From Adhaeribacter terreus (GTDB lineage: Bacteria; Bacteroidota; Bacteroidia; Cytophagales; Hymenobacteraceae): a stretch of 64,000 nt of DNA. Below are positions 1 through 64,000 of this stretch, piece after piece. The notes under the pieces were generated by a model, which saw only the letters and a program-made list of their open reading frames with translations, searched no databases and had not been told where the DNA came from. The stretch spans positions 454,034 through 518,033 of the forward strand of contig NZ_JBHSKT010000002.1 in assembly GCF_042657365.1 (NCBI RefSeq), written 5' to 3'. How positions within the stretch are numbered: the stretch's first letter is position 1; each line of letters opens with the position of its first letter. Position numbers and translations under genes: made by a program.

Positions 1-193
1 ATTTTTTGAAGTAGTAAAGCAAAGTTTTTCTACCCGCCGCAAAACATTAAGAAATTGCCTGAAGACCTATAATTTACCGCCTGAAACAAGCGCTATGCCC
101 GTTTTTGATAAAAGAGCAGAGCAACTTTCGGTGGACGATTTCATAGAATTGACAAAAATTATAGAAAATTTTAAATCCCAAGCAGCGAATTAA
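1..193 (+). CDS. rsmA: 16S rRNA (adenine1518/1519-N6)-dimethyltransferase RsmA/KsgA, C-terminal fragment (5' end outside window)
   Basis: Frame from pos 2 reads ...[14 protein letters not shown]...[18 protein letters not shown], stop TAA at 191-193. The QRRKT(L/I)RN ... RAE.LSV tail is characteristic of KsgA. Confidence 0.6.
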
Positions 194-369
194 GCATTTG
201 CCTTGTCATATATCTGAAGGCCGGAAAACGGTAGGGTTTTGGTACCAAAAACTGTAGCGTTTTCCAAATCTTTCATCTACACTATATATAATAGAGTAGA
301 TTCTTAACCAAACAAATTTTCATCTGCCGGAAAAAGCTTTCGAGCCTAACCCGACGCGCTTGCCGAAAC

Positions 370-1323
370 ATGAAACCGAATTGCCTCATTGTCGACCTGA
401 TGCACCCCAGTATAATCGATTTGCTGGAAGAAGCCGGTTTCACTGTTTCATATCGCCCGGAAATTAAACCCGACGAGGTAAAAGCAGCGCTGAAAGGATT
501 CCGGGTGTTGATGGTCCGTAGTAAGCTACACATTACGGAAGAACTTCTTTCGGAAGCCGATGAACTGCAGATCATAGCACGCGCCGGCGCCGGCGTAGAC
601 AACATAGATGAAGCCGCGCTCATTCGGCGCAACATTCAGTTGGTAAATGCACCCGAAGGCAATCGCGACGCGGTAGGGGAGTTTACCGTGGGTTTGTTGC
701 TCGCACTGTTCCGGAACATTGTGAAAGCCGACAAGGAAGTAAGAGAACATATTTGGCACCGTGAGGAGAATCGCGGGGAAGAGATCTTTGGTAAGACAAT
801 CGGTATAATTGGCTACGGCAACATGGGGAAAGCGTTCGCGCGTTGTTTGTTGGGGTTCAACTGCCGGGTAATTGCCAACGATACCTTCAACGATGCAATT
901 TTTGATGAAAATGCGGAGCGGGTTTCCCTCTCCGAAATTTTTGAGCAGGCCGATGTAGTGAGTTTTCATATTCCCTACACGCCCGAAAATTACCATTTTG
1001 CTAACGCTGCATTCTTCAGGAGTTTTAGAAAAAAGGTATGGGTATTAAGCACGGCAAGAGGCGAAATAATGGATTATACGGCATTAGTGGCTGGTTTACA
1101 GGCCGGGCGTTTGAAAGGCGCAGCCTTAGACGTGCTTGAGAATGAAAAACTTGGCACGTTGAACGCCCGGCAACAGGTAAATTTTGAATTCCTGGCCCAG
1201 GCCCCCAACGTAATTCTTACCCCGCATATTGCCGGATGGACGCACCAATCCTATCAGAAAATCAATGAAGTTTTGGTACAAAAGATTAAAGCTATTCATT
1301 ATCAGAAAGATGGCCTACGCTGA
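370..1323 (+). CDS. D-isomer specific 2-hydroxyacid dehydrogenase (phosphoglycerate dehydrogenase-like), NAD-binding
   Basis: 317-aa ORF with ARAGAGVDNID and GIIGYGNMG Rossmann motif, typical of the D-2-hydroxyacid dehydrogenase family. Confidence 0.8.
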   Translation: MKPNCLIVDLMHPSIIDLLEEAGFTVSYRPEIKPDEVKAALKGFRVLMVRSKLHITEELLSEADELQIIARAGAGVDNIDEAALIRRNIQLVNAPEGNRDAVGEFTVGLLLALFRNIVKADKEVREHIWHREENRGEEIFGKTIGIIGYGNMGKAFARCLLGFNCRVIANDTFNDAIFDENAERVSLSEIFEQADVVSFHIPYTPENYHFANAAFFRSFRKKVWVLSTARGEIMDYTALVAGLQAGRLKGAALDVLENEKLGTLNARQQVNFEFLAQAPNVILTPHIAGWTHQSYQKINEVLVQKIKAIHYQKDGLR

Positions 1324-1429
1324 TCAAGAAAAAAAGGTTTAAGATTTTGCTAGTTATTTTTTTAAGATGTACCTTTAATGCTTTGAATTATACCCACTAC
1401 CAATAATTTCATTCTTTTTTTAACCCAGT

Positions 1430-4400
1430 ATGATGCGAAAACTTTTACTACTGTTCGCTTTCTTAGGTTTCACGTATGGGGCGGCACTCGCCCAAACGGG
1501 TAAACTGGCCGGAAAGCTGATTGACAAAACAACCCGCGAGCCGATTCCTTTCGGTAACGTTGTTGTGAAGCTGAATGGTGCGCAGAAAGGCTATGGCCAG
1601 ACTGATATCAACGGTTTTTATTCTATTTCTCCGCTTACGCCGGGTGCTTACACCGTTGAGGTACCAAACGTTGGTTACATTACCAGAGTTATCAGCGGGG
1701 TAGAGGTAACGGTAGATAAAACTACCAGCCTTAACATTGAGCTTTCTCAAAACGTGCAGCAACTGAACGAAGTTGAGATCACTGCTTACGAAGTTCCGAT
1801 TATCGGTCCTGAAAAAGTTGGTCAGACCCTGACCAAAGAGCAGATCATGAAAGTTTCTACCCGCGAAGTAACCACGCTCGTACAAACTGCTTCCAACGTA
1901 GGTTCAACCGATGATGGCAAAGCTGTAAGTATCAAAGGGCAGCGTCCTTCAGGTACTGCTTACTATGTGAATGGTGTAAAGCAGTTAGTAGCACCAAACC
2001 TGCCAACCAGTGCCATTGCCCAGATGACGGTAATTTCTGGAGGTGTGCCTGCTCAATACGGTGACCAGACCGGTGGTGTTGTAAACATTACAACAACTGC
2101 CCCATCCAGCAAATTTATGGGTGGAATTGAAGCTGAAACTTCTGCTCCATTTGACAAATACCATAACAACCTGGTTAACTTTAACCTGACCGGTCCGCTT
2201 ATTCAGAAGAAAAGCGTAGATACTACAGATTTTACAAGCAACCGTACTATCCTGGGGTTCTTCCTGGCAGGTCAGTATCAGGGTTCCCGCGACGATAACC
2301 CATCTGCTCAAGGTGTCTATACATTAAAAGATGATGTTAAAGCCCGCCTGGAAGATAAACCATTAGTAGCCGATCCGCAGGGTGGCTATACTTACACGGC
2401 TCAAACTTTAACGCTGAACGACTTTGAAAAAGGTAAACTGCGTCCGAATGTAAAGAACAACATCATTTCGGTTAACACTTCCCTGGAATTCCAGCCGAAA
2501 GATAATATGATGTTCAGCTTCGGTGGTAATATCAACCACTCACAGCGTGATCTGTATCAATTAGGATATTCTGTTTTCAATTCAGACAACAACCCGGAGC
2601 AACGCCTCGATAACTGGATGGCTTATGCCCGTTTTACGCAGAACTTTAAAGATGCTGTTGGTGACTCTTCTGCTAATCCGCTTAAAAATGCTTATTATCA
2701 GATCCAGGTCGACTACTCTAAATATGACCGCACAATTCAAAACAAGCGTCTGAAAGATAATATCTGGCGTTATGGATACTTGGGTAAATTCGATCAGACT
2801 GTTGAAGCGTTCTATTCACCAGGCACGGTTCGTGTAAAAAGTAATCCGAACGATCCGAACGATACTACTACTACTGTTTACCGCGATGCAATGATTGATC
2901 GTGGCGATATCAGCACTGGTGTAACTTTCTCAAGAGATGAAAACTCTAATCCGATTACTGCGAATTATACCAAGCAGATAATTGATGACCGTTTCGAAGC
3001 GGGTAACGAAATTTCGAACCTGATCGAACTTCAGATCCTGGGTGGTTTGCTGAATGGTCAGAACCCGTTCCCGGTTTATTCTATGTATTCAAACGTTGGT
3101 ACAATGTACTCAACGTATCAATTACTGAACAACGACCAGTTCCGTTTATCGGCTCTGGGTTCTGCTGAGTGGGGTAAACATACTTTTAAACTTGGTTTTG
3201 AATTCGAACAGCGCGTAGAAACGAACTATGGCGTAAATGCAAGCGGCCTGTGGAACTGGAGCCGTGGTTTATTAAGCACCGATATGAACGGTCTTGATAA
3301 AGATAATTACATTGTTTCTACCCGCGACGTTGACGGCATTGAGCAGACCTTCATTGATTTTGCTTATAAGCCAAATGCTACTCAGAGCACTTTCTCTCAA
3401 AATCTGCGCAAGAAATTAGGTCTTGCTGCAAACCAACCTATTAATATAGATGCAGTAAGCCCGGAAGATCTTTCAACAAGCATGTTCTCTGCCGATGAAC
3501 TGATTACGCCAGGTTTAGTAAGCTACCAGGGTTATACTTACGATGGTAAACGTTCTACCAAGAAAGTTGCCTTCAACGATTATTTCTCCGATGTAGCTAA
3601 CCGTCCGCAGGATGCTGTTCGTCCTATTTATACCGCAGCTTTCATCGAAGATAAATTCCAGATCGAAGACCTGACTTTACGTGCAGGTGTTCGTGTTGAC
3701 CGTTTCGATGCAAACCAGAAAGTATTAAAAGACCCTTATACATTAGTTGAAACGCTTAAAGCCGGAAATGTACGTGACCTGCGTTTTGCAGATAACTATG
3801 CTATTCCGTCTAACATCGGCGACGACTATGTAGTTTATGTAAACAAAAACTCTGCTGATTTCCAGCAGAACCAGACATCTGCCTCTAACTTTGGTGTGGT
3901 AGGTTACCGCAAAGGCGATGTATTTTATGATGTGAACGGAACCCCAACCGATAACCTAGCAGAAATTCAGAAGAATGGTACTTTCCCACTGTTCGATCCT
4001 GCATTGCAAGGTACAGTAGGCTCTGAATATTTACCAGACCGTCGTTTATCAGTTAGAGCATTTAAAGATTATGAGCCGCAGTTCGTTATTATGCCGCGTA
4101 TCTCATTCTCTTTCCCGATCTCGGAAGATGCTCTTTTCTTTGCCCATTACGACATTACTTCCCAGCGTCCGGAACGTAACGGTACCCTGCCAAGCGATTA
4201 TTACTTCCTGCTTGGTTCAATTAACGCCCGGAACGAAATTAACAACCCGGATCTGAAACCACAGAAGAAAATTGACTACGAAGTTGGTTTTGAGCAGCGT
4301 TTAACCCGCTCTTCCGGCTTAACAATTTCAGCTTTCTACTCTGAGAACCGCGATCAGATCTCTTTCCGGAAATACACCGGTGCTTTCCCGCAGGATTATA

Positions 4401-5146
4401 TTACTTTCAGCAACCTCGATTTTGGTGTTGTGAAAGGTATGACACTGGAGTATGACCTGAGAAGAACCAAAAATGTTTCGATGAATGCCAGCTATACCCT
4501 GCAGTTTGCAAAAGGTACAGGTTCAAGCGCAACATCAGGTTACAACCTGGTAAGCCAGGGCCAGCCAAACCTGCGTACGCCGATTCCATTAGATTTCGAT
4601 CAGCGTCATAACTTTAAAGTGAACTTCGACTTCCGTTTCAGAGATAACGAAGGCCCGGTATTGTTCGACAACAAAATCTTCCAGAATGCCGGTATCAACT
4701 TTAACCTGAATGCTGCATCAGGAACTCCATATTCGCGTCAGGCCAATATCACCAACTTTATCAACGCCATTGGTCGTCCGGTACTGGAAGGTAGCCTGAA
4801 CGGATCTAACCTGCCTGCTAACTTCCGGGTAGGTCTGCGTCTGGATAAAGACTTTAATATTAAAGGAAGCGAAGACGGAAAATCTTTTGTAAAATCTCTG
4901 AACGTTTATTTCCGGGTGCAGAACCTGTTTAACACTATGAATGTGTTGAATGTGTACCGTTACACTGGTTCTGCATCTGATGATGGTTATCTGGATACAT
5001 ACCGCGAGAAATTTGGTAGCGAAGCAAATCAGTCTCTGATGGATCTTTACACGATTCGCTTACTGAATGGTGATAATAATACAAGTAACCCATCTAACTA
5101 TTCATTACCACGCCGTGCCCAGATCGGCTGTGTGATTTCATTCTAA
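1430..5146 (+). CDS. TonB-dependent-receptor-like outer membrane beta-barrel with N-terminal carboxypeptidase-regulatory-like domain and plug
   Basis: 1238-aa ORF with a signal peptide and a CarbopepD_reg-like N-terminus (DINGFYSISPLTPGAYTVEV). It has a plug-like region and a long beta-rich body ending in a C-terminal Phe. Confidence 0.65.
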   Translation: MMRKLLLLFAFLGFTYGAALAQTGKLAGKLIDKTTREPIPFGNVVVKLNGAQKGYGQTDINGFYSISPLTPGAYTVEVPNVGYITRVISGVEVTVDKTTSLNIELSQNVQQLNEVEITAYEVPIIGPEKVGQTLTKEQIMKVSTREVTTLVQTASNVGSTDDGKAVSIKGQRPSGTAYYVNGVKQLVAPNLPTSAIAQMTVISGGVPAQYGDQTGGVVNITTTAPSSKFMGGIEAETSAPFDKYHNNLVNFNLTGPLIQKKSVDTTDFTSNRTILGFFLAGQYQGSRDDNPSAQGVYTLKDDVKARLEDKPLVADPQGGYTYTAQTLTLNDFEKGKLRPNVKNNIISVNTSLEFQPKDNMMFSFGGNINHSQRDLYQLGYSVFNSDNNPEQRLDNWMAYARFTQNFKDAVGDSSANPLKNAYYQIQVDYSKYDRTIQNKRLKDNIWRYGYLGKFDQTVEAFYSPGTVRVKSNPNDPNDTTTTVYRDAMIDRGDISTGVTFSRDENSNPITANYTKQIIDDRFEAGNEISNLIELQILGGLLNGQNPFPVYSMYSNVGTMYSTYQLLNNDQFRLSALGSAEWGKHTFKLGFEFEQRVETNYGVNASGLWNWSRGLLSTDMNGLDKDNYIVSTRDVDGIEQTFIDFAYKPNATQSTFSQNLRKKLGLAANQPINIDAVSPEDLSTSMFSADELITPGLVSYQGYTYDGKRSTKKVAFNDYFSDVANRPQDAVRPIYTAAFIEDKFQIEDLTLRAGVRVDRFDANQKVLKDPYTLVETLKAGNVRDLRFADNYAIPSNIGDDYVVYVNKNSADFQQNQTSASNFGVVGYRKGDVFYDVNGTPTDNLAEIQKNGTFPLFDPALQGTVGSEYLPDRRLSVRAFKDYEPQFVIMPRISFSFPISEDALFFAHYDITSQRPERNGTLPSDYYFLLGSINARNEINNPDLKPQKKIDYEVGFEQRLTRSSGLTISAFYSENRDQISFRKYTGAFPQDYITFSNLDFGVVKGMTLEYDLRRTKNVSMNASYTLQFAKGTGSSATSGYNLVSQGQPNLRTPIPLDFDQRHNFKVNFDFRFRDNEGPVLFDNKIFQNAGINFNLNAASGTPYSRQANITNFINAIGRPVLEGSLNGSNLPANFRVGLRLDKDFNIKGSEDGKSFVKSLNVYFRVQNLFNTMNVLNVYRYTGSASDDGYLDTYREKFGSEANQSLMDLYTIRLLNGDNNTSNPSNYSLPRRAQIGCVISF

Positions 5147-5172
5147 TACTGTAATTTTTATATCTGAGATAT

Positions 5173-8100
5173 ATGCGTAATAAACAACTATCTGGAATGC
5201 TGCTGGCACTAGGCCTAAGCTGCGCGCTGAATGTTTCGGCGCGTGAGCGGGTTGATGTTCCGGCAAATGCCGGAGGCCAGAAAAACGGCGGAAGAAATAA
5301 TAAAATTGCGGCGGCCTGCCTTACCAGCTCGTCAACTTCCTCGCTGGATATAAATAACGTTCGCGCCATGGTTCTGAATGGTGGCGATATGTGGTGGAAC
5401 CTTTCAGATCCGCGATATGAAGTACCTAAAGTAGATGATCCGAACTTACCGAAGAGACACTCTCTTTTTGCCGGTGCTGTATGGATCGGGGGTAGAGATG
5501 CTCAGAATAACCTTTATCTGGCAGCTCAGACGTACCGCCAGGGTGCTCCTGCAGATGCGGGATACTGGCCGGGTCCACTGGATAATACCGGTAATATTGA
5601 CCAGGCAGATTGCGCTACCTGGAATTATCATGCTAAAATTGATAAAGCCGTAGTAGATAAATTCCGCGAGGATTTTGGCAAGGGATTATATAATGACAGA
5701 AATCCGGACCTGTTGCCAAAAGCGATCAGAGACTGGCCTGCAAAGAAGAATCCGCATATTACTAATACGGATATGAATCATGAGCTGGCTCCGTTTGTTG
5801 ATAAAGGCGGTCCGGCTGATGAATATAATCCTTTGGATGGTGACTATCCTGATTTCCGGGGTGACCAGGGTATCTGGTGGGTAATGAACGATGCGGGTAA
5901 CGTAAAAGAGCCGCTATCGAGCACTATTGGTTTGGAGTTACAGGTTTTGGCGTTTGCTTTCCAGACGAACAACCTGATCAACAATATGACCTTCTATAAG
6001 CAGAAGCTGATCAATAAAGGCCCTAACACCCTGGAAAATACTTACCTTGGCCAGTGGGTTGACCCGGATCTTGGTTTCTATAACGACGATTTTGTAGGCT
6101 GTGATGTTGGCCGTGGTTTAGGTATCTGCTATAACGGCGATAACGATGACGAAGGTGCAAACGGTTACGGCCTGAATCCACCTGCTATTGGTGTTGACTT
6201 CTTCCAGGGACCAACCGCGGATCCAGGCGATGGTATTGATAACGACCGTGATGGCACAATTGATGAGCCTAACGAGAAGATCATCATGTCGAGCTTTATC
6301 TATTACAACAACGACAGCAACCCGACAAACGGTAACCCAAGCAGAGCTTCTGACTTTTACAATTATCTGCAGGCGATCTGGAGAGATGGTAAACAAATTA
6401 CTTTTGGCGGCGATGGTACAAACCAATCTGCCAAGCCATATAAGTTTATGTTCTCTGACGATACCGACCCTAAAGGATACGGCTTCAGCAACCCTCCAGG
6501 AAGCGAGCAACCTGCATTTAACTGGTCTGAAACTAAAACGCAGGCTTCCGGCCAAAGCTCTAATACCCCTGCTGACCGTCGTTTCCTGCAATCTGCCGGA
6601 CCGTTTACTTTGGATCAAGGAGCAGTTAACGAACTTACCATTGGTGTTGTTTGGGCGCGTGCTAATTCAGGTGGTGCCAAAGGCTCTTTAGGTCTCCTGA
6701 AAAATGCTGATGACATTGCACAAAGCCTTTTCGATAACGACTTTAAATTACCACAAGGCCCGAATGCTCCTGAACTTGCCATTTCAGAGTTAGATCAGCA
6801 GTTAGTGCTTACCCTGATTCCGCAGAAGTTCCTTACTTCTAACGACGATCAGGTTACAACGGAAACTTATTTTGAGAAGAACCAGACCTTAGAAGCAAAC
6901 GGCGCTAAAGATCCTTTCTATCGTTTTGAAGGTTATAAAGTTTACCAGCTAAAAGATCCTACTGTAACTTCTTCTGAACTGAATAACCCTGACCGTGCCC
7001 GTTTAGTAGCCCAGGCTGACCTGAAAAACGGCGTTACTGAAATCGTTAACCGTGAGTTTGATGCTGACATTAACGACTTTAAGAGTGTACTAAAGGTACG
7101 TGGTGCAGATAACGGTTTATTCCACACCATCAACGTAACTACAGACCAGTTCGCTACCGGTAACGACAGAATCGTGAACTTCAAGTCTTACCATTTCATG
7201 GTTGTTGCTTATGCTTACAATGGTGACTCTGTTAACGTAAATGATAAATATCTGGAAGGACGCGTTACGAGCTCTGGTACCGGTATTCCTCACAAGCCAC
7301 AGGTTGAAAATGGTGGTACTTTGTTAACCGCTGCTTATGGTACTGCTGCTGGTATTACCCGTATTTTTGGTGTAGGTAATGGCGGTAATGTACTTGAAAT
7401 TATGCCTGAAGATGAGCAGGACATTGTACGGAACAACAGCAAGCAGAGAATAACTTACCAGGGTGGTCATGCGCCATTCACGGTTAAAGTTTACGATCCT
7501 AAGAAAGTTGTAGGCGGTGACTTTACCGTTAAAATGTCGAGCAGACTGGTATACGCTAAATCTTCTGCATCAGGCAAACTGAACCTGAACGATACAATTC
7601 TGGCAACCGGTAACTTTACCCGTCCGGATGCTTATGACGCTACTAATTTCCCGAATACATTATCTTATCCACAGGTTCCGGGCCGCGCTATTGTGCGGAG
7701 AATTGTAAGTGTAGAACCTCTTTTAGGTGGTACAACTGCTGGCGATTCCCTGGTTACGCTGGATATTGAAATGCTGAATGACCACCTGAACGGACGATTT
7801 ACAGTGCAGATCGATGAGAACAAACTTACCGGTACAGCGCCAAATCAGACTGTGGTATTCTTCGGTTATAAAACTGAGACCAGACCATTCCGCTCTTTGA
7901 ATTCTAATTTTACTGCTGTTGCATCTGAATATGTACAGAATGACTTATGGAAAATTACGAAACCAGGCGGGGAAACGCTTTTCGCTGACAAGCCGGTGAG
8001 TATTTTCAATGAGCAACTGGTACCTGAATTCGGTATTGCACTTGAATTTAAGCATGCAACTGACCCAGGTTACCTTGTTAATGCAAATTCACTGAATGGA

Positions 8101-9360
8101 TTCCAGGGAGCTTCTTTAACGTTTGCTTCTGCTCCAAGATGGCTGGAAGGCGTTTCGAATGGTAGCACGGCAGAGAACCCGACTTTCCAGCCTTGGTTAG
8201 TAGCTAAAAAGACTACTACAGTTCCTTCAGAAGTTGATGGTATTGATCCGAACTATGTGTATATGAACGTGTTGAATGGAACCTGGGCACCATATGGCGT
8301 TACTGCTATTCTTCCTGGTCCTGCATATAACGCGGCAAGTGCAACTAACCGGAAAATCTCTGATCTTCAGAATGTGGATGTTGTATTTACAAGCGATAAA
8401 TCTAAATGGACGCGGGTAGTTGTGTTGCAAGGTAATTCCGGTGCAAGCTCTGCATTTGAACTGACCAAGAGAGGTAGCACAGCTCAGTCTGTAGACGTGA
8501 ATGGTAATCCGGATGCTAATGCTCCAAGCCCGACCGGTATGGGTTGGTTCCCTGGTTATGCGATTGACCTGGACCGTGGTGTTCGTCTGAACATGATGTT
8601 CTCGGAATTTGCTACGCAGGATGGTAAAGGCAGTGACCTGATCTGGGATCCTACTTCAGATATTGATGGCGGCAGAAACTTTATTTACGTTATGACAACC
8701 CGTTATGATGAAGGTGCACAGCTTGCCAGAGATTTCGACCAGATCATTGCACGTTACCCTAACCAGGCTGCGCAATTCCAGTCGGCTACGCAGAGCGCTA
8801 TTTTTACCAATGCAATGTGGGTTGGCTATCCGCGCTTAGCGAAGGGTGCTACTAAACTGGCCAGCGATGCCCGCGTTAAGCTTCGTGTGAATCGTTACTT
8901 TACATCTTATACAACTGATGAGCAGTATAATGTAACCAGCGATAATAAACCGACTACCTATAAACGTAACTTTAACCCTGAATATAACTTCTCTACCAAT
9001 AGCCTGGTGCCACAAGTGGAACAAACCAGCATTGCGAAAAGTGGTCTTGACCTGATCCGTGTAGTACCTAACCCTTACTATGCTTACTCACAATACGAGC
9101 AGCGCCAGCTGGACAATATTGTGAAGATCACCAACCTGCCGCGCAAATGTAAGATCACGATCTATACAGTAAACGGTACTCTGGTTAGAAGTTACAACAA
9201 AGATGATTCTAAGACTTTCTTAGACTGGAACCTGAAAAATGATAACAACTTACCGATCGCTTCGGGTGTGTATATCATTCATGTGGATGCTGGCAACATT
9301 GGCAGCAAAGTGGTGAAATGGTTCGGTATAATGAGACCGATAGATCTAGAGTCGTTTTAA
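5173..9360 (+). CDS. Large secreted protein with type IX secretion C-terminal sorting domain (CTD); possible PorU-like given downstream PorV-like gene
   Basis: 1395-aa ORF with a signal peptide. C-terminus VVPNPYYAY...KITIYTVNGTLV...GVYIIHVDAG...KVVKWFGIM matches the T9SS CTD pattern. A DNDRDGTIDEPNE Ca-binding-like motif is present. Confidence 0.65.
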   Translation: MRNKQLSGMLLALGLSCALNVSARERVDVPANAGGQKNGGRNNKIAAACLTSSSTSSLDINNVRAMVLNGGDMWWNLSDPRYEVPKVDDPNLPKRHSLFAGAVWIGGRDAQNNLYLAAQTYRQGAPADAGYWPGPLDNTGNIDQADCATWNYHAKIDKAVVDKFREDFGKGLYNDRNPDLLPKAIRDWPAKKNPHITNTDMNHELAPFVDKGGPADEYNPLDGDYPDFRGDQGIWWVMNDAGNVKEPLSSTIGLELQVLAFAFQTNNLINNMTFYKQKLINKGPNTLENTYLGQWVDPDLGFYNDDFVGCDVGRGLGICYNGDNDDEGANGYGLNPPAIGVDFFQGPTADPGDGIDNDRDGTIDEPNEKIIMSSFIYYNNDSNPTNGNPSRASDFYNYLQAIWRDGKQITFGGDGTNQSAKPYKFMFSDDTDPKGYGFSNPPGSEQPAFNWSETKTQASGQSSNTPADRRFLQSAGPFTLDQGAVNELTIGVVWARANSGGAKGSLGLLKNADDIAQSLFDNDFKLPQGPNAPELAISELDQQLVLTLIPQKFLTSNDDQVTTETYFEKNQTLEANGAKDPFYRFEGYKVYQLKDPTVTSSELNNPDRARLVAQADLKNGVTEIVNREFDADINDFKSVLKVRGADNGLFHTINVTTDQFATGNDRIVNFKSYHFMVVAYAYNGDSVNVNDKYLEGRVTSSGTGIPHKPQVENGGTLLTAAYGTAAGITRIFGVGNGGNVLEIMPEDEQDIVRNNSKQRITYQGGHAPFTVKVYDPKKVVGGDFTVKMSSRLVYAKSSASGKLNLNDTILATGNFTRPDAYDATNFPNTLSYPQVPGRAIVRRIVSVEPLLGGTTAGDSLVTLDIEMLNDHLNGRFTVQIDENKLTGTAPNQTVVFFGYKTETRPFRSLNSNFTAVASEYVQNDLWKITKPGGETLFADKPVSIFNEQLVPEFGIALEFKHATDPGYLVNANSLNGFQGASLTFASAPRWLEGVSNGSTAENPTFQPWLVAKKTTTVPSEVDGIDPNYVYMNVLNGTWAPYGVTAILPGPAYNAASATNRKISDLQNVDVVFTSDKSKWTRVVVLQGNSGASSAFELTKRGSTAQSVDVNGNPDANAPSPTGMGWFPGYAIDLDRGVRLNMMFSEFATQDGKGSDLIWDPTSDIDGGRNFIYVMTTRYDEGAQLARDFDQIIARYPNQAAQFQSATQSAIFTNAMWVGYPRLAKGATKLASDARVKLRVNRYFTSYTTDEQYNVTSDNKPTTYKRNFNPEYNFSTNSLVPQVEQTSIAKSGLDLIRVVPNPYYAYSQYEQRQLDNIVKITNLPRKCKITIYTVNGTLVRSYNKDDSKTFLDWNLKNDNNLPIASGVYIIHVDAGNIGSKVVKWFGIMRPIDLESF

Positions 9361-9379
9361 TTAATTGCGGAGAATAGAA

Positions 9380-10435
9380 ATGAAAAAATCAGTTATATGT
9401 ATGGTTTTTGCATCATTACTGGCGGGCACAGCGCTCGCCGGTAATGACCAAAAAAGAGGCCAGGTAGGTGCTACGGAATTGCAGATCAATCCGTGGGCCC
9501 GCAGCTCGGGTATGGCCAGCTCCAATACTGCCCGCATTCGGGGAGTAGAGTCTATGAACCAGAATATTGGTGGCTTATCCAGCATTGAAGGTACCGAAAT
9601 AATGTTTACCAGCACTAAATGGTTAACCGGCACCGATATTAATATCAATGCTTTGGGTATTGGTCAGCAGCTTGGTGAAAATGGCGGCGTTTTAGGTCTT
9701 TCTTTAATGTCGATGGACATGGGGAACTTTAAGCAGACTACCGAAAATGCTCCTGACCAGGATATTAATTTCAATGTTTCGGTTATTAACCTGGGCTTAG
9801 GTTATTCTAAAAAGTTTTCCAACAGCATTCAGGGTGGTATCACGGTTCGGGTAATTAACGAATCTATTCCGGATGCAAGTGCTACTGGTATTGCTTTTGA
9901 TGGTGGGGTGCAATATGTAACTTCACTTGGTAAAGGCGAATTGGCTAAAGATAACCTGCACATTGGTGTAAGCTTACGTAACGTTGGCCCGGAAATGACT
10001 TTCTCAGGCGACGGCCTTGCTTACCGTGGTATTGTTCAGAATGGTACAGTTGTTCAGGCTTTGGAACAGCGTTCTTCTTCTTTCGAACTTCCAGCTTTGC
10101 TGAACATTGGCTTAGCGTATGATTTCAACATGAATGAAGAAAGCCGCCTTACACTAGCCGGTAACTTTGTATCGAACACAGCCAGTAACGACCAGTTCCA
10201 GGTTGGTGCAGAATATGCGTTTACCGAGAAGTTTATGGTGCGTGCCGGTTTCGATTACCAGAAAGGTATTTTCGGCGACAGCCGTAATTTTGCGCACAAT
10301 GGCCCGACTGCCGGTGCTACTGTAGAGTTGCCTTTTGGTGCTGATTTAGACAAGAAATTTGCTTTGGATTATTCTTACCGTTCATCTAACCCATGGAGCG
10401 GAACACACAGTGTAGGAATAAAAGTAGGCTTATAG
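9380..10435 (+). CDS. PorV/PorQ-family (FadL-like) T9SS outer membrane beta-barrel protein
   Basis: Signal peptide MKKSVICMVFASLLAGTALA. INPWARSSGMASSNTA and LRNVGPEMTF resemble the PorV N-terminal and mid motifs. It lies 4 nt after the CTD protein. Confidence 0.5.
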   Translation: MKKSVICMVFASLLAGTALAGNDQKRGQVGATELQINPWARSSGMASSNTARIRGVESMNQNIGGLSSIEGTEIMFTSTKWLTGTDININALGIGQQLGENGGVLGLSLMSMDMGNFKQTTENAPDQDINFNVSVINLGLGYSKKFSNSIQGGITVRVINESIPDASATGIAFDGGVQYVTSLGKGELAKDNLHIGVSLRNVGPEMTFSGDGLAYRGIVQNGTVVQALEQRSSSFELPALLNIGLAYDFNMNEESRLTLAGNFVSNTASNDQFQVGAEYAFTEKFMVRAGFDYQKGIFGDSRNFAHNGPTAGATVELPFGADLDKKFALDYSYRSSNPWSGTHSVGIKVGL

Positions 10436-10461
10436 TTTAAAAATTTTACTACCTTTACAAA

Positions 10462-10499
10462 AGAACGGTTAGCGCAGGCATAACCGTTCTTTTGTTTTT
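10462..10499 (+). terminator. Rho-independent terminator after PorV-like gene
   Basis: Stem AGAACGGTT / AACCGTTCT with an 11-nt loop, followed by TTTTGTTTTT. Confidence 0.5.
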
Positions 10500-10524
10500 A
10501 AACCCGATTAAAAAAGATAAAGTA

Positions 10525-10998
10525 ATGGCAAACGTTTCTTATTACACCCCGGAAGGACTGCAGAAACTAAAAGATGAACTGGCGGAACTGAAAGTAAAAG
10601 GCCGGTCTGACATAGCGAAGCAACTTGCTGAAGCTCGTGATAAAGGTGATTTAAGTGAAAATGCCGAATACGATGCTGCTAAAGATGCGCAGGGCCACCT
10701 GGAACTTAAGATTGCAAAACTGGAAGAAGTGATCGGTAATGCCCGGTTGATAGATGATTCGAACCTGGACCTGAGCAAAGCTCTGATCCTCTCTAAAGTA
10801 AAGATCAAGAACCTGAACAATAATATGGTGCTGGATTATACTTTGGTTTCGGAAGAGGAAGCGAACCTGGCAACCGGCCGTATTTCGGTGAAATCGCCGA
10901 TCGGGAAAGGCTTGCTGGGAAAAGAAGTAGGGGATGTGGCGGAAATAACGGTTCCGGCGGGTAAGCTTCGTTTTGAGATCCTGGAAATTTCGCGTTAA
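10525..10998 (+). CDS. greA: Transcription elongation factor GreA
   Basis: MANVSYYTPEGLQKLKDELAELK...GDLSENAEYDAAKDAQ is a GreA hallmark. The start is placed at the ATG after the upstream terminator. Confidence 0.85.
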   Translation: MANVSYYTPEGLQKLKDELAELKVKGRSDIAKQLAEARDKGDLSENAEYDAAKDAQGHLELKIAKLEEVIGNARLIDDSNLDLSKALILSKVKIKNLNNNMVLDYTLVSEEEANLATGRISVKSPIGKGLLGKEVGDVAEITVPAGKLRFEILEISR

Positions 10999-11016
10999 TA
11001 CTTTTTATATTAGTTT

Positions 11017-11409
11017 ATGGCTTCTATCTTTTCGAAAATTGTGGACGGTACAATTCCTGCTTATAAAGTGGCGGAAGATGATCGTTTTCTGGCTTTCCTG
11101 GATATAAATCCGCTGATGGAAGGCCATACGCTCGTGATACCAAAACAGGAAACCGACTATTTGTTTGATCTGGATGCTGATCTGTATGCCGATCTTCAGA
11201 AGTTTGCTTATAAAGTAGCGCAGGCTATAAAACCAGCCATGAACTGTAAAAGAGTTGGGGTTTGTGTGATCGGGTTTGAAGTACCGCACGCGCATATTCA
11301 CCTTATTCCAATAAACCAGATGCACGACATGAATTTCAGCAACCCGAAATTAAAGTTAAAGCCGGAGGAATTTGAAGCAATTGCCGAAAAGATCCGAAAG
11401 GAACTTTAG
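11017..11409 (+). CDS. HIT family (histidine triad) protein
   Basis: 130-aa ORF with HTLVIPK and the HAHIHLIP histidine triad. Confidence 0.85.
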   Translation: MASIFSKIVDGTIPAYKVAEDDRFLAFLDINPLMEGHTLVIPKQETDYLFDLDADLYADLQKFAYKVAQAIKPAMNCKRVGVCVIGFEVPHAHIHLIPINQMHDMNFSNPKLKLKPEEFEAIAEKIRKEL

Positions 11410-11432
11410 CTTTTGAAGCACTTTTTCAAGTC

Positions 11433-11482
11433 AAAACCCTAGCGTTTTATACCGGAATTCCAGTTAAAAACGCTAGGGTTTT
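11433..11482. repeat. 50-bp near-perfect palindrome built from two inverted copies of the intergenic AAAACCCTAGCGTTTT motif
   Basis: AAAACCCTAGCGTTTT-ATACCGGAATTCCAGTTA-AAAACGCTAGGGTTTT, sitting between convergent hinT-like and ruvC genes. Confidence 0.7.
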
Positions 11483-11533
11483 GGGCTTTAAAAGTAAAAG
11501 GTATTCTTCGCTTCTGGAATATTTCCTGTACGG

Positions 11534-12109
11534 TTACTTGGTGGAAATGCGGTTGGGATTATCGGTAAGGAAACTTTTCCAGGATTTGGCGCCGGCCTGG
11601 CTGTTATTACCGCGTTGGTAATGATGGCAAAGGGCAACGGCTAAAGCATCGGTGGCATCAAATAACTTCGGCATTTCGGCTATTTTAAAGATTTGCAGTA
11701 ACATTTGAGCTACTTGTTCTTTGGAAGCATTTCCGTTGCCGGTTATAGATTGCTTTACTTTTTTGGGAGCATATTCTACGTACGGAATATCGCGGGATAA
11801 AGCAGCGGCAATAGCAACACCCTGTGCGCGACCAAGTTTCAGCATCGATTGCACGTTAGTACCGTAGAAAGGCGCTTCAATTGCCATTTCATCTGGTAAA
11901 TATTCGGTGATGAGTTCCTGGGTGCGGTCGAAGATCTTTTTTAGTTTTACGGCGTGGTTGGTAATGTTCTTTAAATTGATGACATCGTGTTTAAGGACCT
12001 GCATTTTAGAGCCTTTCACCACGAGCAGAGCATAGCCCATAATATTGGTACCAGGATCTATACCCAAAATAATTTTTTCTGAAGGAACAAGGGGGAGCGT
12101 TTTAATCAT
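11534..12109 (-). CDS. ruvC: Crossover junction endodeoxyribonuclease RuvC
   Basis: KIILGIDPGTNIMGYAL matches the RuvC N-terminus. Start chosen at MIKTLP; the longer ORF runs to 12172. Confidence 0.8.
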   Translation of the reverse strand: MIKTLPLVPSEKIILGIDPGTNIMGYALLVVKGSKMQVLKHDVINLKNITNHAVKLKKIFDRTQELITEYLPDEMAIEAPFYGTNVQSMLKLGRAQGVAIAAALSRDIPYVEYAPKKVKQSITGNGNASKEQVAQMLLQIFKIAEMPKLFDATDALAVALCHHYQRGNNSQAGAKSWKSFLTDNPNRISTK

Positions 12110-12114
12110 AAGGT

Positions 12115-13104
12115 TTGCAAAATTACAAACAAAATTTGACTGTAGTTTTAAAAAGTAGCGGCTGGCTGGCACTTAAACTCCTGGTTTTTGGGCTTACAAG
12201 CTTTTATTTATACCGCGCCGTGCAAGGCCGCACCGATTGGTTCGCGCTTTTTCAGGAACATGATAATTCCCGGTTGCGGTTACTGGTTTTTATGGCAGCG
12301 GCGCTTATTCCGGTAAACTGGGGTCTGGAAGCCTGGAAATGGTGGTTCCTGGCCCGTAAGATCGAAACGGTTTCTTTTTTAAGAGCGTTCCGTTCGGTGA
12401 TGGTAGGTTTAACGCTTGGTTTTATAACGCCGAATCGGGTGGGAGATTATGCCGGCCGTATCCTGGAAATGCGGAGCCGCCGCAGAATTCATGCGATCGG
12501 GGCTATTTTTTTAGGCCGGTTTGCGCAGCTTGTGGTTACCGTAATGGCAGGTAGCTTAGGCGGTTTTTATCTTTTCTGGCATTTTTACTGGCCTGAATTT
12601 CCCTGGGCGAAAGTGAGCATTGGTTTGTTTTTGCTGGCCGGTAATGCATTTTGCTTTTTGTTTTTTTTCCGGGCAACCTTAATTCTGGCCATGATGGCTT
12701 CTTTTCCGCCGGCGCGCCGCTTTTTACCTTATTTGCGGGTGCTGGCGCGGTATAATTTTTCAGAACTTGGTTATACGCTTTTGCTGGCCGCTGCGAGGTA
12801 TGCCGTTTTTGGTTTACAGTTTGGTTTGTTGCTCAGTGCGTTTGGCATACAGCTTTCGTTGTTGCAATATGTGAGCGGTATTAGCAGTACTTTTCTTTTA
12901 AAATCTATTGTGCCGAGTTTCAGTGCCCTGACCGATATTGGGATGCGCGAAGTTTCGGCGATGCATTTTTTTAGTTTATTTGATGAACCGGAACTGAACG
13001 TGTTGAGCGCAAGCCTTAGTTTGTGGTTCCTGAACATTGTAGTGCCGAGTGCTTTAGGGCTGATCTTCGTTGCGCGTTTGAAATTTAAGAAAGTATCGGA
13101 ATGA
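12115..13104 (+). CDS. Flippase-like / lysylphosphatidylglycerol-synthase-TM-domain (UPF0104) membrane protein
   Basis: 329-aa polytopic membrane protein overlapping the downstream GT2 by 4 nt. Confidence 0.55.
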   Translation: MQNYKQNLTVVLKSSGWLALKLLVFGLTSFYLYRAVQGRTDWFALFQEHDNSRLRLLVFMAAALIPVNWGLEAWKWWFLARKIETVSFLRAFRSVMVGLTLGFITPNRVGDYAGRILEMRSRRRIHAIGAIFLGRFAQLVVTVMAGSLGGFYLFWHFYWPEFPWAKVSIGLFLLAGNAFCFLFFFRATLILAMMASFPPARRFLPYLRVLARYNFSELGYTLLLAAARYAVFGLQFGLLLSAFGIQLSLLQYVSGISSTFLLKSIVPSFSALTDIGMREVSAMHFFSLFDEPELNVLSASLSLWFLNIVVPSALGLIFVARLKFKKVSE

Positions 13105-14246
13105 TCGCGTTGCTGACTTCTTTGGTGCTGGGGTATAGCGTTTTTATAGTAGCTGCTATAATTGGCTGGCTGCGTTTACCATCGCCGGAATTGCCAGAAA
13201 GTTACAAGCCTCAAATCAAAATTTCGGTGTTAATTGCCGTGCGGAATGAAGCTGAAAATATTGGGCTTCTGCTGCAGGATCTGGCGGCGCAGAACTATCC
13301 GAAAGACCTACTTGAAGTTTTGATTATTGATGATCATTCTAAAGACAGAACGGCTGAAATTGTGAAGCATTTTATAGCCGGAACGGATCTGAGTTTACGG
13401 TTGCTGCGGCTGGAAAACGGTAGGGGAAAAGGCAAAAAAAGTGCTATTGCTTTCGGGCTGGAACAAGCGAATGGTGAACTGATCGTGCAAACGGATGGTG
13501 ACTGCCGGCTGCAACCCGACTGGCTGAAATTGCTGGAATATGTGTATGTTTCGGAAGGGGCTAAATTTATTAGCGGGCCGGTTTGTTTAACGGCCCAGAA
13601 TTCCCTTTTTCAGAAAATGCAGGTGGTGGAATTTGCTTCTTTAATTGGCAGCGGTGCGGCTTCTATGGGCTTGGGCAAGCCTAATATGTGCAACGGCGCA
13701 AACCTGGCTTATGAAAAAGCGGCATTTTATGCGGTAAATGGTTTTGCCGGCAACGAGAAAATTCCTTCCGGCGACGATGAATTCCTGATGCATAAAATTC
13801 AGGCTGCTTTTCCGGGGAAAGTTAAATTTCTGAAAGCGAAGGGCGGTACGGTTTTTACGGCTGCCTGCGAAACGTTACCGCAATTTTTAGCGCAACGCAT
13901 TCGCTGGGCGAGTAAATGGAAACATTACAAAAACCCGGCAGCACAATTACTGGCTTTGCTGGTTTTCGGGGTGAATCTTATTTTGCCGGTAGCGCTAATT
14001 TTCTGGTTAACAGGCTATTTAGCGGGTAATATTTTCTGGCCGGCTTTTTTGCTGAAAACAACTGTCGATTTTGTATTTTTAGGGCTGGTTTTGCAGTTTC
14101 TAGGCCGAACCGAGTATTTTATTTACATCTTTCCTTTACAGCTGGTTTATATGCCCTACGTGGTGTTAACTGCTCTGGCCGGGTTGGCCGGAACGTACCG
14201 CTGGAAAGGCCGAACACTGAAAAACAATGACGGAAACGGAAGCTGA
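13101..14246 (+). CDS. Family 2 glycosyltransferase, processive type (QxxRW motif), C-terminal TM helices
   Basis: Carries IIDDHSKDRT, DGD and QRIRWASKW motifs. Confidence 0.75.
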   Translation: MIALLTSLVLGYSVFIVAAIIGWLRLPSPELPESYKPQIKISVLIAVRNEAENIGLLLQDLAAQNYPKDLLEVLIIDDHSKDRTAEIVKHFIAGTDLSLRLLRLENGRGKGKKSAIAFGLEQANGELIVQTDGDCRLQPDWLKLLEYVYVSEGAKFISGPVCLTAQNSLFQKMQVVEFASLIGSGAASMGLGKPNMCNGANLAYEKAAFYAVNGFAGNEKIPSGDDEFLMHKIQAAFPGKVKFLKAKGGTVFTAACETLPQFLAQRIRWASKWKHYKNPAAQLLALLVFGVNLILPVALIFWLTGYLAGNIFWPAFLLKTTVDFVFLGLVLQFLGRTEYFIYIFPLQLVYMPYVVLTALAGLAGTYRWKGRTLKNNDGNGS

Positions 14247-14484
14247 TATTCTGGACGAATTATATTTTGTAACTTCTTTTAAAGCGCTTGACCAAACCCT
14301 GAACCTGGATGCAGAAACTCTTTGTGAAAATCTGAAGGCGTTGGTAGAACAAGGCTATGTAAAATGCTTTTTTCCGGATCCGGATACCGAAATAGATTTG
14401 GTGCCGGAAACGTTTGCAGCCAATTGTACATCGTATTTTTTTCTGGCTACCAAAGCTGGTTTGCTGGCGCATAATTCCCGATAA
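14227..14484 (+). CDS. Small acidic hypothetical protein
   Basis: 85-aa ORF in a tight operon context; no recognisable domain. Confidence 0.3.
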   Translation: MTETEADILDELYFVTSFKALDQTLNLDAETLCENLKALVEQGYVKCFFPDPDTEIDLVPETFAANCTSYFFLATKAGLLAHNSR

Positions 14485-15669
14485 ATGGCTACCACATCGC
14501 AGGTAATGCAGACCCAGGTTTTTCATTCGCCCGGTTATTATATCCGGCAAAGATTGTTGCAGAACGGGCCGGCTATGCTGGGCTTAACCTTAGTTTTGAT
14601 CGCATTTTTCATAGCGTTTTCGGGCTATTTATTGCTGCCAGATTCTACTACGAATGCGAACGATGGCATTGTGGCGCTGCAAAAGAAACCGGCTGGTTTT
14701 ACGGTTAAAATTCTGCGCGTTCCGAAAGCTGAAAAGCCGGAAGAAGTGAACAATTTTGAAAAGTGGTTATTCGGAGCACCGGTTGCTTTCGAAAGTATTC
14801 CGATAGACAATTATAAAATTGAACGCGACTTTTTAGTGGCAAAACCCTACCGTTCCGGCGCCGGACTGGATACTGCCGAAATGCGTTTCCCTTTGCAAAA
14901 ACTATTACCGGCTTCAACAGTTCTGCATAAAAAGGGAAGTTTAACGCAGCAAATTGAAGATACTGCTATTGAAACCCGAACGTACTGGCTGGGAACCGAT
15001 AAAGCGGGCCGCGATGTGCTGAGTCGGTTGTTGCTTGGTACCCGAATTTCGTTGGGAATCGGGTTTCTGGCGGTTTTAATTTCGGTAACTATTGGTTTGC
15101 TGGCCGGCGCTTTGGCTGGTTACGCCGGTGGCTGGGTAGATAAGGCCATTATGTTTGTGATGACGGTGGTTTGGAGCGTGCCGGGCATTATGCTGGTAAT
15201 AGCCATTAGTCTGGCGCTGGGCAGTAAAAGTGTCTGGGTTTCGTTTGTGGCGGTGGGCTTAACCATGTGGGTAGATGTGGCCCGGGTGGTGCGCGGCCAG
15301 GTTTTAAGTTTGAAAGAAAAGACGTATATTGAAGCAGCAAAAGTTGCGGGTTTACCCGAAATACGCATTATTTTAAAGCATTTGCTGCCCAATTTATTAG
15401 GGCCGCTTATTGTAACAGCTACCGCTAATTTTGCTTCGGCAATTTTAATGGAAGCCGGTTTGAGTTTTCTGGGTCTGGGAGTACAGCCGCCGGCGCCTTC
15501 GTGGGGCATGATGGTAAATGAAGGCTTTCAATTAATTGGCTCCCGGAACAGTTTGTTTTTAGTTATCTTGCCCAGCTTATGTATAAGCTTGCTGGTGCTG
15601 GCTTTTAATTTGCTCGGAAACGGGCTACGCGACGCATATGACCCTAAAATTATCGTTACCAATGCCTGA
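14485..15669 (+). CDS. ABC transporter permease, oligopeptide/dipeptide DppC/OppC-like
   Basis: GTDKAGRDVLSRLLLGTRISL and an EAA-like loop, with 6 TM helices. Confidence 0.75.
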   Translation: MATTSQVMQTQVFHSPGYYIRQRLLQNGPAMLGLTLVLIAFFIAFSGYLLLPDSTTNANDGIVALQKKPAGFTVKILRVPKAEKPEEVNNFEKWLFGAPVAFESIPIDNYKIERDFLVAKPYRSGAGLDTAEMRFPLQKLLPASTVLHKKGSLTQQIEDTAIETRTYWLGTDKAGRDVLSRLLLGTRISLGIGFLAVLISVTIGLLAGALAGYAGGWVDKAIMFVMTVVWSVPGIMLVIAISLALGSKSVWVSFVAVGLTMWVDVARVVRGQVLSLKEKTYIEAAKVAGLPEIRIILKHLLPNLLGPLIVTATANFASAILMEAGLSFLGLGVQPPAPSWGMMVNEGFQLIGSRNSLFLVILPSLCISLLVLAFNLLGNGLRDAYDPKIIVTNA

Positions 15670-16885
15670 GACCGTGGAAAGGAATATACAGCAGGAGCTA
15701 AATCTGAAGGAATTGGAACTGGCAGCGTTGCTTGAAATTACGCAGGCAATTAACAGCAACCTTCCGGAAAAAGCGCTTTATAAAATTTACCATTTCACGT
15801 TACTGGCCCAGTTAAAAATTAACCGGCTCACGCTTTTTGTGCAGGACGAAGCCTGGGAATGCAAGGTTTGTTTTGGCACTGCCACCGATTTTGTGAAACA
15901 GAACTTTCCGGAAGAGATCCGGAACCTGCGCGAAATTACCAAACTCAATAACCTGAACCTGGATAAACGCTGGCGCGATTTCGACGTGGCTATTCCGGTA
16001 ATTCAGGATGGGAAAGTGCTGGCTTTTGTGCTGATCGGGAATATTCATCCGTATTATTCCAACCTTGGGGCTTTATCGTTTATTCAGACGCTGAGTAATA
16101 TTCTGATCGTGGCAATGGAAAACCGGAAAATGACCCGGCAACGATTGGCCCAGGAAGCTATGCGCAACGAAATTCGTATTGCGCGAGAAGTGCAAGCTAT
16201 GCTGTTTCCGAAGAGTTTGCCGAATGATAAAGACGTAGCGATACATGCTAGTTACATTCCTCACTCTACCATAGGCGGCGATTATTACGATTACATTAAA
16301 ATTGACGACGATCAGTTCCTGGTTTGCGTGGCCGACGTATCTGGTAAAGGCGTGCCGGCTTCGTTGCTGATGAGTAATTTTCAGGCCGGTTTGCGTACCA
16401 TTCTGCGCCAGACCTCCGATCTGGAAACGGTAGTTTCAGAGCTGAATTACCTGATATACCGGAACGCGATCGCGGAGAAATTCATTACCAGTTTCTTTGC
16501 AATCTATAACCGGAAAACCAGCGAACTGCACTACGTGAATGCCGGCCACAACGCACCCGTTTTACTGTACGAAAACAATACCTGCCATTTACTGAACGAA
16601 GGTTGTACGATGCTGGGTATTTTTGAAGAATTGCCGTTCATGTCGGTAACCAAGGTGCTGATCCCGCAAAAATCGATGTTGCTTTGCTATACCGATGGTT
16701 TAACGGAAGTTTTCAACAAGGATGAAGATGAATACGGGCTGGAAAATACCATTAAATTCCTGCAACATTCCCGTTACATGAACCTGCAGGTGCTGCACCG
16801 CGAATTGCTGGAAGATATCCGAATCTATAACGATGCCGCCGGTTTTGATGATGATATCACGCTGTTAAGCTGCCGTTTTAAGTAA
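15662..16885 (+). CDS. GAF-domain PP2C-type serine phosphatase (SpoIIE/RsbU family)
   Basis: IGGDYYDY and VADVSGKGVPASLLMS are PP2C motifs. Start chosen at MPETVERN. Confidence 0.75.
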   Translation: MPETVERNIQQELNLKELELAALLEITQAINSNLPEKALYKIYHFTLLAQLKINRLTLFVQDEAWECKVCFGTATDFVKQNFPEEIRNLREITKLNNLNLDKRWRDFDVAIPVIQDGKVLAFVLIGNIHPYYSNLGALSFIQTLSNILIVAMENRKMTRQRLAQEAMRNEIRIAREVQAMLFPKSLPNDKDVAIHASYIPHSTIGGDYYDYIKIDDDQFLVCVADVSGKGVPASLLMSNFQAGLRTILRQTSDLETVVSELNYLIYRNAIAEKFITSFFAIYNRKTSELHYVNAGHNAPVLLYENNTCHLLNEGCTMLGIFEELPFMSVTKVLIPQKSMLLCYTDGLTEVFNKDEDEYGLENTIKFLQHSRYMNLQVLHRELLEDIRIYNDAAGFDDDITLLSCRFK

Positions 16886-16936
16886 ATCAATTCCGACTTT
16901 TTGAGGCTGAAACCCTACCGTTTTTTGTTGAGTTTT

Positions 16937-17368
16937 ATGAAGAAACGTTATATCTGCGTTGCAATGCTGGCCGTTTGCAGCAACTTTGCCTGCACCCGTA
17001 AAAGTACGCCGGCAGCTGCTGTAAATAGTAAAACTGAGGTTCCGGCAAACGATCAGGTTTTTGTAATGGTAGAAGAAATGCCGCGTTTTCCGGGTGGCGA
17101 AAGTGAACTGATAAACTTTATAAACAAGCACCTGATCTATCCGCAGGAAGCCCGGGATAACGGAGAGGAAGGCAGGGTAATCGTGCAGTTCGTAGTAACG
17201 AAAGAAGGTAGAATAACCAATCCTGAAGTTGTGCGGAGCGTTTCGCAAAGTATTGATAAGGAGGCGCTTCGTATTATTAGTAAAATGCCTTTATGGCAAC
17301 CAGGCAGGCAAAATGGGCGACCGGTAGATACCCGTTATACCTTGCCTTTCATGTTTCAATTACAGTAA
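16937..17368 (+). CDS. Energy transducer TonB C-terminal domain protein
   Basis: PRFPGGESELINFI...EGRVIVQFVVTKEGRI matches the TonB C-terminal fold. Confidence 0.7.
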   Translation: MKKRYICVAMLAVCSNFACTRKSTPAAAVNSKTEVPANDQVFVMVEEMPRFPGGESELINFINKHLIYPQEARDNGEEGRVIVQFVVTKEGRITNPEVVRSVSQSIDKEALRIISKMPLWQPGRQNGRPVDTRYTLPFMFQLQ

Positions 17369-17439
17369 AAACAAGCAGTTTTTAAGCACAAAAGCATAGC
17401 GTTTTGAAACGGAGATTCGCTTTTAACTAGAAGCTAAAA

Positions 17440-18906
17440 CTAATTCAACGCTTCCGTTTGCTTTTTCTCCCTTGTCCAGATATCGAGTTTTATCAGGAAG
17501 GCAATGGAAATGAAGTAGAACGAACCGATCTTATCTACTTCCAGCAGTTCGTTGAGGGTAAGGTGAAAAATGATAATGATGAGGCAAAGCGCTGTGCCAA
17601 CTATTACGGCCCGCGTTTCCGGATCTTTGGTGCGATGATAAAGCGTTTGCGGTAAGATCAGCATATAACCGATCAGAGCCAAAAAAAGCAGCAAACCGAT
17701 AATGCCCTGCTCGGCGAGTTGCAGTAAAAAGTAATTGTGTACGGTAGATTTTTCAGGATTATCGCTTACGTAAGTCCGGAAGCGTTTAACGGTGTAGCGT
17801 TTATATTCCGGGTAAAATGTGCTTGGGCCGGTACCGGTAAATGGTTTTTCGGCTACCATGTGCATGGCGGCAACCCAGCGGTAAACGCGTTCCATTCCCG
17901 AAACATCTTCGAGCTTGTACGTAGCCTGTAAGTGTTTGCCGAAATTATCGCGGTTGAAAACCGTTTTCTCGAATTTAGGGGCGTAATTCAGATAATTTTC
18001 ATTGTTCAGGAAGAAATAGAAGGCAAATGCGGCTCCCAGATAAGCAACGATTACCATAAGTTTGGTAAGCTTAAACCGGATGGCCAGAAAATAAAATCCG
18101 GCAATAGGCAGCGAAAGCCAGGAAGCACGCGTGTAAGAAAAGCCTACACCAGCCACCATAATAAGCAGGCTACAGATCAGAAAAAACTTCACCCAACCTT
18201 TCCGGCCTTTCAATAAAGTGAATACATAGGGAATGAAAAACGCGACGACCGTGGCATAAATCACGTGGTTCATGAAGAACGGCGTAACCGACCGGTGCAC
18301 TGCGTGAAAAGCAAACCCTTTGAGGGCGTGTTTGAAAAGCGAAAAAAGGATCAGACCGATAAGCGGAACCAGGAAGAACCACAAAATGCGTTTAATGTCT
18401 TTTACATCGCGGATTATGGAGCCAGTAAGCAGCAAAAACGGCACGATGTACCAAACCTTGGCCAGCAGATATTTTATAGATTTGGTTTGATCTACGGAAA
18501 AAGGCATAACCAAAAGCGCCCACAAATAAGTAGCCCCGATGAGCACCACGAGCGGGTGCGACAGAAAACGTTTGTCAGGTTTAAAACCAATGAGCAACGA
18601 AGCCATGAAACAACCCGTGAGCAGAAGCATGAGCGGCTCGGCCGGAAGATCCATGCGCAGCCCACCAAACGGAATAAAGAACTCCATAGAGAACGGCAGG
18701 CTGAATATGAGCAGGTAGTAAAGCGCGCGGTAATTAGTTAAAAGCAAAAGCAATAGTAAAATTCCGGCCGGAATACCCAGCCAAACCGACGTGTTTTTAT
18801 AAACACCCCAGCAAACGGAACCAACTATTAAGCTGCCAAAACCCCAGAAAATAAGCTGTTCAGTAACTTTTTCGGGAAGCGGCAGGTGTGCTTTTACGAA
18901 CTTCAT
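17440..18906 (-). CDS. O-antigen ligase / Wzy-like polytopic membrane protein
   Basis: 488-aa ORF with more than 10 TM helices and a periplasmic loop, in a polysaccharide locus. Confidence 0.55.
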   Translation of the reverse strand: MKFVKAHLPLPEKVTEQLIFWGFGSLIVGSVCWGVYKNTSVWLGIPAGILLLLLLLTNYRALYYLLIFSLPFSMEFFIPFGGLRMDLPAEPLMLLLTGCFMASLLIGFKPDKRFLSHPLVVLIGATYLWALLVMPFSVDQTKSIKYLLAKVWYIVPFLLLTGSIIRDVKDIKRILWFFLVPLIGLILFSLFKHALKGFAFHAVHRSVTPFFMNHVIYATVVAFFIPYVFTLLKGRKGWVKFFLICSLLIMVAGVGFSYTRASWLSLPIAGFYFLAIRFKLTKLMVIVAYLGAAFAFYFFLNNENYLNYAPKFEKTVFNRDNFGKHLQATYKLEDVSGMERVYRWVAAMHMVAEKPFTGTGPSTFYPEYKRYTVKRFRTYVSDNPEKSTVHNYFLLQLAEQGIIGLLLFLALIGYMLILPQTLYHRTKDPETRAVIVGTALCLIIIIFHLTLNELLEVDKIGSFYFISIAFLIKLDIWTREKKQTEALN

Positions 18907-20018
18907 TATTCAAAACGATACTTTTCGCGCTTAAATAATTCGTAAAGCGAAACGAAAATTACCGATAACAGGAATGTTACAATGGTTGAACCCGCCACGA
19001 TGAGCCAACGGATCGGTTTGATTTTGCGGTTTGCGGCTTCGGCTTTCTGTACTACGTTAATAGTTGAGATCTTGCCGTTCAGTGCAATTTTAGCGTTGTC
19101 GTAGTTAGCTTTGGCTTTTATGTAGCGCGAAAGCATATTCGATTGAATGGAATCAAGATCTCTGGTAGCTTTCAGGCCGGCCGCATATTTATCTAAATTA
19201 TAAACGGAACCGGAGCTGGTAAGGGTAGTAAGCGCTTTTTCCAGACCATTTATTTTAGCTTTCAGGGCCGTAGTGCTACCGCCGGTTTGCTGCATCACTT
19301 CCAGTTCGCCTTTGGCTTGGGCCAGTTCGGTCTGGGTTTCGATCACGCTTTTGCTTAAGTGATAACCTTCGTCGGCCAGGCCGTAAATGCCGTAATTTTT
19401 ACGCACTTCGTTCAGGCTGTCGCGCAGGTTAAGGTAGGCTTTGGAATAATAATTATACTGGTCTTTGTAAATTTCCATTACCCGTTTGCGGTTCTCGAGC
19501 GGAAGTTCCTGGTTCAGCACATCGATGCGGGCGGCAATGTCGTTGGCAATGGCGGCGGCTTTGTATTTATCGTGGCTGATGAAGCTGATCTCCAAAGCGT
19601 CGCGGTCGTTGGGGCGTACATCGAGGTTGGTGTACCACATGTTCATGGCGCCAAATTTATTGATGTCGCTTTCCATGTCCTGATACCCGTAGTCGAGGTA
19701 AAGTTTATACTTGTAGATCATGAAATAAGCCAGCTGCTCGGAAGTGGCTATGGTCGTTAAGCGGTCCAGTTCTACGGAAGAGCCGGTTACTTCAATTTTA
19801 TCGCCCTGCAGAATGCGGTCCGGATCTACGCTCAGGATATTGGCCGGGTAAATAATGGTTGTAGACTGGTATTCGTTGGTAAGCAGCAGGGAAACGCCGG
19901 CGCTGCCCAGCATGGCAAGAATGCTAAGCACCAGGATAGGATATTTCCAACGATTCAGAACAGGCACCAATCCGAGGAGATTTTTCGGACGTTCAGACAT
20001 AGTTTGCGTAACGCTCAT
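18906..20018 (-). CDS. Polysaccharide chain-length determinant (Wzz/GumC-like, no kinase domain)
   Basis: N-terminal TM, a coiled-coil periplasmic domain and a C-terminal TM (WLIVAGSTIVTFLLSVIFV). Confidence 0.6.
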   Translation of the reverse strand: MSVTQTMSERPKNLLGLVPVLNRWKYPILVLSILAMLGSAGVSLLLTNEYQSTTIIYPANILSVDPDRILQGDKIEVTGSSVELDRLTTIATSEQLAYFMIYKYKLYLDYGYQDMESDINKFGAMNMWYTNLDVRPNDRDALEISFISHDKYKAAAIANDIAARIDVLNQELPLENRKRVMEIYKDQYNYYSKAYLNLRDSLNEVRKNYGIYGLADEGYHLSKSVIETQTELAQAKGELEVMQQTGGSTTALKAKINGLEKALTTLTSSGSVYNLDKYAAGLKATRDLDSIQSNMLSRYIKAKANYDNAKIALNGKISTINVVQKAEAANRKIKPIRWLIVAGSTIVTFLLSVIFVSLYELFKREKYRFE

Positions 20019-20202
20019 GGTAAAGAATATTCATTCAAAATTAGCCAAAAAACTCAAACTATCCTAAAACAAAGGAGCCCGAAAGTTGGGAATATTTGCT
20101 GCAGGTTGCCTATTTATTGCGTTACTTTGCAGGCGCTAAACCCTACCGTTTATTAAAAAGCTACTCGGAAATATAAGTTTTATTCTACTGCTGAACCTGC
20201 TG

Positions 20203-21576
20203 GTGAAACCCATTGGCATTGTGGTAGAAAACCTGGTGCAGGACCGGATCGGTCACGAGGCTTTTGGTTTGTTCAGTGCTTTGTTTTCGCTGGCAACCAT
20301 AGGGGCCGTACTTTCCGATCTGGGAATAAGCCAGCTGGCTACCAAGAAAATTGCCGCCGATAAAAGCTATTTTGAAGCCTATTTTCCTACCGTTTTTCCC
20401 ATTAAGATTCTGCTGGCGCTGTTGTTTCCGCTTCTAATGCTGGCGCTTGGGTTTATTTTAGGTTACGACGCACACACACTTTATCTGCTGTTTTTCATAG
20501 CATTTACCTTCGGAATTTCACAATTCATTTTGTTTTTCCGGGCAACGCTGCAGGGCAACCAGAATTTTAACGTGGATGCCGTAGGTTCTGTGGCCGATAA
20601 ATTCCTGCTGGTGTTTTTTGTGCTCGCCCTTTTACCCGTGGGGCTTACGCTGGAGAATTTTGTGTATGCGCGCGCGCTGGCAACCGGGCTGGCTTTTGTG
20701 GCGCTTTATTTCCTGATCACGAAATTATACGGCCGGCTGCGCATAAAACTAAACCGCGTGCATTTAAAAGAATTGCTGCGCGACAGTTTGCCGTTTGCCC
20801 TTATTACGCTGGTTTATGGCATTAACGAACGCGTGGATATTGTAATGCTGGAACGGCTTTCTTCGGCCAAAGAAGCAGGTCTATACGCCGGACCGTACCG
20901 CTGGGTAGATGCCGTAATGATGTATCTCTGGACCATTCTGCCCATATTTTTCGCCAAATTCGCCTTGACCATACAGGATAAAAAAGAGCAGGAAAAACTG
21001 TTGCATTTCGGGCAGGTAGTGGTGAGTTTGCCCATTATTTTTATCTGCGTTTTTTCATTTTTCTACGGCGAGCTTTTCTTTTTTCAGTTCAGCAACAGCA
21101 CACCGGCCGAAATTGCGGCCATGGTACGCAACCTGCAGATCTTATTTCTGAACGTTTTGGTGCATGGTTTTTTTGCCATTTACAGTACCCTTTTAACTTC
21201 GAGCAATTTTGAAAAACCGGTAAGCAAGCTGGTAGCGGCCAGTATTGTTATAAACCTGACGCTCAACGTTATTTTTATTCCGGAATATGGCTCGTTGGCA
21301 GCCGCCTGGAACACCCTTTTTTGTGCGGTTTTCGTATCTGTAGGGTACTTTATAATGGTTGGGCGCAAGGTGAAAATAAAACTACCTTATGCGTTGCTCT
21401 TAAAACTGGTTTTATTGACTGTTTTGCTTGGTGGGCTGTTTTTTGGGTTAAATTATCTCTCCGGTTTGTGGTGGCTGAATACAATATTGGCCGGCGCAGG
21501 GTTTTTAATTTTGGTTTTTATATTGCAGATTATTAGTTTAGCTCAAATACGGCAATTGCTAAACCGTAGACCTTAA
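20203..21576 (+). CDS. Wzx-like polysaccharide flippase (MOP superfamily); true N-terminus probably about 17-20 codons upstream at a non-ATG start
   Basis: The frame stays open back to 20140 and encodes KKLLGNISFILLLNLL, which is Wzx-like. The track start is a GTG. Confidence 0.7.
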   Translation: MKPIGIVVENLVQDRIGHEAFGLFSALFSLATIGAVLSDLGISQLATKKIAADKSYFEAYFPTVFPIKILLALLFPLLMLALGFILGYDAHTLYLLFFIAFTFGISQFILFFRATLQGNQNFNVDAVGSVADKFLLVFFVLALLPVGLTLENFVYARALATGLAFVALYFLITKLYGRLRIKLNRVHLKELLRDSLPFALITLVYGINERVDIVMLERLSSAKEAGLYAGPYRWVDAVMMYLWTILPIFFAKFALTIQDKKEQEKLLHFGQVVVSLPIIFICVFSFFYGELFFFQFSNSTPAEIAAMVRNLQILFLNVLVHGFFAIYSTLLTSSNFEKPVSKLVAASIVINLTLNVIFIPEYGSLAAAWNTLFCAVFVSVGYFIMVGRKVKIKLPYALLLKLVLLTVLLGGLFFGLNYLSGLWWLNTILAGAGFLILVFILQIISLAQIRQLLNRRP

Positions 21577-21588
21577 TCTCACCTGCTC

Positions 21589-22731
21589 TTGAAAATAGCT
21601 GTTAACACGCGTTTTTTACTTGCCGGCCGCCTCGAGGGCATCGGGAAGTTTACTTTTGAAACCCTCCGCCGGATGGTAGCCAACCACCCGGAACATGAAT
21701 TTTACTTTTTTTTCGACCGGCCTTTCGATAAGCAATTTATTTTTGGGCCGAACGTAAAACCCATCGTACTTTCTCCGCCGGCGCGCCACCCGTTCCTTTT
21801 TTATATCTGGTTCGAATGGAGTGTTTCCCGCGCGCTAAAAAAAATTAAGCCCGATGTGTTTTTGTCTACCGACGGCCTGACTACGCTTTGCACCAAAGTT
21901 CCGCGCGTAACCGTAATGCACGACCTGGCTTTTGAGCATTATCCGCAGGATCTGGGTTTTATAGTACGGAAATATCTGCAGCACTATACGCCTAAATTTG
22001 CAAAAGCTTCGGAAAGGATCGTGGCCGTTTCAGAATTTACGAAACAAGACCTGGTGAAAACCTACGGCGTGCCTGCCAGGAAAATTGATGTAGTTTATAA
22101 CGATGCCAGCGATAATTTTCAACCGGCTACGGAAGAAGAACAGAAGACAACGAAGCAGAAATTCAGCCACGGCAAACCGTTTTTCATATTTGTAGGAGCT
22201 TTGCATCCGCGAAAAAACCTGGTAAATCTGTATAAAGCTTTCGATAAATTTAAAAGGCAAAGCCGCTGCGAAGCCAAGCTTTTAATTGTGGGCCGTAAAG
22301 CCTGGAAAGCAGGGGAAATTTCAGATACCTTTAAGCAGCTTGAATTTCAGGAAGATGTGATCTGCACCGGCCGCGTAAGCGACGAAGATCTGCGTTTGCT
22401 TTATGGCTCGGCGCTGGCCAATGTTTACGTGCCTACGCTGGAAGGTTTTGGAATTCCGATCGTAGAAGCGCAGAAATGTGCGTGCCCGGTAATTACTTCG
22501 AACGTAAGTTCTATGCCCGAAGTAGCCGGCGATGCGGCTTTGTTGGTAGATCCGTTCAATATAAATGAAATTGCCGGCGCGATGCAGGATATCTGGAAAG
22601 ATCATGGGCTGCGTATTTCGTTAGCTTATTTAGGCCGGAAAAATCTCCAGCGTTTTTCCTGGGATAAAAGTGCTGAAAAACTTAGCGAGTCGTTGAGTAA
22701 AGCCGTTCAATCTGCCTCTAAACCAAACTGA
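21589..22731 (+). CDS. Glycosyltransferase family 4
   Basis: Carries the GT4 EGFGIPIVEA-type EX7E motif. Confidence 0.8.
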   Translation: MKIAVNTRFLLAGRLEGIGKFTFETLRRMVANHPEHEFYFFFDRPFDKQFIFGPNVKPIVLSPPARHPFLFYIWFEWSVSRALKKIKPDVFLSTDGLTTLCTKVPRVTVMHDLAFEHYPQDLGFIVRKYLQHYTPKFAKASERIVAVSEFTKQDLVKTYGVPARKIDVVYNDASDNFQPATEEEQKTTKQKFSHGKPFFIFVGALHPRKNLVNLYKAFDKFKRQSRCEAKLLIVGRKAWKAGEISDTFKQLEFQEDVICTGRVSDEDLRLLYGSALANVYVPTLEGFGIPIVEAQKCACPVITSNVSSMPEVAGDAALLVDPFNINEIAGAMQDIWKDHGLRISLAYLGRKNLQRFSWDKSAEKLSESLSKAVQSASKPN

Positions 22732-23360
22732 TGCAGCTTTACCGCTTACCAGATTTCGTCCGTACGCTCTTACCGCAACTTGAATGGCGTAAAAATGCGC
22801 TGGAAAAGATCATTTACCTGACCTTCGACGATGGGCCAATTCCGGAAGTGACTGATTTTGTTTTGAACACCCTGGAAAAGTATAATGCGAAAGGTACTTT
22901 TTTCTGCGTTGGCGAAAACGTGCAGAAACACCCCGAAATTGCTAAGCGCGTTTTAGAACAAGGTCACCGTTTAGGCAACCATACTTTCAACCATTTAAAA
23001 GCCTGGAAAACCGCCACCAAACCGTATCTGGAAAACATAAAAAAGTGCGATGTTGTTTTAGAACCGTTTATTTCTGAAACAGAAAAACCGCTTTTCCGGC
23101 CACCCTACGGGCAAATTTCCCTGAGCAAGATCAAACACCTGCAGTCGCAATTCCGCATTATTATGTGGGATCTGCTTACCTGCGATTACGACCAGGCGTT
23201 GCAACCCGAAATTTGCCTGGCTAAAAGCCTGGAACTTACGCGCTCCGGCTCCATTGTGGTTTTTCACGATAGTCTGAAGGCCCGCCGGAACCTGGAGTTT
23301 GTGCTGCCGCGTTACCTCGAGTTTTTTCACCGCCAGGGCTACCGTTTTCAGGCATTATGA
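22731..23360 (+). CDS. Polysaccharide deacetylase (NodB homology domain)
   Basis: LTFDDGP is the NodB motif. Confidence 0.75.
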   Translation: MQLYRLPDFVRTLLPQLEWRKNALEKIIYLTFDDGPIPEVTDFVLNTLEKYNAKGTFFCVGENVQKHPEIAKRVLEQGHRLGNHTFNHLKAWKTATKPYLENIKKCDVVLEPFISETEKPLFRPPYGQISLSKIKHLQSQFRIIMWDLLTCDYDQALQPEICLAKSLELTRSGSIVVFHDSLKARRNLEFVLPRYLEFFHRQGYRFQAL

Positions 23361-24457
23361 TCATCGTTTCGGTACTGTATTTTGCAGTTTATTTCAGCGT
23401 TTTTGCCTTAGTGCTGAGCTTGTGGATCTTCCGGAAAAAGCAACCGGAAACGGTAGGGTTTTCTGCGGAAAAAGTGCCGGTTAGTATTTTAATTGCGGCC
23501 CGCAACGAAGAACACACCATAGAACGCTGCTTAACTGCCATTCAGAATCTGCATTATCCGCCGGAGTTGATCGAAGTTTTGATCGGCGACGATGCTTCTA
23601 CCGATAATACTTTTCAGGTTATTTCTGGTTTTATTGCCAACAAACCGAATTTCAAACTCATTTCCATAACCGAAAACCTTGGAAAAGCCCGCGGCAAAGC
23701 CAACGTGCTGGCGCATTTAGCCCGCCAAGCAACTTCCAATTTCTTCTTTATTACTGATGCCGACGTGGCTGTACCTGAAAATTGGATAAACGCTATGCTT
23801 TCGGCCCGAAAAACTGATACCGGCATCGTTACCGGCATTACCACCATTTGCGGAAATGGATTACGGGAACGGATGCAGGCTTTGGATTGGCTCTATGCTT
23901 TAGGGTTGATCCAGGTGGTTTCTGATTTAAATTTGCCGGTTACGGCTATGGGCAACAACATGCTGGTTACCCGCGAAGCGTACGAAAAGACCGGCGGCTA
24001 TGAGCATTTTCCGTTTTCGGTTACCGAGGATATTAAGTTGTTCAGAGAAGTTCTGAAACAAGGTTACGGATTTAAAAACCTGTTTTCTGAAGAAGTGCTC
24101 GCAGAAACTTTGCCGCCGGAAAACTTCAAGACTTTGCTGCACCAACGTAAACGCTGGATGCAAGGCACCATGCATTTGCCGCTTTACATGAAACTGGTGC
24201 TTATTTTATACGCCTCTTTTTATGTGGTTTTGGTACCATTTTTTTGGCTGGTTCCGGTGGGTGTCGCTTGCGCGGTGCTGTTGCTGAAATGGCTTTTTCA
24301 GAGTTGTTTTTTAGTGATCTGTCTGAAAAAACTCAACCGCAAAGCGACTTTAAAAGACCTGGTTTTTTTTGAAGGATATCAGCTTTTTATTTCGGCGGCC
24401 TTGCTTATTTTTTATTTCCTTCCGCTGAAAGTTATCTGGAAAGGCCGGAAATATTAA
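23357..24457 (+). CDS. Family 2 glycosyltransferase, processive type (QxxRW)
   Basis: Carries a GDDASTD (DXD-type) motif and QRKRWMQG. Confidence 0.75.
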   Translation: MIIVSVLYFAVYFSVFALVLSLWIFRKKQPETVGFSAEKVPVSILIAARNEEHTIERCLTAIQNLHYPPELIEVLIGDDASTDNTFQVISGFIANKPNFKLISITENLGKARGKANVLAHLARQATSNFFFITDADVAVPENWINAMLSARKTDTGIVTGITTICGNGLRERMQALDWLYALGLIQVVSDLNLPVTAMGNNMLVTREAYEKTGGYEHFPFSVTEDIKLFREVLKQGYGFKNLFSEEVLAETLPPENFKTLLHQRKRWMQGTMHLPLYMKLVLILYASFYVVLVPFFWLVPVGVACAVLLLKWLFQSCFLVICLKKLNRKATLKDLVFFEGYQLFISAALLIFYFLPLKVIWKGRKY

Positions 24458-24574
24458 CCAAATTTGCAGCCTGACTTTTTACATGAAAAACCCTAGTGTT
24501 TTCAGGGGTAAAAGTTAGATAAATATGTTAAATGGAATTGGCTTGTTAAAATCAGGAAGCCGCTTTTTGTAAAG

Positions 24575-25348
24575 ATGAATTTAATAGATACCCACGCGCA
24601 TATTTACGCCGCCGATTTTAAAACTGATCAGCGCGAAACCTTGCGTCGCGCGCAGGAGGAAGGTGTAACCAAGATACTGATGCCGAATATTGACCATACT
24701 TCCATAGATGCCATGCTCGAAACCGAAGCGCAAAATCCGGATTTATGCCTGGCTATGATGGGGCTGCATCCGTGTTCGGTAAAGAAAGATTTTCACCAGG
24801 AATTATACCGCATAGAAGACTGGCTGAACAAGCGCAAATTCATCGGAATAGGAGAGACCGGAATTGATCTTTATTGGGATAAAACCTTTCTGGCGCAGCA
24901 ACAGGAAGCGCTTCAGGTTCAGGTAGATTGGGCAATTAAATTCAAGCTGCCCTTAATTCTACATACCCGCGATTCTTTCTCCGAAACCTACAAAATTATA
25001 GCCCGCAATCAGCACGAAAATCTGACCGGCATATTCCATTGTTTTTCCGGCACCGCCGAAGAAGCCCAAAAAGCCATCGATCTGAATTTTTACCTCGGCA
25101 TTGGCGGCGTAGCTACTTTCAAAAACGGCGGCCTCGACAAAATTCTACCCGAAATTCCGCTGGAAAGATTGGTGCTGGAAACCGATTGTCCGTACCTGGC
25201 GCCCGTTCCGCACCGCGGCAAACGTAACGAACCCGCTTATGTAAAACTGGTGGCTGAAAAAGTGGCCCAGCTTAAAAATATTTCGGTTGACGAACTGGCG
25301 GAAATTACCACTGCTAACGCGCAGAAATTATTTGGCTTGCAAGCATGA
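24575..25348 (+). CDS. tatD: TatD family metal-dependent hydrolase
   Basis: MNLIDTHAHI start, with the TatD motifs throughout. Confidence 0.85.
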   Translation: MNLIDTHAHIYAADFKTDQRETLRRAQEEGVTKILMPNIDHTSIDAMLETEAQNPDLCLAMMGLHPCSVKKDFHQELYRIEDWLNKRKFIGIGETGIDLYWDKTFLAQQQEALQVQVDWAIKFKLPLILHTRDSFSETYKIIARNQHENLTGIFHCFSGTAEEAQKAIDLNFYLGIGGVATFKNGGLDKILPEIPLERLVLETDCPYLAPVPHRGKRNEPAYVKLVAEKVAQLKNISVDELAEITTANAQKLFGLQA

Positions 25349-26418
25349 TGAATTATACTAAACTAGATGTGCACACGGCCGCGCCGCTGCATCCGGAGGC
25401 GTCCGTTTTGTTAATTTACACGGGCGGCACGCTGGGTATGGTTTACGATATTTCGGGCAAGCACCTCATTCCGTTCAACTTCGACCAGATCCTGAACCGC
25501 GTACCGGAACTGCAGCAGATAAACGTGTTGCTCACCGTTTTAACGCTCAACGAACCGATCGATTCCTCGAATATTTCCATTGAGCATTGGCTGGAACTGG
25601 CGCATATTATAGAGGAACACTACAATTTTTACGATGGCTTTGTGATCTTACATGGTACCGATACCATGTCTTACACGGCATCCGCACTGAGTTATTTGCT
25701 CGAAAATCTGGCCAAACCAGTAATCTTAACGGGCGCGCAGGTGCCTATAGGCAAAGTGCGTAACGATGCTCGTTTCAACCTGATCTCGGCGCTGGAAATT
25801 GCGGCCAAGGGTGGGGTAGAAGGTAGTACGCACGTGCCGGAAGTTGCCATTTATTTCGATAATGTTTTGCTGCGCGGCAATCGTACCAAGAAAGTAGAAA
25901 GCAGCCATTTCGATGCCTTTAAATCCGATAATTATCCGCCGCTGGCTGTAGCCGGTATTGAACTGGAATTTGAGCCACTTCATATTCTTCCCAATCCTGA
26001 AAAACCGCTGAAAGTCCACCGGAAACTCGATAACCGTGTTGCCATTCTCAAGCTTTTCCCCGGCATTTCAGAAATGGTTGTCCGCTGTTTGTTGAGTAAC
26101 CGCAATCTGCGTGGCCTAGTGCTGGAAACTTACGGCTCTGGCAATGCTCCAACCGCTGATTGGTTCCTGAAATTATTGCGCGAAGCCATTGCCAACGGTT
26201 TGATCATACTGAATGTAAGCCAGTGCGATGAAGGTGATGTAAAGCAAGGCCTCTATGAAACAAGCCGCTACCTCGAAGAAATGGGTGTAATTGGCGGTGC
26301 CGATATAACTACCGAAGCGGCCATAACCAAATTGATGTTTGTATTGGGGCAAGATCTGACGGTGGAGGAAAGTAAAAAAATGTTGCGGGATAACCTGCGG
26401 GGCGAAATTTCTTTGTAA
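25345..26418 (+). CDS. ansA: L-asparaginase type I
   Basis: Carries GGTLGM and HGTDTMSYTASAL. Confidence 0.85.
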   Translation: MMNYTKLDVHTAAPLHPEASVLLIYTGGTLGMVYDISGKHLIPFNFDQILNRVPELQQINVLLTVLTLNEPIDSSNISIEHWLELAHIIEEHYNFYDGFVILHGTDTMSYTASALSYLLENLAKPVILTGAQVPIGKVRNDARFNLISALEIAAKGGVEGSTHVPEVAIYFDNVLLRGNRTKKVESSHFDAFKSDNYPPLAVAGIELEFEPLHILPNPEKPLKVHRKLDNRVAILKLFPGISEMVVRCLLSNRNLRGLVLETYGSGNAPTADWFLKLLREAIANGLIILNVSQCDEGDVKQGLYETSRYLEEMGVIGGADITTEAAITKLMFVLGQDLTVEESKKMLRDNLRGEISL

Positions 26419-26494
26419 TCAGAAAACGCTATACTTTTAAGCCTAAAAACTTGCAGCGCACAAAATTTATCCGTTTCTTTGCAGCCTATTAAAC

Positions 26495-26582
26495 AGAGAG
26501 GTGTCCGAGTGGTTGAAGGAGCACGCCTGGAAAGTGTGTATACCTCAAAAGGGTATCGTGGGTTCGAATCCCATCCTCTCTG
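26495..26582 (+). tRNA. tRNA-Ser (anticodon GGA), long variable arm
   Basis: Acceptor stem AGAGAGG/CCTCTCT. D-loop GAGTGGTTGAA, anticodon loop CT-GGA-AA, T-arm GTGGGTTCGAATCCCAT. 88 nt; the 3' CCA is not encoded. Confidence 0.85.
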
Positions 26583-26597
26583 CTGAAATTAGAAAGT

Positions 26598-26630
26598 CCT
26601 GTAAGTTACTGCTTACAGGATTTTCTTGCT
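26598..26630 (+). terminator. Rho-independent terminator after tRNA-Ser
   Basis: CCTGTAAGttactgCTTACAGG followed by ATTTTCTTGCTTT. Confidence 0.55.
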
Positions 26631-26740
26631 TTAAAACCATAGCGTTTTTGCTGGCTTATATTCATCATGAATTTGTAGGGAGTGAACTTTTCAAATCGCT
26701 AAATCCAACTTCGACTTTTCAGGGAAATTCAATCGTCGTT

Positions 26741-27220
26741 TCAATTACTCTCGAAAATAGTCATTTCCGGCCATAGACTATTGAATTCTACCAGAAAATC
26801 CTGAACCAATTCTTTGCTGTTGCTTACGATCACATTTTCATGGTTGTAGAGCGCGGCGCTGCGGGTCCAGTTGTAACTTCCGGTAATCAGTAATTCATTA
26901 TCTATTAAGGCGAATTTGTGGTGCATGTGGTTGCGCGTGTTATCGGTGCGCACGGCAATTCCGGCTTGCGCCAGTTGCCGGATATCAGAGCCAAGATCGA
27001 AGAGTTTTTCGTTATCGGTCAGGATTCTGATGTTGATGTTTTTCCAGTGCGCTTTCAGAATTGCGTTCGTGATCTGGTCATCGGAAATGGTGAAGACGCA
27101 GATCTTGATGGAATTTTGCGCGTTTTCGATGGCAGAAATAATGGCTTGCTGACAATCGGTTCCGGGGCTGAAATACGCTTTGTTGATGGCTTTTTTTGAA
27201 GATTTGAATACGGAAAACAT
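26741..27220 (-). CDS. Phospholipase D-family (Nuc-like) single-HKD nuclease
   Basis: HMHHKFALIDNELLITGSYNWT contains the HxK(x4)D(x6)GSxN motif. 159 aa. Confidence 0.75.
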   Translation of the reverse strand: MFSVFKSSKKAINKAYFSPGTDCQQAIISAIENAQNSIKICVFTISDDQITNAILKAHWKNINIRILTDNEKLFDLGSDIRQLAQAGIAVRTDNTRNHMHHKFALIDNELLITGSYNWTRSAALYNHENVIVSNSKELVQDFLVEFNSLWPEMTIFESN

Positions 27221-27222
27221 CT

Positions 27223-28014
27223 TTATTGCTCCAAGGCTTTTAGGCGGTTATTTAATTGCATTACGGTTTGCTCCAGCATATTTAGGCGGTCTTCGAGCTG
27301 CGTCGGCGCTTTTAAACGGGTACTGAAAACGCCGCGCACTTCCCATATCTCCAGAATTTCGGTAAACGGTATTTCGCTCAGTCCATAATCCGGATTATCG
27401 GCTTTAAGTTTTAATTTTCCTTCGGCCGTAACTTCCTGAAGTCTTCTTACCAAAAAGCTGCTTTGTAACACGAGAATATAAACCAAGCCTGGCATTAAAG
27501 CATCATAAGCAGACGGTTCGACCAATTCTGCCAGTAACAGATCGCCGTTAAAAATGCCGCACTCGCGGTATTGCATTTCGGAACCGGTGTGCTCAAAGGC
27601 CCGGCCAATGCTTTTAAACGTTACCGGAAAATGAACTACCGGTAGTTGCTCTAAGAACGTTTTTTCATTCCGGTGGAAAATATATTCCTGGATATTTTCG
27701 GCATTTACCAGCACGGTTTCGGGAGCGAGGCTGGTAAATGCTACTTTTATGAGCGACGGCGCATTTTTTAATTCCTGCTTGTAAAGGTCGAAGCCATAAA
27801 GCTCGTTTACGGTCAGTTCTTTGGTGAGCAGCAGGTCTATAGAAACGCCGAAATGCCGCGCGATCTGCACTACAGTTTCCATTTTGGGCTCGGAACGGCC
27901 TTCTTCATACGCTCCCACGCTGGGACGGGCTAGGTTGAAGAGCTGCGCGAAACCCGCCTGGCTCAAATTTTTGACCGTCCGGATCTTCTTGATATTTTTT
28001 CCAATAAAAGACAT
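27223..28014 (-). CDS. XRE-family HTH regulator fused to LexA-like S24 peptidase domain
   Basis: N-terminal HTH (LSQAGFAQLFNLARPSVGAYEEG). C-terminal TGSEM...NGDLLL...LVRRL resembles the S24 Ser/Lys-box region, with Arg in the Lys position. Confidence 0.6.
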   Translation of the reverse strand: MSFIGKNIKKIRTVKNLSQAGFAQLFNLARPSVGAYEEGRSEPKMETVVQIARHFGVSIDLLLTKELTVNELYGFDLYKQELKNAPSLIKVAFTSLAPETVLVNAENIQEYIFHRNEKTFLEQLPVVHFPVTFKSIGRAFEHTGSEMQYRECGIFNGDLLLAELVEPSAYDALMPGLVYILVLQSSFLVRRLQEVTAEGKLKLKADNPDYGLSEIPFTEILEIWEVRGVFSTRLKAPTQLEDRLNMLEQTVMQLNNRLKALEQ

Positions 28015-28260
28015 AAAAAATAAAACCTGCTAATATTTTGAGCGTATCTATTTTTTGTAGTATAATTGCAATGTAAATGTAGGAAATAAAAGGACAATAC
28101 CTGAAGCATTCGCTACTTTTTTGAGCCACGGGCCCGGCTTAAAAAATTTGCAGCGCTTTTTTAGCTCTTTCCGCTAAAAAGTTAACATGAAATTACATTT
28201 TCTTTCTTATCTTAGGAAGCGAAAATGCTCATAGAACTGACTTCGCTCTTGCGATGATTT

Positions 28261-28335
28261 TCCCCTTGAGGGGAGTTAGAGGGGTGTAAATTGCAATCGT
28301 GATAACGCCCCCTCCGGCTCCCCTCAAGGGGAGAG
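28261..28335. repeat. Inverted pair of GC-rich hairpin repeat (CTCCCCTTGAGGGGAG...GAGGGGTG)
   Basis: TCCCCTTGAGGGGAGTTAGAGGGGTG ... CCCCTCCGGCTCCCCTCAAGGGGAGAG. Confidence 0.7.
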
Positions 28336-28408
28336 AAAGAAGCAGCAACTTTATTTTGCCACCTCCCGGAATGGGAATTTGTGTTCCGAACCTTTAAAAT
28401 TTTCAAGC

Positions 28409-28843
28409 ATGAACAATCCTTACTTTGCCAAAGTGAAGGCTTATTTACAGGACCTGCACTTTCATATTTCGCATGAGAACCCGACTGATGGCGTTTTGGT
28501 GGTAGATAAACCCGAAGCTGGCATTCAGAACCTGGTAATTGGTTGCGCCGATCCGCTGCTTATTATGGAACAGCACATTCTGGATCTGCCGGTTTTAACA
28601 ACAAAAGTTTTGCAAAGTCTGCTGCAGAAGAACCGCGATATTATTCACGGCGCTTTTGTGCTCGACGAAACCGGTCGCAAACTGATCTTCCGCGATACGC
28701 TGCAACTGGAAAAACTGGACCTCTGTGAAATCGAGGCTTCTTTTAATTCCCTGGCGTTGCTGCTGAGCGAGTATTCTGAACAATTAATTGAATTTTCAAA
28801 AATTAAAGTAAACAGCTATGAACATATTCCGTCGCATATTTAA
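28409..28843 (+). CDS. YbjN/YjfI-like (putative chaperone-like) protein
   Basis: About 145 aa and overlaps the PspA start by 26 nt. This placement is typical of yjfI-yjfJ-type pairs. Confidence 0.45.
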   Translation: MNNPYFAKVKAYLQDLHFHISHENPTDGVLVVDKPEAGIQNLVIGCADPLLIMEQHILDLPVLTTKVLQSLLQKNRDIIHGAFVLDETGRKLIFRDTLQLEKLDLCEIEASFNSLALLLSEYSEQLIEFSKIKVNSYEHIPSHI

Positions 28844-29534
28844 AATAGGCCAGGCCGAAGCTCATTCCGCCATCGATCAGCTGGAAGACCCGATCAAAAT
28901 GACCGAGCAGGGAATCCGCGATATGAAAGAAGACCTGGAAAAAAGCCTGCGCGCCCTGGCCGAAGTAAAAGCCATGGCCATCCGTTCGCGCAACGATGCC
29001 GAAGCTTATCGCGTCAAATCGGATGATTACGAGCACAAAGCTATTTTGCTGTTGCAGCGTGCGCATAAAGGCGATCTGGAAACTTCGGAAGCGGACCGTT
29101 TGGCCGGCGAAGCGTTGGTAAAAAAAGAAGAAAACCTGAAACTGGCCGAACAGGCAACCGCCGATAAAGAAAAGTTTGAAAGATCGGTGCAGCAGCTGGA
29201 TCAGAACATTAAAACCCTGCGCAGCACTTTAAGCAAATGGGAAAACGAACTGAAAACCCTGAAAAGCCGTGTTATGGTAAGTAAAGCCACGCAAACCATT
29301 AACAAACAACTGGCCCAGATCGATTCTTCGGGCACAGTAGCCTTGCTGGAACGCATGAAAGAAAAAGTAGCCGTGGAAGAAGCTTTGGCCGAAAGCTACG
29401 GTGAAATTGCGAACGAAAGCCGCACCATCGATCAGGAAATTGAGAAAGCGCTGGAAAAAAGCCAGTCCCGTTCTACATCTGATAATGTTGCCGCTTTGAA
29501 AGCTAAGTTAGGTTTAACGGAAGCTTCGGAATAA
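28818..29534 (+). CDS. pspA: PspA/IM30 (Vipp1, ESCRT-III superfamily) protein
   Basis: MNIFRRIFKIGQAEAHSAIDQLEDPIKMTEQGIRDM start, coiled-coil throughout, 238 aa. Confidence 0.85.
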   Translation: MNIFRRIFKIGQAEAHSAIDQLEDPIKMTEQGIRDMKEDLEKSLRALAEVKAMAIRSRNDAEAYRVKSDDYEHKAILLLQRAHKGDLETSEADRLAGEALVKKEENLKLAEQATADKEKFERSVQQLDQNIKTLRSTLSKWENELKTLKSRVMVSKATQTINKQLAQIDSSGTVALLERMKEKVAVEEALAESYGEIANESRTIDQEIEKALEKSQSRSTSDNVAALKAKLGLTEASE

Positions 29535-29585
29535 ACCGGATCTTTGACTTTTTCGGCTTGAAAGCATACCGTTTATGGTAGCGTG

Positions 29586-29719
29586 AAAACACCCCTCCGG
29601 CTCCCCTCGAGGGGAGAATCTTCGCGATGAGTAATCTAAAACTTATAATAATAATGTATTGAAGATTCACATTAGCCGATACTCTCCCCTTGAGGGGAGC
29701 CGGAGGGGTGTTTTCACGC
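29586..29719. repeat. Inverted pair of GC-rich hairpin repeat
   Basis: GTGAAAACACCCCTCCGGCTCCCCTCGAGGGGAG ... CTCTCCCCTTGAGGGGAGCCGGAGGGGTGTTTTCAC are exact reverse complements. Confidence 0.75.
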
Positions 29720-30158
29720 TACCAAGTACATTTCAGATAATGAAGAATCCAATCATCCCATACCGGAAGGATCTGCGGGCCAAAGCCAGAGAATTGCGGA
29801 ACAACAGCACGTTGTCGGAAATCCTGCTTTGGAACGAGATCAAGAACCGGCAAATGGATGGCGTGCAGTTTCACCGGCAAGTACCCATGCTTGATTTCAT
29901 TGTTGACTTTTATTCGCATGAATTAAAAATCGCTATCGAAATTGATGGTAAAAGTCATGACGATAAAATGGAATATGATGACCTGCGTCAAAAGCAACTT
30001 GAGGCTTACGGTGTAATATTCATGCGTTTTGATGATATGGATGTGAAGCGGAATTTGCGGTGGGTGCTGGATGAAATTTGGGAACAGGTTCTGGTTCTGA
30101 AGAAGCATTTTTCCGATGAGCAGGCAAAACACCCCTCCAACTCCCCTCAAGGAGAGAG
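29681..30158 (+). mobile_element. Candidate miniature element: DUF559 gene bounded by ~33-bp terminal inverted repeats
   Basis: Left TIR at 29681-29719 and right TIR at 30126-30158 (AAAACACCCCTCCAACTCCCCTCAAGGAGAGAG) in inverted orientation. It is inserted between pspA and the nfeD-flotillin pair. Confidence 0.35.
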
Positions 30159-30168
30159 TTCGCAGTAA
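29740..30168 (+). CDS. DUF559 endonuclease-domain protein (very-short-patch-repair-like fold)
   Basis: LRNNSTLSEILLWNEIKNRQMDGVQFHRQVPMLDFIVDFY...IAIEIDGKSHD is the DUF559 signature. The annotated ORF ends are encoded by the flanking repeats (SPLEGSRRG / NSPQGES). Confidence 0.7.
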   Translation: MKNPIIPYRKDLRAKARELRNNSTLSEILLWNEIKNRQMDGVQFHRQVPMLDFIVDFYSHELKIAIEIDGKSHDDKMEYDDLRQKQLEAYGVIFMRFDDMDVKRNLRWVLDEIWEQVLVLKKHFSDEQAKHPSNSPQGESSQ

Positions 30169-30266
30169 TAACCCTAAGTTAAAGGAAAAAGTCTAGTGAA
30201 CATTTAAGAAAAACAACTATAGAATTTATAATTCATCATTAAAAATTCATCATTACCCAACTGCCT

Positions 30267-30911
30267 ATGACCGAACTTTTACAAGCTGCCGTGGCGCCGG
30301 CAAACATCATTCCTACCACCTTAATGGTGCTTATTATAATGTACTGGGTTTCGGTGATTATTGGCCTGCTGGATTTGCAAGCGTTCAATATTGAGATCGA
30401 AAAGGATTTTCACATTGATACCCACGTAGATGCGCACCATGAATTTTCGGTGGCCTGGCTCAACAATGTGCTGGCATTTTTCAACCTCGGAAGGATACCG
30501 TTTATGGTGTTCATGAGTTTCCTGGTGTTGCCGTTCTGGGTGCTGGCCATTCTTACCGTACATTACGCACCTTTTCTGCCGGCGGGCATCGCGTTTTTAT
30601 TGCTTATTCCGAATTTATTCCTGAGCCTTTTTATTGCCAAAGCACTTACTACGCCTTTCGTGAAAATGTTTGCGGCGCTAGAAAAAGAACACGACAGCAC
30701 GGTTACCATCATCGGGAAAGTTTGTACGGTTTTGTTGCCGGCAACTTCAACTGAAATGGGACAGGCTTCCGTGAAAACCGATGCGGCGCCGCTTATTCTG
30801 AACGTGAAAACCACTCGCGGTGCTACTTTGAAAAAAGGCGATACGGCGCTGGTAATCGATTATCTTCCTGAAAAACAGCTTTATTTAATAGAACCTTACG
30901 AAACAATTTAA
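30267..30911 (+). CDS. NfeD/YqiJ-like membrane protein with C-terminal OB-fold
   Basis: N-terminal TM helices and a C-terminal beta-rich TIIGKVCTVLLPA...LKKGDTALVIDY segment. It lies 4 nt upstream of the flotillin gene, like yqiJ-yqiK. Confidence 0.55.
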   Translation: MTELLQAAVAPANIIPTTLMVLIIMYWVSVIIGLLDLQAFNIEIEKDFHIDTHVDAHHEFSVAWLNNVLAFFNLGRIPFMVFMSFLVLPFWVLAILTVHYAPFLPAGIAFLLLIPNLFLSLFIAKALTTPFVKMFAALEKEHDSTVTIIGKVCTVLLPATSTEMGQASVKTDAAPLILNVKTTRGATLKKGDTALVIDYLPEKQLYLIEPYETI

Positions 30912-30914
30912 TCT

Positions 30915-33086
30915 ATGATTGCACAATTATCCTGGACTATCGTTGGCATGCTGGCGGTAATACTTTTCGGCCTCATTGCCATCGTCGTAAAAATGTACCA
31001 GAAGGCCATTCAGGGCGAGGCGCTGGTACGAACCGGTTTCGGCGACGCCAAAGTTTCCTTTTCCGGCATCTTCGTAATACCCATCATCCACAAGCTGGAA
31101 GTAATGGACATTACCCTGAAAACCATCGTGATCTCGCGTACGGGTTCGGAAGGGTTGGTTTGTAAAGACAACATGCGCGCCGATATTAAAGTGAACTTCT
31201 TTTTGCGCGTAAACAAAACCCCGGAAGACGTCATGCAGGTGGCCCAAGCTATTGGCTGTAAACGTGCTTCAGACCAACACGCGCTGGAAGGTTTGTTCGA
31301 TGCGAAATTCTCCGAAGCCTTGAAAACGGTTGGTAAGCATTTTGAATTTGTGGACCTGTACCAAAGCCGCGACGAATTTAAACGCCAAATTTTGCAAGCC
31401 ATCGGCACCGATCTGAACGGCTATGTTTTAGACGACTGCGCAATAGATTATCTGGAGCAAACACCGCTTACCGCGCTAAACGAAAACAACATTCTGGATG
31501 CGGAAGGTATCAAGAAGATCATCGACCTCACGGCGCAGCAGAAAGTCCAGGCCAATTTAATTGAGCGCGAAAAGCAGAAAACCATTAAAAAGCAGGACGT
31601 TGAAGCGCAGGAAACCATTCTGGAACTGGAGCGCCAACTTGCCGAAAACGAAGAAAAGCAGAAGCGTGAAATTGCCAACATAAAATCGCGCGAAATGGCC
31701 GAAATGGAAAAAGTGCGTTACGAAGAACGCCTGAAAGCCGAAAAAGCCCGCATTGCCGCCGACGAAGAAATTAAAGTTGCCGAGCAGAATAAAGAACGTC
31801 AGATCCTGGTGGCTGAGAAAAGTAAACTGCGCACCGATGCCGTAGAAACCGAGCGCGTAGAGCAAGCCCGCATGCTGGAAGTAAATGAACGTGAGCGTAT
31901 TGTGGCCTTGGCCCAGATAGAAAAAGACAAAGCCCTGGAAGAAGAACGCAAGAATATTCAGGCCATTATCCGCGAGCGTGTGGTGGTTGAAAAAGCTACG
32001 GTAGAAGAGGAAGAGCGTATCAAAGATACCAAAGCTTTTGCCGAAGCAGAACGTACCAAATCAGTGGCCATTAAAAACGCCGAAAAGGAAGCCGAAGAAG
32101 CGCTGGTGAAAGAAATTAAGAGTGCCGAAGCTGCCCGTCAGGCCGCCGAGTTCAGAGCCAAGCAATTGCTCATCGATTCGGAAGCGGAACAAGCTTCTGC
32201 GAACAACCGAGCCCAGGCCATAAAAATGATGGCCGAAGCGGAAGCTGCTCAAGCCGCTGCTATCGGTTTATCGGAAGCACGTGTGATGGAAGCCAAAGCC
32301 GAAGCACATCAGAAAGAAGGCGAAGCCGAAGCCGTAGTGATTGAAATGCAGGCCGTTGCAACTGCCAAAGCCACCAAAGTAAAAGCCGAAGCGCAAGCCG
32401 AAGCCGACGAAAAAGTAGGAATGGTAGCGGCTAAGATTACGAAAGAAAAAGGTATTGCTGAAGCTGTTGTGGTGGAGAATTTAGCTGCTGCTACCGAGAA
32501 AAAAGGTCTGGCCGAAGCCCGCGTAATCGGCGAGAAATTTACTGTAGATGCGCAAGGAATTGAGCAGAAAGCCGAAGCTATGAAAAAACTGGACGGCGTT
32601 GGCAAAGAGCACGAGGAATTCAAACTGCGTCTGGACAAAGACAAGTCTATTGAACTGGCGCAGATCAACATTCAGAAAGACATTGCCGCCGCGCAGGCCG
32701 AAGTTATTTCCGAAGCCCTGAAAGCTGCGAAGATCGATATTGTGGGTGGCGAAACGATGTTCTTCGACCAGATCGTAGGCTCGATTACCAAAGGCAAGCA
32801 GGTAGATCGTCTGGTTGGGAATTCCGAGGTTTTAGGGTCTGTAAAAGATACGTTCTTCCACGTAAATGGCAACGGAGAAGTAGATTTCAAAATGAACCTG
32901 CAGCGCTTCATCAACCAGTTCGGCATGAACTCCGAAGATGTTCGCAACCTCAGCGTTTCCGCCTTATTGCTGAAGATGATGACCAATGCCGATGATTCTA
33001 CTAAAGCTGCTTTGAAACAATTAACTTCTACTGCAAACGCGATGGGAATTGCTGATAAAGCGGTACATAGTTTTGGTTTGAATTAG
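30915..33086 (+). CDS. Flotillin/SPFH (band-7) family protein, YqiK-like, with long Ala/Glu-rich coiled-coil extension
   Basis: N-terminal TM plus SPFH domain (GEALVRTGFGDAKVSF...KTIVISRTGSEGLVCKDNMRADIKVNFFLRV), then about 450 aa of EA-rich coiled coil. Confidence 0.8.
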   Translation: MIAQLSWTIVGMLAVILFGLIAIVVKMYQKAIQGEALVRTGFGDAKVSFSGIFVIPIIHKLEVMDITLKTIVISRTGSEGLVCKDNMRADIKVNFFLRVNKTPEDVMQVAQAIGCKRASDQHALEGLFDAKFSEALKTVGKHFEFVDLYQSRDEFKRQILQAIGTDLNGYVLDDCAIDYLEQTPLTALNENNILDAEGIKKIIDLTAQQKVQANLIEREKQKTIKKQDVEAQETILELERQLAENEEKQKREIANIKSREMAEMEKVRYEERLKAEKARIAADEEIKVAEQNKERQILVAEKSKLRTDAVETERVEQARMLEVNERERIVALAQIEKDKALEEERKNIQAIIRERVVVEKATVEEEERIKDTKAFAEAERTKSVAIKNAEKEAEEALVKEIKSAEAARQAAEFRAKQLLIDSEAEQASANNRAQAIKMMAEAEAAQAAAIGLSEARVMEAKAEAHQKEGEAEAVVIEMQAVATAKATKVKAEAQAEADEKVGMVAAKITKEKGIAEAVVVENLAAATEKKGLAEARVIGEKFTVDAQGIEQKAEAMKKLDGVGKEHEEFKLRLDKDKSIELAQINIQKDIAAAQAEVISEALKAAKIDIVGGETMFFDQIVGSITKGKQVDRLVGNSEVLGSVKDTFFHVNGNGEVDFKMNLQRFINQFGMNSEDVRNLSVSALLLKMMTNADDSTKAALKQLTSTANAMGIADKAVHSFGLN

Positions 33087-33108
33087 GATAGCGTTTTTGG
33101 TAACATGT

Positions 33109-33324
33109 AAACACCCCTCCGGCTCCCCTCAAGGGGAGAGTATCGACTAATGTAAATAACCACCCCCAACACCTCCTTGAAAAGGAGGGGAGCTGGAAAA
33201 TGCTAAGTTCTTTTGTTTGCTTTTTTATAGCTGACTGCAGAAAACGGTATGCTTTTTCGCTCAAAAAGTCTGCTAAAAACAGTGAACCAAAAGCTCCCCT
33301 CCTTAACAAGGTGGGGTAGGGTGG
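33109..33324. repeat. Cluster of GC-rich hairpin repeats (one unit of main family plus inverted pair of a related unit)
   Basis: 33109-33144 is AAACACCCCTCCGGCTCCCCTCAAGGGGAGAG. 33160-33196 and 33292-33324 are mutually inverted (CCACCC..CCTCCTTGAAAAGGAGGGGAGCT). Confidence 0.65.
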
Positions 33325-33354
33325 TTGATTTTCAATTGCTTAAATATTTCTTAA

Positions 33355-33780
33355 ATGTCCACTTTCCGCTATAGTATCTGCGATCCATTCTCTCCGGAAA
33401 TTATTGAAAAAGGATCAATTGATAAGGCAGGCTTTTTAAAGGTTTTCCATGAATTTCCCTGGGAAGAAATGTTGCACCAAATGGAAGAAGCTGAAAACTC
33501 GGTTTCCGGGAAGGATATTCACTATTCGCCTTCTTTGGAAGTTGAGAACAGAAGCAATAAAAATGGACTGTCCATTTCAGTTGTAGATGGGAAAGATGAA
33601 CCGGAATTTTACATCTTTTATAAACGGCCTGAAATTAGAAAATACCTCTTCGGATTCATTCAGAAAATGGATGAAAACTTTGTGTCGGATAGAACAAGCC
33701 AAACCAAAGCAGATGCGCTGGCTGCCATTAATGCGCTGTTTGACAATGATCTTGCCCTACTGAAAAGCCGTTGGGGTTAA
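33355..33780 (+). CDS. Hypothetical protein (141 aa)
   Basis: Clean ORF immediately upstream of the giant ATPase; no recognisable motif. Confidence 0.4.
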   Translation: MSTFRYSICDPFSPEIIEKGSIDKAGFLKVFHEFPWEEMLHQMEEAENSVSGKDIHYSPSLEVENRSNKNGLSISVVDGKDEPEFYIFYKRPEIRKYLFGFIQKMDENFVSDRTSQTKADALAAINALFDNDLALLKSRWG

Positions 33781-33839
33781 TTCCTCATTTCCGCTTTTAC
33801 TTTGACTTTTTACCCTAAATACCCTATCGTTTTTACCTT

Positions 33840-36800
33840 ATGAATACCAACTCAACTGCGGCAGAAACAACAACTTCCAACGTGCAACTGGAAAGCGGAA
33901 CTTACGAAATTCTGCGGGGACGTTTGCAGGAGAACAGCCGGGAATTGCAGCAGCGCATGGAGCAACTGAACCAGGAACGGAAGCATGTTTTCGGGGCCAT
34001 TGAAACGGCGCTGTTGGGTACTGAACGGATCACGACGGAAAACAACTGCATTCCCTGGGATATGGTGCCGGTTGGTTCTTCGTTTTTGTTTGGTTACAAC
34101 GTGGTGATCGGGTTGAAAAGTGAGATCGAATTGGCGGACGTTTTCAGCGTGTATGGGTATGCGGACCGCACGTTTCATCCGAAGGGTTTGGAGCTGATAA
34201 ACGATACCGTTTTTGCCGAAGATTTTAAGAAGCTTTACAAGTATTACAAAAATACTCAGTTCGTAAAATTCGCCATAACCGGTACCAATTTGTTCATGGT
34301 TTTCCGGATCGGGAAGGGGGTGAACGATATTAAAACGTTTAAGTGGGTTATTAACGGCGATTCTATAACTTACCTGGATAACCGCAGCGACCACGAGTTT
34401 GTTTACCCCACGCAGCATGATTTTTCCTGGAAACGGCCCACGCGGGAGGCACACCGGAAAGGCAAGTATCCGCACGTTTCCATTGAAGATAAAGTGTTCG
34501 TGGAAACCGTTGGCGGCGACCTGACCATTAAAATTGAAGACAATACCGAAAGCGGCCAGGGAATTTATTCCGAAGAAGTAGAAGATAAAGACCAGACCCT
34601 GGACGACTCCGAGATTTATTACGCCATTATCGGCAACATTATTATTCTGAAGATCCGGCCGTACCGCGAAAACAAGTACCGCTACATCGTTTACAATTCT
34701 AAAATGCACACGGCCCGGCGCATCGATGCGCTGGAAGAATGCTGCATTATGCTGCCCGATAACCAAGGCATTATTTACGCTTACGGCTACTACCTGCAGA
34801 CCGGCGATTTCAAGCAGTTCGAGAACAACCTTCGGGACATGATCTTTGAAAAACGGATCGCATCTCCGAACGGGGAGGATTTCCTGTACGTGTTCTACAA
34901 CAAGGAAGCCGGAACCTACCTGCTGCTGTCGTACAACCTGATCAGCCAGAAGATCGAAAATCCGATCGTTTGCCACGGGTACGCCATTTTCGAGAACGGC
35001 GAATTATGCTTTTTCCGGGCCGATAACGAACCGAAGAAAAACCACGCCATTCAGGTGTGGCAAACGCCTTACGTGAGTCCGGATTATACCTTGCCGGTTA
35101 CGCAGGAATCGTATGTGTACAAGATCGGCAACAAAGATATTGTGCGGGCCATGGCCGAAAGTACCGAGCTGCTTACGCTGCTGAACAAAGACGATTCTTA
35201 CAGCAATTTGTACCTCGACCTGATCAAACGTACCACCGATATTCTGGATGGTTATCACTGGCTTTCGAAGGAGGAAATTTTTAATCTGGCGCAACCGTTG
35301 GTCGCGATCCGGCAAACGGCTACGGCGGCGGTAGATGAATTTGAAAAGGTTGTCAGCATCCGAAAGAATACCGAAAAGCAAATAAACCTGGTACTCGACA
35401 AAGCGGAAGCGCTGGTGCAAAGCATTAAAATTCAGAAGGCGGCCGAGATCAATACGTTTGTGAAATACCTGGCGGAATTGCGTGCCTTGCGCGGCGAAGT
35501 AATTTCGCTGAAAGAATTGCGTTACGCGGACTTGGAAAAAGTGGCAACCTGCGAAAATAAGTTGGCGGAAACCACGCAGGAAGTTTCGAATAATTGCGTG
35601 ATTTTCCTGCTGAAACAAGACGCGCTGCAGCCTTATGAAGTGAGAGTAAAAAACCTGGAAAACGGTATCGAATTGGCGCAAAAAGTCGTGGAGATCGATG
35701 CGACGGAGAAGGAAATAAATGCGGTATCGGCGGAACTGGAAATGTTGATCGAAGTGGTTAGCAACCTGAAGATCGAGGATGCCACTCAAACTACCAGCAT
35801 TATCGATGCTATTTCAGCCATTTATTCCGGATTTAACCAAACCAAAGCGGCGCTGAAACGGAAGAAAAAAGCGCTGCTGAGCGTAGAAGGAAAAGCCGAA
35901 TTCAGCGCGCAGCTAAAGCTTATCAGCCAGGGTGTGATCAATTTCCTGGACCTCTGCGATACGCCGCAAAAGTGCGAAGAATACCTGGCCCGTTTAATGG
36001 TGCAGCTGGAAGAACTGGAAGGTAAGTTTCCGGATTTCGAAGAATTTGTGGACCAGATCAGCGTGAAGCGGGAGGAAATTTACAACACCTTCGAAACCAA
36101 AAAAGTAAGCCTGCAGGAAGCCCGCAACAAACGCGCTAACAGCCTGCAGCAATCCGCCGACCGGATATTGAAAGTGGTGCAAAGTCGGGTAGCCAAACTT
36201 ACCTCCGTAAACGAGATAAACGGCTATTTTGCATCGGATCTGATGATCGAAAAGGTGCGGAACATTACCGAAGAATTGCTGCAGTTGGGCGATCCGGTAA
36301 AAGCCGATACCATTCAGAGCCGCCTGAAAACGGTGCGGGAAGATGCAGTTCGGCAGTTGAAAGACCGGCAGGAATTATTCGTGAACGGCACCGATATTTT
36401 AAAGCTGGGCGACCATCATTTTACCGTAAACACGCAGCCGCTGGCGCTCAGCATTGTGAACAAGGAAGGCGAAATGTTCTTCCACCTCACCGGCACCAAC
36501 TTCTTCGAAAAAATTACAGACCAGGAATTCTTAAGTTACCGTGAAGTTTGGGAACAGACTTTTGTGTCGGAAAATGATACCGTTTACCGCGGCGAATATC
36601 TGGCTTATAAAGTGCTGGAAGCAGCCAAAGCGAAGCTGGAAAAAAACGTTGCCGCCACCGACGATTTTTTGGATTTAACCATCGAAGAGCTGTACCGCTT
36701 GAGCTTGGCGGAGCTGACGGATTACGTGCAAAAGTTCATGGCAACGCGCTTCAACGAAGGTTACGTGAAAGGCGTGCACGACCATGACGCTGCACTTATT

Positions 36801-38783
36801 TTACAAGCTATGGTGCGCTTAACCAAAACCGCCGATCTGTTGCGTTTCGATGCAAATGCCCGGGCTTGTGCCGCTTTGTACTGGCAAGCCTTCGCGCCGG
36901 CAAACCGCAAAAATGATCTTAACCACCAGCTAAAAGGCGTAGGCGCAATTCTACAGGTTTTCCCGAACACGCACCAGTTCGATGCCATTAAAACGGACCT
37001 GGAAGAGGAACTGAAAACCTTCATTTCCGAAACCAGTTTATGCGAAGGTGTGGACACCACGGATGCTGCGGCTTACTTGTTTTATGAACTCACCCGCGGC
37101 GATCATTTCGTCATCGATCTGGAGGCTGCCACACTTTACAATGCTTTCCTGGATTTCCTGAGAAACAATAAAGTGCAGGCAACTTACGAGGCTTCGGTGA
37201 AAGCGCTGGAGCAAAATCCGGCTTTGCAGTTTGCGCTGGTTCAGAATTGGGTGAAGGCTTTTGCGGGGCAATCGGAGCAGGCAGATAAAGGCGATTATGT
37301 GGCCGAAGCGGCGGTGCTTTTATTCACGCATGCCTACCAGCCGGACCGGGTAATTTCGGTTTCGTTGCGGGAAAAACTTTCCGGCTTCCGGGGTTCGCAT
37401 TCTTTAATTGAGGAGCAAAATTATCAGTTGCATTTCAATTCGTATATGAACCGGCTGCGGCATTACGAAGCTACGGTTGTGCCGGCTTTTAACCGTTTTT
37501 CGGAGCTGAAAAAGCAACTGACGCACCAGTTTGAAGAAGAGCTGCGCCTGAACGAATTCAAGCCGCGGGTACTGTCTTCTTTCGTAAGGAATAAATTGCT
37601 GGATCAGGTTTATTTGCCGTTGATCGGAGCGAACTTAGCCAAACAGATCGGCACGGCCGGCGAAAATAAACGCACCGACCTGATGGGAATGTTGCTCCTT
37701 ATTTCGCCGCCAGGCTACGGTAAAACCACCATTATGGAATACCTGGCAAACCGTTTGGGCATTATTTTTATGAAGATCAACGGTCCTGCGTTGGGGCACC
37801 AGGTTACGGCTTTAGACCCAGCCGAAGCGCCGAATGCAGCCGCCCGCGAAGAGCTGGAAAAACTAAACCTGGCCTTCGAAATGGGCGACAACGTGATGAT
37901 CTACCTGGATGATATTCAGCACTGTAACCCGGAGTTTTTGCAGAAATTCATTTCGCTTTGCGATGCTCAGAGGAAGATAGAAGGCGTTTACAAAGGCAAA
38001 AGTAAAACCTACGATTTCCGGGGTAAAAAAGTGTGCGTGGTGATGGCCGGAAACCCCTATACTGAAACCGGCGAAAAATTCCGCATCCCGGATATGCTGG
38101 CCAACCGCGCCGATATTTACAATCTCGGCGACATCATAGGTAATACGGAAGCAGCCTTCAAATTAAGTTACCTGGAAAATGCGCTGACCTCGAACAAAGT
38201 GCTGGCAAACCTGGCTTCTAAAAGTCAGCAGGATGTTTATGCGCTGGTTAAACTCACGGAAAGCGGAAGCCAGGAAGGTATTTCATTTGAAGGCAATCAT
38301 TCGCCGGAAGAACTGAACGAATACACTTCGGTGCTGAAGAAATTGCTGCGCATCCGGGACATTATTTTGCGGGTAAATCTGGAATATATCCGTTCTGCGG
38401 CGCAGGCCGAAGAATACCGTACTGAACCGCCGTTCAAGTTACAAGGCTCTTACCGTAACATGAACAAGCTCACCGAAAAAGTAATGCCGATCATGAACGA
38501 CGAAGAACTGCAAACCTTGATCTTGTCGCATTACGAAGGGGAGGCTCAAACATTAACGTCCGGCGCCGAAGCGAATATGCTGAAATTCAGAGAGCTAAAC
38601 GGTATGCTTTCGGAGGTAGAAAGTCAGCGTTGGGATGCTATTAAGGCTACTTACGTAAAGAATCTGAAACGCAAAGGCTTTGGGGAGAATAACCAGGTAG
38701 GGCAGGTGCTGGAGCAGATGGAGCAAATTTCTGGTGGGTTGATGGGGATTAAGGATGTGTTGGGGCGGTTTAGCCAGCAGTAA
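33840..38783 (+). CDS. Giant (1647 aa) protein with C-terminal dynein/midasin-type AAA+ (AAA_5) ATPase domain
   Basis: Walker A LLISPPGYGKTT (~37704-37730), Walker B VMIYLDDIQH, and VCVVMAGNPYTETGEKFRIPDMLANRADIYNL, the AAA_5 sensor/Arg region. The first ~1250 aa have no recognised domain. Confidence 0.8.
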   Translation: MNTNSTAAETTTSNVQLESGTYEILRGRLQENSRELQQRMEQLNQERKHVFGAIETALLGTERITTENNCIPWDMVPVGSSFLFGYNVVIGLKSEIELADVFSVYGYADRTFHPKGLELINDTVFAEDFKKLYKYYKNTQFVKFAITGTNLFMVFRIGKGVNDIKTFKWVINGDSITYLDNRSDHEFVYPTQHDFSWKRPTREAHRKGKYPHVSIEDKVFVETVGGDLTIKIEDNTESGQGIYSEEVEDKDQTLDDSEIYYAIIGNIIILKIRPYRENKYRYIVYNSKMHTARRIDALEECCIMLPDNQGIIYAYGYYLQTGDFKQFENNLRDMIFEKRIASPNGEDFLYVFYNKEAGTYLLLSYNLISQKIENPIVCHGYAIFENGELCFFRADNEPKKNHAIQVWQTPYVSPDYTLPVTQESYVYKIGNKDIVRAMAESTELLTLLNKDDSYSNLYLDLIKRTTDILDGYHWLSKEEIFNLAQPLVAIRQTATAAVDEFEKVVSIRKNTEKQINLVLDKAEALVQSIKIQKAAEINTFVKYLAELRALRGEVISLKELRYADLEKVATCENKLAETTQEVSNNCVIFLLKQDALQPYEVRVKNLENGIELAQKVVEIDATEKEINAVSAELEMLIEVVSNLKIEDATQTTSIIDAISAIYSGFNQTKAALKRKKKALLSVEGKAEFSAQLKLISQGVINFLDLCDTPQKCEEYLARLMVQLEELEGKFPDFEEFVDQISVKREEIYNTFETKKVSLQEARNKRANSLQQSADRILKVVQSRVAKLTSVNEINGYFASDLMIEKVRNITEELLQLGDPVKADTIQSRLKTVREDAVRQLKDRQELFVNGTDILKLGDHHFTVNTQPLALSIVNKEGEMFFHLTGTNFFEKITDQEFLSYREVWEQTFVSENDTVYRGEYLAYKVLEAAKAKLEKNVAATDDFLDLTIEELYRLSLAELTDYVQKFMATRFNEGYVKGVHDHDAALILQAMVRLTKTADLLRFDANARACAALYWQAFAPANRKNDLNHQLKGVGAILQVFPNTHQFDAIKTDLEEELKTFISETSLCEGVDTTDAAAYLFYELTRGDHFVIDLEAATLYNAFLDFLRNNKVQATYEASVKALEQNPALQFALVQNWVKAFAGQSEQADKGDYVAEAAVLLFTHAYQPDRVISVSLREKLSGFRGSHSLIEEQNYQLHFNSYMNRLRHYEATVVPAFNRFSELKKQLTHQFEEELRLNEFKPRVLSSFVRNKLLDQVYLPLIGANLAKQIGTAGENKRTDLMGMLLLISPPGYGKTTIMEYLANRLGIIFMKINGPALGHQVTALDPAEAPNAAAREELEKLNLAFEMGDNVMIYLDDIQHCNPEFLQKFISLCDAQRKIEGVYKGKSKTYDFRGKKVCVVMAGNPYTETGEKFRIPDMLANRADIYNLGDIIGNTEAAFKLSYLENALTSNKVLANLASKSQQDVYALVKLTESGSQEGISFEGNHSPEELNEYTSVLKKLLRIRDIILRVNLEYIRSAAQAEEYRTEPPFKLQGSYRNMNKLTEKVMPIMNDEELQTLILSHYEGEAQTLTSGAEANMLKFRELNGMLSEVESQRWDAIKATYVKNLKRKGFGENNQVGQVLEQMEQISGGLMGIKDVLGRFSQQ

Positions 38784-38807
38784 TTTTTGCGTCAAGGTTT
38801 AGAAATT

Positions 38808-38842
38808 GAAAGCCTGCAACAGCTCTGTTGCAGGCTTTTTTT
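38808..38842 (+). terminator. Rho-independent terminator after giant ATPase gene
   Basis: AAAGCCTGCAACAGctcTGTTGCAGGCTTTTTTT. Confidence 0.65.
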
Positions 38843-39058
38843 AATCCTGTTTCAACAATTATATGTTCAGATTTTCGCTGTAATTTTTGATTTTGCCTAA
38901 CTTGGTTTTTTCGTTGGAAAAGTTGAACCAAGAATTTTTTTTTCAGCGGATAACTACGTAGTGTATTCCTGCCGACTGTCGCCAATCAGCTTATTGCTTT
39001 CGAAATAATTTATTAATTTGGAGTTCGTTAAAGGAGCATGAAAAACGTAATTGGAGGC

Positions 39059-39562
39059 ATGAAACAAAGCTGGTTAAAACTGTTTTTGCTGAGTTTAATT
39101 TTCCTTTCCGGAAGTCTTTTTGTCCGGGCGCAGGAGGTGAAGGTTATAAAATTTGCCGAATTGCAGGCTTTGCGAAACAATCCTTCGGATACTTTATTTG
39201 TGATGAATTTCTGGGCTACCTGGTGCAAGCCCTGTGTGAAAGAGTTGCCTTATTTTGAAGCTATCAATACAAAATATAAAGGCCAGCCGGTAAAAGTAAT
39301 GCTGGTAAGCATGGATTCTAAAAAGGACTTGCAGACCAAAGTGCTGCCATTTGTAAAAAAGCGAAACCTGAGATCGGACCTGTACCTGCTCGACGAACCC
39401 GATGCCAATTCCTGGATCGATAAACTGGAACTGAAATGGTCGGGGGCGATTCCGGCAACTATTTTTTTCAATAACCAAAAGCAGCTTTACCGGTTTGAAG
39501 AAAAGGAATTTCATGAAGCCGAACTCTACGGCCTGGTCGATGAATTGAATGCTAAAAAATAA
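39059..39562 (+). CDS. TlpA/ResA-like thiol-disulfide oxidoreductase (thioredoxin fold)
   Basis: Signal peptide and WATWCKPC. Confidence 0.7.
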   Translation: MKQSWLKLFLLSLIFLSGSLFVRAQEVKVIKFAELQALRNNPSDTLFVMNFWATWCKPCVKELPYFEAINTKYKGQPVKVMLVSMDSKKDLQTKVLPFVKKRNLRSDLYLLDEPDANSWIDKLELKWSGAIPATIFFNNQKQLYRFEEKEFHEAELYGLVDELNAKK

Positions 39563-39570
39563 ATGAACCT

Positions 39571-40200
39571 ATGAAAAGATCACTTTCTTTAATTTATGTA
39601 GCCTGTCTGGCCGTAATTGGTTTGCTGGTTGCTGCCCGTCCTGCCGAAAACGAAGGCTACAGAGTGGGCGACACCGCCATTGATTTTAAGCTGAAAAACG
39701 TGGACGGCAAAATGGTATCGCTGGTGGATAATAAAAAAGCGAAGGGCTTTATTGTTACGTTCACCTGCAATACTTGTCCGTATTCGGTGGCTTATGAAGA
39801 CCGCATTATTGCGCTGCAGAGAAAGTATGAACCGCAGGGGTACCCGGTAGTGGCCATCAACCCGAACGATGTAACCGTTTCTCCGAAAGACTCTTTTAAG
39901 GATATGCAGAAGCGGGCTAAAGAAAAGAAATTCAACTTTGCTTACCTGCAGGACGAAACCCAGGAAATTACCAAAGCTTACGGCGCTACCCGCACCCCGC
40001 ATATGTACGTGCTGCAAAAACAACCCGATAATTCTTTGAAAGTAATGTACATCGGCGCCATAGATGATAATTCGCGGGAACCGGAGAACGTGCAGAAAAA
40101 GTACCTTGAAAATGCTCTGGATGAACTGATTGCCGGTAAGGAAATTTCGCAATCGGCAACCAAAGCCATTGGCTGCACCATTAAGTGGAAACAGAGTTAA
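39571..40200 (+). CDS. Thioredoxin-fold (redoxin-like) protein
   Basis: Signal peptide and FTCNTCPYS. Confidence 0.65.
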   Translation: MKRSLSLIYVACLAVIGLLVAARPAENEGYRVGDTAIDFKLKNVDGKMVSLVDNKKAKGFIVTFTCNTCPYSVAYEDRIIALQRKYEPQGYPVVAINPNDVTVSPKDSFKDMQKRAKEKKFNFAYLQDETQEITKAYGATRTPHMYVLQKQPDNSLKVMYIGAIDDNSREPENVQKKYLENALDELIAGKEISQSATKAIGCTIKWKQS

Positions 40201-40217
40201 GTTTTTCAAGTTATGCT

Positions 40218-40255
40218 AAAAAAGGGAAGCTCGTAAGCAAGCTTCCCTTTTTTAT
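40218..40255 (+). terminator. Rho-independent terminator
   Basis: AAAAAGGGAAGCTcgtaAGCAAGCTTCCCTTTTTTATT. Confidence 0.6.
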
Positions 40256-40316
40256 TTAAAAATGCTACCGTTTTCGGAAGTTGAGTGGGTAATACCGTTC
40301 ACAAAACGAGTATTAG

Positions 40317-40613
40317 AAGCTGGTAGATAAGTTCTTTAACAATTGCCGCGGAAAAGGCTATCCGGATGCCATTACCAAAGAAGTCTGGCGGCAGGTAGAA
40401 TCGTTTGCTGGTTATTCGTTTTCTAAAACGCATTCTTCCTCTTTTGCCGTGGAAAGCTACCAGAGTTTGTACCTGAAAGTGCATTTCCCGCTGGAATTTA
40501 TGGTGGCCGTGATCAACAATTTCGGAGGCTTTTACCGTACTTGGGTATATGTAAACGAAGCCAGGAATGCCGCTTTAATACATAGCCCTATATCGTGCCA
40601 CCTGAGTTGCTGA
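40317..40613 (+). pseudogene. Internal fragment of DNA polymerase III alpha subunit (dnaE)-like gene
   Basis: Translation GKGYPDAITKEVWRQVESFAGYSFSKTHSSSFAVESYQSLYLKVHFPLEFMVAVI matches the conserved DnaE ...[37 protein letters not shown] region. Stops bound it on both sides. Confidence 0.6.
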
Positions 40614-41219
40614 AAATTTATACCTGATGGGAATGACTTGAATTTATCTTCGCGTTTTGCAGTAAGGAAAACCAAAAGCTTAAAATCCGCACCTTTTTCG
40701 GCTAGTATTTTTGCATAAGAATCTAATTGTTCAATTCCCTCTGTTGATGCTATCTTGCTTTCAATAATCACGTGAGAGTGACCCAAATTAATCTCCAGGT
40801 CAGTTCGCCTTTTCTGGGCAGCATAAATACTTTGAGTTTCAACGGTAGCTGAACCTATATTTTTATTCACAAGCTTCAACAGATTCAAAAACCGCTCTCT
40901 GAAAACTTTATCCGAATCCAGGCAGAAGGCAAATATCTCAGTAAGATAGTCTTCTAAGGGCCTGTTACTTGCCTTTAGGTGAAGATTAAAAAGCTTATTA
41001 AAGATTGGTTTCTTTACTTTCTAAGTTATTCGCTTACTTCTCCAAAGCCGCCAAAACCGTTCTAAAACTCTCCAATCCAGCTCCCAGATTTTCGATAATG
41101 TCCTCTGCCAAAACATCCGGATCGGGGAGGTTATCCAAATCAGCGAGGGACTGGGCTTTGAGCCAGGTGATGTCGAGGCTGGTTTTGTCGCGGGCTATCT
41201 GTTCCGGATTCTGATTCAT
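40532..41219 (-). pseudogene. Frameshifted gene of a putative restriction-endonuclease-fold (D...E-x-K) protein
   Basis: Two minus-strand ORFs, 41219-41034 and an open frame running 41024-40532, are offset by one base. The downstream part contains DLEINLGHSHVIIESK. Confidence 0.4.
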
Positions 41220-41400
41220 GCGTGGGAATTAGTAAGGCTTAAATATAGGGAATTCCTGATTAATTCCGTAACAATACAGTGGAGCAAGCTTTTTGACGGG
41301 TTTATTTCGTTTGCGCAAAAAGTAGTTTCATAACCATGAAACTGATTCAAATCGCCTGTTTTTTCCCATTAATAACTTCACTTTAAATATGTGATTCACC

Positions 41401-42354
41401 TTAAAAAAGCTGTTCCGCAATTTTCCGTACAGAGTCCGATTTTCCCATGGAGTAAAAATGCAGGCAAGGCACGCCCGCCAACATCAGTTCTTTACTTTGT
41501 TGCACCGCCCAGTTTATACCTAATTCTGCAGCTGCTTTATTGTCTTTACAGGCTTCCAAGGCACTGGCCAACTCGTCCGGAATTTCCAGATGAAACAGGC
41601 TGGGAAGTAAGGTTAGTTGCGATTTGGTCGTGATAGGTTTTAAGCCTGGTAAAATTGGCACATCAATCCCGATTTCGCGGCAATTCGCTACAAAATCGAA
41701 GTACTTCTTATTATCGAAGAACATTTGTGTTACAATGTATTTGGCACCCAGATCTACTTTCTTTTTAAGCCAGCGCAGATCCGCTCTGGCATTGGGCGCT
41801 TCGAAATGCTTTTCCGGATAACCAGCTACTCCCACACAGAAATCGGTATTGCAGCAATCTATCTGTTCTTCATCTAAATACCGGCCCTTGTTCATATCGT
41901 CAATCTGTTTCACCAGATCGCTGGCGTAATGATGACCGTCCGGTTCCGGTACAAACCGCGATTCGCTTTTCACACAATCGCCGCGCAACGCCAGTACATT
42001 ATCGATGCCCAGGAAATGCATATCGATCAGCGCATTTTCTGTTTCTTCCTTAGAAAAACCGCCGCAAATCAAATGGGGCACGGTATCTACTTTGTAATGG
42101 TTCTGAATGGCCGCACAAATACCCACCGTTCCCGGGCGTTTCCGCGTGGAACGTTTCTCCAGCAAGCCGTTTTCGCGCTGCTTATAAACATATTCTTCGC
42201 GGTGGTAAGTTACGTCAATAAACGGCGGCTTGAATTCCATCAAAGGATCGATGTGATCGAAAAGCCCTTTAAGCGTCTGGCCTTTTAATGGCGGCAGGAT
42301 CTCGAAGGAGAAAAGTGTGTCTTTGGCATTCTTAAAATGCTCGGTAACTTTCAT
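41401..42354 (-). CDS. metF: 5,10-methylenetetrahydrofolate reductase
   Basis: Begins FSFEILPPLKG and carries MetF family motifs. Confidence 0.85.
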   Translation of the reverse strand: MKVTEHFKNAKDTLFSFEILPPLKGQTLKGLFDHIDPLMEFKPPFIDVTYHREEYVYKQRENGLLEKRSTRKRPGTVGICAAIQNHYKVDTVPHLICGGFSKEETENALIDMHFLGIDNVLALRGDCVKSESRFVPEPDGHHYASDLVKQIDDMNKGRYLDEEQIDCCNTDFCVGVAGYPEKHFEAPNARADLRWLKKKVDLGAKYIVTQMFFDNKKYFDFVANCREIGIDVPILPGLKPITTKSQLTLLPSLFHLEIPDELASALEACKDNKAAAELGINWAVQQSKELMLAGVPCLHFYSMGKSDSVRKIAEQLF

Positions 42355-42451
42355 TTATTTTCGTCTGTCGTTTTTTCGTTGTTCGTTATTCGATATTTAG
42401 CCCGGAGTTTTTGAGGTGTTTGGATAGGGTTTTTTCCTTATGCTTTCACTT

Positions 42452-42602
42452 TATTTGGTCATCTCGACGTCAGGAGAGATCTCATCTAGTTAGCAGAAGC
42501 CTTTATCTAGCTTTTCTACTTTATTCGGAAGATCTCTCCTGACGTCGAGATGACCAAATAACTTTCGTAGCGTAGGGTTTAAACCCTACGCTACGAAAGT
42601 TA
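42452..42602. repeat. Compound palindromic element: 28-bp perfect inverted repeat arms plus adjacent 42-bp perfect palindrome
   Basis: TTGGTCATCTCGACGTCAGGAGAGATCT at 42455-42482 is inverted at 42530-42557. AACTTTCGTAGCGTAGGGTTT|AAACCCTACGCTACGAAAGTT lies at 42561-42602. Confidence 0.8.
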
Positions 42603-42637
42603 TAGAAAACACTTTTTACGATCCAAACCCTACCGTT

Positions 42638-45600
42638 TTACACCAGTATTTTCGCTGGTTTCGGGTCATAATTCAGGTTCGGCGATAACCAGCGTTCCAG
42701 TTCTTTCTTAGGCATGTTTTTGCGTTCGGCAATGTCGGCCACCTGATCTTCGCCAATTTTCCCCAAACCAAAATACCGGCTTTGCGGATGCGCGAAATAC
42801 AAACCGCTCACCGATGCCGCCGGATACATTGCCAGGTTTTCGGTTAGCTTGATTCCGGTTTCTTCTTCCACATTTAGCAGGTTAAACAAAGTCATTTTCT
42901 CGGTATGATCCGGGCAGCCCGGGTAACCCGGCGCCGGCCGAATGCCCTGATATTTCTCCTTGATCAGTTCTTCGTTTTCCAGCTTTTCTTCCGGCGCGTA
43001 ACCCCACAATTCTTTCCGTACTTTTTCGTGCAGGTGTTCGGCGAAAGCTTCAGCTAAACGGTCGGCCAAGGCCTTCAACATGATGGCGCGGTAATCGTCG
43101 TGGGCGGCTTCGTATTCGGCCAGAAGTTTTTCGATGCCAAATCCTACGCTTACCGCAAACCCGCCCACGTAATCCGTCAGGCCGGATTCTTCCGGGGCAA
43201 TGAAATCGGAGAACGCTAAATTTGGAACGTTCGCGCCTTTTTTACCTTGCTGGCGCAGCGTGTGGAACCGGGTTAGTTCTTCGGTTTTAGCTTCGTCCTG
43301 ATACACTACAATCGTATCGTCGGCTTGGGTATTGGCGGGGAAGAAACCAACTACCGCGCGGGCTTCCAGCAAATTGTTGGCTACAATTTCCTGCAGCATC
43401 TCCTGCGCATCGTTATAAAGTTTAGTGGCTTCGGTGCCGTATTCCGGGTCGGTTAAGATCTTCGGGAACTGGCGTTTTAATTCCCAGGCGTGGAAGAACG
43501 GTGTCCAGTCGATGTATGGCACCAGCTCGGCCAGCGGGTAATTCCGGAAAGTTTTGGTGCCTAACAGGTTTGGTTTCTGAATGTCTTCCGCTTTCCATTC
43601 AATCGGGAATTTATTAGCGCGGGCTTTTTCAATGCTTACATACTGACGGTCCTTTGTGCGGCTTAAATGTTCTTCGCGTAGCTCTGCATATTCGGCTTTA
43701 ATTTCCTGAATGTAAGTTTCGCGGTTGCTGCCCAATAAGTTACTTACTACAGTTACGCTGCGCGAAGCATCGTGCACATGCACTACCGGTCCGCTGTACT
43801 GCGGCGCAATTTTCACGGCGGTATGTACGCGGGAAGTAGTAGCGCCGCCAATTAAAAGCGGAATATTCATACCACGGCGTTCCATTTCCTGAGCCACGTA
43901 AACCATTTCGTCCAACGAAGGCGTGATCAATCCGCTCAAACCTAAAACATCTACTTTTTGCGCTTCGGCTTCGGCCAGGATTTTATCCAGCGAAACCATT
44001 ACGCCCAGGTCGATCACTTCGTAATTATTACAGGCCAAAACTACGCCTACAATGTTTTTGCCGATGTCGTGTACGTCGCCTTTAACCGTTGCCATTAAGA
44101 TCTTTCCAGCAGCATTTCTACCGCTACCGGCTTTTTCTTTTTCCATGAACGGCAACAAATAGGCCACCGATTTTTTCATTACGCGCGCACTTTTTACTAC
44201 CTGCGGCAGGAACATTTTACCAGCGCCAAACAAGTCGCCAACCACCTGCATACCGGCCATTAACGGACCTTCAATTACGTCCAGGGTTTTGGTGGCTTTC
44301 TGACGGGCTTCTTCGGTATCTTCGTCGATAAATTCTACAATTCCTTTTGCCAAAGCGTACTTTAAGCGTTCTTCTACCGGAGCCTGGCGCCAGGCATCGT
44401 CTTCTTTCTCGGCCGCTTTTCCTTTGCCTTTAATGGTTTCCGCGAAGGTTACCAATTTTTCGGTGGCATCAGGGTGGCGGTTGAAAATTACGTCTTCGAT
44501 CAGGTCTCTTAGTTGCGGTTCAATCTCGTCGTAAGTGCCCAGCATACCGGCGTTCACGATGCCCATATCCATACCTGCTTTCACGGCGTGGTACAGGAAA
44601 ATGGTGTGCATGGCTTCACGCACCGCATAGTTGCCTCGGAAAGAGAACGACAGGTTACTTACGCCGCCGCTCACCAAGGCATGCGGCAGGTTTTCTTTGA
44701 TCCAGGTAATAACTTTCAGGAAATCGACGGCGTAGTTGTTATGTTCTTCAATGCCGGTGGCAATGGCCAGAATATTCGGGTCGAAAATGATGTCTTGCGG
44801 CGGGAAACCAACTTCATCTACCAGAATGCGGTAGCTGCGTTCGCAAATCTCTTTTCTGCGCTCCAGCGTATCGGCCTGACCTGTTTCATCAAAAGCCATA
44901 ACCACCACGGCGGCGCCGTACTGACGCACTTTGCGGGCAACTTTTTTGAAACTTTCTTCGCCTTCTTTTAAGCTGATGGAGTTTACAATGGATTTGCCCT
45001 GCACGCATTTCAAACCGGCTTCTATCACGCTCCATTTCGAAGAATCGATCATGATCGGGCGTTTGGAAATATCGGGCTCGGAAGCGATGAGGTGCAGGAA
45101 ATTGGTCATGGCCGCTTCGGAATTCAGCATGCCTTCGTCCATGTTCACGTCGATGATCTGCGCGCCGGCTTCCACTTGCTGACGGGCTACCGAAAGCGCT
45201 TCTTCAAACTGTTCGTTTAAAATCAGCTTTGCGAATTTCTTGGAGCCGGTTACGTTGGTGCGTTCGCCTACGTTCACGAATAAACTTTCCGGGAAAATAG
45301 TAAGTGGCTCCAAACCAGAGAAGCGTGGTAACGGCGCAATTTCAGGCAGTTTACGCGGCGGGTATTTATCAACCAATTCGGCCAGGCGTTTTACGTGCAC
45401 CGGCGTAGTGCCGCAACAACCGCCCACTACGTTTACCAGGCCTTCCTTCAGGTATTCTTCCACAATTTCGGCCATCTGTTCCGCCGATTCGTCGTAGCCG
45501 CCGAAAGCGTTTGGTAAGCCGGCATTCGGATAAGCGCTGATGTAGGAAACGGAAATGCGGGATAATTCCTGGATGTGGGTTTTTAACTGACGGGCACCCA

Positions 45601-46339
45601 AAGCACAGTTAAAGCCAACGCTCAACACTGGTGCGTGCGAAATGGAATTCCAGAAAGCTTCTACGGTTTGTCCGGAAAGAGTACGGCCGCTGGCATCGGT
45701 AATGGTACCGGAAATCATGAGCGGAAGTTCCTTACCACCATCGTTTACAAATTGCTGAATGGCAAACAAAGCAGCCTTGCAGTTCAGGGTATCGAAAACG
45801 GTTTCAACCAGAAGCAGATCGCAGCCGCCTTCGGTTAAGCCTTTTACTTGTTCGTAATAAGCGGTAACTAATTCGTCGAAAGAAATGGCGCGGTAGCCCG
45901 GGCGGTTTACATCCGGGGAAAGGGAAGCGGTGCGGTTGGTCGGGCCAATGGCACCGGCTACGAAGCGCGGTTTGTTCGGAGTTTTTGCTTCGATTTCAAT
46001 AGCGATTTCCTTAGCAATGCGGGCAGATTCGTAGTTCAGCTCATACACCAAGCTTTCCAGCGCGTAATCGGCCATGGCAATGGTGGTACCGCTGAAGGTA
46101 TTGGTTTCAATGATATCGGCTCCGGCTTCTAAATATTCGCGGTGGATGTTCTGGATAATATCCGGGCGGGTGAGGGAAAGTAGATCGTTATTTCCCTTTA
46201 AATCTTTTGGATGAGCCTTGAAACGTTCGCCCCGGAAATCTGCTTCCGTAAGCTTGTAACGCTGGATCATGGTACCCATTGCGCCATCGAGCACAAGTAC
46301 GCGTTCTTGCAGTAATTTATAGATTGGGTGATTTTTCAT
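42638..46339 (-). CDS. metH: Cobalamin-dependent methionine synthase
   Basis: 1233 aa with the Hcy-binding, pterin, B12 ([11 protein letters not shown]) and AdoMet-activation domains. Confidence 0.9.
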
Positions 46340-46344
46340 TGGTT

Positions 46345-46512
46345 TCTTTCTTCAGGCATAAAACAAAACCTATCAAGAAAGACAACCGCTATGGAGAGGC
46401 TGCAATCCTTATCTTCCCTTACCAGGTGTGGCAAGGAGGGAGGTAGCACCAAGTCGGAACAAGGTTGCTAAGACGTCATCGGGCCCAATCCCTCGGTCTT
46501 TCTTGATAAGTA
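46345..46512 (-). promoter_or_regulatory. SAM-I (S-box) riboswitch in metH leader
   Basis: Minus-strand CTTATCAAGAAAGACCGAGGGATTGGGCCCGATGACG..GCAACC...GGTGCTAcCTCC...GGAAGATAAG. A downstream segment complementary to the P1 5' arm plus a U-run forms the expression platform. Confidence 0.75.
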
Positions 46513-46837
46513 GGGCAAATATAATTCTGAATCTTACAATTATCCAAATTTATTTTTCAAGTCTACTTTTTCGCCATGAAACGATAGCGTTTTATAACCC
46601 GATTTGCTGGAAGTTTTCCTCAGGAATTGTTTCGCCGGAAATTTTATCGAACCCGCTTTCCAAAGTAGTTCCAATCCGGCAGGAAAATTAAAACGGTATG
46701 GTTTGGGGCAGAAAAAGTATTTACCGATACCTTATTAATAGGTTTGCAAATGTTTGTTTATTAATAAGTTAAAAAAATATTTTTTAAAAATAATTTGGAA
46801 GTTCCGGAAATGTGCGCTTACCTTTGTCGCAGTAAAA

Positions 46838-47010
46838 TTCTTATCCAGAAAGGTGGAGGGACAGGCCCTAAGATACCTTGGCAACCTAACTCTTGAGTAA
46901 AGGTGCTAACTCCTGCTCCGCAGCAATGCGGGGGAAGATAAGCAAGATCGAGCAAGTTGTTGTATTTAAAAAATACAAGCTCTTCTGTCTTATCAGAAGA
47001 GCTTTTTTTA
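46838..47010 (+). promoter_or_regulatory. SAM-I (S-box) riboswitch with terminator, leader of trans-sulfuration/hom operon
   Basis: CTTATCCAGAAAGGTGGAGGGACAGGCCC...GGCAACC...AAGGTGCTAACTCCTGC...GGAAGATAAG, then the terminator AAGCTCTTCTGtcttatCAGAAGAGCTTTTTTT at 46976-47009. Confidence 0.8.
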
Positions 47011-47084
47011 TGCCTTTCCGGTAAGCTTTCTGGATAAGTGGTTTTAAAAAATTATACCGTTCAACCATAAAAATTCAGAAAGAA

Positions 47085-48269
47085 ATGAAAACCACAACTA
47101 CCCTTTTACACAGCATTCCAGCCGATCCGTTAACCGGCGCCATCTCCGTTCCGATCTACCAGACTTCCACTTTCGTGCAGGAAGCACCCGGCGTAAACCA
47201 GGGCTTCGATTATGCTCGTAGCAACAATCCAACCCGCAAAGTGCTGGAAGATTTAGTGGCGGTTCTGGAAGACGGTAGTAACGCATACGCTTTCGCAAGT
47301 GGTTTAGCTGCCATCGATGCCGTAGTAAAGGTGCTCGAAGCCGGCGACGAAATTCTGGCCGTAGATGATATTTACGGCGGCGCTTTTCGGCAATTCACGC
47401 ACATTTTCCAGAAATTCGGGATAAAAGTAACCTACGCCGATACCACTAAAGTTGAAAACGTTGTCGATGCGATCACGCCGAAAACCAGGCTGATCTGGCT
47501 CGAAAGTCCGACTAACCCAACGCTGAAAATTTCCGACATCCGTGAGATCGCCAAAATTGCCGAAGCCAATAATTGTTTGCTTTGCGTGGATAATACGTTT
47601 GCTTCGCCGGTAGGCCAGAACCCGATCAATTTAGGAGCAGATCTGGTGGTGCACAGCGCTACGAAATACCTGGGTGGCCACTCCGATCTGATCGCCGGAA
47701 TTGTAGTTACCAAGACCCCGGAGTTAGGCGAAAAAATCAAATTCATTCAAAATGCGTGCGGCACTATTTTAAGCCCTTTCGATAGCTGGCTGACCATTCG
47801 GGGCATCGAAACCTTGCCACTGCGTTTCGAGCGTCACAGTAAATCTGCACAGCAAATTGCTGCGTTTCTGACAAACTGCGAACTAATCCGAAACGTGTAT
47901 TATCCGGGTTTGATCGACCATGGAAATTACGAAATTGCAGTAAAGCAGCAGCGGCTTTTTGGTGGCGTAATTGCCTTCGATCTGAAAGTTGATTCGGCAG
48001 AATTAGCAACGGAAATCGTTTGTTCCACCAAGCTTTTTAAACTGGCAGAAAGTCTGGGAGGGGCGAAAAGTTTGCTGTGCCACCCGGCTACCATGACGCA
48101 TAAATCCATTCCCAGAGAAAAGCGCTACAATACCGGCGTAACCGATAGTTTGATTCGTTTATCAGTTGGTTTGGAAGATGCCGAAGACCTGATCGAAGAT
48201 TTGAAAACTGTTTTTAAAACGGTAGGGGAAAAGACGAAAAAACTCACACAAACATCCACTCAAAACTAA
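47085..48269 (+). CDS. Cys/Met-metabolism PLP-dependent enzyme (cystathionine gamma-synthase/beta-lyase family)
   Basis: SATKYLGGHSDLIAG PLP-lysine motif. 394 aa. Confidence 0.8.
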   Translation: MKTTTTLLHSIPADPLTGAISVPIYQTSTFVQEAPGVNQGFDYARSNNPTRKVLEDLVAVLEDGSNAYAFASGLAAIDAVVKVLEAGDEILAVDDIYGGAFRQFTHIFQKFGIKVTYADTTKVENVVDAITPKTRLIWLESPTNPTLKISDIREIAKIAEANNCLLCVDNTFASPVGQNPINLGADLVVHSATKYLGGHSDLIAGIVVTKTPELGEKIKFIQNACGTILSPFDSWLTIRGIETLPLRFERHSKSAQQIAAFLTNCELIRNVYYPGLIDHGNYEIAVKQQRLFGGVIAFDLKVDSAELATEIVCSTKLFKLAESLGGAKSLLCHPATMTHKSIPREKRYNTGVTDSLIRLSVGLEDAEDLIEDLKTVFKTVGEKTKKLTQTSTQN

Positions 48270-48276
48270 GTTAACC

Positions 48277-49542
48277 ATGGCAAGAAAGAATTTAACGATC
48301 GGCCTTTTTGGCTTTGGCTGCGTGGGTTTTGGTTTGTATGAAGTGCTGCACAAAACGCCGGGGCTGAAAACCACCATCAAAAATATCTGCGTAAAGCATC
48401 CGGAAAAAGCCCGGCCAATTGCGGCCGCAAACTTTACTTTCGATAAAAACACTATCCTTTCGGACCCGGAAATTAATGTGGTGGTAGAACTGATAGACGA
48501 TTCGGAGGTGGCTTTTGAAATTGTTTCCGAAGCTTTGAAAAACGGTAAAGCAGTGGTTTCGGCCAACAAAAAAATGATCGCGGAACACTTTCAGGAATTG
48601 CTGGATTTGCAGCGCGAATACCAGGTGCCTTTGCTGTACGAAGCGGCCTGCTGCGCTAGTATTCCCATCATCCGGAACCTGGAAGAATATTACGACACGG
48701 ATCTTTTGCAAAGTATTGAAGGTATTGTAAATGGTTCTACCAATTACATTCTGACCAAAACGTTTGCGGAAAACCTGAGTTATGAAACAGCTTTGCGCGA
48801 AGCCCAGGAAAACGGTTACGCGGAATCTGATCCGAGTTTAGATACGCAGGGAATTGATGCGAAGTACAAACTGCTTTTGCTGCTGGCGCACGCCTTCGGG
48901 CAAATTGTAAAGCCGCAGGATATCTTCAACTTCGGAATAAACAAACTCAGAGACCTCGACCTGCAATTCGCTAAGGAAAAAGGCCTGAAGATCAAGTTGG
49001 TGGCGCAGGCTTTCAAAAACGAAAACCAAAGCATTAGCTGTTTTGTATTGCCCAAATTCGTAAAACCCGGCGACAAACTTTTTGACATAGATGATGTATT
49101 TAACGGCATAATTACCCAGAACAATTTCTCCGATACGCAATTTTTTGTAGGCAAAGGTGCTGGCGCATTTCCAACGGCTTCCGCTGTTCTATCCGATCTT
49201 TCAGCCTTGACTTACGATTACAGATACGAGTATAAAAAGCTGAATCAGGCAGAAATCTTAACGATCAATAATGAGCTGGTACTAAAGGTTTTTCTGAGCA
49301 GCCGGGAAACCAAAACGCAGGTGCTTTTCACGTATTTTCATAAAGTAGAAGAATCGTATCGGAGCCAGGAAACCGGCTATCTTGTTGGATATATTAGTCT
49401 GAAGAAACTACAGCAACTTATTCAATTGGTTCCAGATGCCTCCGTTATTTTAATAGAAGCAAAGCCTGGTTTGAAAGATCAGAATCTGGTAACTAAAGTT
49501 GAGCTAGAACCAGTTTATGTATCTGATTCCTTAATCGTTTGA
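48277..49542 (+). CDS. hom: Homoserine dehydrogenase
   Basis: IGLFGFGCVGFG NAD site, VVSANKKMIAE, GIVNGSTNYILT, and ESDPSLDTQGIDAKYKLLLL. Confidence 0.8.
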   Translation: MARKNLTIGLFGFGCVGFGLYEVLHKTPGLKTTIKNICVKHPEKARPIAAANFTFDKNTILSDPEINVVVELIDDSEVAFEIVSEALKNGKAVVSANKKMIAEHFQELLDLQREYQVPLLYEAACCASIPIIRNLEEYYDTDLLQSIEGIVNGSTNYILTKTFAENLSYETALREAQENGYAESDPSLDTQGIDAKYKLLLLLAHAFGQIVKPQDIFNFGINKLRDLDLQFAKEKGLKIKLVAQAFKNENQSISCFVLPKFVKPGDKLFDIDDVFNGIITQNNFSDTQFFVGKGAGAFPTASAVLSDLSALTYDYRYEYKKLNQAEILTINNELVLKVFLSSRETKTQVLFTYFHKVEESYRSQETGYLVGYISLKKLQQLIQLVPDASVILIEAKPGLKDQNLVTKVELEPVYVSDSLIV

Positions 49543-49602
49543 TAAGAATATATGTTCTTTTTTAACTTTTGTAAGTGAGTTTGATAATTACTTATATGCT
49601 CA

Positions 49603-49638
49603 AAAAAGCCTTCCATACTAAAATGGAAGGCTTTTTTG
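49603..49638 (+). terminator. Rho-independent terminator after hom
   Basis: AAAAAAGCCTTCCATactaaaATGGAAGGCTTTTTT. It is flanked by A- and T-runs and could act bidirectionally. Confidence 0.55.
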
Positions 49639-50170
49639 ATGGCTAAGCAAATGCTATTACTGAATTTGAATAAACAGCAATAATTGAAATATATGAAGCA
49701 GCATTTCAATAATCTTTCTATTAATATCAGTGCGTCATATTCAACACTAAGTCAATAGTATCTATTCTATTTCTACATCTGGTAAAGTGCAATTGTAGAA
49801 CTTTAGAGGTTCAGTTTTATTCTTGAGAAATAAATCAATCATATATTGCTTAGAAAGTTCAAACCATTTGGTGATAAGATAAACCTTCGCACATTGGTGA
49901 AATTTTTTTTTGTTTTTTTTTTCATGGTAAAAAAAGGCTTTAATTTATTTCTGAAGCAGTTTTTAATATTGATTTACTGCCTTCTTAATATATCACATCA
50001 TAAAAAAAGCTGCAACACCTTCTAATAGGCACCCTTCTTGCATAAAGTGTATATGTAGGACATAAAGCTGATAATTTGATAACAATTTTACTAAAACCTG
50101 TTGCCTGTAAATGCTGATTAAATCTGCATTTATTACAAAATCAATTATTTACATTTTAATTTTTTCAATT

Positions 50171-50461
50171 ATGTTCAGGTCATTAGTAATTTTAGCAATT
50201 TCAGCCGTTTTGATGTTAAGTGGTACTGCTTGTTCTTCAACCATGAGAACAGCCGAAGGTCATAAATATAAGCCATTAACAAAATTTAATTTCCGGTTCA
50301 ATAATAACCAGGTAAGTTCTGCCTCGGTGTATAAACGTTATGTGGCGTATAATAAGCGTCAGGCGGCAAAGGGCAAAGTAAAACCGCAACAAATGGTTGC
50401 CAAAAAGAACGCTAAACCACAATCAACTACAGCTAAAAAAGGTTTGCTGGCGGTTCAATAA
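50171..50461 (+). CDS. Small Lys-rich secreted/lipoprotein-like hypothetical protein
   Basis: Signal peptide MFRSLVILAISAVLMLSGTAC, then a K-rich tail. It lies in the AT-rich island. Confidence 0.35.
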   Translation: MFRSLVILAISAVLMLSGTACSSTMRTAEGHKYKPLTKFNFRFNNNQVSSASVYKRYVAYNKRQAAKGKVKPQQMVAKKNAKPQSTTAKKGLLAVQ

Positions 50462-50781
50462 TATAATTCCAATTAATTTAATACCGGATCTGATTTTAGA
50501 TAGTTTCAGGCAATTGGCTTGAATCTGCTCTTCTATTCGGAGACAAAAATCTGGTGCTGGTGGTAGGGTTGAAGAAGGACTTTAGTATTAATAAAAACGC
50601 TATCTTTTTTGCATTAAAACTAACAGATAGCTCTTAAAACACAAAAAACGTACCGGCAAAGCCCGTACGCTTTTTGTGTAATTGATTTAATATTAAGGTT
50701 AAACGCAAAAATGAAGAAAATGGTTTTTTATGCTGATTCTTATAGCGTTTTTTACCAAAAGGGTTAACAACTTCTTCGAAA

Positions 50782-51417
50782 TTATCTTGCTAAACTGTTT
50801 AGATAATCTTGTACTTTTTTTGTGTCGTAATCTGCCATACCATCGTGGCGGGTAGCAATTTTACCGTTCTTATCTAAAATAAAAGTGGTTGGAATTGTCT
50901 GTGTTTGAAACATTGCCGGAACGCTGCCGGCCGGCATATAAACCGGGAATGTATAGTCCTTCTTTGCAATGAATTTCTTCACTTTTGCAATACCTCCTTC
51001 GTCTACAGAAAGCATTACGAAAGCAATGTTTTTGTTCCCTTTCATTTTATCATACAAACCCTGAATTCCAGGCATTTCGGCTACGCAAGGCGGGCACCAG
51101 GTTGCCCAAATATTCAGAAAAATCACTTTGTTTTTCAGGGTACTAAATTTTATTACATTACCGTTCAGGTCCTGCAAAAGAAAGTCCTGAAATACAGATT
51201 CTGAAAATGGTTCGACTGTTGGTGCATTTACATTTATGGGTGCTGTATTTTCATTTTGCGGCTTTAACGTTGGTTGTATAATGCCGGTAGCCAACAAAGC
51301 CCGTTGCACCTGGCCGATGGCTTCGGTATGCAAACCGGTCAGGTATAGAAACCCGAAAATGATAAGCGTATAAACCCAGCCGGGTATGCTTTTTATAGAA
51401 AACTTATCTTTATGCAT
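50782..51417 (-). CDS. TlpA-family thiol:disulfide oxidoreductase (membrane anchored)
   Basis: WATWCPPC. Start chosen at MHKDKF to avoid overlap; the longer ORF runs to 51507. Confidence 0.7.
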   Translation of the reverse strand: MHKDKFSIKSIPGWVYTLIIFGFLYLTGLHTEAIGQVQRALLATGIIQPTLKPQNENTAPINVNAPTVEPFSESVFQDFLLQDLNGNVIKFSTLKNKVIFLNIWATWCPPCVAEMPGIQGLYDKMKGNKNIAFVMLSVDEGGIAKVKKFIAKKDYTFPVYMPAGSVPAMFQTQTIPTTFILDKNGKIATRHDGMADYDTKKVQDYLNSLAR

Positions 51418-51487
51418 GCGTTGTCGTTTTAGAGCAGCCTTTTTAATAGTATAAGTGAAAGTGTTGTAATTGAAATTACGATACTTA

Positions 51488-52450
51488 CTAAACACTGATA
51501 GCGCCATCTAATCCGGATTTTTCCTGATCGTTTAGATCTGTTTCTGCAGCGTGTAATTCCGGTTCGGTAACATTTTCGCCAGAGTTTTTCTCTTTAAAAG
51601 GATACCATTGTTGCTGTAAAAACGAGTTCGGATATTTTTCAACTTCATTAAAACCAAGCTCAATATCGCGGCCATCTTCCGGCATATAAGCAGTTGCGAA
51701 CAAATAATCCCAGAGACTTAAGCTGATACCATAATTTGCTCCGTATTTGCGCGGCATGTGTTTGGCATGATGCCAGATGTGCATTTGCGGATTATTAAAA
51801 ACGTATTTCAGAGGGCCCAAAGGCAACCTGAAATTGGAATGGTTAAAGTGGCCGATAGAAGTTGCAAAAATATGCACCAGGAAAAAATCCTGAATTCCGA
51901 AACCGATCATGGCCAGCGGAATATATTCCAAAACCCGGTAAACTATTGTTTCGCCCCAATGGAAGCGTAAGTGCGCGGCAAAACCCATTTGCTGAACCGA
52001 GTGGTGTACTTTGTGAATTTTCCAGAGAAACGGGGAGCGATGCAGCAAACGGTGAACATTCCATTGAATAAAATCGCGGACGATGAAAAGCGTAAGTAAT
52101 TGCGCCCAAACCGGCCATGATTGCACCTTAAAAGCTACTAAATTCTGTATGCCGAAAAGCGCCAGGAAATCATTAAAAGCCTGAACCCCGATGTTGGAAA
52201 TGGCATTGAAACCGATAAGGGAAAACAGGAAAAAGTTGAAGAACATGTAAAAACCGTCGAGCCAGAAATCCTGCCGGATGCGGGCCTGGTGCTGACGCCA
52301 CGGAGCAACAATTTCGAGCAGCCAGAAAAACAGCGACAAACCAAGCAGCCAGTAGAAATAATTTCCCCAATGCGGGTTCAGAATTTCCCGCCACAGGTAG
52401 CCACCGTAATCGGAGAACGATGCAGTAAATATGTTCCAGTATTTTTCCAT
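51488..52450 (-). CDS. Sterol desaturase / fatty acid hydroxylase superfamily membrane protein
   Basis: Histidine boxes HRLLH, HKVHH and HIWHH. Confidence 0.75.
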   Translation of the reverse strand: MEKYWNIFTASFSDYGGYLWREILNPHWGNYFYWLLGLSLFFWLLEIVAPWRQHQARIRQDFWLDGFYMFFNFFLFSLIGFNAISNIGVQAFNDFLALFGIQNLVAFKVQSWPVWAQLLTLFIVRDFIQWNVHRLLHRSPFLWKIHKVHHSVQQMGFAAHLRFHWGETIVYRVLEYIPLAMIGFGIQDFFLVHIFATSIGHFNHSNFRLPLGPLKYVFNNPQMHIWHHAKHMPRKYGANYGISLSLWDYLFATAYMPEDGRDIELGFNEVEKYPNSFLQQQWYPFKEKNSGENVTEPELHAAETDLNDQEKSGLDGAISV

Positions 52451-52492
52451 GGCTGAATAATTGGGTGGACTTCAAAATCTAAAACAGAGGCT

Positions 52493-52933
52493 TTAATTTT
52501 CTACGGGTAGGCCGGCGTTTTTCAGATCTTCAAAACCTTTGGTATCGTACACTTTTTTAAAACCCAGCTTCTGCATCAACGCTTTCGTTTCACCGCTGCG
52601 GCCGCCCATTGCGCAATATACCAGGTAAGGCTTTTCGCGGTCCAGATCCTGGATCCTGGTTTCAAAATCTGCATCGTATTTATTGAGCAACACGGCATTT
52701 TTCAGGTGACCGCCAGCATATTCTTCCGGCGTGCGCACATCTAAAATTACCAGGTCTTCTTCCTTTTCCAGCAAGGCTTTTGCCTCATCGGTATCAATAG
52801 TTTTTACGGCCTGAACCATACCATTTTCCGTCTGTTCTGTAGTTATCGAAGCGGCAGAAGTTGCCTTATTTGCTTCCTGGTTACAGGCCGAAAAGATCAA
52901 GGGAATGGCAAATATTAAGCAGATCGGTTTCAT
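52493..52933 (-). CDS. Rhodanese-like sulfurtransferase lipoprotein
   Basis: Lipobox FSAC and the active-site CAMGGRS. Confidence 0.8.
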   Translation of the reverse strand: MKPICLIFAIPLIFSACNQEANKATSAASITTEQTENGMVQAVKTIDTDEAKALLEKEEDLVILDVRTPEEYAGGHLKNAVLLNKYDADFETRIQDLDREKPYLVYCAMGGRSGETKALMQKLGFKKVYDTKGFEDLKNAGLPVEN

Positions 52934-53367
52934 AATTTTATGCAGTTTTAGAGTTTAAAGCCCGAATTTAATGATTATTAACGAGTTGGTACAGCCTGAA
53001 CATATAGTCGTGAAGAAGTGTTCCTGGGTGATTTTTGATCCGAACCAGTTTTAAGGCAGAAAAGGATAGCGTTTTGTAAAAGTTAAAATACTTGTGATAA
53101 GGTCCTGGTTTGAAGTTACCTGAGAATATTTCAATTCTTCTTAGCCTGCAATATGAAAAATGCGTAAAGTGCTGAAAGGAAGCTTTATAGATTGTTTTTA
53201 GTGTAATGCATGTTATCAGGCTTTTTGTTTGAAAGCATATTTGAACCGCTTTTTCCTTAAATATTGCTGGTAATGAAGTGTTTATGAAGTGTATTTGCAA
53301 TAAGATACTTGTTTTTTGATACTGAGCCTGTTAGTGAAATGGAATTGAATATTTAACTTTTACAGAG

Positions 53368-53850
53368 ATGAAAAATTTACTCCGCATCCGTTATGTATAT
53401 ATTATAGCGGTGGTTTTCACTTTATTAAATTCAATTTTCTTTCTGATTTCAGGCGTAATAGAATCCGTCCATGGGTTCGAGATATTTTTCAGAAAGCTCC
53501 GGAGCGGTGAGAAAATTTTAATTGGCGTTTATTTTATGGAATCGCTGGATAGGTTTCTTGTAGCCTTTGTATTTATGATCTTCAGTTTAGGTATCTGGAA
53601 ACTATTTTATGTAAAAAACGATCAGGCTGTAGACCTGCCGGCCTGGCTCCAGATAAGTTCTTTAAAAGACCTGAAAATTCTGCTCTGGGAAACAATTATG
53701 GTAACGTTGGTGGTTTTTACAATTTCCATGATCGTGAATACAACTGCGGAAGAAGGTGTCAGTTTAGATAGTTTGGAGTGGAATGCATTGGTGCTTCCGG
53801 CCATCATTCTGACTTTGTCTGTTAGTTTGTATTTTATGCGGAAGGAGTAA
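53368..53850 (+). CDS. YqhA/UPF0114 family membrane protein
   Basis: 160 aa with 4 TM helices and a family-typical N-terminus. Confidence 0.55.
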   Translation: MKNLLRIRYVYIIAVVFTLLNSIFFLISGVIESVHGFEIFFRKLRSGEKILIGVYFMESLDRFLVAFVFMIFSLGIWKLFYVKNDQAVDLPAWLQISSLKDLKILLWETIMVTLVVFTISMIVNTTAEEGVSLDSLEWNALVLPAIILTLSVSLYFMRKE

Positions 53851-54063
53851 ATTCTGCCGGAATGAGTTTTTAGACCCCAAAGCATAGCGTTTTTCTTTCA
53901 GCTAAAATATAATGCAGCAATGGTACAATACAGTTGAAAAGCTATTAAGCAGTTTCGACTTTTTCCATGCTTTTGCCTACCGTTTTTGTAGCTCAATGCG
54001 GTAATTTATTTTGGAATGATCTGTAGTAAAGGAAGCTTGCCTTTGACTTTGGTAACGCAGCCG

Positions 54064-54864
54064 TTAATGGAGGAAAATTTCTTTCAGAATAATATAAACC
54101 CCCATCAGGAGCACAAACCAGCCGAAACCGGTTTTCAGTTTATCGGCATGAATGCGGTGGGAGAGTGCAGAACCTATAAAAATACCAACAACCGAAAGTC
54201 CTGAAAATACAACCAGAAAACTCCAGTCGATGTTGTAATTGAAAATATCGCCTACAAAACCAAACAGCGAATTGGCTGAAATAATTAGCAGGGAAGTACC
54301 CACGGCCATGCGCATATCGAGCTTGCTGAAAAGCACCAGCGCCGGAATAATTAAAAATCCGCCGCCAGCGCCTACCATGCCCGAAATTAAACCAACCGAT
54401 ACGCCCTGAATCAATAAAGCAGGTTTGTTTGGAATGTGATCTTCCTGCTCGGCTGTACTCACAATGTATTTTTGCTTTTTGATCATGCTCATAGAAGCAA
54501 AGATCATCAGCACTGCAAACAAGACCATAAGCAGCAAACCTTTGGTAATATTAAAGGAACCAATCGCAGCAATATGTTCGGGAATTGCCGGTACAATAAA
54601 CCGGCGCGTGAGAAAAACGGTGAGCAGGGAAGGAACCCCGAAAAGGAAAGCGGTTCGGAAACTTACCAGTTCTTTCTGATAAAATTTATAACTGCCTACC
54701 AGACTAGTAGTTCCAACTACAAACAGCGAATAGGCCATAGAAATTACCGGGTTCAGACGCATCAGGTAAACCAGGATCGGTACGGTTAAAATGGAGCCGC
54801 CGCTACCGGTTAGGCCCAGCGTGAGTCCGATCAGCAAAGCAGCAAAGTATCCGAGAATTTCCAT
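54064..54864 (-). CDS. Sulfite exporter TauE/SafE family membrane protein
   Basis: Two DUF81 repeats with the GxGGG motifs. Confidence 0.7.
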   Translation of the reverse strand: MEILGYFAALLIGLTLGLTGSGGSILTVPILVYLMRLNPVISMAYSLFVVGTTSLVGSYKFYQKELVSFRTAFLFGVPSLLTVFLTRRFIVPAIPEHIAAIGSFNITKGLLLMVLFAVLMIFASMSMIKKQKYIVSTAEQEDHIPNKPALLIQGVSVGLISGMVGAGGGFLIIPALVLFSKLDMRMAVGTSLLIISANSLFGFVGDIFNYNIDWSFLVVFSGLSVVGIFIGSALSHRIHADKLKTGFGWFVLLMGVYIILKEIFLH

Positions 54865-55276
54865 AAAATCTAAATAAACTTCCGTCCCAAAATTACCCGG
54901 CAGCAAAGCGGTTTTGGGTAACTATTAGCACGCTGGAATATTGAACTCAAAATTAGTTTTTCTAACTGAAAGGATAGCGTTTTTCTGCTGTTTTATAGTT
55001 TATTGTGTTGTTATTGTTTTTGCCAATTGGTTCTTGAACAACATTGTTCCTGAGGTAATTACTTTTTTGGGTGAAAACCATAGCGTTTTATTTTCGAAAT
55101 ATAACTTTCCATTGAATTTCGAAACGTGCTTTTCGGGTAAAGCACTTGAACTGTTTAGCGAAAAACAGGCTTTTCAACTTCTTAAAGCGTATAGAAAATG
55201 GCTGAATTATGCCCGGCTAACTGCTTCAGGTTTTTATGAAAAGCCGGATTTAACCATCATTTCAAGCCGCAAGACC

Positions 55277-57718
55277 ATGCATTATATCAAGTTTTTGAAT
55301 GAAATAGGGCTGAAAGATCTGGAAGTTGTTGGCGGAAAGAATGCGTCTTTGGGTGAAATGTTCAACCAGCTCGCGCCGGCCGGAATAAACGTGCCCGATG
55401 GTTTTGCAACCACTTCCCGCGCATACTGGGAATTTCTGGAGCAGAACGAGCTAAGTGAACCTCTAGCGCAGATTTTAGCAAAACTCGATCAGGTGAATTT
55501 CAGCAATTTGGCTACTGTGGGAAAACAGGCCCGCGAACTGCTTTTGAACTGTATTCTGCCCGATAATATCAGCGATGCGATTCGAAAAGGCTATGCTTAT
55601 CTGCAGAAAAACTATGGTCCGGATTTTACGCTTGCCGTACGCAGCAGCGCCACCGCCGAAGATCTGCCAAATGCCAGTTTTGCGGGTCTGCAGGAATCTT
55701 TTCTGAACGTTCGGGGCATTGAAAATCTGCTGCAGGCTTGCCATTATTGTTACGTTTCACTGTTTACCGACCGGGCCATAAAATACCGTGTCGATAATGG
55801 TTTTGACCACATTAAAGTGGCGCTTTCCATTGGCGTGCAACTCATGGTGCGTTCCGATCTGGCAAGTTCCGGCGTTATTTTTACCCTCGATCCGGATACC
55901 GGTTTTGAAAATATCGTTTTGATATCGGGTTCCTGGGGCTTGGGAGAAAACGTGGTGCAAGGCCACGTAAATGCCGATGAATTTATGGTTTTCAAATCGA
56001 TGCTTGGCATAGCGAAACAACCCATCATTTCTAGAAAACTGGGCAGCAAATCCAAAACCATGGTATATGCCGATGTGCAGGGAAATACGCTTTTTCATCC
56101 TGCCGAAGCTATTGTAAACCAAGTTACTTCTTCAGAAAAACGGGAACAATTCTGTCTTTCGGATGAAGAAGTAATGAAGCTGGCGGAATGGGCTTGCCTG
56201 ATTGAAAAACACTATGGCCGGCCAATGGACCTGGAGTGGGCGAAAGACGGCAAAACAAACCAGCTTTTTATGGTGCAGGCGCGGCCGGAAACGGTGCAGA
56301 GCAAGCAAAAAAACAAAGTTGAATTTGTACAATACAAACTGCAGGATAAGGGGCAACTTTTATGCAAAGGTATAGGGCTGAGCAACAAGATCGTGAGCGG
56401 AACAGCCCGGATCTTACATGCGCCTTCGGAAATCAATAAACTGCAACAAGGTGAAGTGCTGGTAACGCATAAAACCGACCCCGACTGGGACCCGATCCTG
56501 AAAAAAGCCACGGCCATAATAACTGATCAGGGCGGAAGAACTAGCCATGCGGCTATTGTGGCCCGTGAAGTAGGAGCGGTTGCAGTGGTTGGCTGCGGAA
56601 ATGCCACGCAAAGTATTCAGGATGGACAAATTGTAACGGTAAGTACTGCCGAAAGCGAAACCGGATCTGTGTATGATGGCAAGCTGCCCTGGACCGAAAC
56701 CCGCACCGATCTGGAAACGGTAGTAAAACCGCGCACAAAAGTCATGCTTATTCTCGGCGATCCGGAACAGGCTTTCAAATATTCTTTTCTGCCGAACGAT
56801 GGCGTAGGCCTGATGCGCATGGAATTTATTGTGGCTAATACCATCCGGATTCACCCCATGGCGCTGAAGCATTTTAATAAGCTGGAAAATGCAGAAGCCC
56901 GGAAACAGATAGAAGCATTAACGCACCATTTTCCGGATAAGGAAACGTATTTTGTGCAGCAACTTGCCGAAGCCACCGCCCAGATCGCGGCCGCATTTTA
57001 CCCCAAAGATGTAATTGTGCGCATGAGCGATTTCAAAACAAACGAATACGCAAACCTGATTGGAGGAAAGCAATTTGAATTTACCGAAGCCAATCCGATG
57101 ATCGGCTTTAGGGGTGCTTCGAGGTATTACAATCCGCTTTACCAGGATGGTTTTGAGCTGGAATGCCGGGCCATGAAAAAAGTGCGGGAAGAAATGGGCC
57201 TCAACAATATCAAACTCATGATACCGTTTTGCCGCACCGAAAAAGAAGCTCTGGAAGTAATAGCCCTGATGGAAAAATTCGGGCTGAAGCGCTGCGAAAA
57301 CGGCCTGGAACTTTACATGATGGTGGAAATACCGAGCAACGCACTTTTAGCTGAAACATTTGCCAAACACTTCGACGGTTTTTCTATTGGCTCCAACGAT
57401 CTTACGCAGCTAACTTTAGGCGCCGACCGCGATTCAGAATTGCTCTGCGATATTTTCAGTCCATTCGACCCGGCGGTGCAGCAACTCATCGTGATGACGC
57501 TGGAAAAAGCTAAAAAAACGCACACCAAAACCGGCCTTTGCGGACAAGCCCCTTCCGATTATCCGGAGTATGCAAGTTTTCTGGTGCAGCATGGCATAGA
57601 CAGCGTTTCCTTTAACCCCGATGCGCTTATAAAAGGCATGAAGAATATGGTGAAAGCTGAAAAAGCACTGCATAATAAGCCGCCTTTTCCGGAGGAAGAT
57701 CATAAAATATTGGGTTGA
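55277..57718 (+). CDS. ppsA: Phosphoenolpyruvate synthase (pyruvate, water dikinase)
   Basis: VGGKNASLGEM N-terminus, phospho-His GGRTSHAAIVARE, and a C-terminal PEP-utilising domain. Start placed at MHYIKF; the upstream 112 codons of the track ORF lack homology. Confidence 0.85.
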   Translation: MHYIKFLNEIGLKDLEVVGGKNASLGEMFNQLAPAGINVPDGFATTSRAYWEFLEQNELSEPLAQILAKLDQVNFSNLATVGKQARELLLNCILPDNISDAIRKGYAYLQKNYGPDFTLAVRSSATAEDLPNASFAGLQESFLNVRGIENLLQACHYCYVSLFTDRAIKYRVDNGFDHIKVALSIGVQLMVRSDLASSGVIFTLDPDTGFENIVLISGSWGLGENVVQGHVNADEFMVFKSMLGIAKQPIISRKLGSKSKTMVYADVQGNTLFHPAEAIVNQVTSSEKREQFCLSDEEVMKLAEWACLIEKHYGRPMDLEWAKDGKTNQLFMVQARPETVQSKQKNKVEFVQYKLQDKGQLLCKGIGLSNKIVSGTARILHAPSEINKLQQGEVLVTHKTDPDWDPILKKATAIITDQGGRTSHAAIVAREVGAVAVVGCGNATQSIQDGQIVTVSTAESETGSVYDGKLPWTETRTDLETVVKPRTKVMLILGDPEQAFKYSFLPNDGVGLMRMEFIVANTIRIHPMALKHFNKLENAEARKQIEALTHHFPDKETYFVQQLAEATAQIAAAFYPKDVIVRMSDFKTNEYANLIGGKQFEFTEANPMIGFRGASRYYNPLYQDGFELECRAMKKVREEMGLNNIKLMIPFCRTEKEALEVIALMEKFGLKRCENGLELYMMVEIPSNALLAETFAKHFDGFSIGSNDLTQLTLGADRDSELLCDIFSPFDPAVQQLIVMTLEKAKKTHTKTGLCGQAPSDYPEYASFLVQHGIDSVSFNPDALIKGMKNMVKAEKALHNKPPFPEEDHKILG

Positions 57719-57816
57719 AAACGATATGGTTTTAAGCCTGAAAAGTAGGGGCCGGCGCATTGATCCACTTTTCAAACCTAAGCTTCTTTTAGTTAGAAGA
57801 TACCATTAAATTAAGA

Positions 57817-59616
57817 TCATTTATTCCCTTCCTCCTGAATCTGATAAAGTTCTGCGTAGAGCTTTCCGCGCTTTAGGAGTTCATCGTGTGTTCCTTCTTC
57901 GGCAATTACACCGTTGTTTATAACCAGAATTTTATTGGCTTTTACCAGGTTGCAGAGCCGGTGGGTGATGGTAATAACCGTGCGACCTTTCATTAAATTT
58001 TCCAGCGCATCCATTACGCTTTTTTCTACTTCGGTATCGAGGGAGGCGGTGGGTTCGTCCAGGATCAGGATGGGGGAGTTGCGCACAATGGCCCGGGCTA
58101 TGCCAATGCGCTGGCGTTCGCCGCCGGAAAGCGTCATGCCTCTTTCGCCTACCAAAGTATCGTAACCCAGCGGCAGCCGGCAAATGAAGTCGTGGGCATT
58201 GGCTTTTCCGGCAGCTTCCGTGATTTCATCTTCCGTGGCTTCGGGCCGTCCGTAGGCAATGTTTTCGCGGATGGTGCCATAGAAAAGCACGGTTTCCTGC
58301 AGCACAAAACTGATCTGTATGCGCAGCCCTTCGAGTTTGTAATCTTTAATATCCTTGCCGTCTATCAGGATGCGACCGGCATCGGGTTCATAAAAGCGGG
58401 GAATAAGGCTGGCAATGGTGGTTTTTCCGCTTCCGGTAGGGCCGCAAATGCCAATATGCTGTCCGGCTTCTATGGAAAAACTGATATCTTTCAAAACCTG
58501 ATTAGCTGGAACATAAGCAAAGGCTACGTTCTCGAAAACGATATTTCCTTTTAACTGACCGGGTTCGGTGGCGCCTGGTTTTTCCTTAATTACATTATCG
58601 GTTTCCAGGATCTGCTGAATTCTTTCCAGGGCTACCATTGCCTGCGCAATGTTGGTGGTCATTTTAGCCAGGTTCTTTACCGGGTTGAAAAATTTATTCA
58701 GGTAGGAAAGAAAAACCGTTAAAGCCCCTATGGTCATGGCGCCGCCGATTACCAGCCTTGCCCCGCGCCAGAGCACAAAAGCCGTGCAGGCAGAAACGGT
58801 TAAGGTTACAACCGGCGATATGATGGATTTTACTTTCCGGGCTTTTAATGCGGCCATAATGGTTTCGTAACTAATTCTTTTTAACCGGTCTTCTTCCAGG
58901 TCCTGCCTTCCGAAAGCGTTTATGGCACGCACCGATTCCAGGCCTTGCTGCAGAACCGCTACCATTACGGCCTGGTCTTTTCTTACTTCGTGGGTGGCTT
59001 TTTTTACGGCCGTTTTAAACCGGATCACGAACAATAGCAGGAACGGCGACACCCCGACCAGCATCAGCGTAAAATCCCAGTTCAGGTAAAACATCAGCCC
59101 GAGCATGCCCAAAATAGTAAGCGCATCGATGAGAATACTCAGCAGCGTTTCGGAAGCAAAATCCTGAATGGTAGATACATCGGAAGTAATGGTGCTGAGC
59201 AATTTGCCAACCTGGTGCGTATCGTAATAAGAAAGGGAAAGCCGGAGCAGGTGAAGGTACATTTTCCGGCGGAGATCGTTGGCTACGTATTGCGCCACAC
59301 TTTCGGTAAAATAACTGTTTATATAACTGGCCAGTCCGCCTAAAATGGTAAACACGATCATGGCTATGGCTGCCGCTGCCGCCAGCCGCATTTTGTTTTC
59401 TTCCAGCGAAATTCCTTTAATCCAGGCCAGCCAGTCTGGAAGGCGATGGTCGCCGATCACGTTGTCTATAATTACTTTCAGAGGCCAGGGCGTTGCCAGG
59501 CTCATGGCTGTTTCGGCCAGCATGGCAGCAAAAATGATGAGGAGCCATTTGTAATATGGCTTTACCAAGCTTAATACCAATAAGGTCAGGTTCTGGACAG
59601 GCGGCAGCGCATCCAT
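57817..59616 (-). CDS. ABC transporter ATP-binding/permease fusion (MsbA-like exporter)
   Basis: 6-TM domain plus an NBD with GPTGSGKTT, LSGGERQR and ILILDEPTASLD. Start uncertain; the ORF extends to 59661. Confidence 0.8.
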   Translation of the reverse strand: MDALPPVQNLTLLVLSLVKPYYKWLLIIFAAMLAETAMSLATPWPLKVIIDNVIGDHRLPDWLAWIKGISLEENKMRLAAAAAIAMIVFTILGGLASYINSYFTESVAQYVANDLRRKMYLHLLRLSLSYYDTHQVGKLLSTITSDVSTIQDFASETLLSILIDALTILGMLGLMFYLNWDFTLMLVGVSPFLLLFVIRFKTAVKKATHEVRKDQAVMVAVLQQGLESVRAINAFGRQDLEEDRLKRISYETIMAALKARKVKSIISPVVTLTVSACTAFVLWRGARLVIGGAMTIGALTVFLSYLNKFFNPVKNLAKMTTNIAQAMVALERIQQILETDNVIKEKPGATEPGQLKGNIVFENVAFAYVPANQVLKDISFSIEAGQHIGICGPTGSGKTTIASLIPRFYEPDAGRILIDGKDIKDYKLEGLRIQISFVLQETVLFYGTIRENIAYGRPEATEDEITEAAGKANAHDFICRLPLGYDTLVGERGMTLSGGERQRIGIARAIVRNSPILILDEPTASLDTEVEKSVMDALENLMKGRTVITITHRLCNLVKANKILVINNGVIAEEGTHDELLKRGKLYAELYQIQEEGNK

Positions 59617-59896
59617 TTCAGGATCTGGTACATGGTGCCTGCATGGGGAGTTTTTGCGCATGAAACCCTATCGTTTTTTGTTTGGATTGCCCCTTTTGTG
59701 CGTGTTCAGTTGGGTAATTATTTGTTTATACGGATTAAAAATGGGCAGGAAATTTTTGTTTAATTCCGGCAATTTTGATAAATAAACCGAAGGCCAAGGC
59801 TTTACTTTTTTATGCCTAAATTATAGCGTTTTAAGAATGGGAAGCTTTTGGGGTTCGGCCGGTATTACCTGTAAATAGACAGCCACAAGGCTGAAA

Positions 59897-62401
59897 TTAC
59901 TTGAACCGCGATGCCCGGAAAAACCAGCGTTTTAGTAGTTCGGCGGTTATTGCGTAAAGCAGTACCATTCCAGTAATGGCCAGAGCTTCATAAACGTGCG
60001 CGATCGAAAGGCTGAGTAAAGGCCCCAGCGGCGAAACCGGTAACAAGACAGTGAAAGCCAACGCTAAAATTGCCGCTATTGAAAGCAGTTTCCCGGGCCG
60101 GCTTTGGAAGATCGGTTTTCGGGTTCGGATGATAAAAACAATTATGAGCTCAGTTATGACCGATTCCAGGAACCAGCCGGTCTGGAAAGCATTTTCCGGG
60201 AGTTTGAAATAATTATGCAGCGCGAAAAAGGTAGCAAAATCGAAGAAAGAACTGTGGAGGCCAAAAATCAGCATGAACCGCTGAATTAAGCTGATATTCC
60301 ATTTCAGCGGCTTGCTTAATTGTTCCTGATCTACCCGGTCGTAGGCTACGGCCAGGTAAGGAAAATCGGTGATGAGGTTGGTAAGCAGAATTTGTTTAGG
60401 AAGCATGGGCAGAAACGGCAGCAGCAGCGAAGCGCCGGCCACGCTGAACATATTGCCGAAGGTAGCGCCGGTGGTGGCAAAAATATATTTCATAGAATTT
60501 GAAAAAGATTTTCTGCCTTCATGCACCCCATCGGCCAGCACGGCAAGGTCTTTTTCCAACAATACAAAATCGGCAGCTTCTTTGGCTACATCTACGGCAT
60601 TGTTCGTGGAAATTCCGGTATCGGCGGCATGGATCGCGGCCACGTCGTTTATGCCATCTCCTAGATATGCCACCCGGAATTTAGACTTCTTCAAAGCCCG
60701 TACGATCTGCTCTTTCTGGTAAGGTTCAATTTCGGCAAAAACATCGGTCCGGACAGCTTTTACCACCAGTGCTTCCGGCGACATGCTGGTCAGTTCGGGG
60801 CCGCTTATGAGTTTTAAGGGTCTCATCCCTAGCGTTTTGGCGGCATGAATGGCTGCATAACGATTGTCGCCGGTAATGATCTTTACCTTTATGCCCATTT
60901 TCTCCAGCCGTTCTATGGAAGCAACTACGTTCTCTTTAAAGCGGTCCTGGAGGAGAATAAATCCTCTGAAAACCAGGTGTTGTTCATCTGCAACCGTGAT
61001 ATCGGCTTTAGGGGTAGTTTTGGTTGCAAGGCTCAGTACCCGAAGCCCTTCCTGGCTAAACGTTTCCAGTTTTTCCTGAAATAACCGGCGTTGCTTCTCT
61101 TCCAGCGGGTGCTGACTCCCGTTCTCGTGTTGGTAGAAGCTGCAAACTTCCAGTACATTCAGCAAGGCGCCTTTAGTGATGAGGAGATATTCCGCTTTGT
61201 GTTTAACTAAAATGGTAAGCCGTTTCCGGATAAAATCATACGGGATCTCATCAGTTTTTTCGTAACCGGCAGCATCTTGCGGCATGGCTTTAATTGCTTC
61301 ATCAATCGGATTGGTAAAACCGTTCTGAAAAGTGGCATTCAGGAAAGCAAATAACTTTACTTCAGGGGAAGATCTTCCGGCCGTATTTACCATGTCAAAG
61401 ACCTCAACCGAGCCTTCAGTAATGGTGCCGGTTTTATCGGTACAGAGCAAATTAACTTCGCCGAAATTAAAGATTGATGAAAGCCTTTTTACGATCACTT
61501 TCTTTTCCCGCATGCGCCGGGCGCCGGCCGACATGGCAAAGGTCATGATGGCGGGCAGCAGTTCGGGCGCCATACCGATGGCCAGGGCCAGAGAAAACAT
61601 GAGTGAAGTGAAAAAGGGCTTGTGAAAATAAAGGTTCGTAACTAAAATAAAAGCCGACAGCAGCACCGTGATGCGAAGTAAAAAGTAACCAAAACTTTTC
61701 AGGCCGGTTTCGAAAGCGGTAGGGGAAAACTGGGTAAGACTGTGGGCCATTTTCCCGAAAATAGTATTGCCGCCGGTGTAAATGACCAGCGCCCGGGCGG
61801 TGCCGCTCACTATACTGGTTCCCTGCCACAGGCAATTGCTTTTCTTGCTTAGCGGCGTTTCTTCGGGAAGAATAGCGGCTGCTTTGGCAACCGGAAAAGT
61901 TTCTCCCGTAAGGGTGCTTTCGTTTACGTGCAGTTCGTTGCTTTCTATAATGCGGCAATCGGCCGGGATCAGGTCGCCGGCGTTAAGGTCTACCACATCG
62001 CCGGGCACTACTTCATGCGCCGCCACGGTTACCTGTTTTCCGGCCCTTATAACCAGGTGTTTTACTTCTATGATCTGTAGCAGTTTTTCTACCGCCCGGC
62101 CGGCATGAAGCTCCTGGAGAAAGCTCAGCAGACCGGTTATGAGCAGAATGCAAAAAACGATAAGCGCATCGGAAGTTTCACCCAGAAAGACCGAGAGGAT
62201 CACAACGATTATGAGCAGCAGCATAAGCGGATTGCTGAACTGCCGGAGGAACATTTTAAACTCGCGCCGGAACCTGCTTTGGATATTGGCTCTGCTTTTT
62301 TGCGCGGCTATTCGCTGCCTGGCCATGGCGGCAGAAAGGCCTTCTGCACCGGAGTGGAGCTGTTCAAAAAGTTGCTCAATACTATCGGAAGTAAGATTCA
62401 C
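59897..62401 (-). CDS. Cation-transporting P-type ATPase (MgtA-like)
   Basis: Carries CTDKTGTIT for phosphorylation, a TGD motif and the GDGINDVAAIHAADTGIS hinge. 834 aa. Confidence 0.75.
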   Translation of the reverse strand: MNLTSDSIEQLFEQLHSGAEGLSAAMARQRIAAQKSRANIQSRFRREFKMFLRQFSNPLMLLLIIVVILSVFLGETSDALIVFCILLITGLLSFLQELHAGRAVEKLLQIIEVKHLVIRAGKQVTVAAHEVVPGDVVDLNAGDLIPADCRIIESNELHVNESTLTGETFPVAKAAAILPEETPLSKKSNCLWQGTSIVSGTARALVIYTGGNTIFGKMAHSLTQFSPTAFETGLKSFGYFLLRITVLLSAFILVTNLYFHKPFFTSLMFSLALAIGMAPELLPAIMTFAMSAGARRMREKKVIVKRLSSIFNFGEVNLLCTDKTGTITEGSVEVFDMVNTAGRSSPEVKLFAFLNATFQNGFTNPIDEAIKAMPQDAAGYEKTDEIPYDFIRKRLTILVKHKAEYLLITKGALLNVLEVCSFYQHENGSQHPLEEKQRRLFQEKLETFSQEGLRVLSLATKTTPKADITVADEQHLVFRGFILLQDRFKENVVASIERLEKMGIKVKIITGDNRYAAIHAAKTLGMRPLKLISGPELTSMSPEALVVKAVRTDVFAEIEPYQKEQIVRALKKSKFRVAYLGDGINDVAAIHAADTGISTNNAVDVAKEAADFVLLEKDLAVLADGVHEGRKSFSNSMKYIFATTGATFGNMFSVAGASLLLPFLPMLPKQILLTNLITDFPYLAVAYDRVDQEQLSKPLKWNISLIQRFMLIFGLHSSFFDFATFFALHNYFKLPENAFQTGWFLESVITELIIVFIIRTRKPIFQSRPGKLLSIAAILALAFTVLLPVSPLGPLLSLSIAHVYEALAITGMVLLYAITAELLKRWFFRASRFK

Positions 62402-62675
62402 GGCTACATAAATTTATTTATCCGGCACCTAGGGCAGGCTGTTACTTTAGAACAAACAGCGTTTCTTTTGGTTATTGGGTAATGGAATTAAATAACCTTT
62501 ATTAACTACTGCTGTCATTCAGAAAGGAACTTGTACTTCTGTGCTTTCAGCCAATAAATTTCACCGAATATTTTTGGGATGCACCAATCCGAGAAGGACA
62601 GGTTGGGTTGTATAGCTTATGACCATATTACTTGATATTGTACTTTTTTATTGAAAATCTATATCGTTTCTGCCA

Positions 62676-63683
62676 ATGGAATTACCGGAAAATATACGGG
62701 CTATGGTACTGGAAAAGCAGGGTCAGCCGCTAATTCTGAAAAAGGTTCCGGTGCCGGTGCCAACGGAGCGGCAGGTGCTTGTAAAAGTGCTGGCCTGCGG
62801 GGTTTGCCGCACCGATCTGCACGTGCTGGATGGCGAACTTACTGAGCCGAAACTCCCTTTAATTCCGGGGCATGAGATCATTGGAAAAGTGGTGCGAAAA
62901 GGTGCAGAAGTAAGCGGTTTGCAGGAAGGTGATTTTGTGGGCATTCCCTGGCTTGGTTATACCTGCGGCACCTGCAAATATTGCCTGAGGAACCAGGAGA
63001 ATCTGTGCGAAAATGCCAAATTCACCGGTTATACCCTGGATGGCGGTTATGCCGAATATACCGTTGCCGATGCGCGATATTGCTTCCCGATCGAAGCTGC
63101 GTTTGCCAATGCTTCTTCAGCGCCCTGGCTTTGCGCCGGACTAATCGGGTACCGTTCTTTTAAAATGGCGGGAGAACTAACCAAAAATTTAGGGATCTAT
63201 GGTTTTGGTGCTGCAGCGCATATCGTTATTCAGCTGGCGCTTTATCGGAAGAAAAATGTATTTGCTTTTACCCGCGACGGCGATATTGCTACTCAGAAAT
63301 TTGCCCTGAACCTGGGCGCCACCTGGGCCGGAAATTCAACTGACACGCCGCCGCAGTTGCTCGATGCCGCCATCATTTTTGCACCGGTCGGCAGCCTGGT
63401 TCCCAAAGCTCTGAAAGACATAGACAAAGGCGGAACGGTGGTTTGCGGCGGCATTCATATGAGCGATATTCCGGGTTTTCCTTAAAAAGACCTTTGGGGC
63501 GAACGCACGATCCGTTCCGTTGCCAATTTAACCCGGCAGGATGGGTTGGAGTTTCTGGAACTGGCCCCGAAAATTCCGGTAAAAACCGAAACGCATTTAT
63601 TCCCGCTTGCGCAGGCCAACGAAGCGTTGGAAGCACTCCGGAACGGCAAATTTCAGGGCGCGGCGGTGTTGGTAATGGAGTAG
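62676..63683 (+). pseudogene. Zinc-dependent alcohol dehydrogenase interrupted by an in-frame TAA stop (or sequencing error)
   Basis: GHEIIGKVV and the CGTCKYC zinc site sit upstream. The same frame continues after TAA at 63483-63485 as KDLWGERTIRSVANLTRQDG...AVLVME*. Confidence 0.6.
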
Positions 63684-63774
63684 CTTTTAAGTTTTTTTTC
63701 AGAAAAACGATAGGGTTTTTGCCTTGAAAAGTGCTGGCCTTAGGTTTTATGCTGCAAAAGCCTTTGCCATTCAC

Positions 63775-64000
63775 TTATTTCTGAACCGATAACGTGCCAT
63801 CCTTTTCCAGCACAATCCGGGTTCCGAACCGGCTGCTTTCTTGTTGCAGCACTTTTGCCAGCCAGGCTGCATCTTCTTTCAAAGCTTTATGCAACCGGAA
63901 ACTGCGCATTTGCATGGGCACCATTTTAAGCGATAAAAGTTTGCCGGTAGCCGGATCCAGGGTAGGGAAATACATCAGCGAAAGATCGCCGCGGAAATCG
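63775..64000 (-). CDS. CapA-family (poly-gamma-glutamate synthesis-like metallophosphatase) C-terminal part; 5' end beyond window
   Basis: ...DFRGDLSLMYFPTLDPATGKLLSLKMVPMQMRSFRLHKA resembles the CapA C-terminus. The frame is open to the window edge. Confidence 0.4.
   Translation of the reverse strand, partial: DFRGDLSLMYFPTLDPATGKLLSLKMVPMQMRSFRLHKALKEDAAWLAKVLQQESSRFGTRIVLEKDGTLSVQK

Follow-up and report, generated by a model that had tools for sequence, protein, structure and literature searches.

A dense, directional two-part DNA element specific to one Adhaeribacter clade, tentatively interpreted as a self-DNA recognition tag

The closest described counterparts of the element analyzed here are the DNA uptake sequences of Pasteurellaceae and Neisseriaceae, such as those of Haemophilus and Neisseria. 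Pairs of uptake sequences have been reported to act as terminators, the A/T tracts of the Haemophilus sequence are weak and, to our knowledge, the known uptake sequences are conserved across families. Haemophilus influenzae carries 1,471 uptake sequences, 65% of them in ORFs, and Neisseria meningitidis 1,892, with 34.5% in ORFs (Findlay and Redfield, PMC2817400); those within genes sit at poorly conserved residues (PMC2817400). Uptake sequences are non-palindromic, enriched in non-coding DNA and free of strand bias, and only about 10% of them occur in inverted pairs (PMC1939737); in Pasteurellaceae, they are biased to gene ends (PMC2346458). In the phylum that includes Adhaeribacter, the competent Riemerella columbina prefers its own DNA, and no uptake sequence is named for it in the sections consulted (PMC7965970). 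Our literature search yielded neither a description of uptake-signal tags for this phylum nor competence data for Hymenobacteraceae.

The window, a 64-kb stretch of DNA from the soil bacterium Adhaeribacter terreus, was initially annotated as containing a pervasive 15-bp motif, and the excess of this motif over chance is borne out: the exact 15-mer AAAMCSTASCGTTTT occurs five times, compared to none in 100 dinucleotide shuffles, and with up to two mismatches there are 33 matches, compared to 2.1 ± 1.4 expected and a shuffle maximum of 5. This 15-mer makes up the 3' half of a longer directional element (29-31 bp), in which a second conserved block, A[C/G]TTTTT, is followed by 6-7 variable bases and then by AAA[C/G]C[C/A]TA[C/G]CGTTTT, at nearly invariant spacing. 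In 33 of the 43 pattern matches, [CG]TTTT and TA are 14 nt apart (10-18 nt allowed), and an A precedes the T-run in 37 of 39 copies although the search did not demand this base. Scanned with a 31-column weight matrix (PWM) and scored in bits, the window contains 51 hits at 15 bits or more, compared to ~0.25 in Markov-1 simulations, and 41 at 21 bits or more, compared to none; the copies total 52, or 54 when two variants with a spacer shorter by 1 nt (42405-42434 and 50593-50622) are included (Table 1). This amounts to ~0.8 copies per kb, or about one per 1.2 kb, irregularly spaced and with one native 11-kb stretch free of copies. Some copies overlap each other, some are flanked by an upstream block at either end, and some share T-runs in a head-to-tail arrangement (A. 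soli, L233 2040-2135).

All 29 positions listed in the initial annotation fall on supported copies, 27 with the standard spacing (16-38 bits) and two with the spacer one base shorter; two orientations had to be corrected (the copies at 247 and 42422, listed as reverse, lie in the forward orientation), and the four copies described as weaker score 27-36 bits and hence are strong. At least 20 copies had been missed, including several strong genic ones (13413, 14827, 23786, 36557, 38595, 48215, and 60809). The complementary arms remarked on originally do not define the element and form a partial and dispensable palindrome: the element is asymmetric, the left arm AAA is replaced by TTT in a minority of copies, and single copies have no hairpin potential, folding worse than random 31-mers. 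Some of the eight weak copies (16-20 bits) may be chance resemblances in conserved coding sequence; the one at 45979 is matched at the same metH position in loci L081 and L083.

Table 1. Copies of the element in the A. terreus window, with weight-matrix scores.
Position	Strand	Context	Bits	Remarks
224..254	-	intergenic	35.6	overlaps 234-264 copy; orthologous copies L232 5006, L233 5022
234..264	+	intergenic	23.5	upstream block is T-run of 224-254 copy
11419..11449	+	left arm of inverted doublet, convergent gap	36.1	9 nt past HIT gene stop
11466..11496	-	right arm of inverted doublet	37.3	hairpin -44 to -45 kcal/mol
13413..13443	-	GT2 gene, antisense	30.5	upstream block in invariant codons, core in variable loop
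14591..14621	+	ABC permease gene	23.1	orthologue L232 19391
14827..14857	+	ABC permease gene	30.7	
16895..16925	+	between SpoIIE-domain and TonB_C genes	37.7	
17376..17406	+	TonB_C / Wzy_C convergent gap	35.9	
20123..20153	+	divergent gap	26.1	upstream block overlaps TTACTTTG promoter box
23319..23349	+	polysaccharide deacetylase gene 3' end	26.1	
23446..23476	-	GT2b gene, antisense	35.5	degenerate in A. soli, no indel
23786..23816	-	GT2b gene, antisense	34.4	missing in A. soli
24473..24516		double-boxed, GT2b-TatD gap	31.5 (+), 24.5 (-)	upstream block, core, mirrored upstream block
26422..26452	-	3 nt past asparaginase stop	32.7	just upstream of tRNA-Ser promoter; kept in A. soli
26619..26649	+	tRNA-Ser terminator	25.9	terminator T-run used as upstream block
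29546..29576	+	after PspA gene	35.0	followed by GC-rich hairpin repeat
33068..33098	+	spans stop codon of 723-aa gene	23.8	followed by same GC-rich hairpin repeat as 29546 copy
33240..33270	-	intergenic	37.3	
33804..33834	+	5 nt upstream of DUF3686 gene start codon	34.1	
34184..34214	+	DUF3686-AAA gene	20.0	
36557..36587	+	DUF3686-AAA gene	29.0	
38595..38625	-	DUF3686-AAA gene, antisense	28.1	
40245..40275	+	after AhpC/TSA gene, convergent gap	27.4	
42405..42434	+	46-52 nt upstream of metF start codon	21.7	spacer 1 nt shorter; same site in A. terrigena, L084
42610..42640	+	overlaps metH stop codon, antisense	34.4	same site in A. terrigena, L084
46564..46594	+	16 nt upstream of metH riboswitch promoter -33 box	32.6	
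46689..46719	-	between two divergent riboswitch promoters	35.9	A. terrigena: blocks conserved, flanks diverged
48215..48245	-	Cys/Met PLP enzyme gene, C-terminal tail	28.5	TTT middle tract; conserved in A. terrigena
50593..50622	-	convergent gap	27.3	spacer 1 nt shorter
52798..52828	+	rhodanese gene, antisense	25.1	
53046..53076	+	divergent gap	31.4	
53864..53894	+	13 nt past UPF0114 gene stop, convergent gap	36.2	
53957..53987	+	same convergent gap as 53864 copy	27.8	TTT middle tract
54954..54984	+	TauE / PPDK divergent gap	29.6	
55060..55090	+	TauE / PPDK divergent gap	36.7	
55584..55614	-	PPDK gene, antisense	26.3	
56713..56743	-	PPDK gene, antisense	20.4	
57717..57747	-	overlaps PPDK stop codon	34.0	convergent gap without classic terminator
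59648..59678	+	ABC transporter gene start	34.1	
59803..59833	+	63 nt past P-type ATPase stop, antisense	29.8	
60809..60839	+	P-type ATPase gene, antisense	28.6	
62641..62671	+	4 nt upstream of ADH_N gene start codon	24.6	
63690..63733		double-boxed, intergenic	33.7 (-), 14.6 (+)	
20367..51612		eight weak copies (span)	16-20	seven genic, one intergenic
20367, 30475, 45979, 51582	+	weak, genic		
29926, 35658, 48445	-	weak, genic		
50722	+	weak, intergenic		

The proposed intergenic enrichment holds, with an 11-fold higher density of copies in intergenic DNA (30 in ~7.1 kb) than in coding DNA (22 in ~56.8 kb). Approximately 36-42% of the copies are located in genes and, by our count in the window, half of these fall in the first or last 15% of the gene. 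In density and ORF share, the element resembles the uptake sequences of H. influenzae and N. meningitidis; like uptake sequences, it is non-palindromic and enriched in non-coding DNA, and the placement of genic copies near gene ends parallels the Pasteurellaceae. The orientation of the copies is unrelated to the flanking genes, both within the window and across another 70 loci with 198 copies; in the window, the intergenic copies are split 22:8 between the strands, a bias that uptake sequences lack and that does not recur in relatives. Every one of the 7 convergent gaps contains a copy, as do 5 of the 6 divergent and 8 of the 16 tandem gaps, with similar occupancy in A. terrigena, in agreement with the original remark that not all of them can be promoters.

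The suggested species-specific extended promoter box, either an extended housekeeping-sigma box or an alternative sigma factor site, would account for two conserved blocks at fixed spacing and for the copies located 4-11 nt before a start codon (16895, 33804, and 62641), but is very improbable given the random orientation in tandem gaps (30 copies sense and 25 antisense to the downstream genes), the occupancy of every convergent gap, and the separate conserved TTTG...TAnnTTTG promoters that the tRNA-Ser gene and both SAM riboswitches possess apart from the element copies. Compared with the consensus values of the Bacteroidetes -33/-7 and ECF AAC...CGT layouts, the block spacing fits neither. 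We give as little credence to an element acting at the RNA level or to an intrinsic terminator: many copies begin 3-15 nt downstream of a stop codon, and inverted doublets form strong hairpins (-44 to -56 kcal/mol for the one after HIT/RuvC) followed by T-runs, U-runs in RNA, but the copies after stop codons are 17 sense and 24 antisense, single copies are unstructured with no hairpin upstream of the T-run, and no Rfam family matches the element. Classic hairpin terminators are no commoner in the window than in shuffled sequence; the few that exist are distinct from the element, and several convergent gaps with an element copy show none. The element is neither a transcription signal nor an RNA structure; the inverted doublet, with its hairpin and adjacent T-runs, parallels the uptake-sequence pairs reported to act as terminators.

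In the conservation check proposed in the initial annotation, nearly all copies occupy the same positions in A. terreus and A. terrigena, with no presence/absence turnover, and the element blocks are kept whereas spacers and flanks have diverged. The genic copy at 13413 draws its T-run block from invariant GKKS codons, and its core results from amino-acid-changing substitutions in a variable protein loop (ENGRGK, EKGRGE, and ESSTGT in three species, without indels); the copy at 23446 has a similar origin. The location of these two copies in variable residues, under DNA-level pressure, is again reminiscent of uptake sequences. The A. soli counterpart of the copy at 20123..20153 has the same length and unrelated sequence. 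HIT and RuvC are separated by 0 bp in A. soli, whereas in A. terreus and A. terrigena a gap of 124-127 bp is filled by the inverted doublet, and in A. terrigena both 31-bp arms are identical, spacer included; the TonB_C gene together with two copies forms an indel with respect to A. soli. These observations, along with a weak residual spacer consensus GCC that may be a trace of common descent, are compatible with a selfish REP/REPIN-like or MITE-like element in which the 31-mer would be a copied, transposase-recognized arm and single copies would be decayed halves. Given that single copies are the large majority and fold worse than random sequence, that genic copies arose through substitutions that left the reading frame unbroken, that no target-site duplication was seen and that turnover between A. 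terreus and A. terrigena is lacking, this origin appears quite improbable, and the REP/MITE-like description originally offered suits the rare inverted doublets only. A genuine GC-rich hairpin repeat family present in the same window looks quite different. Relative to A. soli, two convergent gaps gained the element together with new DNA, that is, by insertion and not by substitution, which counts against a tag.

The element occurs densely in A. terreus, in A. terrigena and in relatives from soil metagenomes and is sparse in A. soli: copies of at least 20 bits per 10 kb number 6.6 in A. terreus, 5.1-5.4 in A. terrigena, 3.8 in L084, 1.7 in L081 and ~1.3 in A. soli, and at this threshold there are none in 1.40 Mb of 79 other loci from Pontibacter, Hymenobacter and other Cytophagales. 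A soil metagenome scan produced 117 further copies beside 115 seed matches. The element is a clade-specific word confined below the genus level, in contrast to known uptake sequences. A subset of the sister genus Pontibacter has its own hyper-abundant 9-mer, AGGTATAGC (10-21 per 20.8 kb), which is mostly found in genes, differs by substitution between Pontibacter species and resembles a second dialect. Clade-specific words and substitution-made genic copies are the same evidence of DNA-level pressure that would be expected from another genome-wide drive, without DNA uptake, in which the word is favored by biased repair or gene conversion, or by a system for DNA modification or recombination. 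A comparable case would be the HIP1 octamer of cyanobacteria, itself unexplained, and the short, mostly genic Pontibacter 9-mer is indeed much like HIP1. However, HIP1 is an 8-bp true palindrome whereas the Adhaeribacter element is long, asymmetric and mainly intergenic, and no repair system reading so long a word is known to us; this explanation seems unlikely.

The center of the element, TA[C/G]CG, is flanked by runs of T, A and T approximately 11 bp, or about one helical turn, apart, a layout that suggests bent DNA read by a protein. The binding site of an abundant protein, already among the initial candidates, is still standing and is the main rival explanation, although we regard it as somewhat doubtful. 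An intracellular protein restricted to the clade and able to bend or wrap DNA would bind as a dimer to the pseudo-palindromic core, with extra contacts to the phased A/T tracts, and would act locally at transcription-unit boundaries as a roadblock, insulator or architectural mark, with the copies under ordinary selection. The three or four phased tracts fit such a protein, and the interchangeable AAA or TTT middle tract points to readout of shape and not of bases. Against a tag, the two outer blocks match the center in strength of conservation, unlike the weak A/T tracts of the Haemophilus uptake sequence. The overlapping, T-run-sharing and double-boxed copies look like cooperative binding by an intracellular protein, which speaks against a tag, and so does the finding that 8 of the 11 gaps measuring 50-130 bp contain a copy but none of four gaps measuring 254-568 bp does, a pattern closer to one copy per boundary than to a constant per-base rate. 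The conserved positions with free flanks and the scarcity of classic terminators are also in line with a boundary-binding protein, but the strong genic copies created by amino-acid-changing substitutions have no obvious boundary role, the spacing is irregular, and an essential architectural role is hard to reconcile with the steep fall in A. soli and the absence from Pontibacter. Moreover, no bacterial nucleoid protein whose 25-30 bit site recurs about once per kb is known to us.

Taken as a whole, the element, best read as a recognition word carried by double-stranded DNA, is specific to one Adhaeribacter clade and is kept wherever the DNA tolerates it, in most non-coding gaps whatever the gene direction and in variable parts of genes. 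Under the tentative reading that we favor, a putative surface DNA receptor of a likewise putative competence system would prefer fragments with the word, and recombination of word-bearing fragments would spread and preserve it chromosome-wide ("molecular drive"), while two facing copies could form a hairpin also able to act as a bidirectional terminator. An uptake-signal-like self-DNA tag, which was not among the candidates considered initially, fits the data best, and the element may accordingly be maintained in this clade in the manner of the Haemophilus or Neisseria uptake sequences.

Alignment of the copies showed that the 15-mer AAAMC-STA-SCGTTTT singled out in the initial annotation is the 3' half of a directional element of 29-31 bp (hereafter, the motif), in which a second conserved block, A[C/G]TTTTT, lies upstream of the 15-mer, separated by 6-7 variable bases. 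When 10-18 nt were permitted between [CG]TTTT and the central TA, this distance was 14 nt in 33 of the 43 pattern hits, and two features that the search did not demand recurred, namely an A preceding the T-run (37 of 39 copies) and AAA at +13 to +15 (30-31 of 39). The logo of 189 unique copies from relatives and metagenomes (gACTTTTT, a weak 'gcc' spacer, aAAAcCCTA[C/G]CGTTTT) agrees with the window; the T-run, TA, CG and final TTTT are the most strongly conserved positions, and no conservation is visible beyond the 31 columns. In the same logo, about 5% of the copies have TTT instead of AAA in the left arm, which is never G/C-rich; this points to a role of the arm as an A/T tract and not as a pairing partner. 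The three A/T tracts follow one another at about 11 bp, centre to centre, a phasing that suggests bent or wrapped DNA, of which it is the usual signature. In about 15% of the copies, the core is flanked by a T-run block on either side; overlapping copies can share parts, the core of one being the outer block of the other (224/234), and three copies in A. soli lie head to tail with common T-runs. The near-palindrome with complementary arms that had first been described does not stand as the defining trait: the element is asymmetric and two-part, the left arm can be TTT, and single copies fold less well than chance sequence, with mean folding energies of -1.6 and -2.6 kcal/mol (two strands) vs -3.5 kcal/mol for random 31-mers.

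The reported over-representation of the 15-mer was borne out, with five exact occurrences in the window vs none in shuffles and 33 occurrences with up to two mismatches vs 2.1 +/- 1.4 expected; all 29 coordinates listed in the initial annotation fall on a supported copy. The 31-column weight matrix detected 52 copies at >=14 bits in the window, plus two with the spacer one base shorter, compared with 0.25 copies at >=15 bits and none at >=18 bits in Markov-1 simulations; these window counts are partly circular, given that the matrix was derived from the window's own copies; neither the tests on the 15-mer nor the counts in relatives depend on it. The density is about 0.8 copies per kb, or roughly one site per 1.2 kb, at ~25-30 bits each. 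On ORF-based gene calls, used for the window and the metagenome contigs alike, the coding share of the window is ~89% and the intergenic enrichment noted initially amounts to 11-fold (30 copies in ~7.1 kb of intergenic DNA vs 22 in ~56.8 kb of coding DNA); 36-42% of the copies lie in ORFs, and 15 of the 42 copies at >=20 bits are inside genes. The motif is present in 22 of the 31 gaps of at least 25 bp, with an occupancy of 7/7 for convergent, 5/6 for divergent and 8/16 for tandem gaps, and the pattern is the same in A. terrigena. Stop codons are frequently abutted or overlapped by copies, e.g., those of metH and PPDK, and copies lie 7-15 nt past the stop of six other genes. Even chromosomal spacing was rejected, the inter-copy distances appearing irregular, with one 11-kb gap. 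This copy-free stretch, which is native (89% identical in A. terrigena), encodes a receptor-like 1238-aa protein, a 1395-aa T9SS-sorted protein, a PorP/SprF-like protein, GreA and HIT.

The window encodes Bacteroidota-type proteins (PorP/SprF-like, a CarboxypepD_reg-plus-Plug receptor, a T9SS sorting domain protein), and its methionine synthase is 100% identical to A. terreus WP_378016351.1; no clear island or prophage was seen in the sequences examined. GC content is ~45%, and the cumulative GC skew climbs across the entire length, so the plus strand is probably the leading strand. Intergenic copies in the window number 22 on the plus strand, which is G-rich and presumed leading, and 8 on the minus strand; this bias was not reproduced in A. 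terrigena or in the metagenome relative L084. An alcohol-dehydrogenase-like ORF of 269 aa, with no domain other than ADH_N, appears truncated, and a 94-aa ORF overlapping it suggests a frameshift or pseudogene.

Coordinates of features in the window and in the compared loci
Feature	Position	Strand
Stretch without motif copy	265-11418	
Inverted doublet, HIT|RuvC gap	11419/11466	+/-
TonB_C gene with flanking copies	16886-17439	
TonB_C gene with flanking copies, A. terrigena locus L232	21683-22249	
Corresponding site, A. soli locus L233	21699-21722	
PLD-family nuclease and S24 repressor genes	26741-28014	-
AAACACCCCTCCGGCTCCCCTCAAGGGGAGAG repeats	28261-28336, 29576-29724, 30126-30159, 33097-33157, 33165-33321	
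Sequence common to two motif-repeat junctions (55 nt)	29563-29617, 33085-33139	
PD-(D/E)XK nuclease fragment	40532-40888	-
Repeat-bearing part of metH-metF spacer	42451-42598	
Perfect 32-bp inverted repeat in spacer	42451-42482, 42530-42561	
Perfect 36-bp palindrome with AAACCCTA in spacer	42563-42598	
Methionine synthase	42638-46339	-
SAM riboswitches, divergent	46406-46512, 46838-46944	-, +
Loose pair of copies	46564/46689	
Terminator of plus-strand riboswitch	46977-47004	
Alcohol-dehydrogenase-like ORF	62676-63727	
94-aa ORF	63443-63727	

The conservation of the motif in related species, proposed initially as a check, was confirmed for A. terrigena and metagenome relatives, with sparse copies in A. 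soli and none in the other loci compared. The high density in A. terreus and A. terrigena, the low density in A. soli and the zero count elsewhere indicate that the word belongs to one Adhaeribacter subclade and not to the family. An exact-pattern scan of metagenomes recovered 115 stretches, mostly short soil contigs of 43-47% GC and many of them possibly redundant, which hold 117 copies beyond the seed matches. A phage origin was rejected, a scan of viral contigs having yielded only 32 isolated single matches. No alternative over-represented word that could represent an A. soli dialect with another core was found in 20 kb of that species. As a sharp taxonomic marker, the word can serve to bin contigs of the Adhaeribacter clade from soil metagenomes.

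Density of the motif in A. terreus and other Cytophagales (copies at >=20 bits)
Source	Copies per 10 kb
A. terreus (window)	6.6
A. terrigena, two separate loci	5.1 and 5.4
Metagenome relative L084 (methionine synthase in the same 90%-identity cluster)	3.8
Metagenome relative L081 (methionine synthase 84% identical)	1.7
A. soli	~1.3
Pontibacter, Hymenobacter, other Cytophagales (79 loci, 1.40 Mb)	0

Between A. terreus and A. terrigena (~83% DNA identity), nearly all syntenic copies have a partner in the same place and orientation, and in the riboswitch spacer the motif blocks are kept amid diverged spacer and flanks, which implies that the copies are old and actively maintained. In the genic copy 13413, the T-run block comes from invariant GKKS codons and the core corresponds to a variable loop (ENGRGK, EKGRGE and ESSTGT in three species) with no indel; copies 23446 and 20123 likewise differ from A. 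soli with length unchanged. Two gaps are enlarged by motif-bearing DNA relative to A. soli, with no visible target-site duplication, and the other gains and losses are length-neutral. The convergent HIT|RuvC gap measures 0 bp in A. soli vs 124-127 bp in A. terreus and A. terrigena, where an inverted doublet of facing copies, folding at -44 to -56 kcal/mol, takes up the gap; in A. terrigena both 31-bp arms of the doublet are identical, spacer included. A TonB_C gene with a flanking copy on each side is found in A. terreus and A. terrigena; A. soli is devoid of it, and a SpoIIE-domain gene overlaps Wzy_C there.

Inverted doublets of this kind are the only arrangement that a REPIN- or MITE-like element fits. 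The motif shares with the RAYT-mobilised REP/REPIN families species specificity, a mainly extragenic location, often just past stops, and occasional hairpin-forming doublets. However, where each REP unit has a stem-loop, single copies of the motif fold less well than random 31-mers and tolerate TTT in the left arm; the presence of 15 copies of >=20 bits inside genes does not suit a strictly extragenic element, and genic copies arise by substitution; doublets do not predominate, the window holding one clean facing doublet, one loose pair and otherwise mostly single copies; and sister species show no positional turnover. The density is also several-fold above that of typical REP families, and no RAYT gene was identified in the ~64 kb covered. 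A distinct family of GC-rich hairpin repeats, AAACACCCCTCCGGCTCCCCTCAAGGGGAGAG, surrounds the DUF559 gene, with one 42-nt arm pair 98% complementary; twice, such a repeat directly follows a copy of the motif, and the family may insert beside it. The metH-metF spacer contains a perfect inverted repeat and a perfect palindrome between two motif copies, and in A. terrigena and L084 different inserts occupy the same place. As to a defence-system context, the PADLOC scan of neighbouring genes was uninformative. A 118-aa PD-(D/E)XK nuclease fragment, in a 1.2-kb stretch otherwise nearly free of genes, has weak matches to the candidate system PDC-S26, and the PLD-family nuclease gene adjoining an HTH and S24-peptidase (LexA- or CI-like) repressor gene has weak, partial ones (DrmC, MkoC, RmrA).

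In the window, the orientation of the copies is independent of the genes beside them. The same is seen in another 70 loci, with 198 copies, where sense and antisense orientations number 30 and 25 in tandem gaps, 17 and 24 after stops, and 11 and 16 within genes. These orientation data nearly exclude the readings of the motif as a transcription signal. A promoter, housekeeping or alternative sigma, was rejected on account of the random orientation, the occupied convergent gaps and the separate canonical promoters. tRNA-Ser and both SAM riboswitches have TTTG...TAnnTTTG promoters of their own, conserved in A. terrigena and A. soli, with the motif upstream at variable distance. The Bacteroidetes sigma-A promoter consists of TTTG (-33), ~19-21 nt and TAnnTTTG (-7), aimed at the downstream gene; the motif resembles it in having two T-rich blocks, the downstream one with TA, but differs in spacing, sequence and its gene-independent orientation. 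Neither does the block spacing, as read from the logo against consensus values, fit the -35/-10, -33/-7, ECF (AAC...CGT) or sigma-54 layouts. Annotation nevertheless calls for caution, given that the two blocks mimic a promoter and that stop and start codons are overlapped by some copies. An RNA element was rejected, only the two SAM riboswitches and one tRNA reaching the gathering threshold in Rfam 15, and a search of a copy-rich stretch of 2.3 kb at E<=5 returned nothing relevant. The divergent riboswitch pair controls metH-metF and a pair of genes for a Cys/Met-PLP enzyme and homoserine dehydrogenase, and the plus-strand riboswitch ends in a classic terminator.

An intrinsic terminator, which would need a GC-rich hairpin with a U-run behind it on the sense strand, was likewise rejected: no hairpin lies within single copies or ahead of their T-run, post-stop copies number 17 in sense and 24 in antisense orientation, and the features of a terminator are confined to the inverted doublet. 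Several motif-bearing convergent gaps have no visible hairpin terminator, and a generic terminator scan found sites no more numerous than in shuffles. Together with the near one-copy-per-gap pattern and the cooperative-looking arrangements of copies, these observations speak for the main rival reading, a binding site, at unit boundaries, of an intracellular protein that is abundant and bends DNA, which we consider a serious but rather unlikely explanation. A hitherto undescribed boundary system appears more improbable still; here, most boundaries between transcription units, regardless of orientation, would each hold one site bound by a clade-specific, abundant DNA-wrapping protein, and this protein would act as an insulator or terminator of transcription in a genome that looks poor in classic hairpin terminators. 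Such a protein-bound boundary mark, if real, would represent a new mode of transcription-unit organisation.

Sites of 25-30 bits at about one per 1.2 kb, lying in any orientation, in gaps of all kinds and where proteins are variable, call for a process that acts on the DNA word itself. Uptake signal sequences are the known systems that behave in this way, and an uptake-type self-DNA tag, each functional step of which is inferred, is tentatively preferred as the single most likely mechanism, although its probability falls short of even. The genome of H. influenzae contains 1,471 uptake sequences (65% in ORFs) and that of N. meningitidis 1,892 (34.5% in ORFs), in both cases at poorly conserved residues (PMC2817400). 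Uptake sequences are non-palindromic, enriched in non-coding DNA and in ~10% of cases arranged in inverted pairs, and the extended Haemophilus motif spans ~29 bp (PMC1939737); in Pasteurellaceae they are skewed to gene ends (PMC2346458). Three such traits were tested and found here: a copy number of about 1 per kb, far over chance (52 vs 0.25; similar in the two A. terrigena loci); a non-palindromic word whose orientation is not tied to gene direction, with the caveat of the 22:8 intergenic strand bias in the window; and coding copies at variable residues, arising by point substitution (13413, and similarly 23446).

The Haemophilus uptake motif has a core with phased A/T tracts, and the USS of Pasteurellaceae (a 9-bp core in a 29-bp extended motif) matches the element in its length of ~29-31 bp, specific core, helically phased A/T tracts, density of ~0.8 copies per kb, lack of palindromy, independence of orientation, confinement to one lineage, genic copies at variable residues and near gene ends, and occasional inverted pairs after genes. 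Unlike in the USS, the outer T-run block is conserved as strongly as the core, the preference for intergenic DNA is far stronger (36-42% of copies in ORFs vs 65% in H. influenzae), the motif comes from Bacteroidota, and it is limited to part of one genus, whereas the USS spans a whole family. The Neisseria DUS (10-12-mers with dialects) is similar in its ORF fraction, high intergenic density and dialect-like variation across related clades, for which the Pontibacter word described below may be compared; its inverted pairs can serve as terminators. The DUS is short and contiguous and is recognised by the pilin ComP (PMC3868556), in contrast to the long, two-part motif, whose receptor is putative. 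No competence genes were detected within the ~64 kb of A. terreus sequence analysed, and a literature search found no report of competence in Hymenobacteraceae and nothing relevant on the motif itself or on unusual Bacteroidetes terminators.

In five of the nine loci of the sister genus Pontibacter (L004, L005, L006, L007 and L010), a different word, the 9-mer AGGTATAGC (reverse complement GCTATACCT), reaches 10-21 occurrences per 20.8 kb vs ~0.16 by chance, in both orientations and mostly inside genes, at positions shared among the word-rich species; the word-poor loci (L002, L003, L008 and L018) have ~2 copies, and near-matches occupy the corresponding places. In density, this word resembles the DUS or HIP1, the highly iterated palindrome GCGATCGC of cyanobacteria. 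Some other drive of the HIP1 type is a further reading of the motif, ranking after the two main ones: HIP1 is also hyper-abundant, lineage-specific and of unknown function, but it is an 8-bp perfect palindrome, largely genic, and closer to the Pontibacter 9-mer than to the 31-mer. Private hyper-abundant words in two neighbouring genera are what dialects of one putative underlying system would look like.

To our knowledge, sequence-specific DNA uptake has been established so far only in Pasteurellaceae and Neisseriaceae. If the uptake-tag reading is correct, it would extend such uptake to Bacteroidota. As far as we could find, no uptake-specificity system has been described before outside Proteobacteria, and Pontibacter, with AGGTATAGC, would possibly have a second dialect of it. 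It would further provide a concrete, testable sequence for soil Cytophagales and could account for the preference for own DNA reported in competent Flavobacteriaceae, and the motif and the Pontibacter 9-mer would then be markers of recent gene flow and of foreign DNA in these genomes.

Follow-up and report, generated by a model that had tools for sequence, protein, structure and literature searches.

A DUF559 nuclease gene bracketed by triplex-motif-like hairpin repeats in Adhaeribacter terreus

Introduction

In a 64-kb window of Adhaeribacter terreus DNA (the whole stretch analysed here, 64,000 nucleotides), short GC-rich hairpin repeats cluster within about 5 kb and bracket a small DUF559 gene, which raises the question of what these repeats are and whether the gene has a part in their spread. 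In E. coli, the BoxC/PIT/TMECO repeats date back in the literature to the 1990s, and DUF559 is, to our knowledge, a very large family without an assigned role. Near-identical copies of BoxC/PIT/TMECO repeats occur in hundreds of genomes, where they mark rearrangement hot spots; how they arose and spread is unexplained, and according to the main survey no mobility-related gene has ever been found near TMECO motifs (PMC4666352).

Results

Repeat units of the window

A search of the 64-kb window with the 27-mer yielded five copies with at most three mismatches, at 28307(+), 29590(+), 29684(-), 30130(+) and 33112(+), with 0 matches expected from sequence shuffles. A sixth, more diverged copy with four mismatches lies at 28260-28286(-). 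The initial annotation had counted five units of one family; the family is real, and the count is six. The six units match the triplex pattern CTCCCCNNNNGGGGAGNNNGAGGGG with at most one mismatch (6/6; 0 expected), and no unit was found in the remainder of the window beyond 28260-33325. The features of the locus are the following.

28260-28286, minus strand: unit A', type A, second loop TTA; left arm of the gene-less inverted doublet upstream of a CesT-like gene
28307-28333, plus strand: unit A, type B, second loop CCG; right arm of the same upstream doublet
29590-29616, plus strand: unit A, type B; pairs with 29684-29710
29684-29710, minus strand: unit A, type B; left terminal inverted repeat of the DUF559 element, ending about 28 nt before the ATG
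29740-30168, plus strand: DUF559 (Vsr-fold PD-(D/E)XK) endonuclease gene, 142 aa, 100% identical to Adhaeribacter terreus protein P0001
30130-30156, plus strand: unit A variant with a CCAAC linker; right terminal inverted repeat, encoding the end of the ORF
33112-33138, plus strand: unit A, type B, perfect consensus copy directly after the flotillin-like gene
33161-33193, plus strand: unit B' (sister unit type), left arm of a conserved (+,-) pair
33293-33325, minus strand: unit B', right arm of the conserved (+,-) pair

The architecture of the units can be observed directly. Each is 27-33 nt long and comprises a C-rich block, an inverted G-rich partner, and a second G-rich block mirroring the first. 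All six share the design CTCCCC-N4-GGGGAG-N3-GAGGGG, with CCG or TTA as second loop; as found, the blocks read CTCCCC-TTGA-GGGGAG-CCG/TTA-GAGGGG, with 6-nt stems and loops of 4 and 3 nt.

Several units are combined into larger inverted structures. The units at 29590-29616 and 29684-29710 form a 42-nt palindrome (98% complementary, 65-nt spacer), and the segment 29576-29724 folds with -58.4 kcal/mol (z = -15.6). The arms that bracket the DUF559 ORF, 29681-29714 and 30126-30159, are 34 nt long and 91% complementary. The doublet at 28250-28340 folds with -25.3 kcal/mol (z = -6.3); its orthologous site carries the doublet in MAG L026, only a single hairpin in L027, and nothing of it in L028. Together with its flanks, the consensus copy at 33112-33138 constitutes a 61-nt, 92% inverted copy of 29665-29725, and three other genomes have diverged versions only at the orthologous position.

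With regard to the B' units, a related inverted pair does lie within the same 5 kb or so, as had been noted, with arms at 33165-33194 and 33292-33321 (30 nt, 83% complementary, 97 nt apart). Its (+,-) orientation is opposite to that of the arms around the DUF559 gene. This pair had been described as an empty element (33160-33324), and it indeed holds no gene, but it is not a fresh copy: the pair (33161-33325) is kept at the orthologous site in three other genomes, which shows it to be ancient and no recent insertion. At locus L106, a DUF559 gene is directly flanked by the B' unit type.

Two conventional assignments were ruled out. Intrinsic terminators do not fit, as the hairpin lacks a following T-run and a single unit has a weak fold (z about -1), and the GTAG/CGTC-tagged REP class does not fit either, as GTAG occurs near few copies only and the tag is not consistent. 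A permissive Rfam scan of the region returned weak chance matches to unrelated families only.

The DUF559 gene and its product

The protein matches Pfam PF04480 with E = 2e-29 (score 102.1 bits, cut-off 20.6; 106 of 109 profile positions covered) and the PDB entries 3hrl (E = 6e-21) and 3r3p, which is I-Bth0305I (E = 2e-3). The candidate active-site residues D56, E67, H73, and D80 are invariant in a sequence alignment of 17 diverse homologues. No transposase domain was found by Pfam profile search. A role as a defence system was rejected, PADLOC giving a weak Vsr-like match only and NCBIfam only its generic DUF559 model, below its cut-off. The gene exhibits pN values of 0.06-0.14 against pS values of 0.64-0.87, with dN/dS of at most 0.07 and saturated synonymous sites, and it is under strong purifying selection.

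The repeats had been held responsible for artefactual extensions of the ORF at both ends. At the N-terminus this is true of the longest ORF only, which starts at TTG 29659; the homologues all begin with MKNPIIPY, corresponding to ATG 29740. At the C-terminus, the right-hand unit supplies the final 13 codons (KHPSNSPQGESSQ), and the A. terrigena and A. soli orthologues stop ahead of their unit; the tail therefore derives from the unit, yet it belongs to the real reading frame. The proline-rich tails of many annotated DUF559 proteins (e.g. ...HPSNSPQGESSQ and ...QPSPRPSP) are read-through into the unit, which accounts for them in annotation.

Association of gene and units across loci

The association between gene and units was observed directly in related loci. 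A flanking inverted repeat scoring at least 15 is present at 49 of 81 related DUF559 genes versus 3 of 193 control ORFs, and a pyrimidine/purine hairpin lies within 150 nt of 93% of DUF559 genes versus 9% of controls. The 80 metagenome loci were picked via their DUF559 gene and say nothing on the frequency of units without it. Clustering around the gene is equally visible: unit density is 4.3 per kb up to 150 nt from the gene, 0.09 per kb at 1-2.5 kb (a drop of about 50-fold), and 0 beyond 6 kb. Every (-,+) unit pair with a spacing of 251-700 nt has DUF559 inside (34/34), and no other cargo was found between unit pairs. Both arms co-vary with lineage in six variant types. One metagenome locus carries two DUF559 paralogues.

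The view of the units as terminal inverted repeats around DUF559 is borne out for most genes in this DUF559 clade. About 40% of the genes are without a clean two-sided inverted repeat, some exhibiting one arm, heterologous arms or nested insertions, and the orientation of the arms differs in Ekhidna and A. soli. The layout of DUF559 and units recurs in about 90 other genomes, not always as a clean inverted pair.

Relation to the BoxC/PIT/TMECO class

Judged by their sequence, the GC-rich hairpin repeats are Bacteroidota relatives of the triplex-forming BoxC/PIT/TMECO repeats of E. coli; the initial annotation had missed that they belong with this triplex-motif class. The ITxF criteria comprise three consecutive triplet-capable blocks, stems of 6-15 nt, and loops of 1-6 nt (Holder et al. 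2015, PMC4666352), and the window units give six matches to them, with 0 expected. In E. coli, TMECO second loops are of the types TTA (type A) and CCG (type B) (PMC4666352). The 5' block is a mirror of the hairpin arm in 34 units versus a direct copy in 4, at least 13 box types favouring the mirror versus 2 the direct form; the mirror rule of the class holds as the unit sequence varies. The consensus of TMECO sensu stricto, CCCTCNCCC N3-6 GGGNGAGGG N3 GGGNGAGGG, matches only the enterobacterial loci L111, L112, L113, and L115 and no Bacteroidota locus; the window units are relatives of TMECO rather than members. Short doublets of the Bacteroidota units combine a type A and a type B arm in 8/8 cases. 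Heterotypic arms as a universal rule were ruled out, pairs containing DUF559 being mixed.

With regard to Enterobacteriaceae, the DUF559 genes of Enterobacter asburiae and Kluyvera, which lie at different loci, have stop codons overlapped by the published TMECO pattern, and in E. coli K-12 about 170 nt separate ycjD from TMECO #9. Salmonella is reported to lack TMECO, and the best 120 YcjD matches include no protein from Salmonella. E. coli strains hold 1 to 29 TMECO copies and all carry ycjD, so copy number is not predicted by gene presence. The triplex fold of E. coli TMECO is known only in vitro, from CD and NMR. Literature searches on DUF559 and repeats, on the unit sequence, and on triplex-motif follow-ups found no work linking DUF559 to BoxC/PIT/TMECO-type repeats.

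Genomic positions and gene-less copies

The differing positions of the gene are plain from its orthologues: A. terreus, A. terrigena, and A. soli each carry it at another locus, and the same is true of Pontibacter, Rufibacter, and Ekhidna. Look-ups, rather than whole-genome scans, gave a single place per genome for every orthologue. The pspA-nfeD spacer holds DUF559 in two cases, the window and L028, and lacks it in L026 and L027, so that relatives differ in the presence of units and gene, as had been anticipated. Two further expectations found no support. Neither the composites nor the marine elements show a target-site duplication at their ends, where one was looked for, and no clean empty site or excision footprint is readable at the DUF559-less orthologous spacers, those of L026 and L027 being diverged, with unrelated hairpin repeats. 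In marine flavobacteria, DUF559 stays at one locus in many genomes.

The units are dispersed in other genomes and hence not confined to one locus; such confinement had been named as counting against a dispersed element. In a related MAG, gene-less copies are scattered through intergenic DNA in at least 14 blocks; gene-less inverted doublets of the same units thus exist both there and at 28250-28340, as had been supposed. The DUF559 gene of A. terrigena forms the centre of a B-A...A-B composite which also occurs gene-less in the related MAG, and the spacer of some empty doublets resembles the DUF559 5' leader. No second DUF559 copy was found in any locus holding several empty doublets. Among the best 120 database matches, no close DUF559 orthologue comes from the MAG with the most exact unit copies; either the units outlast the gene, or another enzyme moves them. 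The units are conserved beyond neutral expectation: a 30-nt unit is identical in L019, L020, and L028 despite saturated synonymous sites in the gene, and a 25-mer is identical between Cytophagales and Flavobacteriales genomes.

A so-called C unit was considered as a remnant of the DUF559 3'-end and rejected, having no similarity to it; its sequence is that of a unit in which an insert of about 45 nt is nested. Phage origin was likewise rejected, a viral scan with the degenerate unit pattern matching just two contigs of about 4.4 kb each.

Discussion

We consider it somewhat more probable than not that the locus holds a small inverted-repeat-bounded element encoding a nuclease, together with MITE/REPIN-like derivatives. 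A mini-element of about 0.5 kb, or about 0.6 kb where outer B units are counted, would be bounded by two inverted units and have DUF559 as its sole gene; its non-autonomous, MITE- or REPIN-like relatives would be the inverted doublets that lack the gene, the solo units, and the B-A-A-B composites. The link between enzyme and units is correlative, and from it we infer that DUF559 acts on the units. The nuclease, probably a dimer, would recognise a 16-bp pseudopalindrome or a folded form of the unit and nick or cut there, after which recombinational repair could copy or homogenise units, preferentially nearby. Such a scheme would be analogous to REPIN-RAYT, with a Vsr-fold nuclease replacing the HUH tyrosine transposase, and this element layout may explain the spread of the long-puzzling triplex repeats.

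A broader version, which we put forward tentatively and with less than even confidence, is that YcjD-type DUF559 is the missing partner of BoxC/PIT/TM repeats across Bacteria, at least in Bacteroidota and Enterobacteriaceae, as a REPIN-RAYT-like Vsr-fold replicator. The nuclease would then recognise a non-B form of DNA, either the triplex or the doublet foldback. T:G mismatches are the classical substrate of Vsr-type enzymes, and we speculate that a TTA arm paired with a CCG arm could present such mismatches in the stem. The consistent physical link to one small nuclease gene provides a concrete candidate enzyme for the repeats, testable in E. coli via the existing ycjD, and suggests a role for the DUF559 family. 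Confirmation would make this the second class of enzyme organised like REPIN-RAYT, and a rare instance of a protein partner dedicated to a triplex-forming DNA motif.

It seems unlikely to us that DUF559 is a free-standing, homing-type selfish gene which lands in pre-existing triplex-motif doublets, cutting the empty doublet and being copied in by repair with the arms as homology, and has no part in the spread of the units. The fold common to DUF559 and the homing endonuclease I-Bth0305I, the exact filling of the central spacer of a doublet also known gene-less, the leader-like spacers of some empty doublets, the different loci in congeneric species, and the plentiful units in a MAG that contributes no close orthologue to the best 120 matches would all agree with such a gene. 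Homing genes usually invade and then decay, however, and the strong purifying selection and the one stable locus in marine flavobacteria are a misfit to this cycle. Moreover, the multi-copy sign is limited to the one two-paralogue locus, with none in loci with several empty doublets, and the clustering of units in spacers near the gene suggests that the gene locus is a source, not just a sink.

A host function for both partners, neither being mobile itself, is still less probable. The units would be structural or regulatory DNA or RNA elements, such as replication/recombination hot spots or mRNA-end structures, and DUF559 a housekeeping repair nuclease processing these structures, located beside a unit for autoregulation. 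Vsr-fold enzymes are indeed repair nucleases, the gene is under purifying selection, units and the B' pair are kept at orthologous sites over long periods, and TMECO loci are reported rearrangement hot spots whose motif forms a triplex in vitro. Nevertheless, close relatives have the gene with its arms at unrelated loci, and orthologous spacers lack it, earlier work on BoxC/PIT/TMECO motifs saw no promoter, terminator or expression effect, the hairpin has neither a following T-run nor an Rfam family match, and it is difficult to account for identical 25-mers in different bacterial orders unless by transfer or copying. Finally, the restriction of the window units to one 5-kb region might suggest a chance or purely local feature of the PspA/flotillin operon with coincidental DUF559 adjacency, but this reading has practically no probability left, being refuted by the 0 matches expected by chance, the dispersal of the same units over many genomes and loci, and a gene-unit association that exceeds controls and is replicated in about 80 loci and a second phylum.

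Comparison with known systems

The units resemble BoxC/PIT/TMECO in their three blocks, C-rich, G-rich, and mirror G-rich (Hoyne and Maher 2000, cited after Holder et al. 2015, PMC4666352), in their TTA/CCG second loops, in being intergenic with near-identical copies, and in close inverted pairs that always join a type A and a type B arm (E. coli 5/5, here 8/8). In contrast, stems are 6-7 nt here and 9 nt in TMECO; the hosts are Bacteroidota, whereas that survey has TMECO in Proteobacteria only and leaves Bacteroidetes unmentioned; and DUF559 is attached here and in Enterobacter, Kluyvera, and E. coli, whereas the survey reports no mobility gene nearby.

I-Bth0305I, of the Vsr-like EDxHD family of free-standing and intron-borne homing endonucleases, is a homodimer with a 14-bp pseudopalindromic target (PMC3239194). 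DUF559 shares its nuclease fold (3r3p match) and is likewise a small selfish-looking gene, and the pseudopalindromic element here is near the size of that target. However, DUF559 is without intron, intein or extra DNA-binding domain, and it carries its own inverted repeats, which are themselves dispersed without the gene.

MITEs with a parent IS share the terminal inverted repeats, gene-less copies (190-260 bp here) able to fold into long hairpins, and a gene-bearing version with the same ends. The element described here differs in having no known transposase fold (DDE, HUH or serine), no visible target-site duplication at its ends, and a gene-bearing form of merely 0.5-0.6 kb or so.

With regard to REP/REPIN-RAYT (Bertels and Rainey 2011, PMC3116915), the analogy is organisational only, a Vsr-fold PD-(D/E)XK nuclease standing here in place of an HUH Y1 (IS200/IS605-like) transposase. 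The units here have a three-block triplex design with no consistent GTAG or CGTC tag, and DUF559 changes locus between congeneric species. In both systems, nevertheless, short palindromic units occur singly and as inverted doublets, flank an enzyme gene without target-site duplication, persist for long periods, and, here probably, far outnumber the gene.

Repeat units in the window

The 27-mer CACCCCTCCGGCTCCCCTCAAGGGGAG occurs in five copies with at most three mismatches in the window, where none is expected by chance, and a sixth, more diverged copy of the same family is found at 28260-28286. The initial annotation had reported five units and a related inverted pair; the pair was recovered, but the count has to be raised to six. 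Genes of the region encode a CesT-like protein, PspA, a DUF559 protein, an NfeD-like membrane protein, and a flotillin-like protein of 723 aa. The window is from Adhaeribacter terreus: NCBI lists proteins of this species with 100% identity to its DUF559 and PspA proteins. The remaining ~59 kb of the window were scanned and contain no further units. Single units fold weakly; the hairpins of doublets are very stable, with z-scores from -6 to -16. Units of the main family are designated A or A', those of the sister type in the related pair B', and the outer units of composites B.

Repeat units and DUF559 gene in the window
28260/28307, inverted doublet upstream of the CesT-like gene
29576-29724, palindrome, 42 nt, 98% complementary
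29681-29714 and 30126-30159, inverted pair (arms) bracketing the DUF559 ORF, 34 nt, 91% complementary
29740-30168, + strand, DUF559 gene
33112, consensus unit copy just 3' of the flotillin-like gene
33161-33193 and 33293-33325, related inverted pair (B')

Several other features were observed. A second recurrent intergenic motif, roughly GACTTTTTCGGCTTGAAAGCATACCGTTT, is located at 29546-29574 (+) and 33242-33270 (-), with similar palindromic pairs at 11420-11495, 26423-26449, and 26622-26648. This motif is kept 3' of pspA in orthologues, is inverted within the B' spacer, and is found near units in loci of metagenome-assembled genomes (MAGs). Directly 3' of the right B' arm, A. terreus carries a ~480-bp insertion, absent from all three orthologous loci, which includes a 141-aa ORF (33355-33780) without match in Pfam, NCBIfam, and PADLOC searches. 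The stretch 42451-42603 comprises a perfect 32-nt inverted repeat whose arms are 47 nt apart, directly followed by a perfect 46-nt palindrome; these repeats belong to a different family from the units.

The DUF559 gene and its ends

The ORF at 29740-30168 encodes a clear DUF559 protein. Among solved structures, 3hrl is its closest relative; the Vsr-like domain of the homing endonuclease I-Bth0305I is a more distant one. As all homologues start with MKNPIIPY, the longer TTG-initiated ORF is an artefact. This agrees with the proposal that the units create artefactual extensions at both ends, but only at the N-terminus: at the C-terminus, the final 13 codons are a read-through of the right-hand unit. 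Strong purifying selection acts on the gene (pN of 0.06-0.14, with saturated synonymous sites).

Association of the units with DUF559 genes

The terminal inverted repeats that had been proposed around the DUF559 gene correspond to the arms listed above, and such arms are common. We examined 80 loci of the same DUF559 clade, obtained from a metagenome scan, with control ORFs taken from these loci. A flanking inverted repeat scoring at least 15 within 150 nt was found for 49/81 DUF559 genes and 3/193 control ORFs, and a perfect pyrimidine/purine hairpin within the same distance for 93% and 9%, respectively. Units occur at 4.3 per kb within 150 nt of the gene; at a distance of 1-2.5 kb, the figure is down to 0.09 per kb. 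Every (-,+) unit pair spaced by 251-700 nt encloses a DUF559 gene, and no other cargo was seen in these pairs.

The arms exist in at least six lineage-specific variants, the left and right arms changing together. A 30-nt unit adjoining the gene is identical in three Adhaeribacter-group genomes despite saturated synonymous sites, and a 25-mer of the unit is identical between Cytophagales and Flavobacteriales genomes. It follows that the units are under constraint or are being homogenised all the time.

Mobility of the gene with its arms

The DUF559 gene moves, and its arms travel along. Orthologues that are 60-85% identical are found in unrelated contexts in A. terrigena, A. soli, Pontibacter, Rufibacter, and Ekhidna, and of three metagenome relatives, L028 has the gene in the orthologous pspA-nfeD spacer, from which it is absent in L026 and L027. 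In A. terrigena, L028, and the window, a (-) unit ends 15-30 nt before the DUF559 ATG and a (+) unit lies at the stop codon or just past it; in L028, the arms form a perfect 33-nt inverted repeat. The gene-bearing layout of A. terrigena is a B-A...A-B composite; a related MAG has this composite without the gene, in copies of 190-260 bp.

The DUF559-less spacers of L026 (6718-7040) and L027 (6718-7097) hold other hairpin families, of the GGATTTGTAATCC and CCCCTGGCTTCAGCCAGGGG types, so that the pspA-nfeD spacer is a hot spot for small palindromic repeats in general. Nine marine metagenome loci (L034, L041-L043, L046, L090, L092, L099, and L107) share one conserved DUF559 locus, flanked by an enoyl-CoA-hydratase-like gene and a PLP threonine-dehydratase-like gene, in which the DUF559 frame meets no stop codon in the right-hand unit and runs on into the next gene.

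Gene-less copies, gain and loss

A pattern scan of representative genomes with an exact 25-mer of the unit gave 18 blocks, of which one Cytophagales MAG (CAVVTI01) contributes 14; every block lies between genes, none of them beside a DUF559 gene. Many gene-less copies are a recurrent composite, B(-)-A'(-)-spacer-A(+)-B(+), with a nested insert of ~45 nt in some arms. At the window's own unit sites, relatives display gain, loss, and decay. At the site orthologous to the 28260 doublet, L026 has the doublet, L027 retains a single hairpin of it, and L028 lacks it. At 33112, the window carries a fresh consensus copy, whereas the versions in relatives have diverged; the B' pair, in contrast, is kept in all four genomes. 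Over 61 nt, the copy at 33112 is 92% identical to the one beside the DUF559 gene, a likeness which suggests local copying or gene conversion.

In place of the C-rich hairpin arm, 'C-type' units have a nested ~45-nt insert with a conserved GAGCTACGCTCG-like core and its own hairpin. They occur in both Cytophagales and marine Flavobacteriia (L018 290-326, L026 ~5440-5510, L091, L096, and the upstream arm of L034). Cochleicola gelatinilyticus (L012 6893-7409) has five units head-to-tail with a period of ~122 nt, each alternating with a second hairpin unit type.

Possible role of the DUF559 nuclease

The comparisons above establish the architecture of the units, their constraint, their association with DUF559, and the mobility of the gene. 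Beyond this, the layout, the analogy with REPIN-RAYT, and a same-fold homodimer precedent suggest that the DUF559 nuclease may recognise and process the units. I-Bth0305I, which has the same fold, is a homodimer with a 14-bp pseudopalindromic target (PMC3239194); the pseudopalindrome of the unit measures 16 bp. The main caveats are that no close DUF559 orthologue of the unit-rich Cytophagales MAG was found among the best hits, that some DUF559 genes have imperfect or one-sided arms, and that neither a target-site duplication nor a clean empty site was found at the insertion junctions. The chief rival explanation is a homing-type gene merely landing in existing doublets. A host function for the units and DUF559 is less likely. 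Chance adjacency is excluded.

Comparison with known triplex-motif repeats

The C-rich block 5' of the hairpin mirrors the hairpin's 5' arm in 34 units, against 4 with a direct copy (at least 13 against 2 by box type); an intrastrand triplex is built on just such a mirror arrangement. The literature places such repeats in the BoxC class, which was rediscovered under the names PIT elements and TMECO (PMC4666352). In the window, the units have the form CTCCCC-TTGA-GGGGAG-(CCG or TTA)-GAGGGG, and the second loops of TMECO types B and A are likewise CCG and TTA. All five close inverted pairs of TMECO in E. coli combine types A and B (PMC4666352), as do 8/8 short doublets here. The strict TMECO consensus does not match the window units, which are relatives of TMECO with shorter stems.

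All differences among the second-loop linker variants CCGG, CCAG, CTAG, CCAA, and CTAA are transitions, TTA and CCG differ by a transition at all three positions, and the stem of a type A arm paired with a type B arm has T:G and A:C mismatches. This pattern could simply reflect a loop free of constraint, or selection that disfavours perfect palindromes.

According to Holder et al. (PMC4666352), mobility-related activity was never found near TMECO. In E. coli K-12, the DUF559 gene ycjD has TMECO #9 (1351204-1351239) ~170 nt downstream, and the ycjD stop codon is within a degenerate motif. A duplicated ycjD 3'-end fragment lies between the two (L111 5185-5420; K-12 1351185-1351420), and the 116-nt region around TMECO #9 has 1 to 29 matches per E. 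coli genome (median 15). The YcjD orthologues of Enterobacter asburiae and Kluyvera occupy two further, unrelated loci, and in both the published TMECO pattern overlaps the stop codon. A second motif follows in inverted orientation in E. asburiae; Kluyvera has, further downstream, a similar motif that departs from the strict pattern. Salmonella proteins are absent among the best 120 YcjD matches, and Salmonella is reported to lack TMECO (PMC4666352).

The repeat class itself is already known. Bacteroidota are not discussed in the TMECO paper (PMC4666352), and none of the papers covered by our literature search reports such units in this phylum or, more importantly, their systematic link with DUF559 genes.

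Follow-up and report, generated by a model that had tools for sequence, protein, structure and literature searches.

The giant β-propeller AAA+ ATPase of Adhaeribacter terreus lies in a conserved flotillin/YqiJ neighbourhood joined by CesT-PspA, a member of an operon class already known in silico

The described system closest to the locus considered here is an operon class defined from comparative genomics alone. Ravi et al. (mSystems 2024, PMC11237479; bioRxiv 2020) associated CesT/Tir-PspA with YqiJ/YuaF, a TM-Band-7-flotillin and a β-propeller/coiled-coil AAA+ ATPase, recorded an HKD hydrolase in the class, and listed in their supplementary table a divergent cHTH+protease regulator for Dokdonia donghaensis (example ANH61663.1). 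They also found the CesT-PspA dyad standing alone, and offered for the same architecture a functional proposal similar to the one given below. PspA with Band-7 and NfeD is likewise found in Popp et al. 2022, and the dependence of PspA on an SPFH protein was shown experimentally in Bacillus subtilis. According to a 2025 review, a Vps4-like ATPase 'appears absent in bacteria'; the statement in the first-pass annotation that no equivalent bacterial partnership is established agrees with that review and still holds, no bacterial ATPase that remodels PspA having been shown experimentally.

The window, the whole 64,000-nt stretch that was analysed, comes from Adhaeribacter terreus (Bacteroidota). 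An ORF check recovered every ORF that had been named, all on the + strand and at the positions first assigned (Table 1). Three further genes had been passed over, encoding the DUF559 endonuclease, the divergent XRE/S24-like regulator and the PLD-like protein. The locus shares with the class of Ravi et al. (PMC11237479) its genes, their order, the divergent regulator, the optional HKD/PLD gene and the phylum: CesT-PspA, YqiJ-flotillin, a propeller-helices-AAA+ protein and a divergent HTH_3 + Peptidase_S24 regulator are all present. It differs in two additions: a 141-aa ORF before the ATPase and, separating pspA from yqiJ, a DUF559 cassette that carries palindromic repeats. The A. terreus locus is a member of that class, and the idea of an undescribed module is lost, as the same architecture was already published in 2020 and 2024.

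Table 1. Features of the A. terreus locus (nucleotide positions counted from the first letter of the window; aa, residues of the ATPase)
Feature	Position	Strand	Basis or remark
Single-HKD phospholipase-D-like protein, 159 aa	26741-27220	-	Pfam PLDc_2 E 1.2e-30
XRE-type HTH + S24 (LexA-like) regulator, 263 aa	27223-28014	-	HTH_3 E 6e-11, Peptidase_S24 E 1.4e-5
CesT/Tir-like chaperone, 144 aa	28409-28843	+	Pfam CesT_Tir_1 E 3.2e-52; NCBI start
PspA/IM30 (ESCRT-III superfamily), 238 aa	28818-29534	+	Pfam PspA_IM30 E 1.9e-38, residues 2-230
DUF559 cassette	29576-30168	+	Endonuclease gene + inverted palindromic repeats
Inverted copies of palindromic repeat bracketing DUF559 gene	29576-29619, 29681-29725, 30126-30159		
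DUF559 (Vsr-like) endonuclease, 142 aa	29740-30168	+	Pfam DUF559 E 3.3e-29
YqiJ/YuaF-type (NfeD-like) multi-pass membrane protein, 214 aa	30267-30911	+	Orthologue-profile match to YqiJ
YqiK-type flotillin, 723 aa	30915-33086	+	Orthologue-profile match to YqiK
141-aa ORF, lineage-specific	33355-33780	+	In variable flotillin-ATPase gap
β-propeller-AAA+ ATPase, 1647 aa	33840-38783	+	Pfam DUF3686, DUF7902, AAA+; AF2 model
ATPase N-terminal helix	aa 19-51		
ATPase β-propeller	aa 57-408; nt 34008-35063		Pfam DUF3686
ATPase long helical region	aa 425-846		Includes DUF7902
ATPase small β domain	aa 854-891		
ATPase helical domain	aa 917-1235		
ATPase single AAA+ module	aa 1284-1475; nt 37689-38264		
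ATPase helical tail	aa 1489-1646		
Intrinsic terminator	38809-38842	+	Hairpin + T run, direct reading of sequence

Gene order was compared across 80 orthologous ATPase loci from at least 7 phyla, the closest 80 of at least 585 hits, with spacer lengths taken from mechanical ORF starts. Among these closest 80, the ATPase was preceded by flotillin in 55 of 58 loci and YqiJ lay upstream of flotillin in 54 of 58, while CesT-PspA preceded the triad in 22 of 30 Bacteroidota loci and in 0 of 26 others (PspA 22/56 overall). The arrangement recurs in dozens of species across phyla, far beyond chance, and the synteny check thus bears out a conserved functional neighbourhood. Given these counts in the 80 loci, the functional link among the genes is real and the constant partner of the ATPase is flotillin/YqiJ, not PspA; the first-pass emphasis on a PspA-ATPase pair gives way, the PspA link being both less frequent and entirely within Bacteroidota. 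Median spacers of 16 nt (YqiJ-flotillin), 12 nt (CesT-PspA) and 52 nt (PspA-YqiJ), along with flotillin-ATPase spacers of at most 30 nt in 9 loci, are consistent with operons. In 23 loci the stretch between flotillin and the ATPase varies, and orphan ATPase genes occur at three (L016, L034 and L047).

The identities of the two constant partners come from profiles of their orthologues, as single-sequence Pfam and NCBIfam searches matched neither the YqiJ-like nor the 723-aa protein. The YqiJ-like profile matched E. coli YqiJ (hhalign probability 96.9%, E 1.5e-10), and 17 of 40 orthologues match YqiJ_N; only 2 of the 40 match Pfam NfeD, at best with E 0.0021, and the match of the profile to the YuaF structure 2k14 is weak (E 0.1). 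The flotillin profile matched E. coli YqiK with a probability of 100% (E 6.6e-41) over 389 columns that include the SPFH region, where identity is 30%. By itself the flotillin of the window falls below the Pfam Band_7 threshold (E 0.01), and 4 of 40 orthologues match Band_7 directly (best 3.3e-13). An N-terminal TM segment, the SPFH domain, a long Glu/Ala-rich coiled coil and a conserved C-terminal region make up the protein, which NCBI names 'flotillin family protein'. The YqiK match and the SPFH region support its original designation as a flotillin, and the nfeD/yqiJ-like gene does end just before it, at 30911, leaving a 3-nt spacer.

In the Bacteroidota part of the locus, PspA has a full-length PspA_IM30 domain, with an N-terminal amphipathic helix and the α1-α5 hairpin architecture, and aligns end to end with solved Vipp1/PspA chains (6zvr, E 1.2e-13), which upholds its placement in the ESCRT-III superfamily; mean column identity across 18 operon-linked orthologues is 62%. 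The gene directly upstream, once called ybjN-like, is a genuine ORF that overlaps pspA by the 26 nt first reported, a position that is a feature of the Ravi class, but its family is CesT_Tir_1. YbjN scored 17.7 bits, under the 22-bit cut-off, a Pfam search returned no YjfI/DUF2170 match, and the exact NCBI protein, called 'molecular chaperone Tir', begins at 28409, against 28379 for the mechanical ORF. Among the closest 80 of at least 585 hits, CesT lies upstream of pspA in 21 loci, and an orthologue of the regulator stands divergently and directly upstream of CesT in 21 of 21 CesT-containing loci and in no other. In the regulator there is no conservation at the LexA-motif positions that we take as the catalytic Ser and Lys. 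The PLD-like protein shows a readable HxK...D...GSxN motif, and among the closest 80 of at least 585 loci, 5 have a homologue of it beside PspA or the regulator. Both divergent genes are parts of the system, the PLD-like gene as an accessory that follows the regulator on its divergent arm.

The block had been described as tightly spaced, which is true in part only: the CesT/pspA overlap and the yqiJ-flotillin spacer fit, but 732 nt with the DUF559 gene separate pspA from yqiJ, and 268 nt separate flotillin from the 141-aa ORF. The latter occupies, unrelated, a flotillin-ATPase gap of 753 nt. Because these two long interruptions, the first filled by the DUF559 cassette and hairpin-forming repeats, break up the operon, co-transcription across the A. 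terreus block is uncertain. The cassette is an insertion outside the system; its gene is found in only 3 of the 80 other loci (closest of at least 585), at a different position. Similarly, the 141-aa ORF exists as first annotated but is not conserved alongside the system (1/80 loci) and is not a core component; it has no Pfam, NCBIfam or PADLOC match, and its one homologue among the closest 80 of at least 585 loci lies downstream of the ATPase. A strong terminator had been placed at the block's end and is real: read directly, it is AAAGCCTGCAAC-agctct-GTTGCAGGC followed by TTTTTTT, with a stem of GCCTGCAAC/GTTGCAGGC, a 6-nt loop and seven T spanning 38812-38842, although the automatic scan did not return this hairpin. 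The two thioredoxin-fold genes said to close the block do encode proteins with N-terminal signal-like sequences, but such genes occur in 0 of the closest 80 of at least 585 loci and are not conserved with the system.

These interruptions raise the possibility that regulator/CesT/PspA and YqiJ-flotillin-ATPase are two units that merely lie side by side in this organism, with no direct functional coupling. The selfish-looking DUF559 cassette and long hairpins separate them here, the core triad stands alone in most phyla, and a standalone dyad is on record (Ravi et al., PMC11237479). However, PspA and the triad remain neighbours in a constant orientation throughout Cytophagia, Flavobacteriia and other Bacteroidota, where PspA identities are 47-77%, the PspA-YqiJ spacer is at most 30 nt in 9 of 22 loci, the regulator is never found beside a triad lacking CesT-PspA in the closest 80 of at least 585 loci, and PspA-SPFH coupling has experimental precedent. 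Uncoupled units therefore seem unlikely.

The 1647-aa ORF is present as annotated, and its family is large: at 50% identity it counts 984 representatives, and genome matches at species level number at least 585. The AAA+ fold of the protein is confident in the AF2 model, and its nucleotide-binding motifs are intact and invariant. The earlier AAA_5 label stands in that the domain scores 25.9 bits against a 22-bit cut-off, although PF00004 scores higher; the accompanying dynein/midasin designation does not, and a multi-module motor of six concatenated AAA+ modules is ruled out by a single P-loop (SPPGYGKT) and a single AAA+ fold. The core has a pre-sensor-1 β-hairpin and resembles MoxR proteins most closely in fold, which places it in the MoxR/AAA_5 clade. 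The N-terminus is modelled as a protein-interaction propeller and a long helical region; the protein has neither a TM segment nor a nuclease domain.

With an ESCRT-III-fold protein encoded nearby, the ATPase could be an analogue of Vps4 that acts directly on the PspA polymer and disassembles it with ATP. The co-directional pspA in 22 of 30 Bacteroidota loci (closest 80 of at least 585), often within 30 nt of yqiJ, would fit, polymer disassembly is common among AAA+ proteins, and the field lacks a PspA disassemblase. Nevertheless, among the closest 80 of at least 585 loci pspA is missing beside the ATPase and its flotillin/YqiJ partners in 8 Bacteroidota loci and throughout the 26 non-Bacteroidota ones. 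At the molecular level the Vps4 analogy drawn at first fails, and the Vps4/classical AAA clade is rejected: a β-propeller sits where the MIT domain would be, the aromatic pore-loop 1 motif between β2 and α2 is absent, and the pre-sensor-1 hairpin is present. We consider PspA improbable as the direct substrate.

A role in DNA repair or anti-phage defence is suggested by annotation, as Pfam describes DUF3686 as 'ATPase involved in DNA repair', NCBI names the protein 'DNA repair ATPase', and RuvB_N partially matches its P-loop region. The locus also holds a single-HKD protein and the DUF559 endonuclease, which matches the PADLOC methyl-directed REase model (E 4e-5), and in other genomes ParE toxin, DMP19-like and similar genes accumulate between flotillin and the ATPase. 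Yet PADLOC-DB 2.0 gave no convincing match for any system gene (best for the ATPase, E 0.034), DUF559 changes position in the 3 of the closest 80 loci (of at least 585) that have it, the constant partners of the ATPase are two membrane proteins, and a literature search on DUF3686 found no paper and no support for the DNA-repair label. Such a role is very unlikely.

The A. terreus locus is thus probably a cytoplasmic-membrane stress or maintenance module of the Ravi class, built in two layers. In the core layer, found in at least 7 phyla, the TM-anchored YqiK-type flotillin and its YqiJ/NfeD-type partner would form an SPFH oligomer at the inner membrane face, and the β-propeller and long helical arm of the giant ATPase may dock on it. 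Powered by ATP, the one MoxR-like AAA+ module of the ATPase, presumably arranged in a ring, would assemble, remodel or recycle the SPFH assembly. In the Bacteroidota layer, the CesT-like chaperone may keep PspA soluble and assembly-competent, and the flotillin platform would recruit PspA to seal or reshape damaged membrane, much as YdjI, an SPFH protein, recruits it in B. subtilis, and the divergently transcribed XRE/S24-like regulator would control expression, presumably stress-induced. The interrupted operon, the variable gap, the few orphan ATPases and the 'DNA repair ATPase' label are points against this two-layer model.

More tentatively, the DUF3686 ATPase might be the remodeller, driven by ATP, that has been missing for flotillin/SPFH assemblies of bacteria and, in Bacteroidota, also for PspA polymers recruited by flotillin. 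If so, it would be a non-homologous functional counterpart of Vps4 in a bacterial membrane-repair machine, bearing on how PspA/Vipp1 and flotillin assemblies are disassembled and recycled. Ravi et al. (PMC11237479) already imply this hypothesis, and the kind of system seen in the window is not new; what is added here is confined to flotillin, rather than PspA, as the constant partner and to a MoxR-like motor. The widespread DUF3686 family is the most obvious candidate for an energy-consuming component of the PspA/flotillin machinery.

Other known systems share parts of this architecture. Archaeal and eukaryotic ESCRT-III with Vps4 likewise encode an ESCRT-III-fold polymeriser near an AAA+ ATPase, whereas the A. 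terreus ATPase has a propeller in place of MIT, is MoxR/AAA_5-like and not of the classical clade, lacks the aromatic pore loop, and tracks flotillin. The MoxR-type remodellers (CbbQ/CbbO, NorQ/NorD) are about 260 aa long and use VWA-domain adaptors, while the A. terreus protein carries about 1280 extra N-terminal residues and the conserved neighbour families of the closest 80 of at least 585 loci include no VWA gene. E. coli PspF-PspA also ties PspA functionally to an AAA+ protein, but PspF is a σ54 enhancer-binding transcription factor inhibited by PspA, with neither a propeller nor a flotillin link. E. coli yqiJ-yqiK and B. subtilis yuaF-floT are homologous pairs with the same order and short spacer; unlike at the A. 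terreus locus, no ATPase, PspA or CesT-like gene adjoins the E. coli pair, and the A. terreus flotillin exceeds YqiK in length by 170 aa. B. subtilis pspA-ydjGHI involves another SPFH subfamily and the partners YdjG/H, without a CesT-like chaperone or AAA+ ATPase, but there too PspA is coupled, genetically and functionally, to an SPFH protein responsible for its membrane recruitment.

Neighbour counts in related loci indicate that the functional linkage among the genes around the giant ATPase is real, as the first-pass annotation had proposed, and that it is two-layered, with a YqiJ-flotillin-ATPase triad that is near-universal and an add-on of regulator, CesT-like chaperone and PspA that is specific to Bacteroidota. 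A pattern scan using one genome per GTDB species yielded at least 585 confirmed ATPase relatives, and the best 80 loci, at 48-72% identity and from Bacteroidota, Planctomycetota, Verrucomicrobiota, Desulfobacterota, Clostridia, Kiritimatiellota and Omnitrophota, were analyzed with ORFs labeled by iterated HMM searches seeded with the window's proteins. Among loci with at least 3.5 kb of upstream sequence, flotillin lies directly upstream of the ATPase on the same strand in 55/58 and YqiJ precedes flotillin in 54/58. Among those with at least 7 kb, PspA precedes YqiJ in 22/56 and CesT precedes PspA in 21/56; PspA is upstream in 22 of the 30 Bacteroidota loci and in none of the 26 from all other phyla. 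The XRE/S24 regulator is divergent from CesT at all 21 CesT loci and is found at no locus without CesT. Three of the 80 ATPase genes are orphans. Median spacers are 12 nt for CesT-PspA, 52 nt for PspA-YqiJ and 16 nt for YqiJ-flotillin. Two units that are merely adjacent are thus an improbable reading, as both the conserved order and the short spacers speak against it.

The flotillin-ATPase gap is variable, at most 30 nt in 9 loci and over 450 nt in 23, the latter filled by unrelated small genes (ParE toxin, DMP19-like, DUF3997, DUF3592, DUF559). It is a recurrent landing site (L078, L001, L004 and 17 other loci), with DUF559 between flotillin and ATPase in 3 of the 80 loci (L005, L007, L012). 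The 141-aa ORF in this gap of the window is one lineage-specific occupant, its sole homologue in the 80 loci being downstream of the ATPase. The PLD-like gene is found in 5 of the 80 loci. The two downstream thioredoxin-fold genes, TlpA/ResA-like and with signal peptides, had been taken to close the block; they are neighbours in 0/80.

The ATPase ORF matches a protein of Adhaeribacter terreus (Hymenobacteraceae, Bacteroidota) at 100% identity, and eight neighbouring ORFs are exact matches to NCBI proteins that are consecutive in that genome. The coordinates bear out the 26-nt chaperone/pspA overlap and the short yqiJ/flotillin spacer, which is 3 nt, while pspA and yqiJ are 732 nt apart, a distance including a DUF559 endonuclease gene that had been overlooked. 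A scan for σ70-type promoters gave 22 sites, not above the shuffled expectation of 16.1 ± 3.6. None of the block's intergenic gaps contains the Bacteroidetes -7 motif TAnnTTTG, so transcription units are not inferable from sequence. The flanking tRNA was the sole Rfam match.

Features of the locus (nucleotide positions in the window) and segments of the ATPase (aa, AF2 models)
Feature	Position	Strand	Size or remark
tRNA-Ser(GGA) gene	26495-26583	+	directly left of PLD-like gene; left boundary of cluster
Single-HKD PLD-like protein gene	26741-27220	-	left extension of system
HTH_3 + Peptidase_S24 regulator	27223-28014	-	left extension of system
CesT/Tir-like chaperone	28379/28409-28843	+	154 or 144 aa
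pspA	28818-29534	+	238 aa
DUF559 endonuclease	29659/29740-30168	+	169 or 142 aa
yqiJ-like	30267-30911	+	214 aa
Flotillin	30915-33086	+	723 aa
Unknown ORF	33355-33780	+	141 aa
ATPase	33840-38783	+	1647 aa
Terminator	38812-38842	+	9-bp GC-rich stem and seven-T run, downstream of ATPase
ATPase helix	aa 19-51
ATPase β-propeller	aa 57-408
ATPase very long helices	aa 425-846
ATPase small β domain	aa 854-891
ATPase helical domain	aa 917-1235
ATPase AAA+ α/β core and lid	aa 1284-1475
ATPase helical tail	to aa 1646

The first gene, initially read as YbjN/YjfI, encodes a CesT_Tir_1 protein (Pfam E 3e-52); it is not YjfI/DUF2170 and its YbjN match is not significant. PspA is unambiguous (Pfam E 2e-38), aligning end to end with solved Vipp1/PspA (E 1e-13). 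As no Pfam or NCBIfam model matched the window's flotillin and YqiJ proteins themselves, and a direct PDB sequence search with the flotillin matched nothing, profiles were built from alignments of 40 orthologues each. By hhalign, E. coli YqiK matches the flotillin profile at 100% probability (E 6.6e-41) over 389 columns that take in the SPFH domain, and E. coli YqiJ matches the other profile at 96.9% (E 1.5e-10). Among the orthologues, Band_7 was matched directly in 4/40 for flotillin and YqiJ_N in 17/40 for YqiJ. In the LexA-like S24 domain of the regulator, at what we take to be the LexA motif positions, the GSEM-position Ser is not conserved (S, L, A, P, D or N in orthologues) and Arg (VRRL) is usual in place of the catalytic Lys. 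The domain is therefore probably non-catalytic, serving as a non-proteolytic sensor or for dimerization.

In the ATPase, Pfam matches DUF3686 (aa 35-473, E 1e-190), DUF7902 (594-677) and a single AAA region (1285-1408; PF00004, 2e-7; AAA_5, 1e-5, over its cut-off; RuvB_N, partial). AF2 models were made of aa 1-1000 (pLDDT 79.9) and 830-1647 (pLDDT 82.1) from 31-sequence cross-phylum alignments. By Foldseek, the propeller resembles generic WD40, Kelch and clathrin terminal-domain folds (E about 1e-6), and the AAA+ module Lon, RuvB, CbbQ, NorQ and ClpA (about 1e-5). The protein has one P-loop (SPPGYGKT, 1289-1296), a Walker B (YLDD, 1355-1358) whose D-D form is also found in DnaA, and N1405 and R1423 at the expected sensor-1 and arginine-finger positions, all invariant across phyla. 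The model places a β-hairpin (1379-1392) at the pre-sensor-1 position, between α3 and β4, and no aromatic pore-loop motif is seen in the β2-α2 loop. The module is therefore a single AAA+ domain of MoxR/AAA_5-like type, plausibly active. It is not a dynein-type motor, as originally suggested, since such a motor has six modules and this protein one, and a classical Vps4-type AAA was rejected on the missing pore loop and the hairpin. That the ATPase is a direct Vps4-like PspA disassemblase is accordingly unlikely, given these motifs and the phyletic pattern. Orthologues in Planctomycetota and Desulfobacterota exceed it by 100-250 aa, reaching 1906 aa at most (among proteins P0121-P0226; loci L023-L028, L034, L040), and one, P0130 from Desulfobacterales HSG16, has ankyrin-repeat Pfam matches. 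A 55%-identical member from a eukaryote protein set (P0197) is probably contamination.

From these identities, the domain architecture and the synteny, we infer interactions, a substrate and induction as follows. Flotillin and YqiJ would form a membrane-anchored SPFH assembly, on which the ATPase may dock via its propeller and helical arm, spending ATP on assembly, remodelling or recycling of the platform. In Bacteroidota, a dedicated CesT-like chaperone would handle PspA, expression would be under the XRE/S24-like regulator, and PspA may be recruited to the flotillin platform for membrane sealing. We favor this general mechanism with some confidence, and hold any single step less firmly. A role in DNA repair or defence, to which only database names point, is very improbable; PADLOC gave no defence assignment.

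This operon copy is split by selfish-looking insertions. The 64-kb window has six copies of a palindromic repeat (core CTCCCCTCAAGGGGAG, longer form AAACACCCCTCCGGCTCCCCTCAAGGGGAGAG) versus 0.22 expected, at 28261-28336, 29576-29725, 30126-30159 and 33097-33157, all within the operon's intergenic gaps. Where copies are paired they form hairpins whose arms reach up to 42 nt, and the DUF559 gene is flanked on both sides by inverted copies. The repeat resembles a small mobile or REP-like element. The 80 related loci essentially lack it, apart from one unrelated match. It does not occur at the DUF559 insertion sites of the other loci and is thus no general feature of DUF559 cassettes. Elsewhere, a short ORF downstream of the thioredoxin genes (40532-40888, minus strand) with a partial PD-(D/E)XK nuclease (PDDEXK_4) match is possibly a gene fragment, and 48001-54000, with a GC of 0.38-0.40 versus 0.43-0.50 in the rest of the window, may be a foreign island.

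Literature searches turned up no experimental work on the DUF3686 ATPase, no paper under DUF3686 or PF12458, and none joining 'ATPase involved in DNA' with flotillin. A 2025 review states that a Vps4-like ATPase in bacteria 'appears absent'. In B. subtilis, PspA was shown experimentally to need an SPFH protein to reach the membrane (Scholz et al. 2021), and Popp et al. (2022) describe PspA with Band-7/FloT, NfeD and HTH regulators. The P. aeruginosa bac cluster (PA3732-PA3729), considered as the same operon, is a different PspA operon type with DUF2170/YjfI. In five loci (L003, L009, L020, L061, L071) the ATPase is directly followed by DUF4178, a lipoprotein-like gene, DUF350 and a TM-fused spermine/spermidine synthase; this extension, whose genes the window lacks, is Ravi et al.'s second type of PspA operon, fused to the first. 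The module had been thought undescribed, but Ravi et al. (mSystems 2024, PMC11237479) report the same arrangement, with an optional HKD hydrolase, more widespread abbreviated flotillin-YqiJ(-ATPase) operons and, in a supplementary table, a Dokdonia donghaensis neighbourhood including a divergent 'cHTH+Protease' gene. The locus is therefore another member of a published architecture, already known as a prediction. To it our analysis adds, modestly, the selfish-looking insertions in this copy, a regulator S24 domain that is probably non-catalytic, quantified synteny in which the constant partner is flotillin rather than PspA, and a motor that is MoxR-like rather than Vps4-like.
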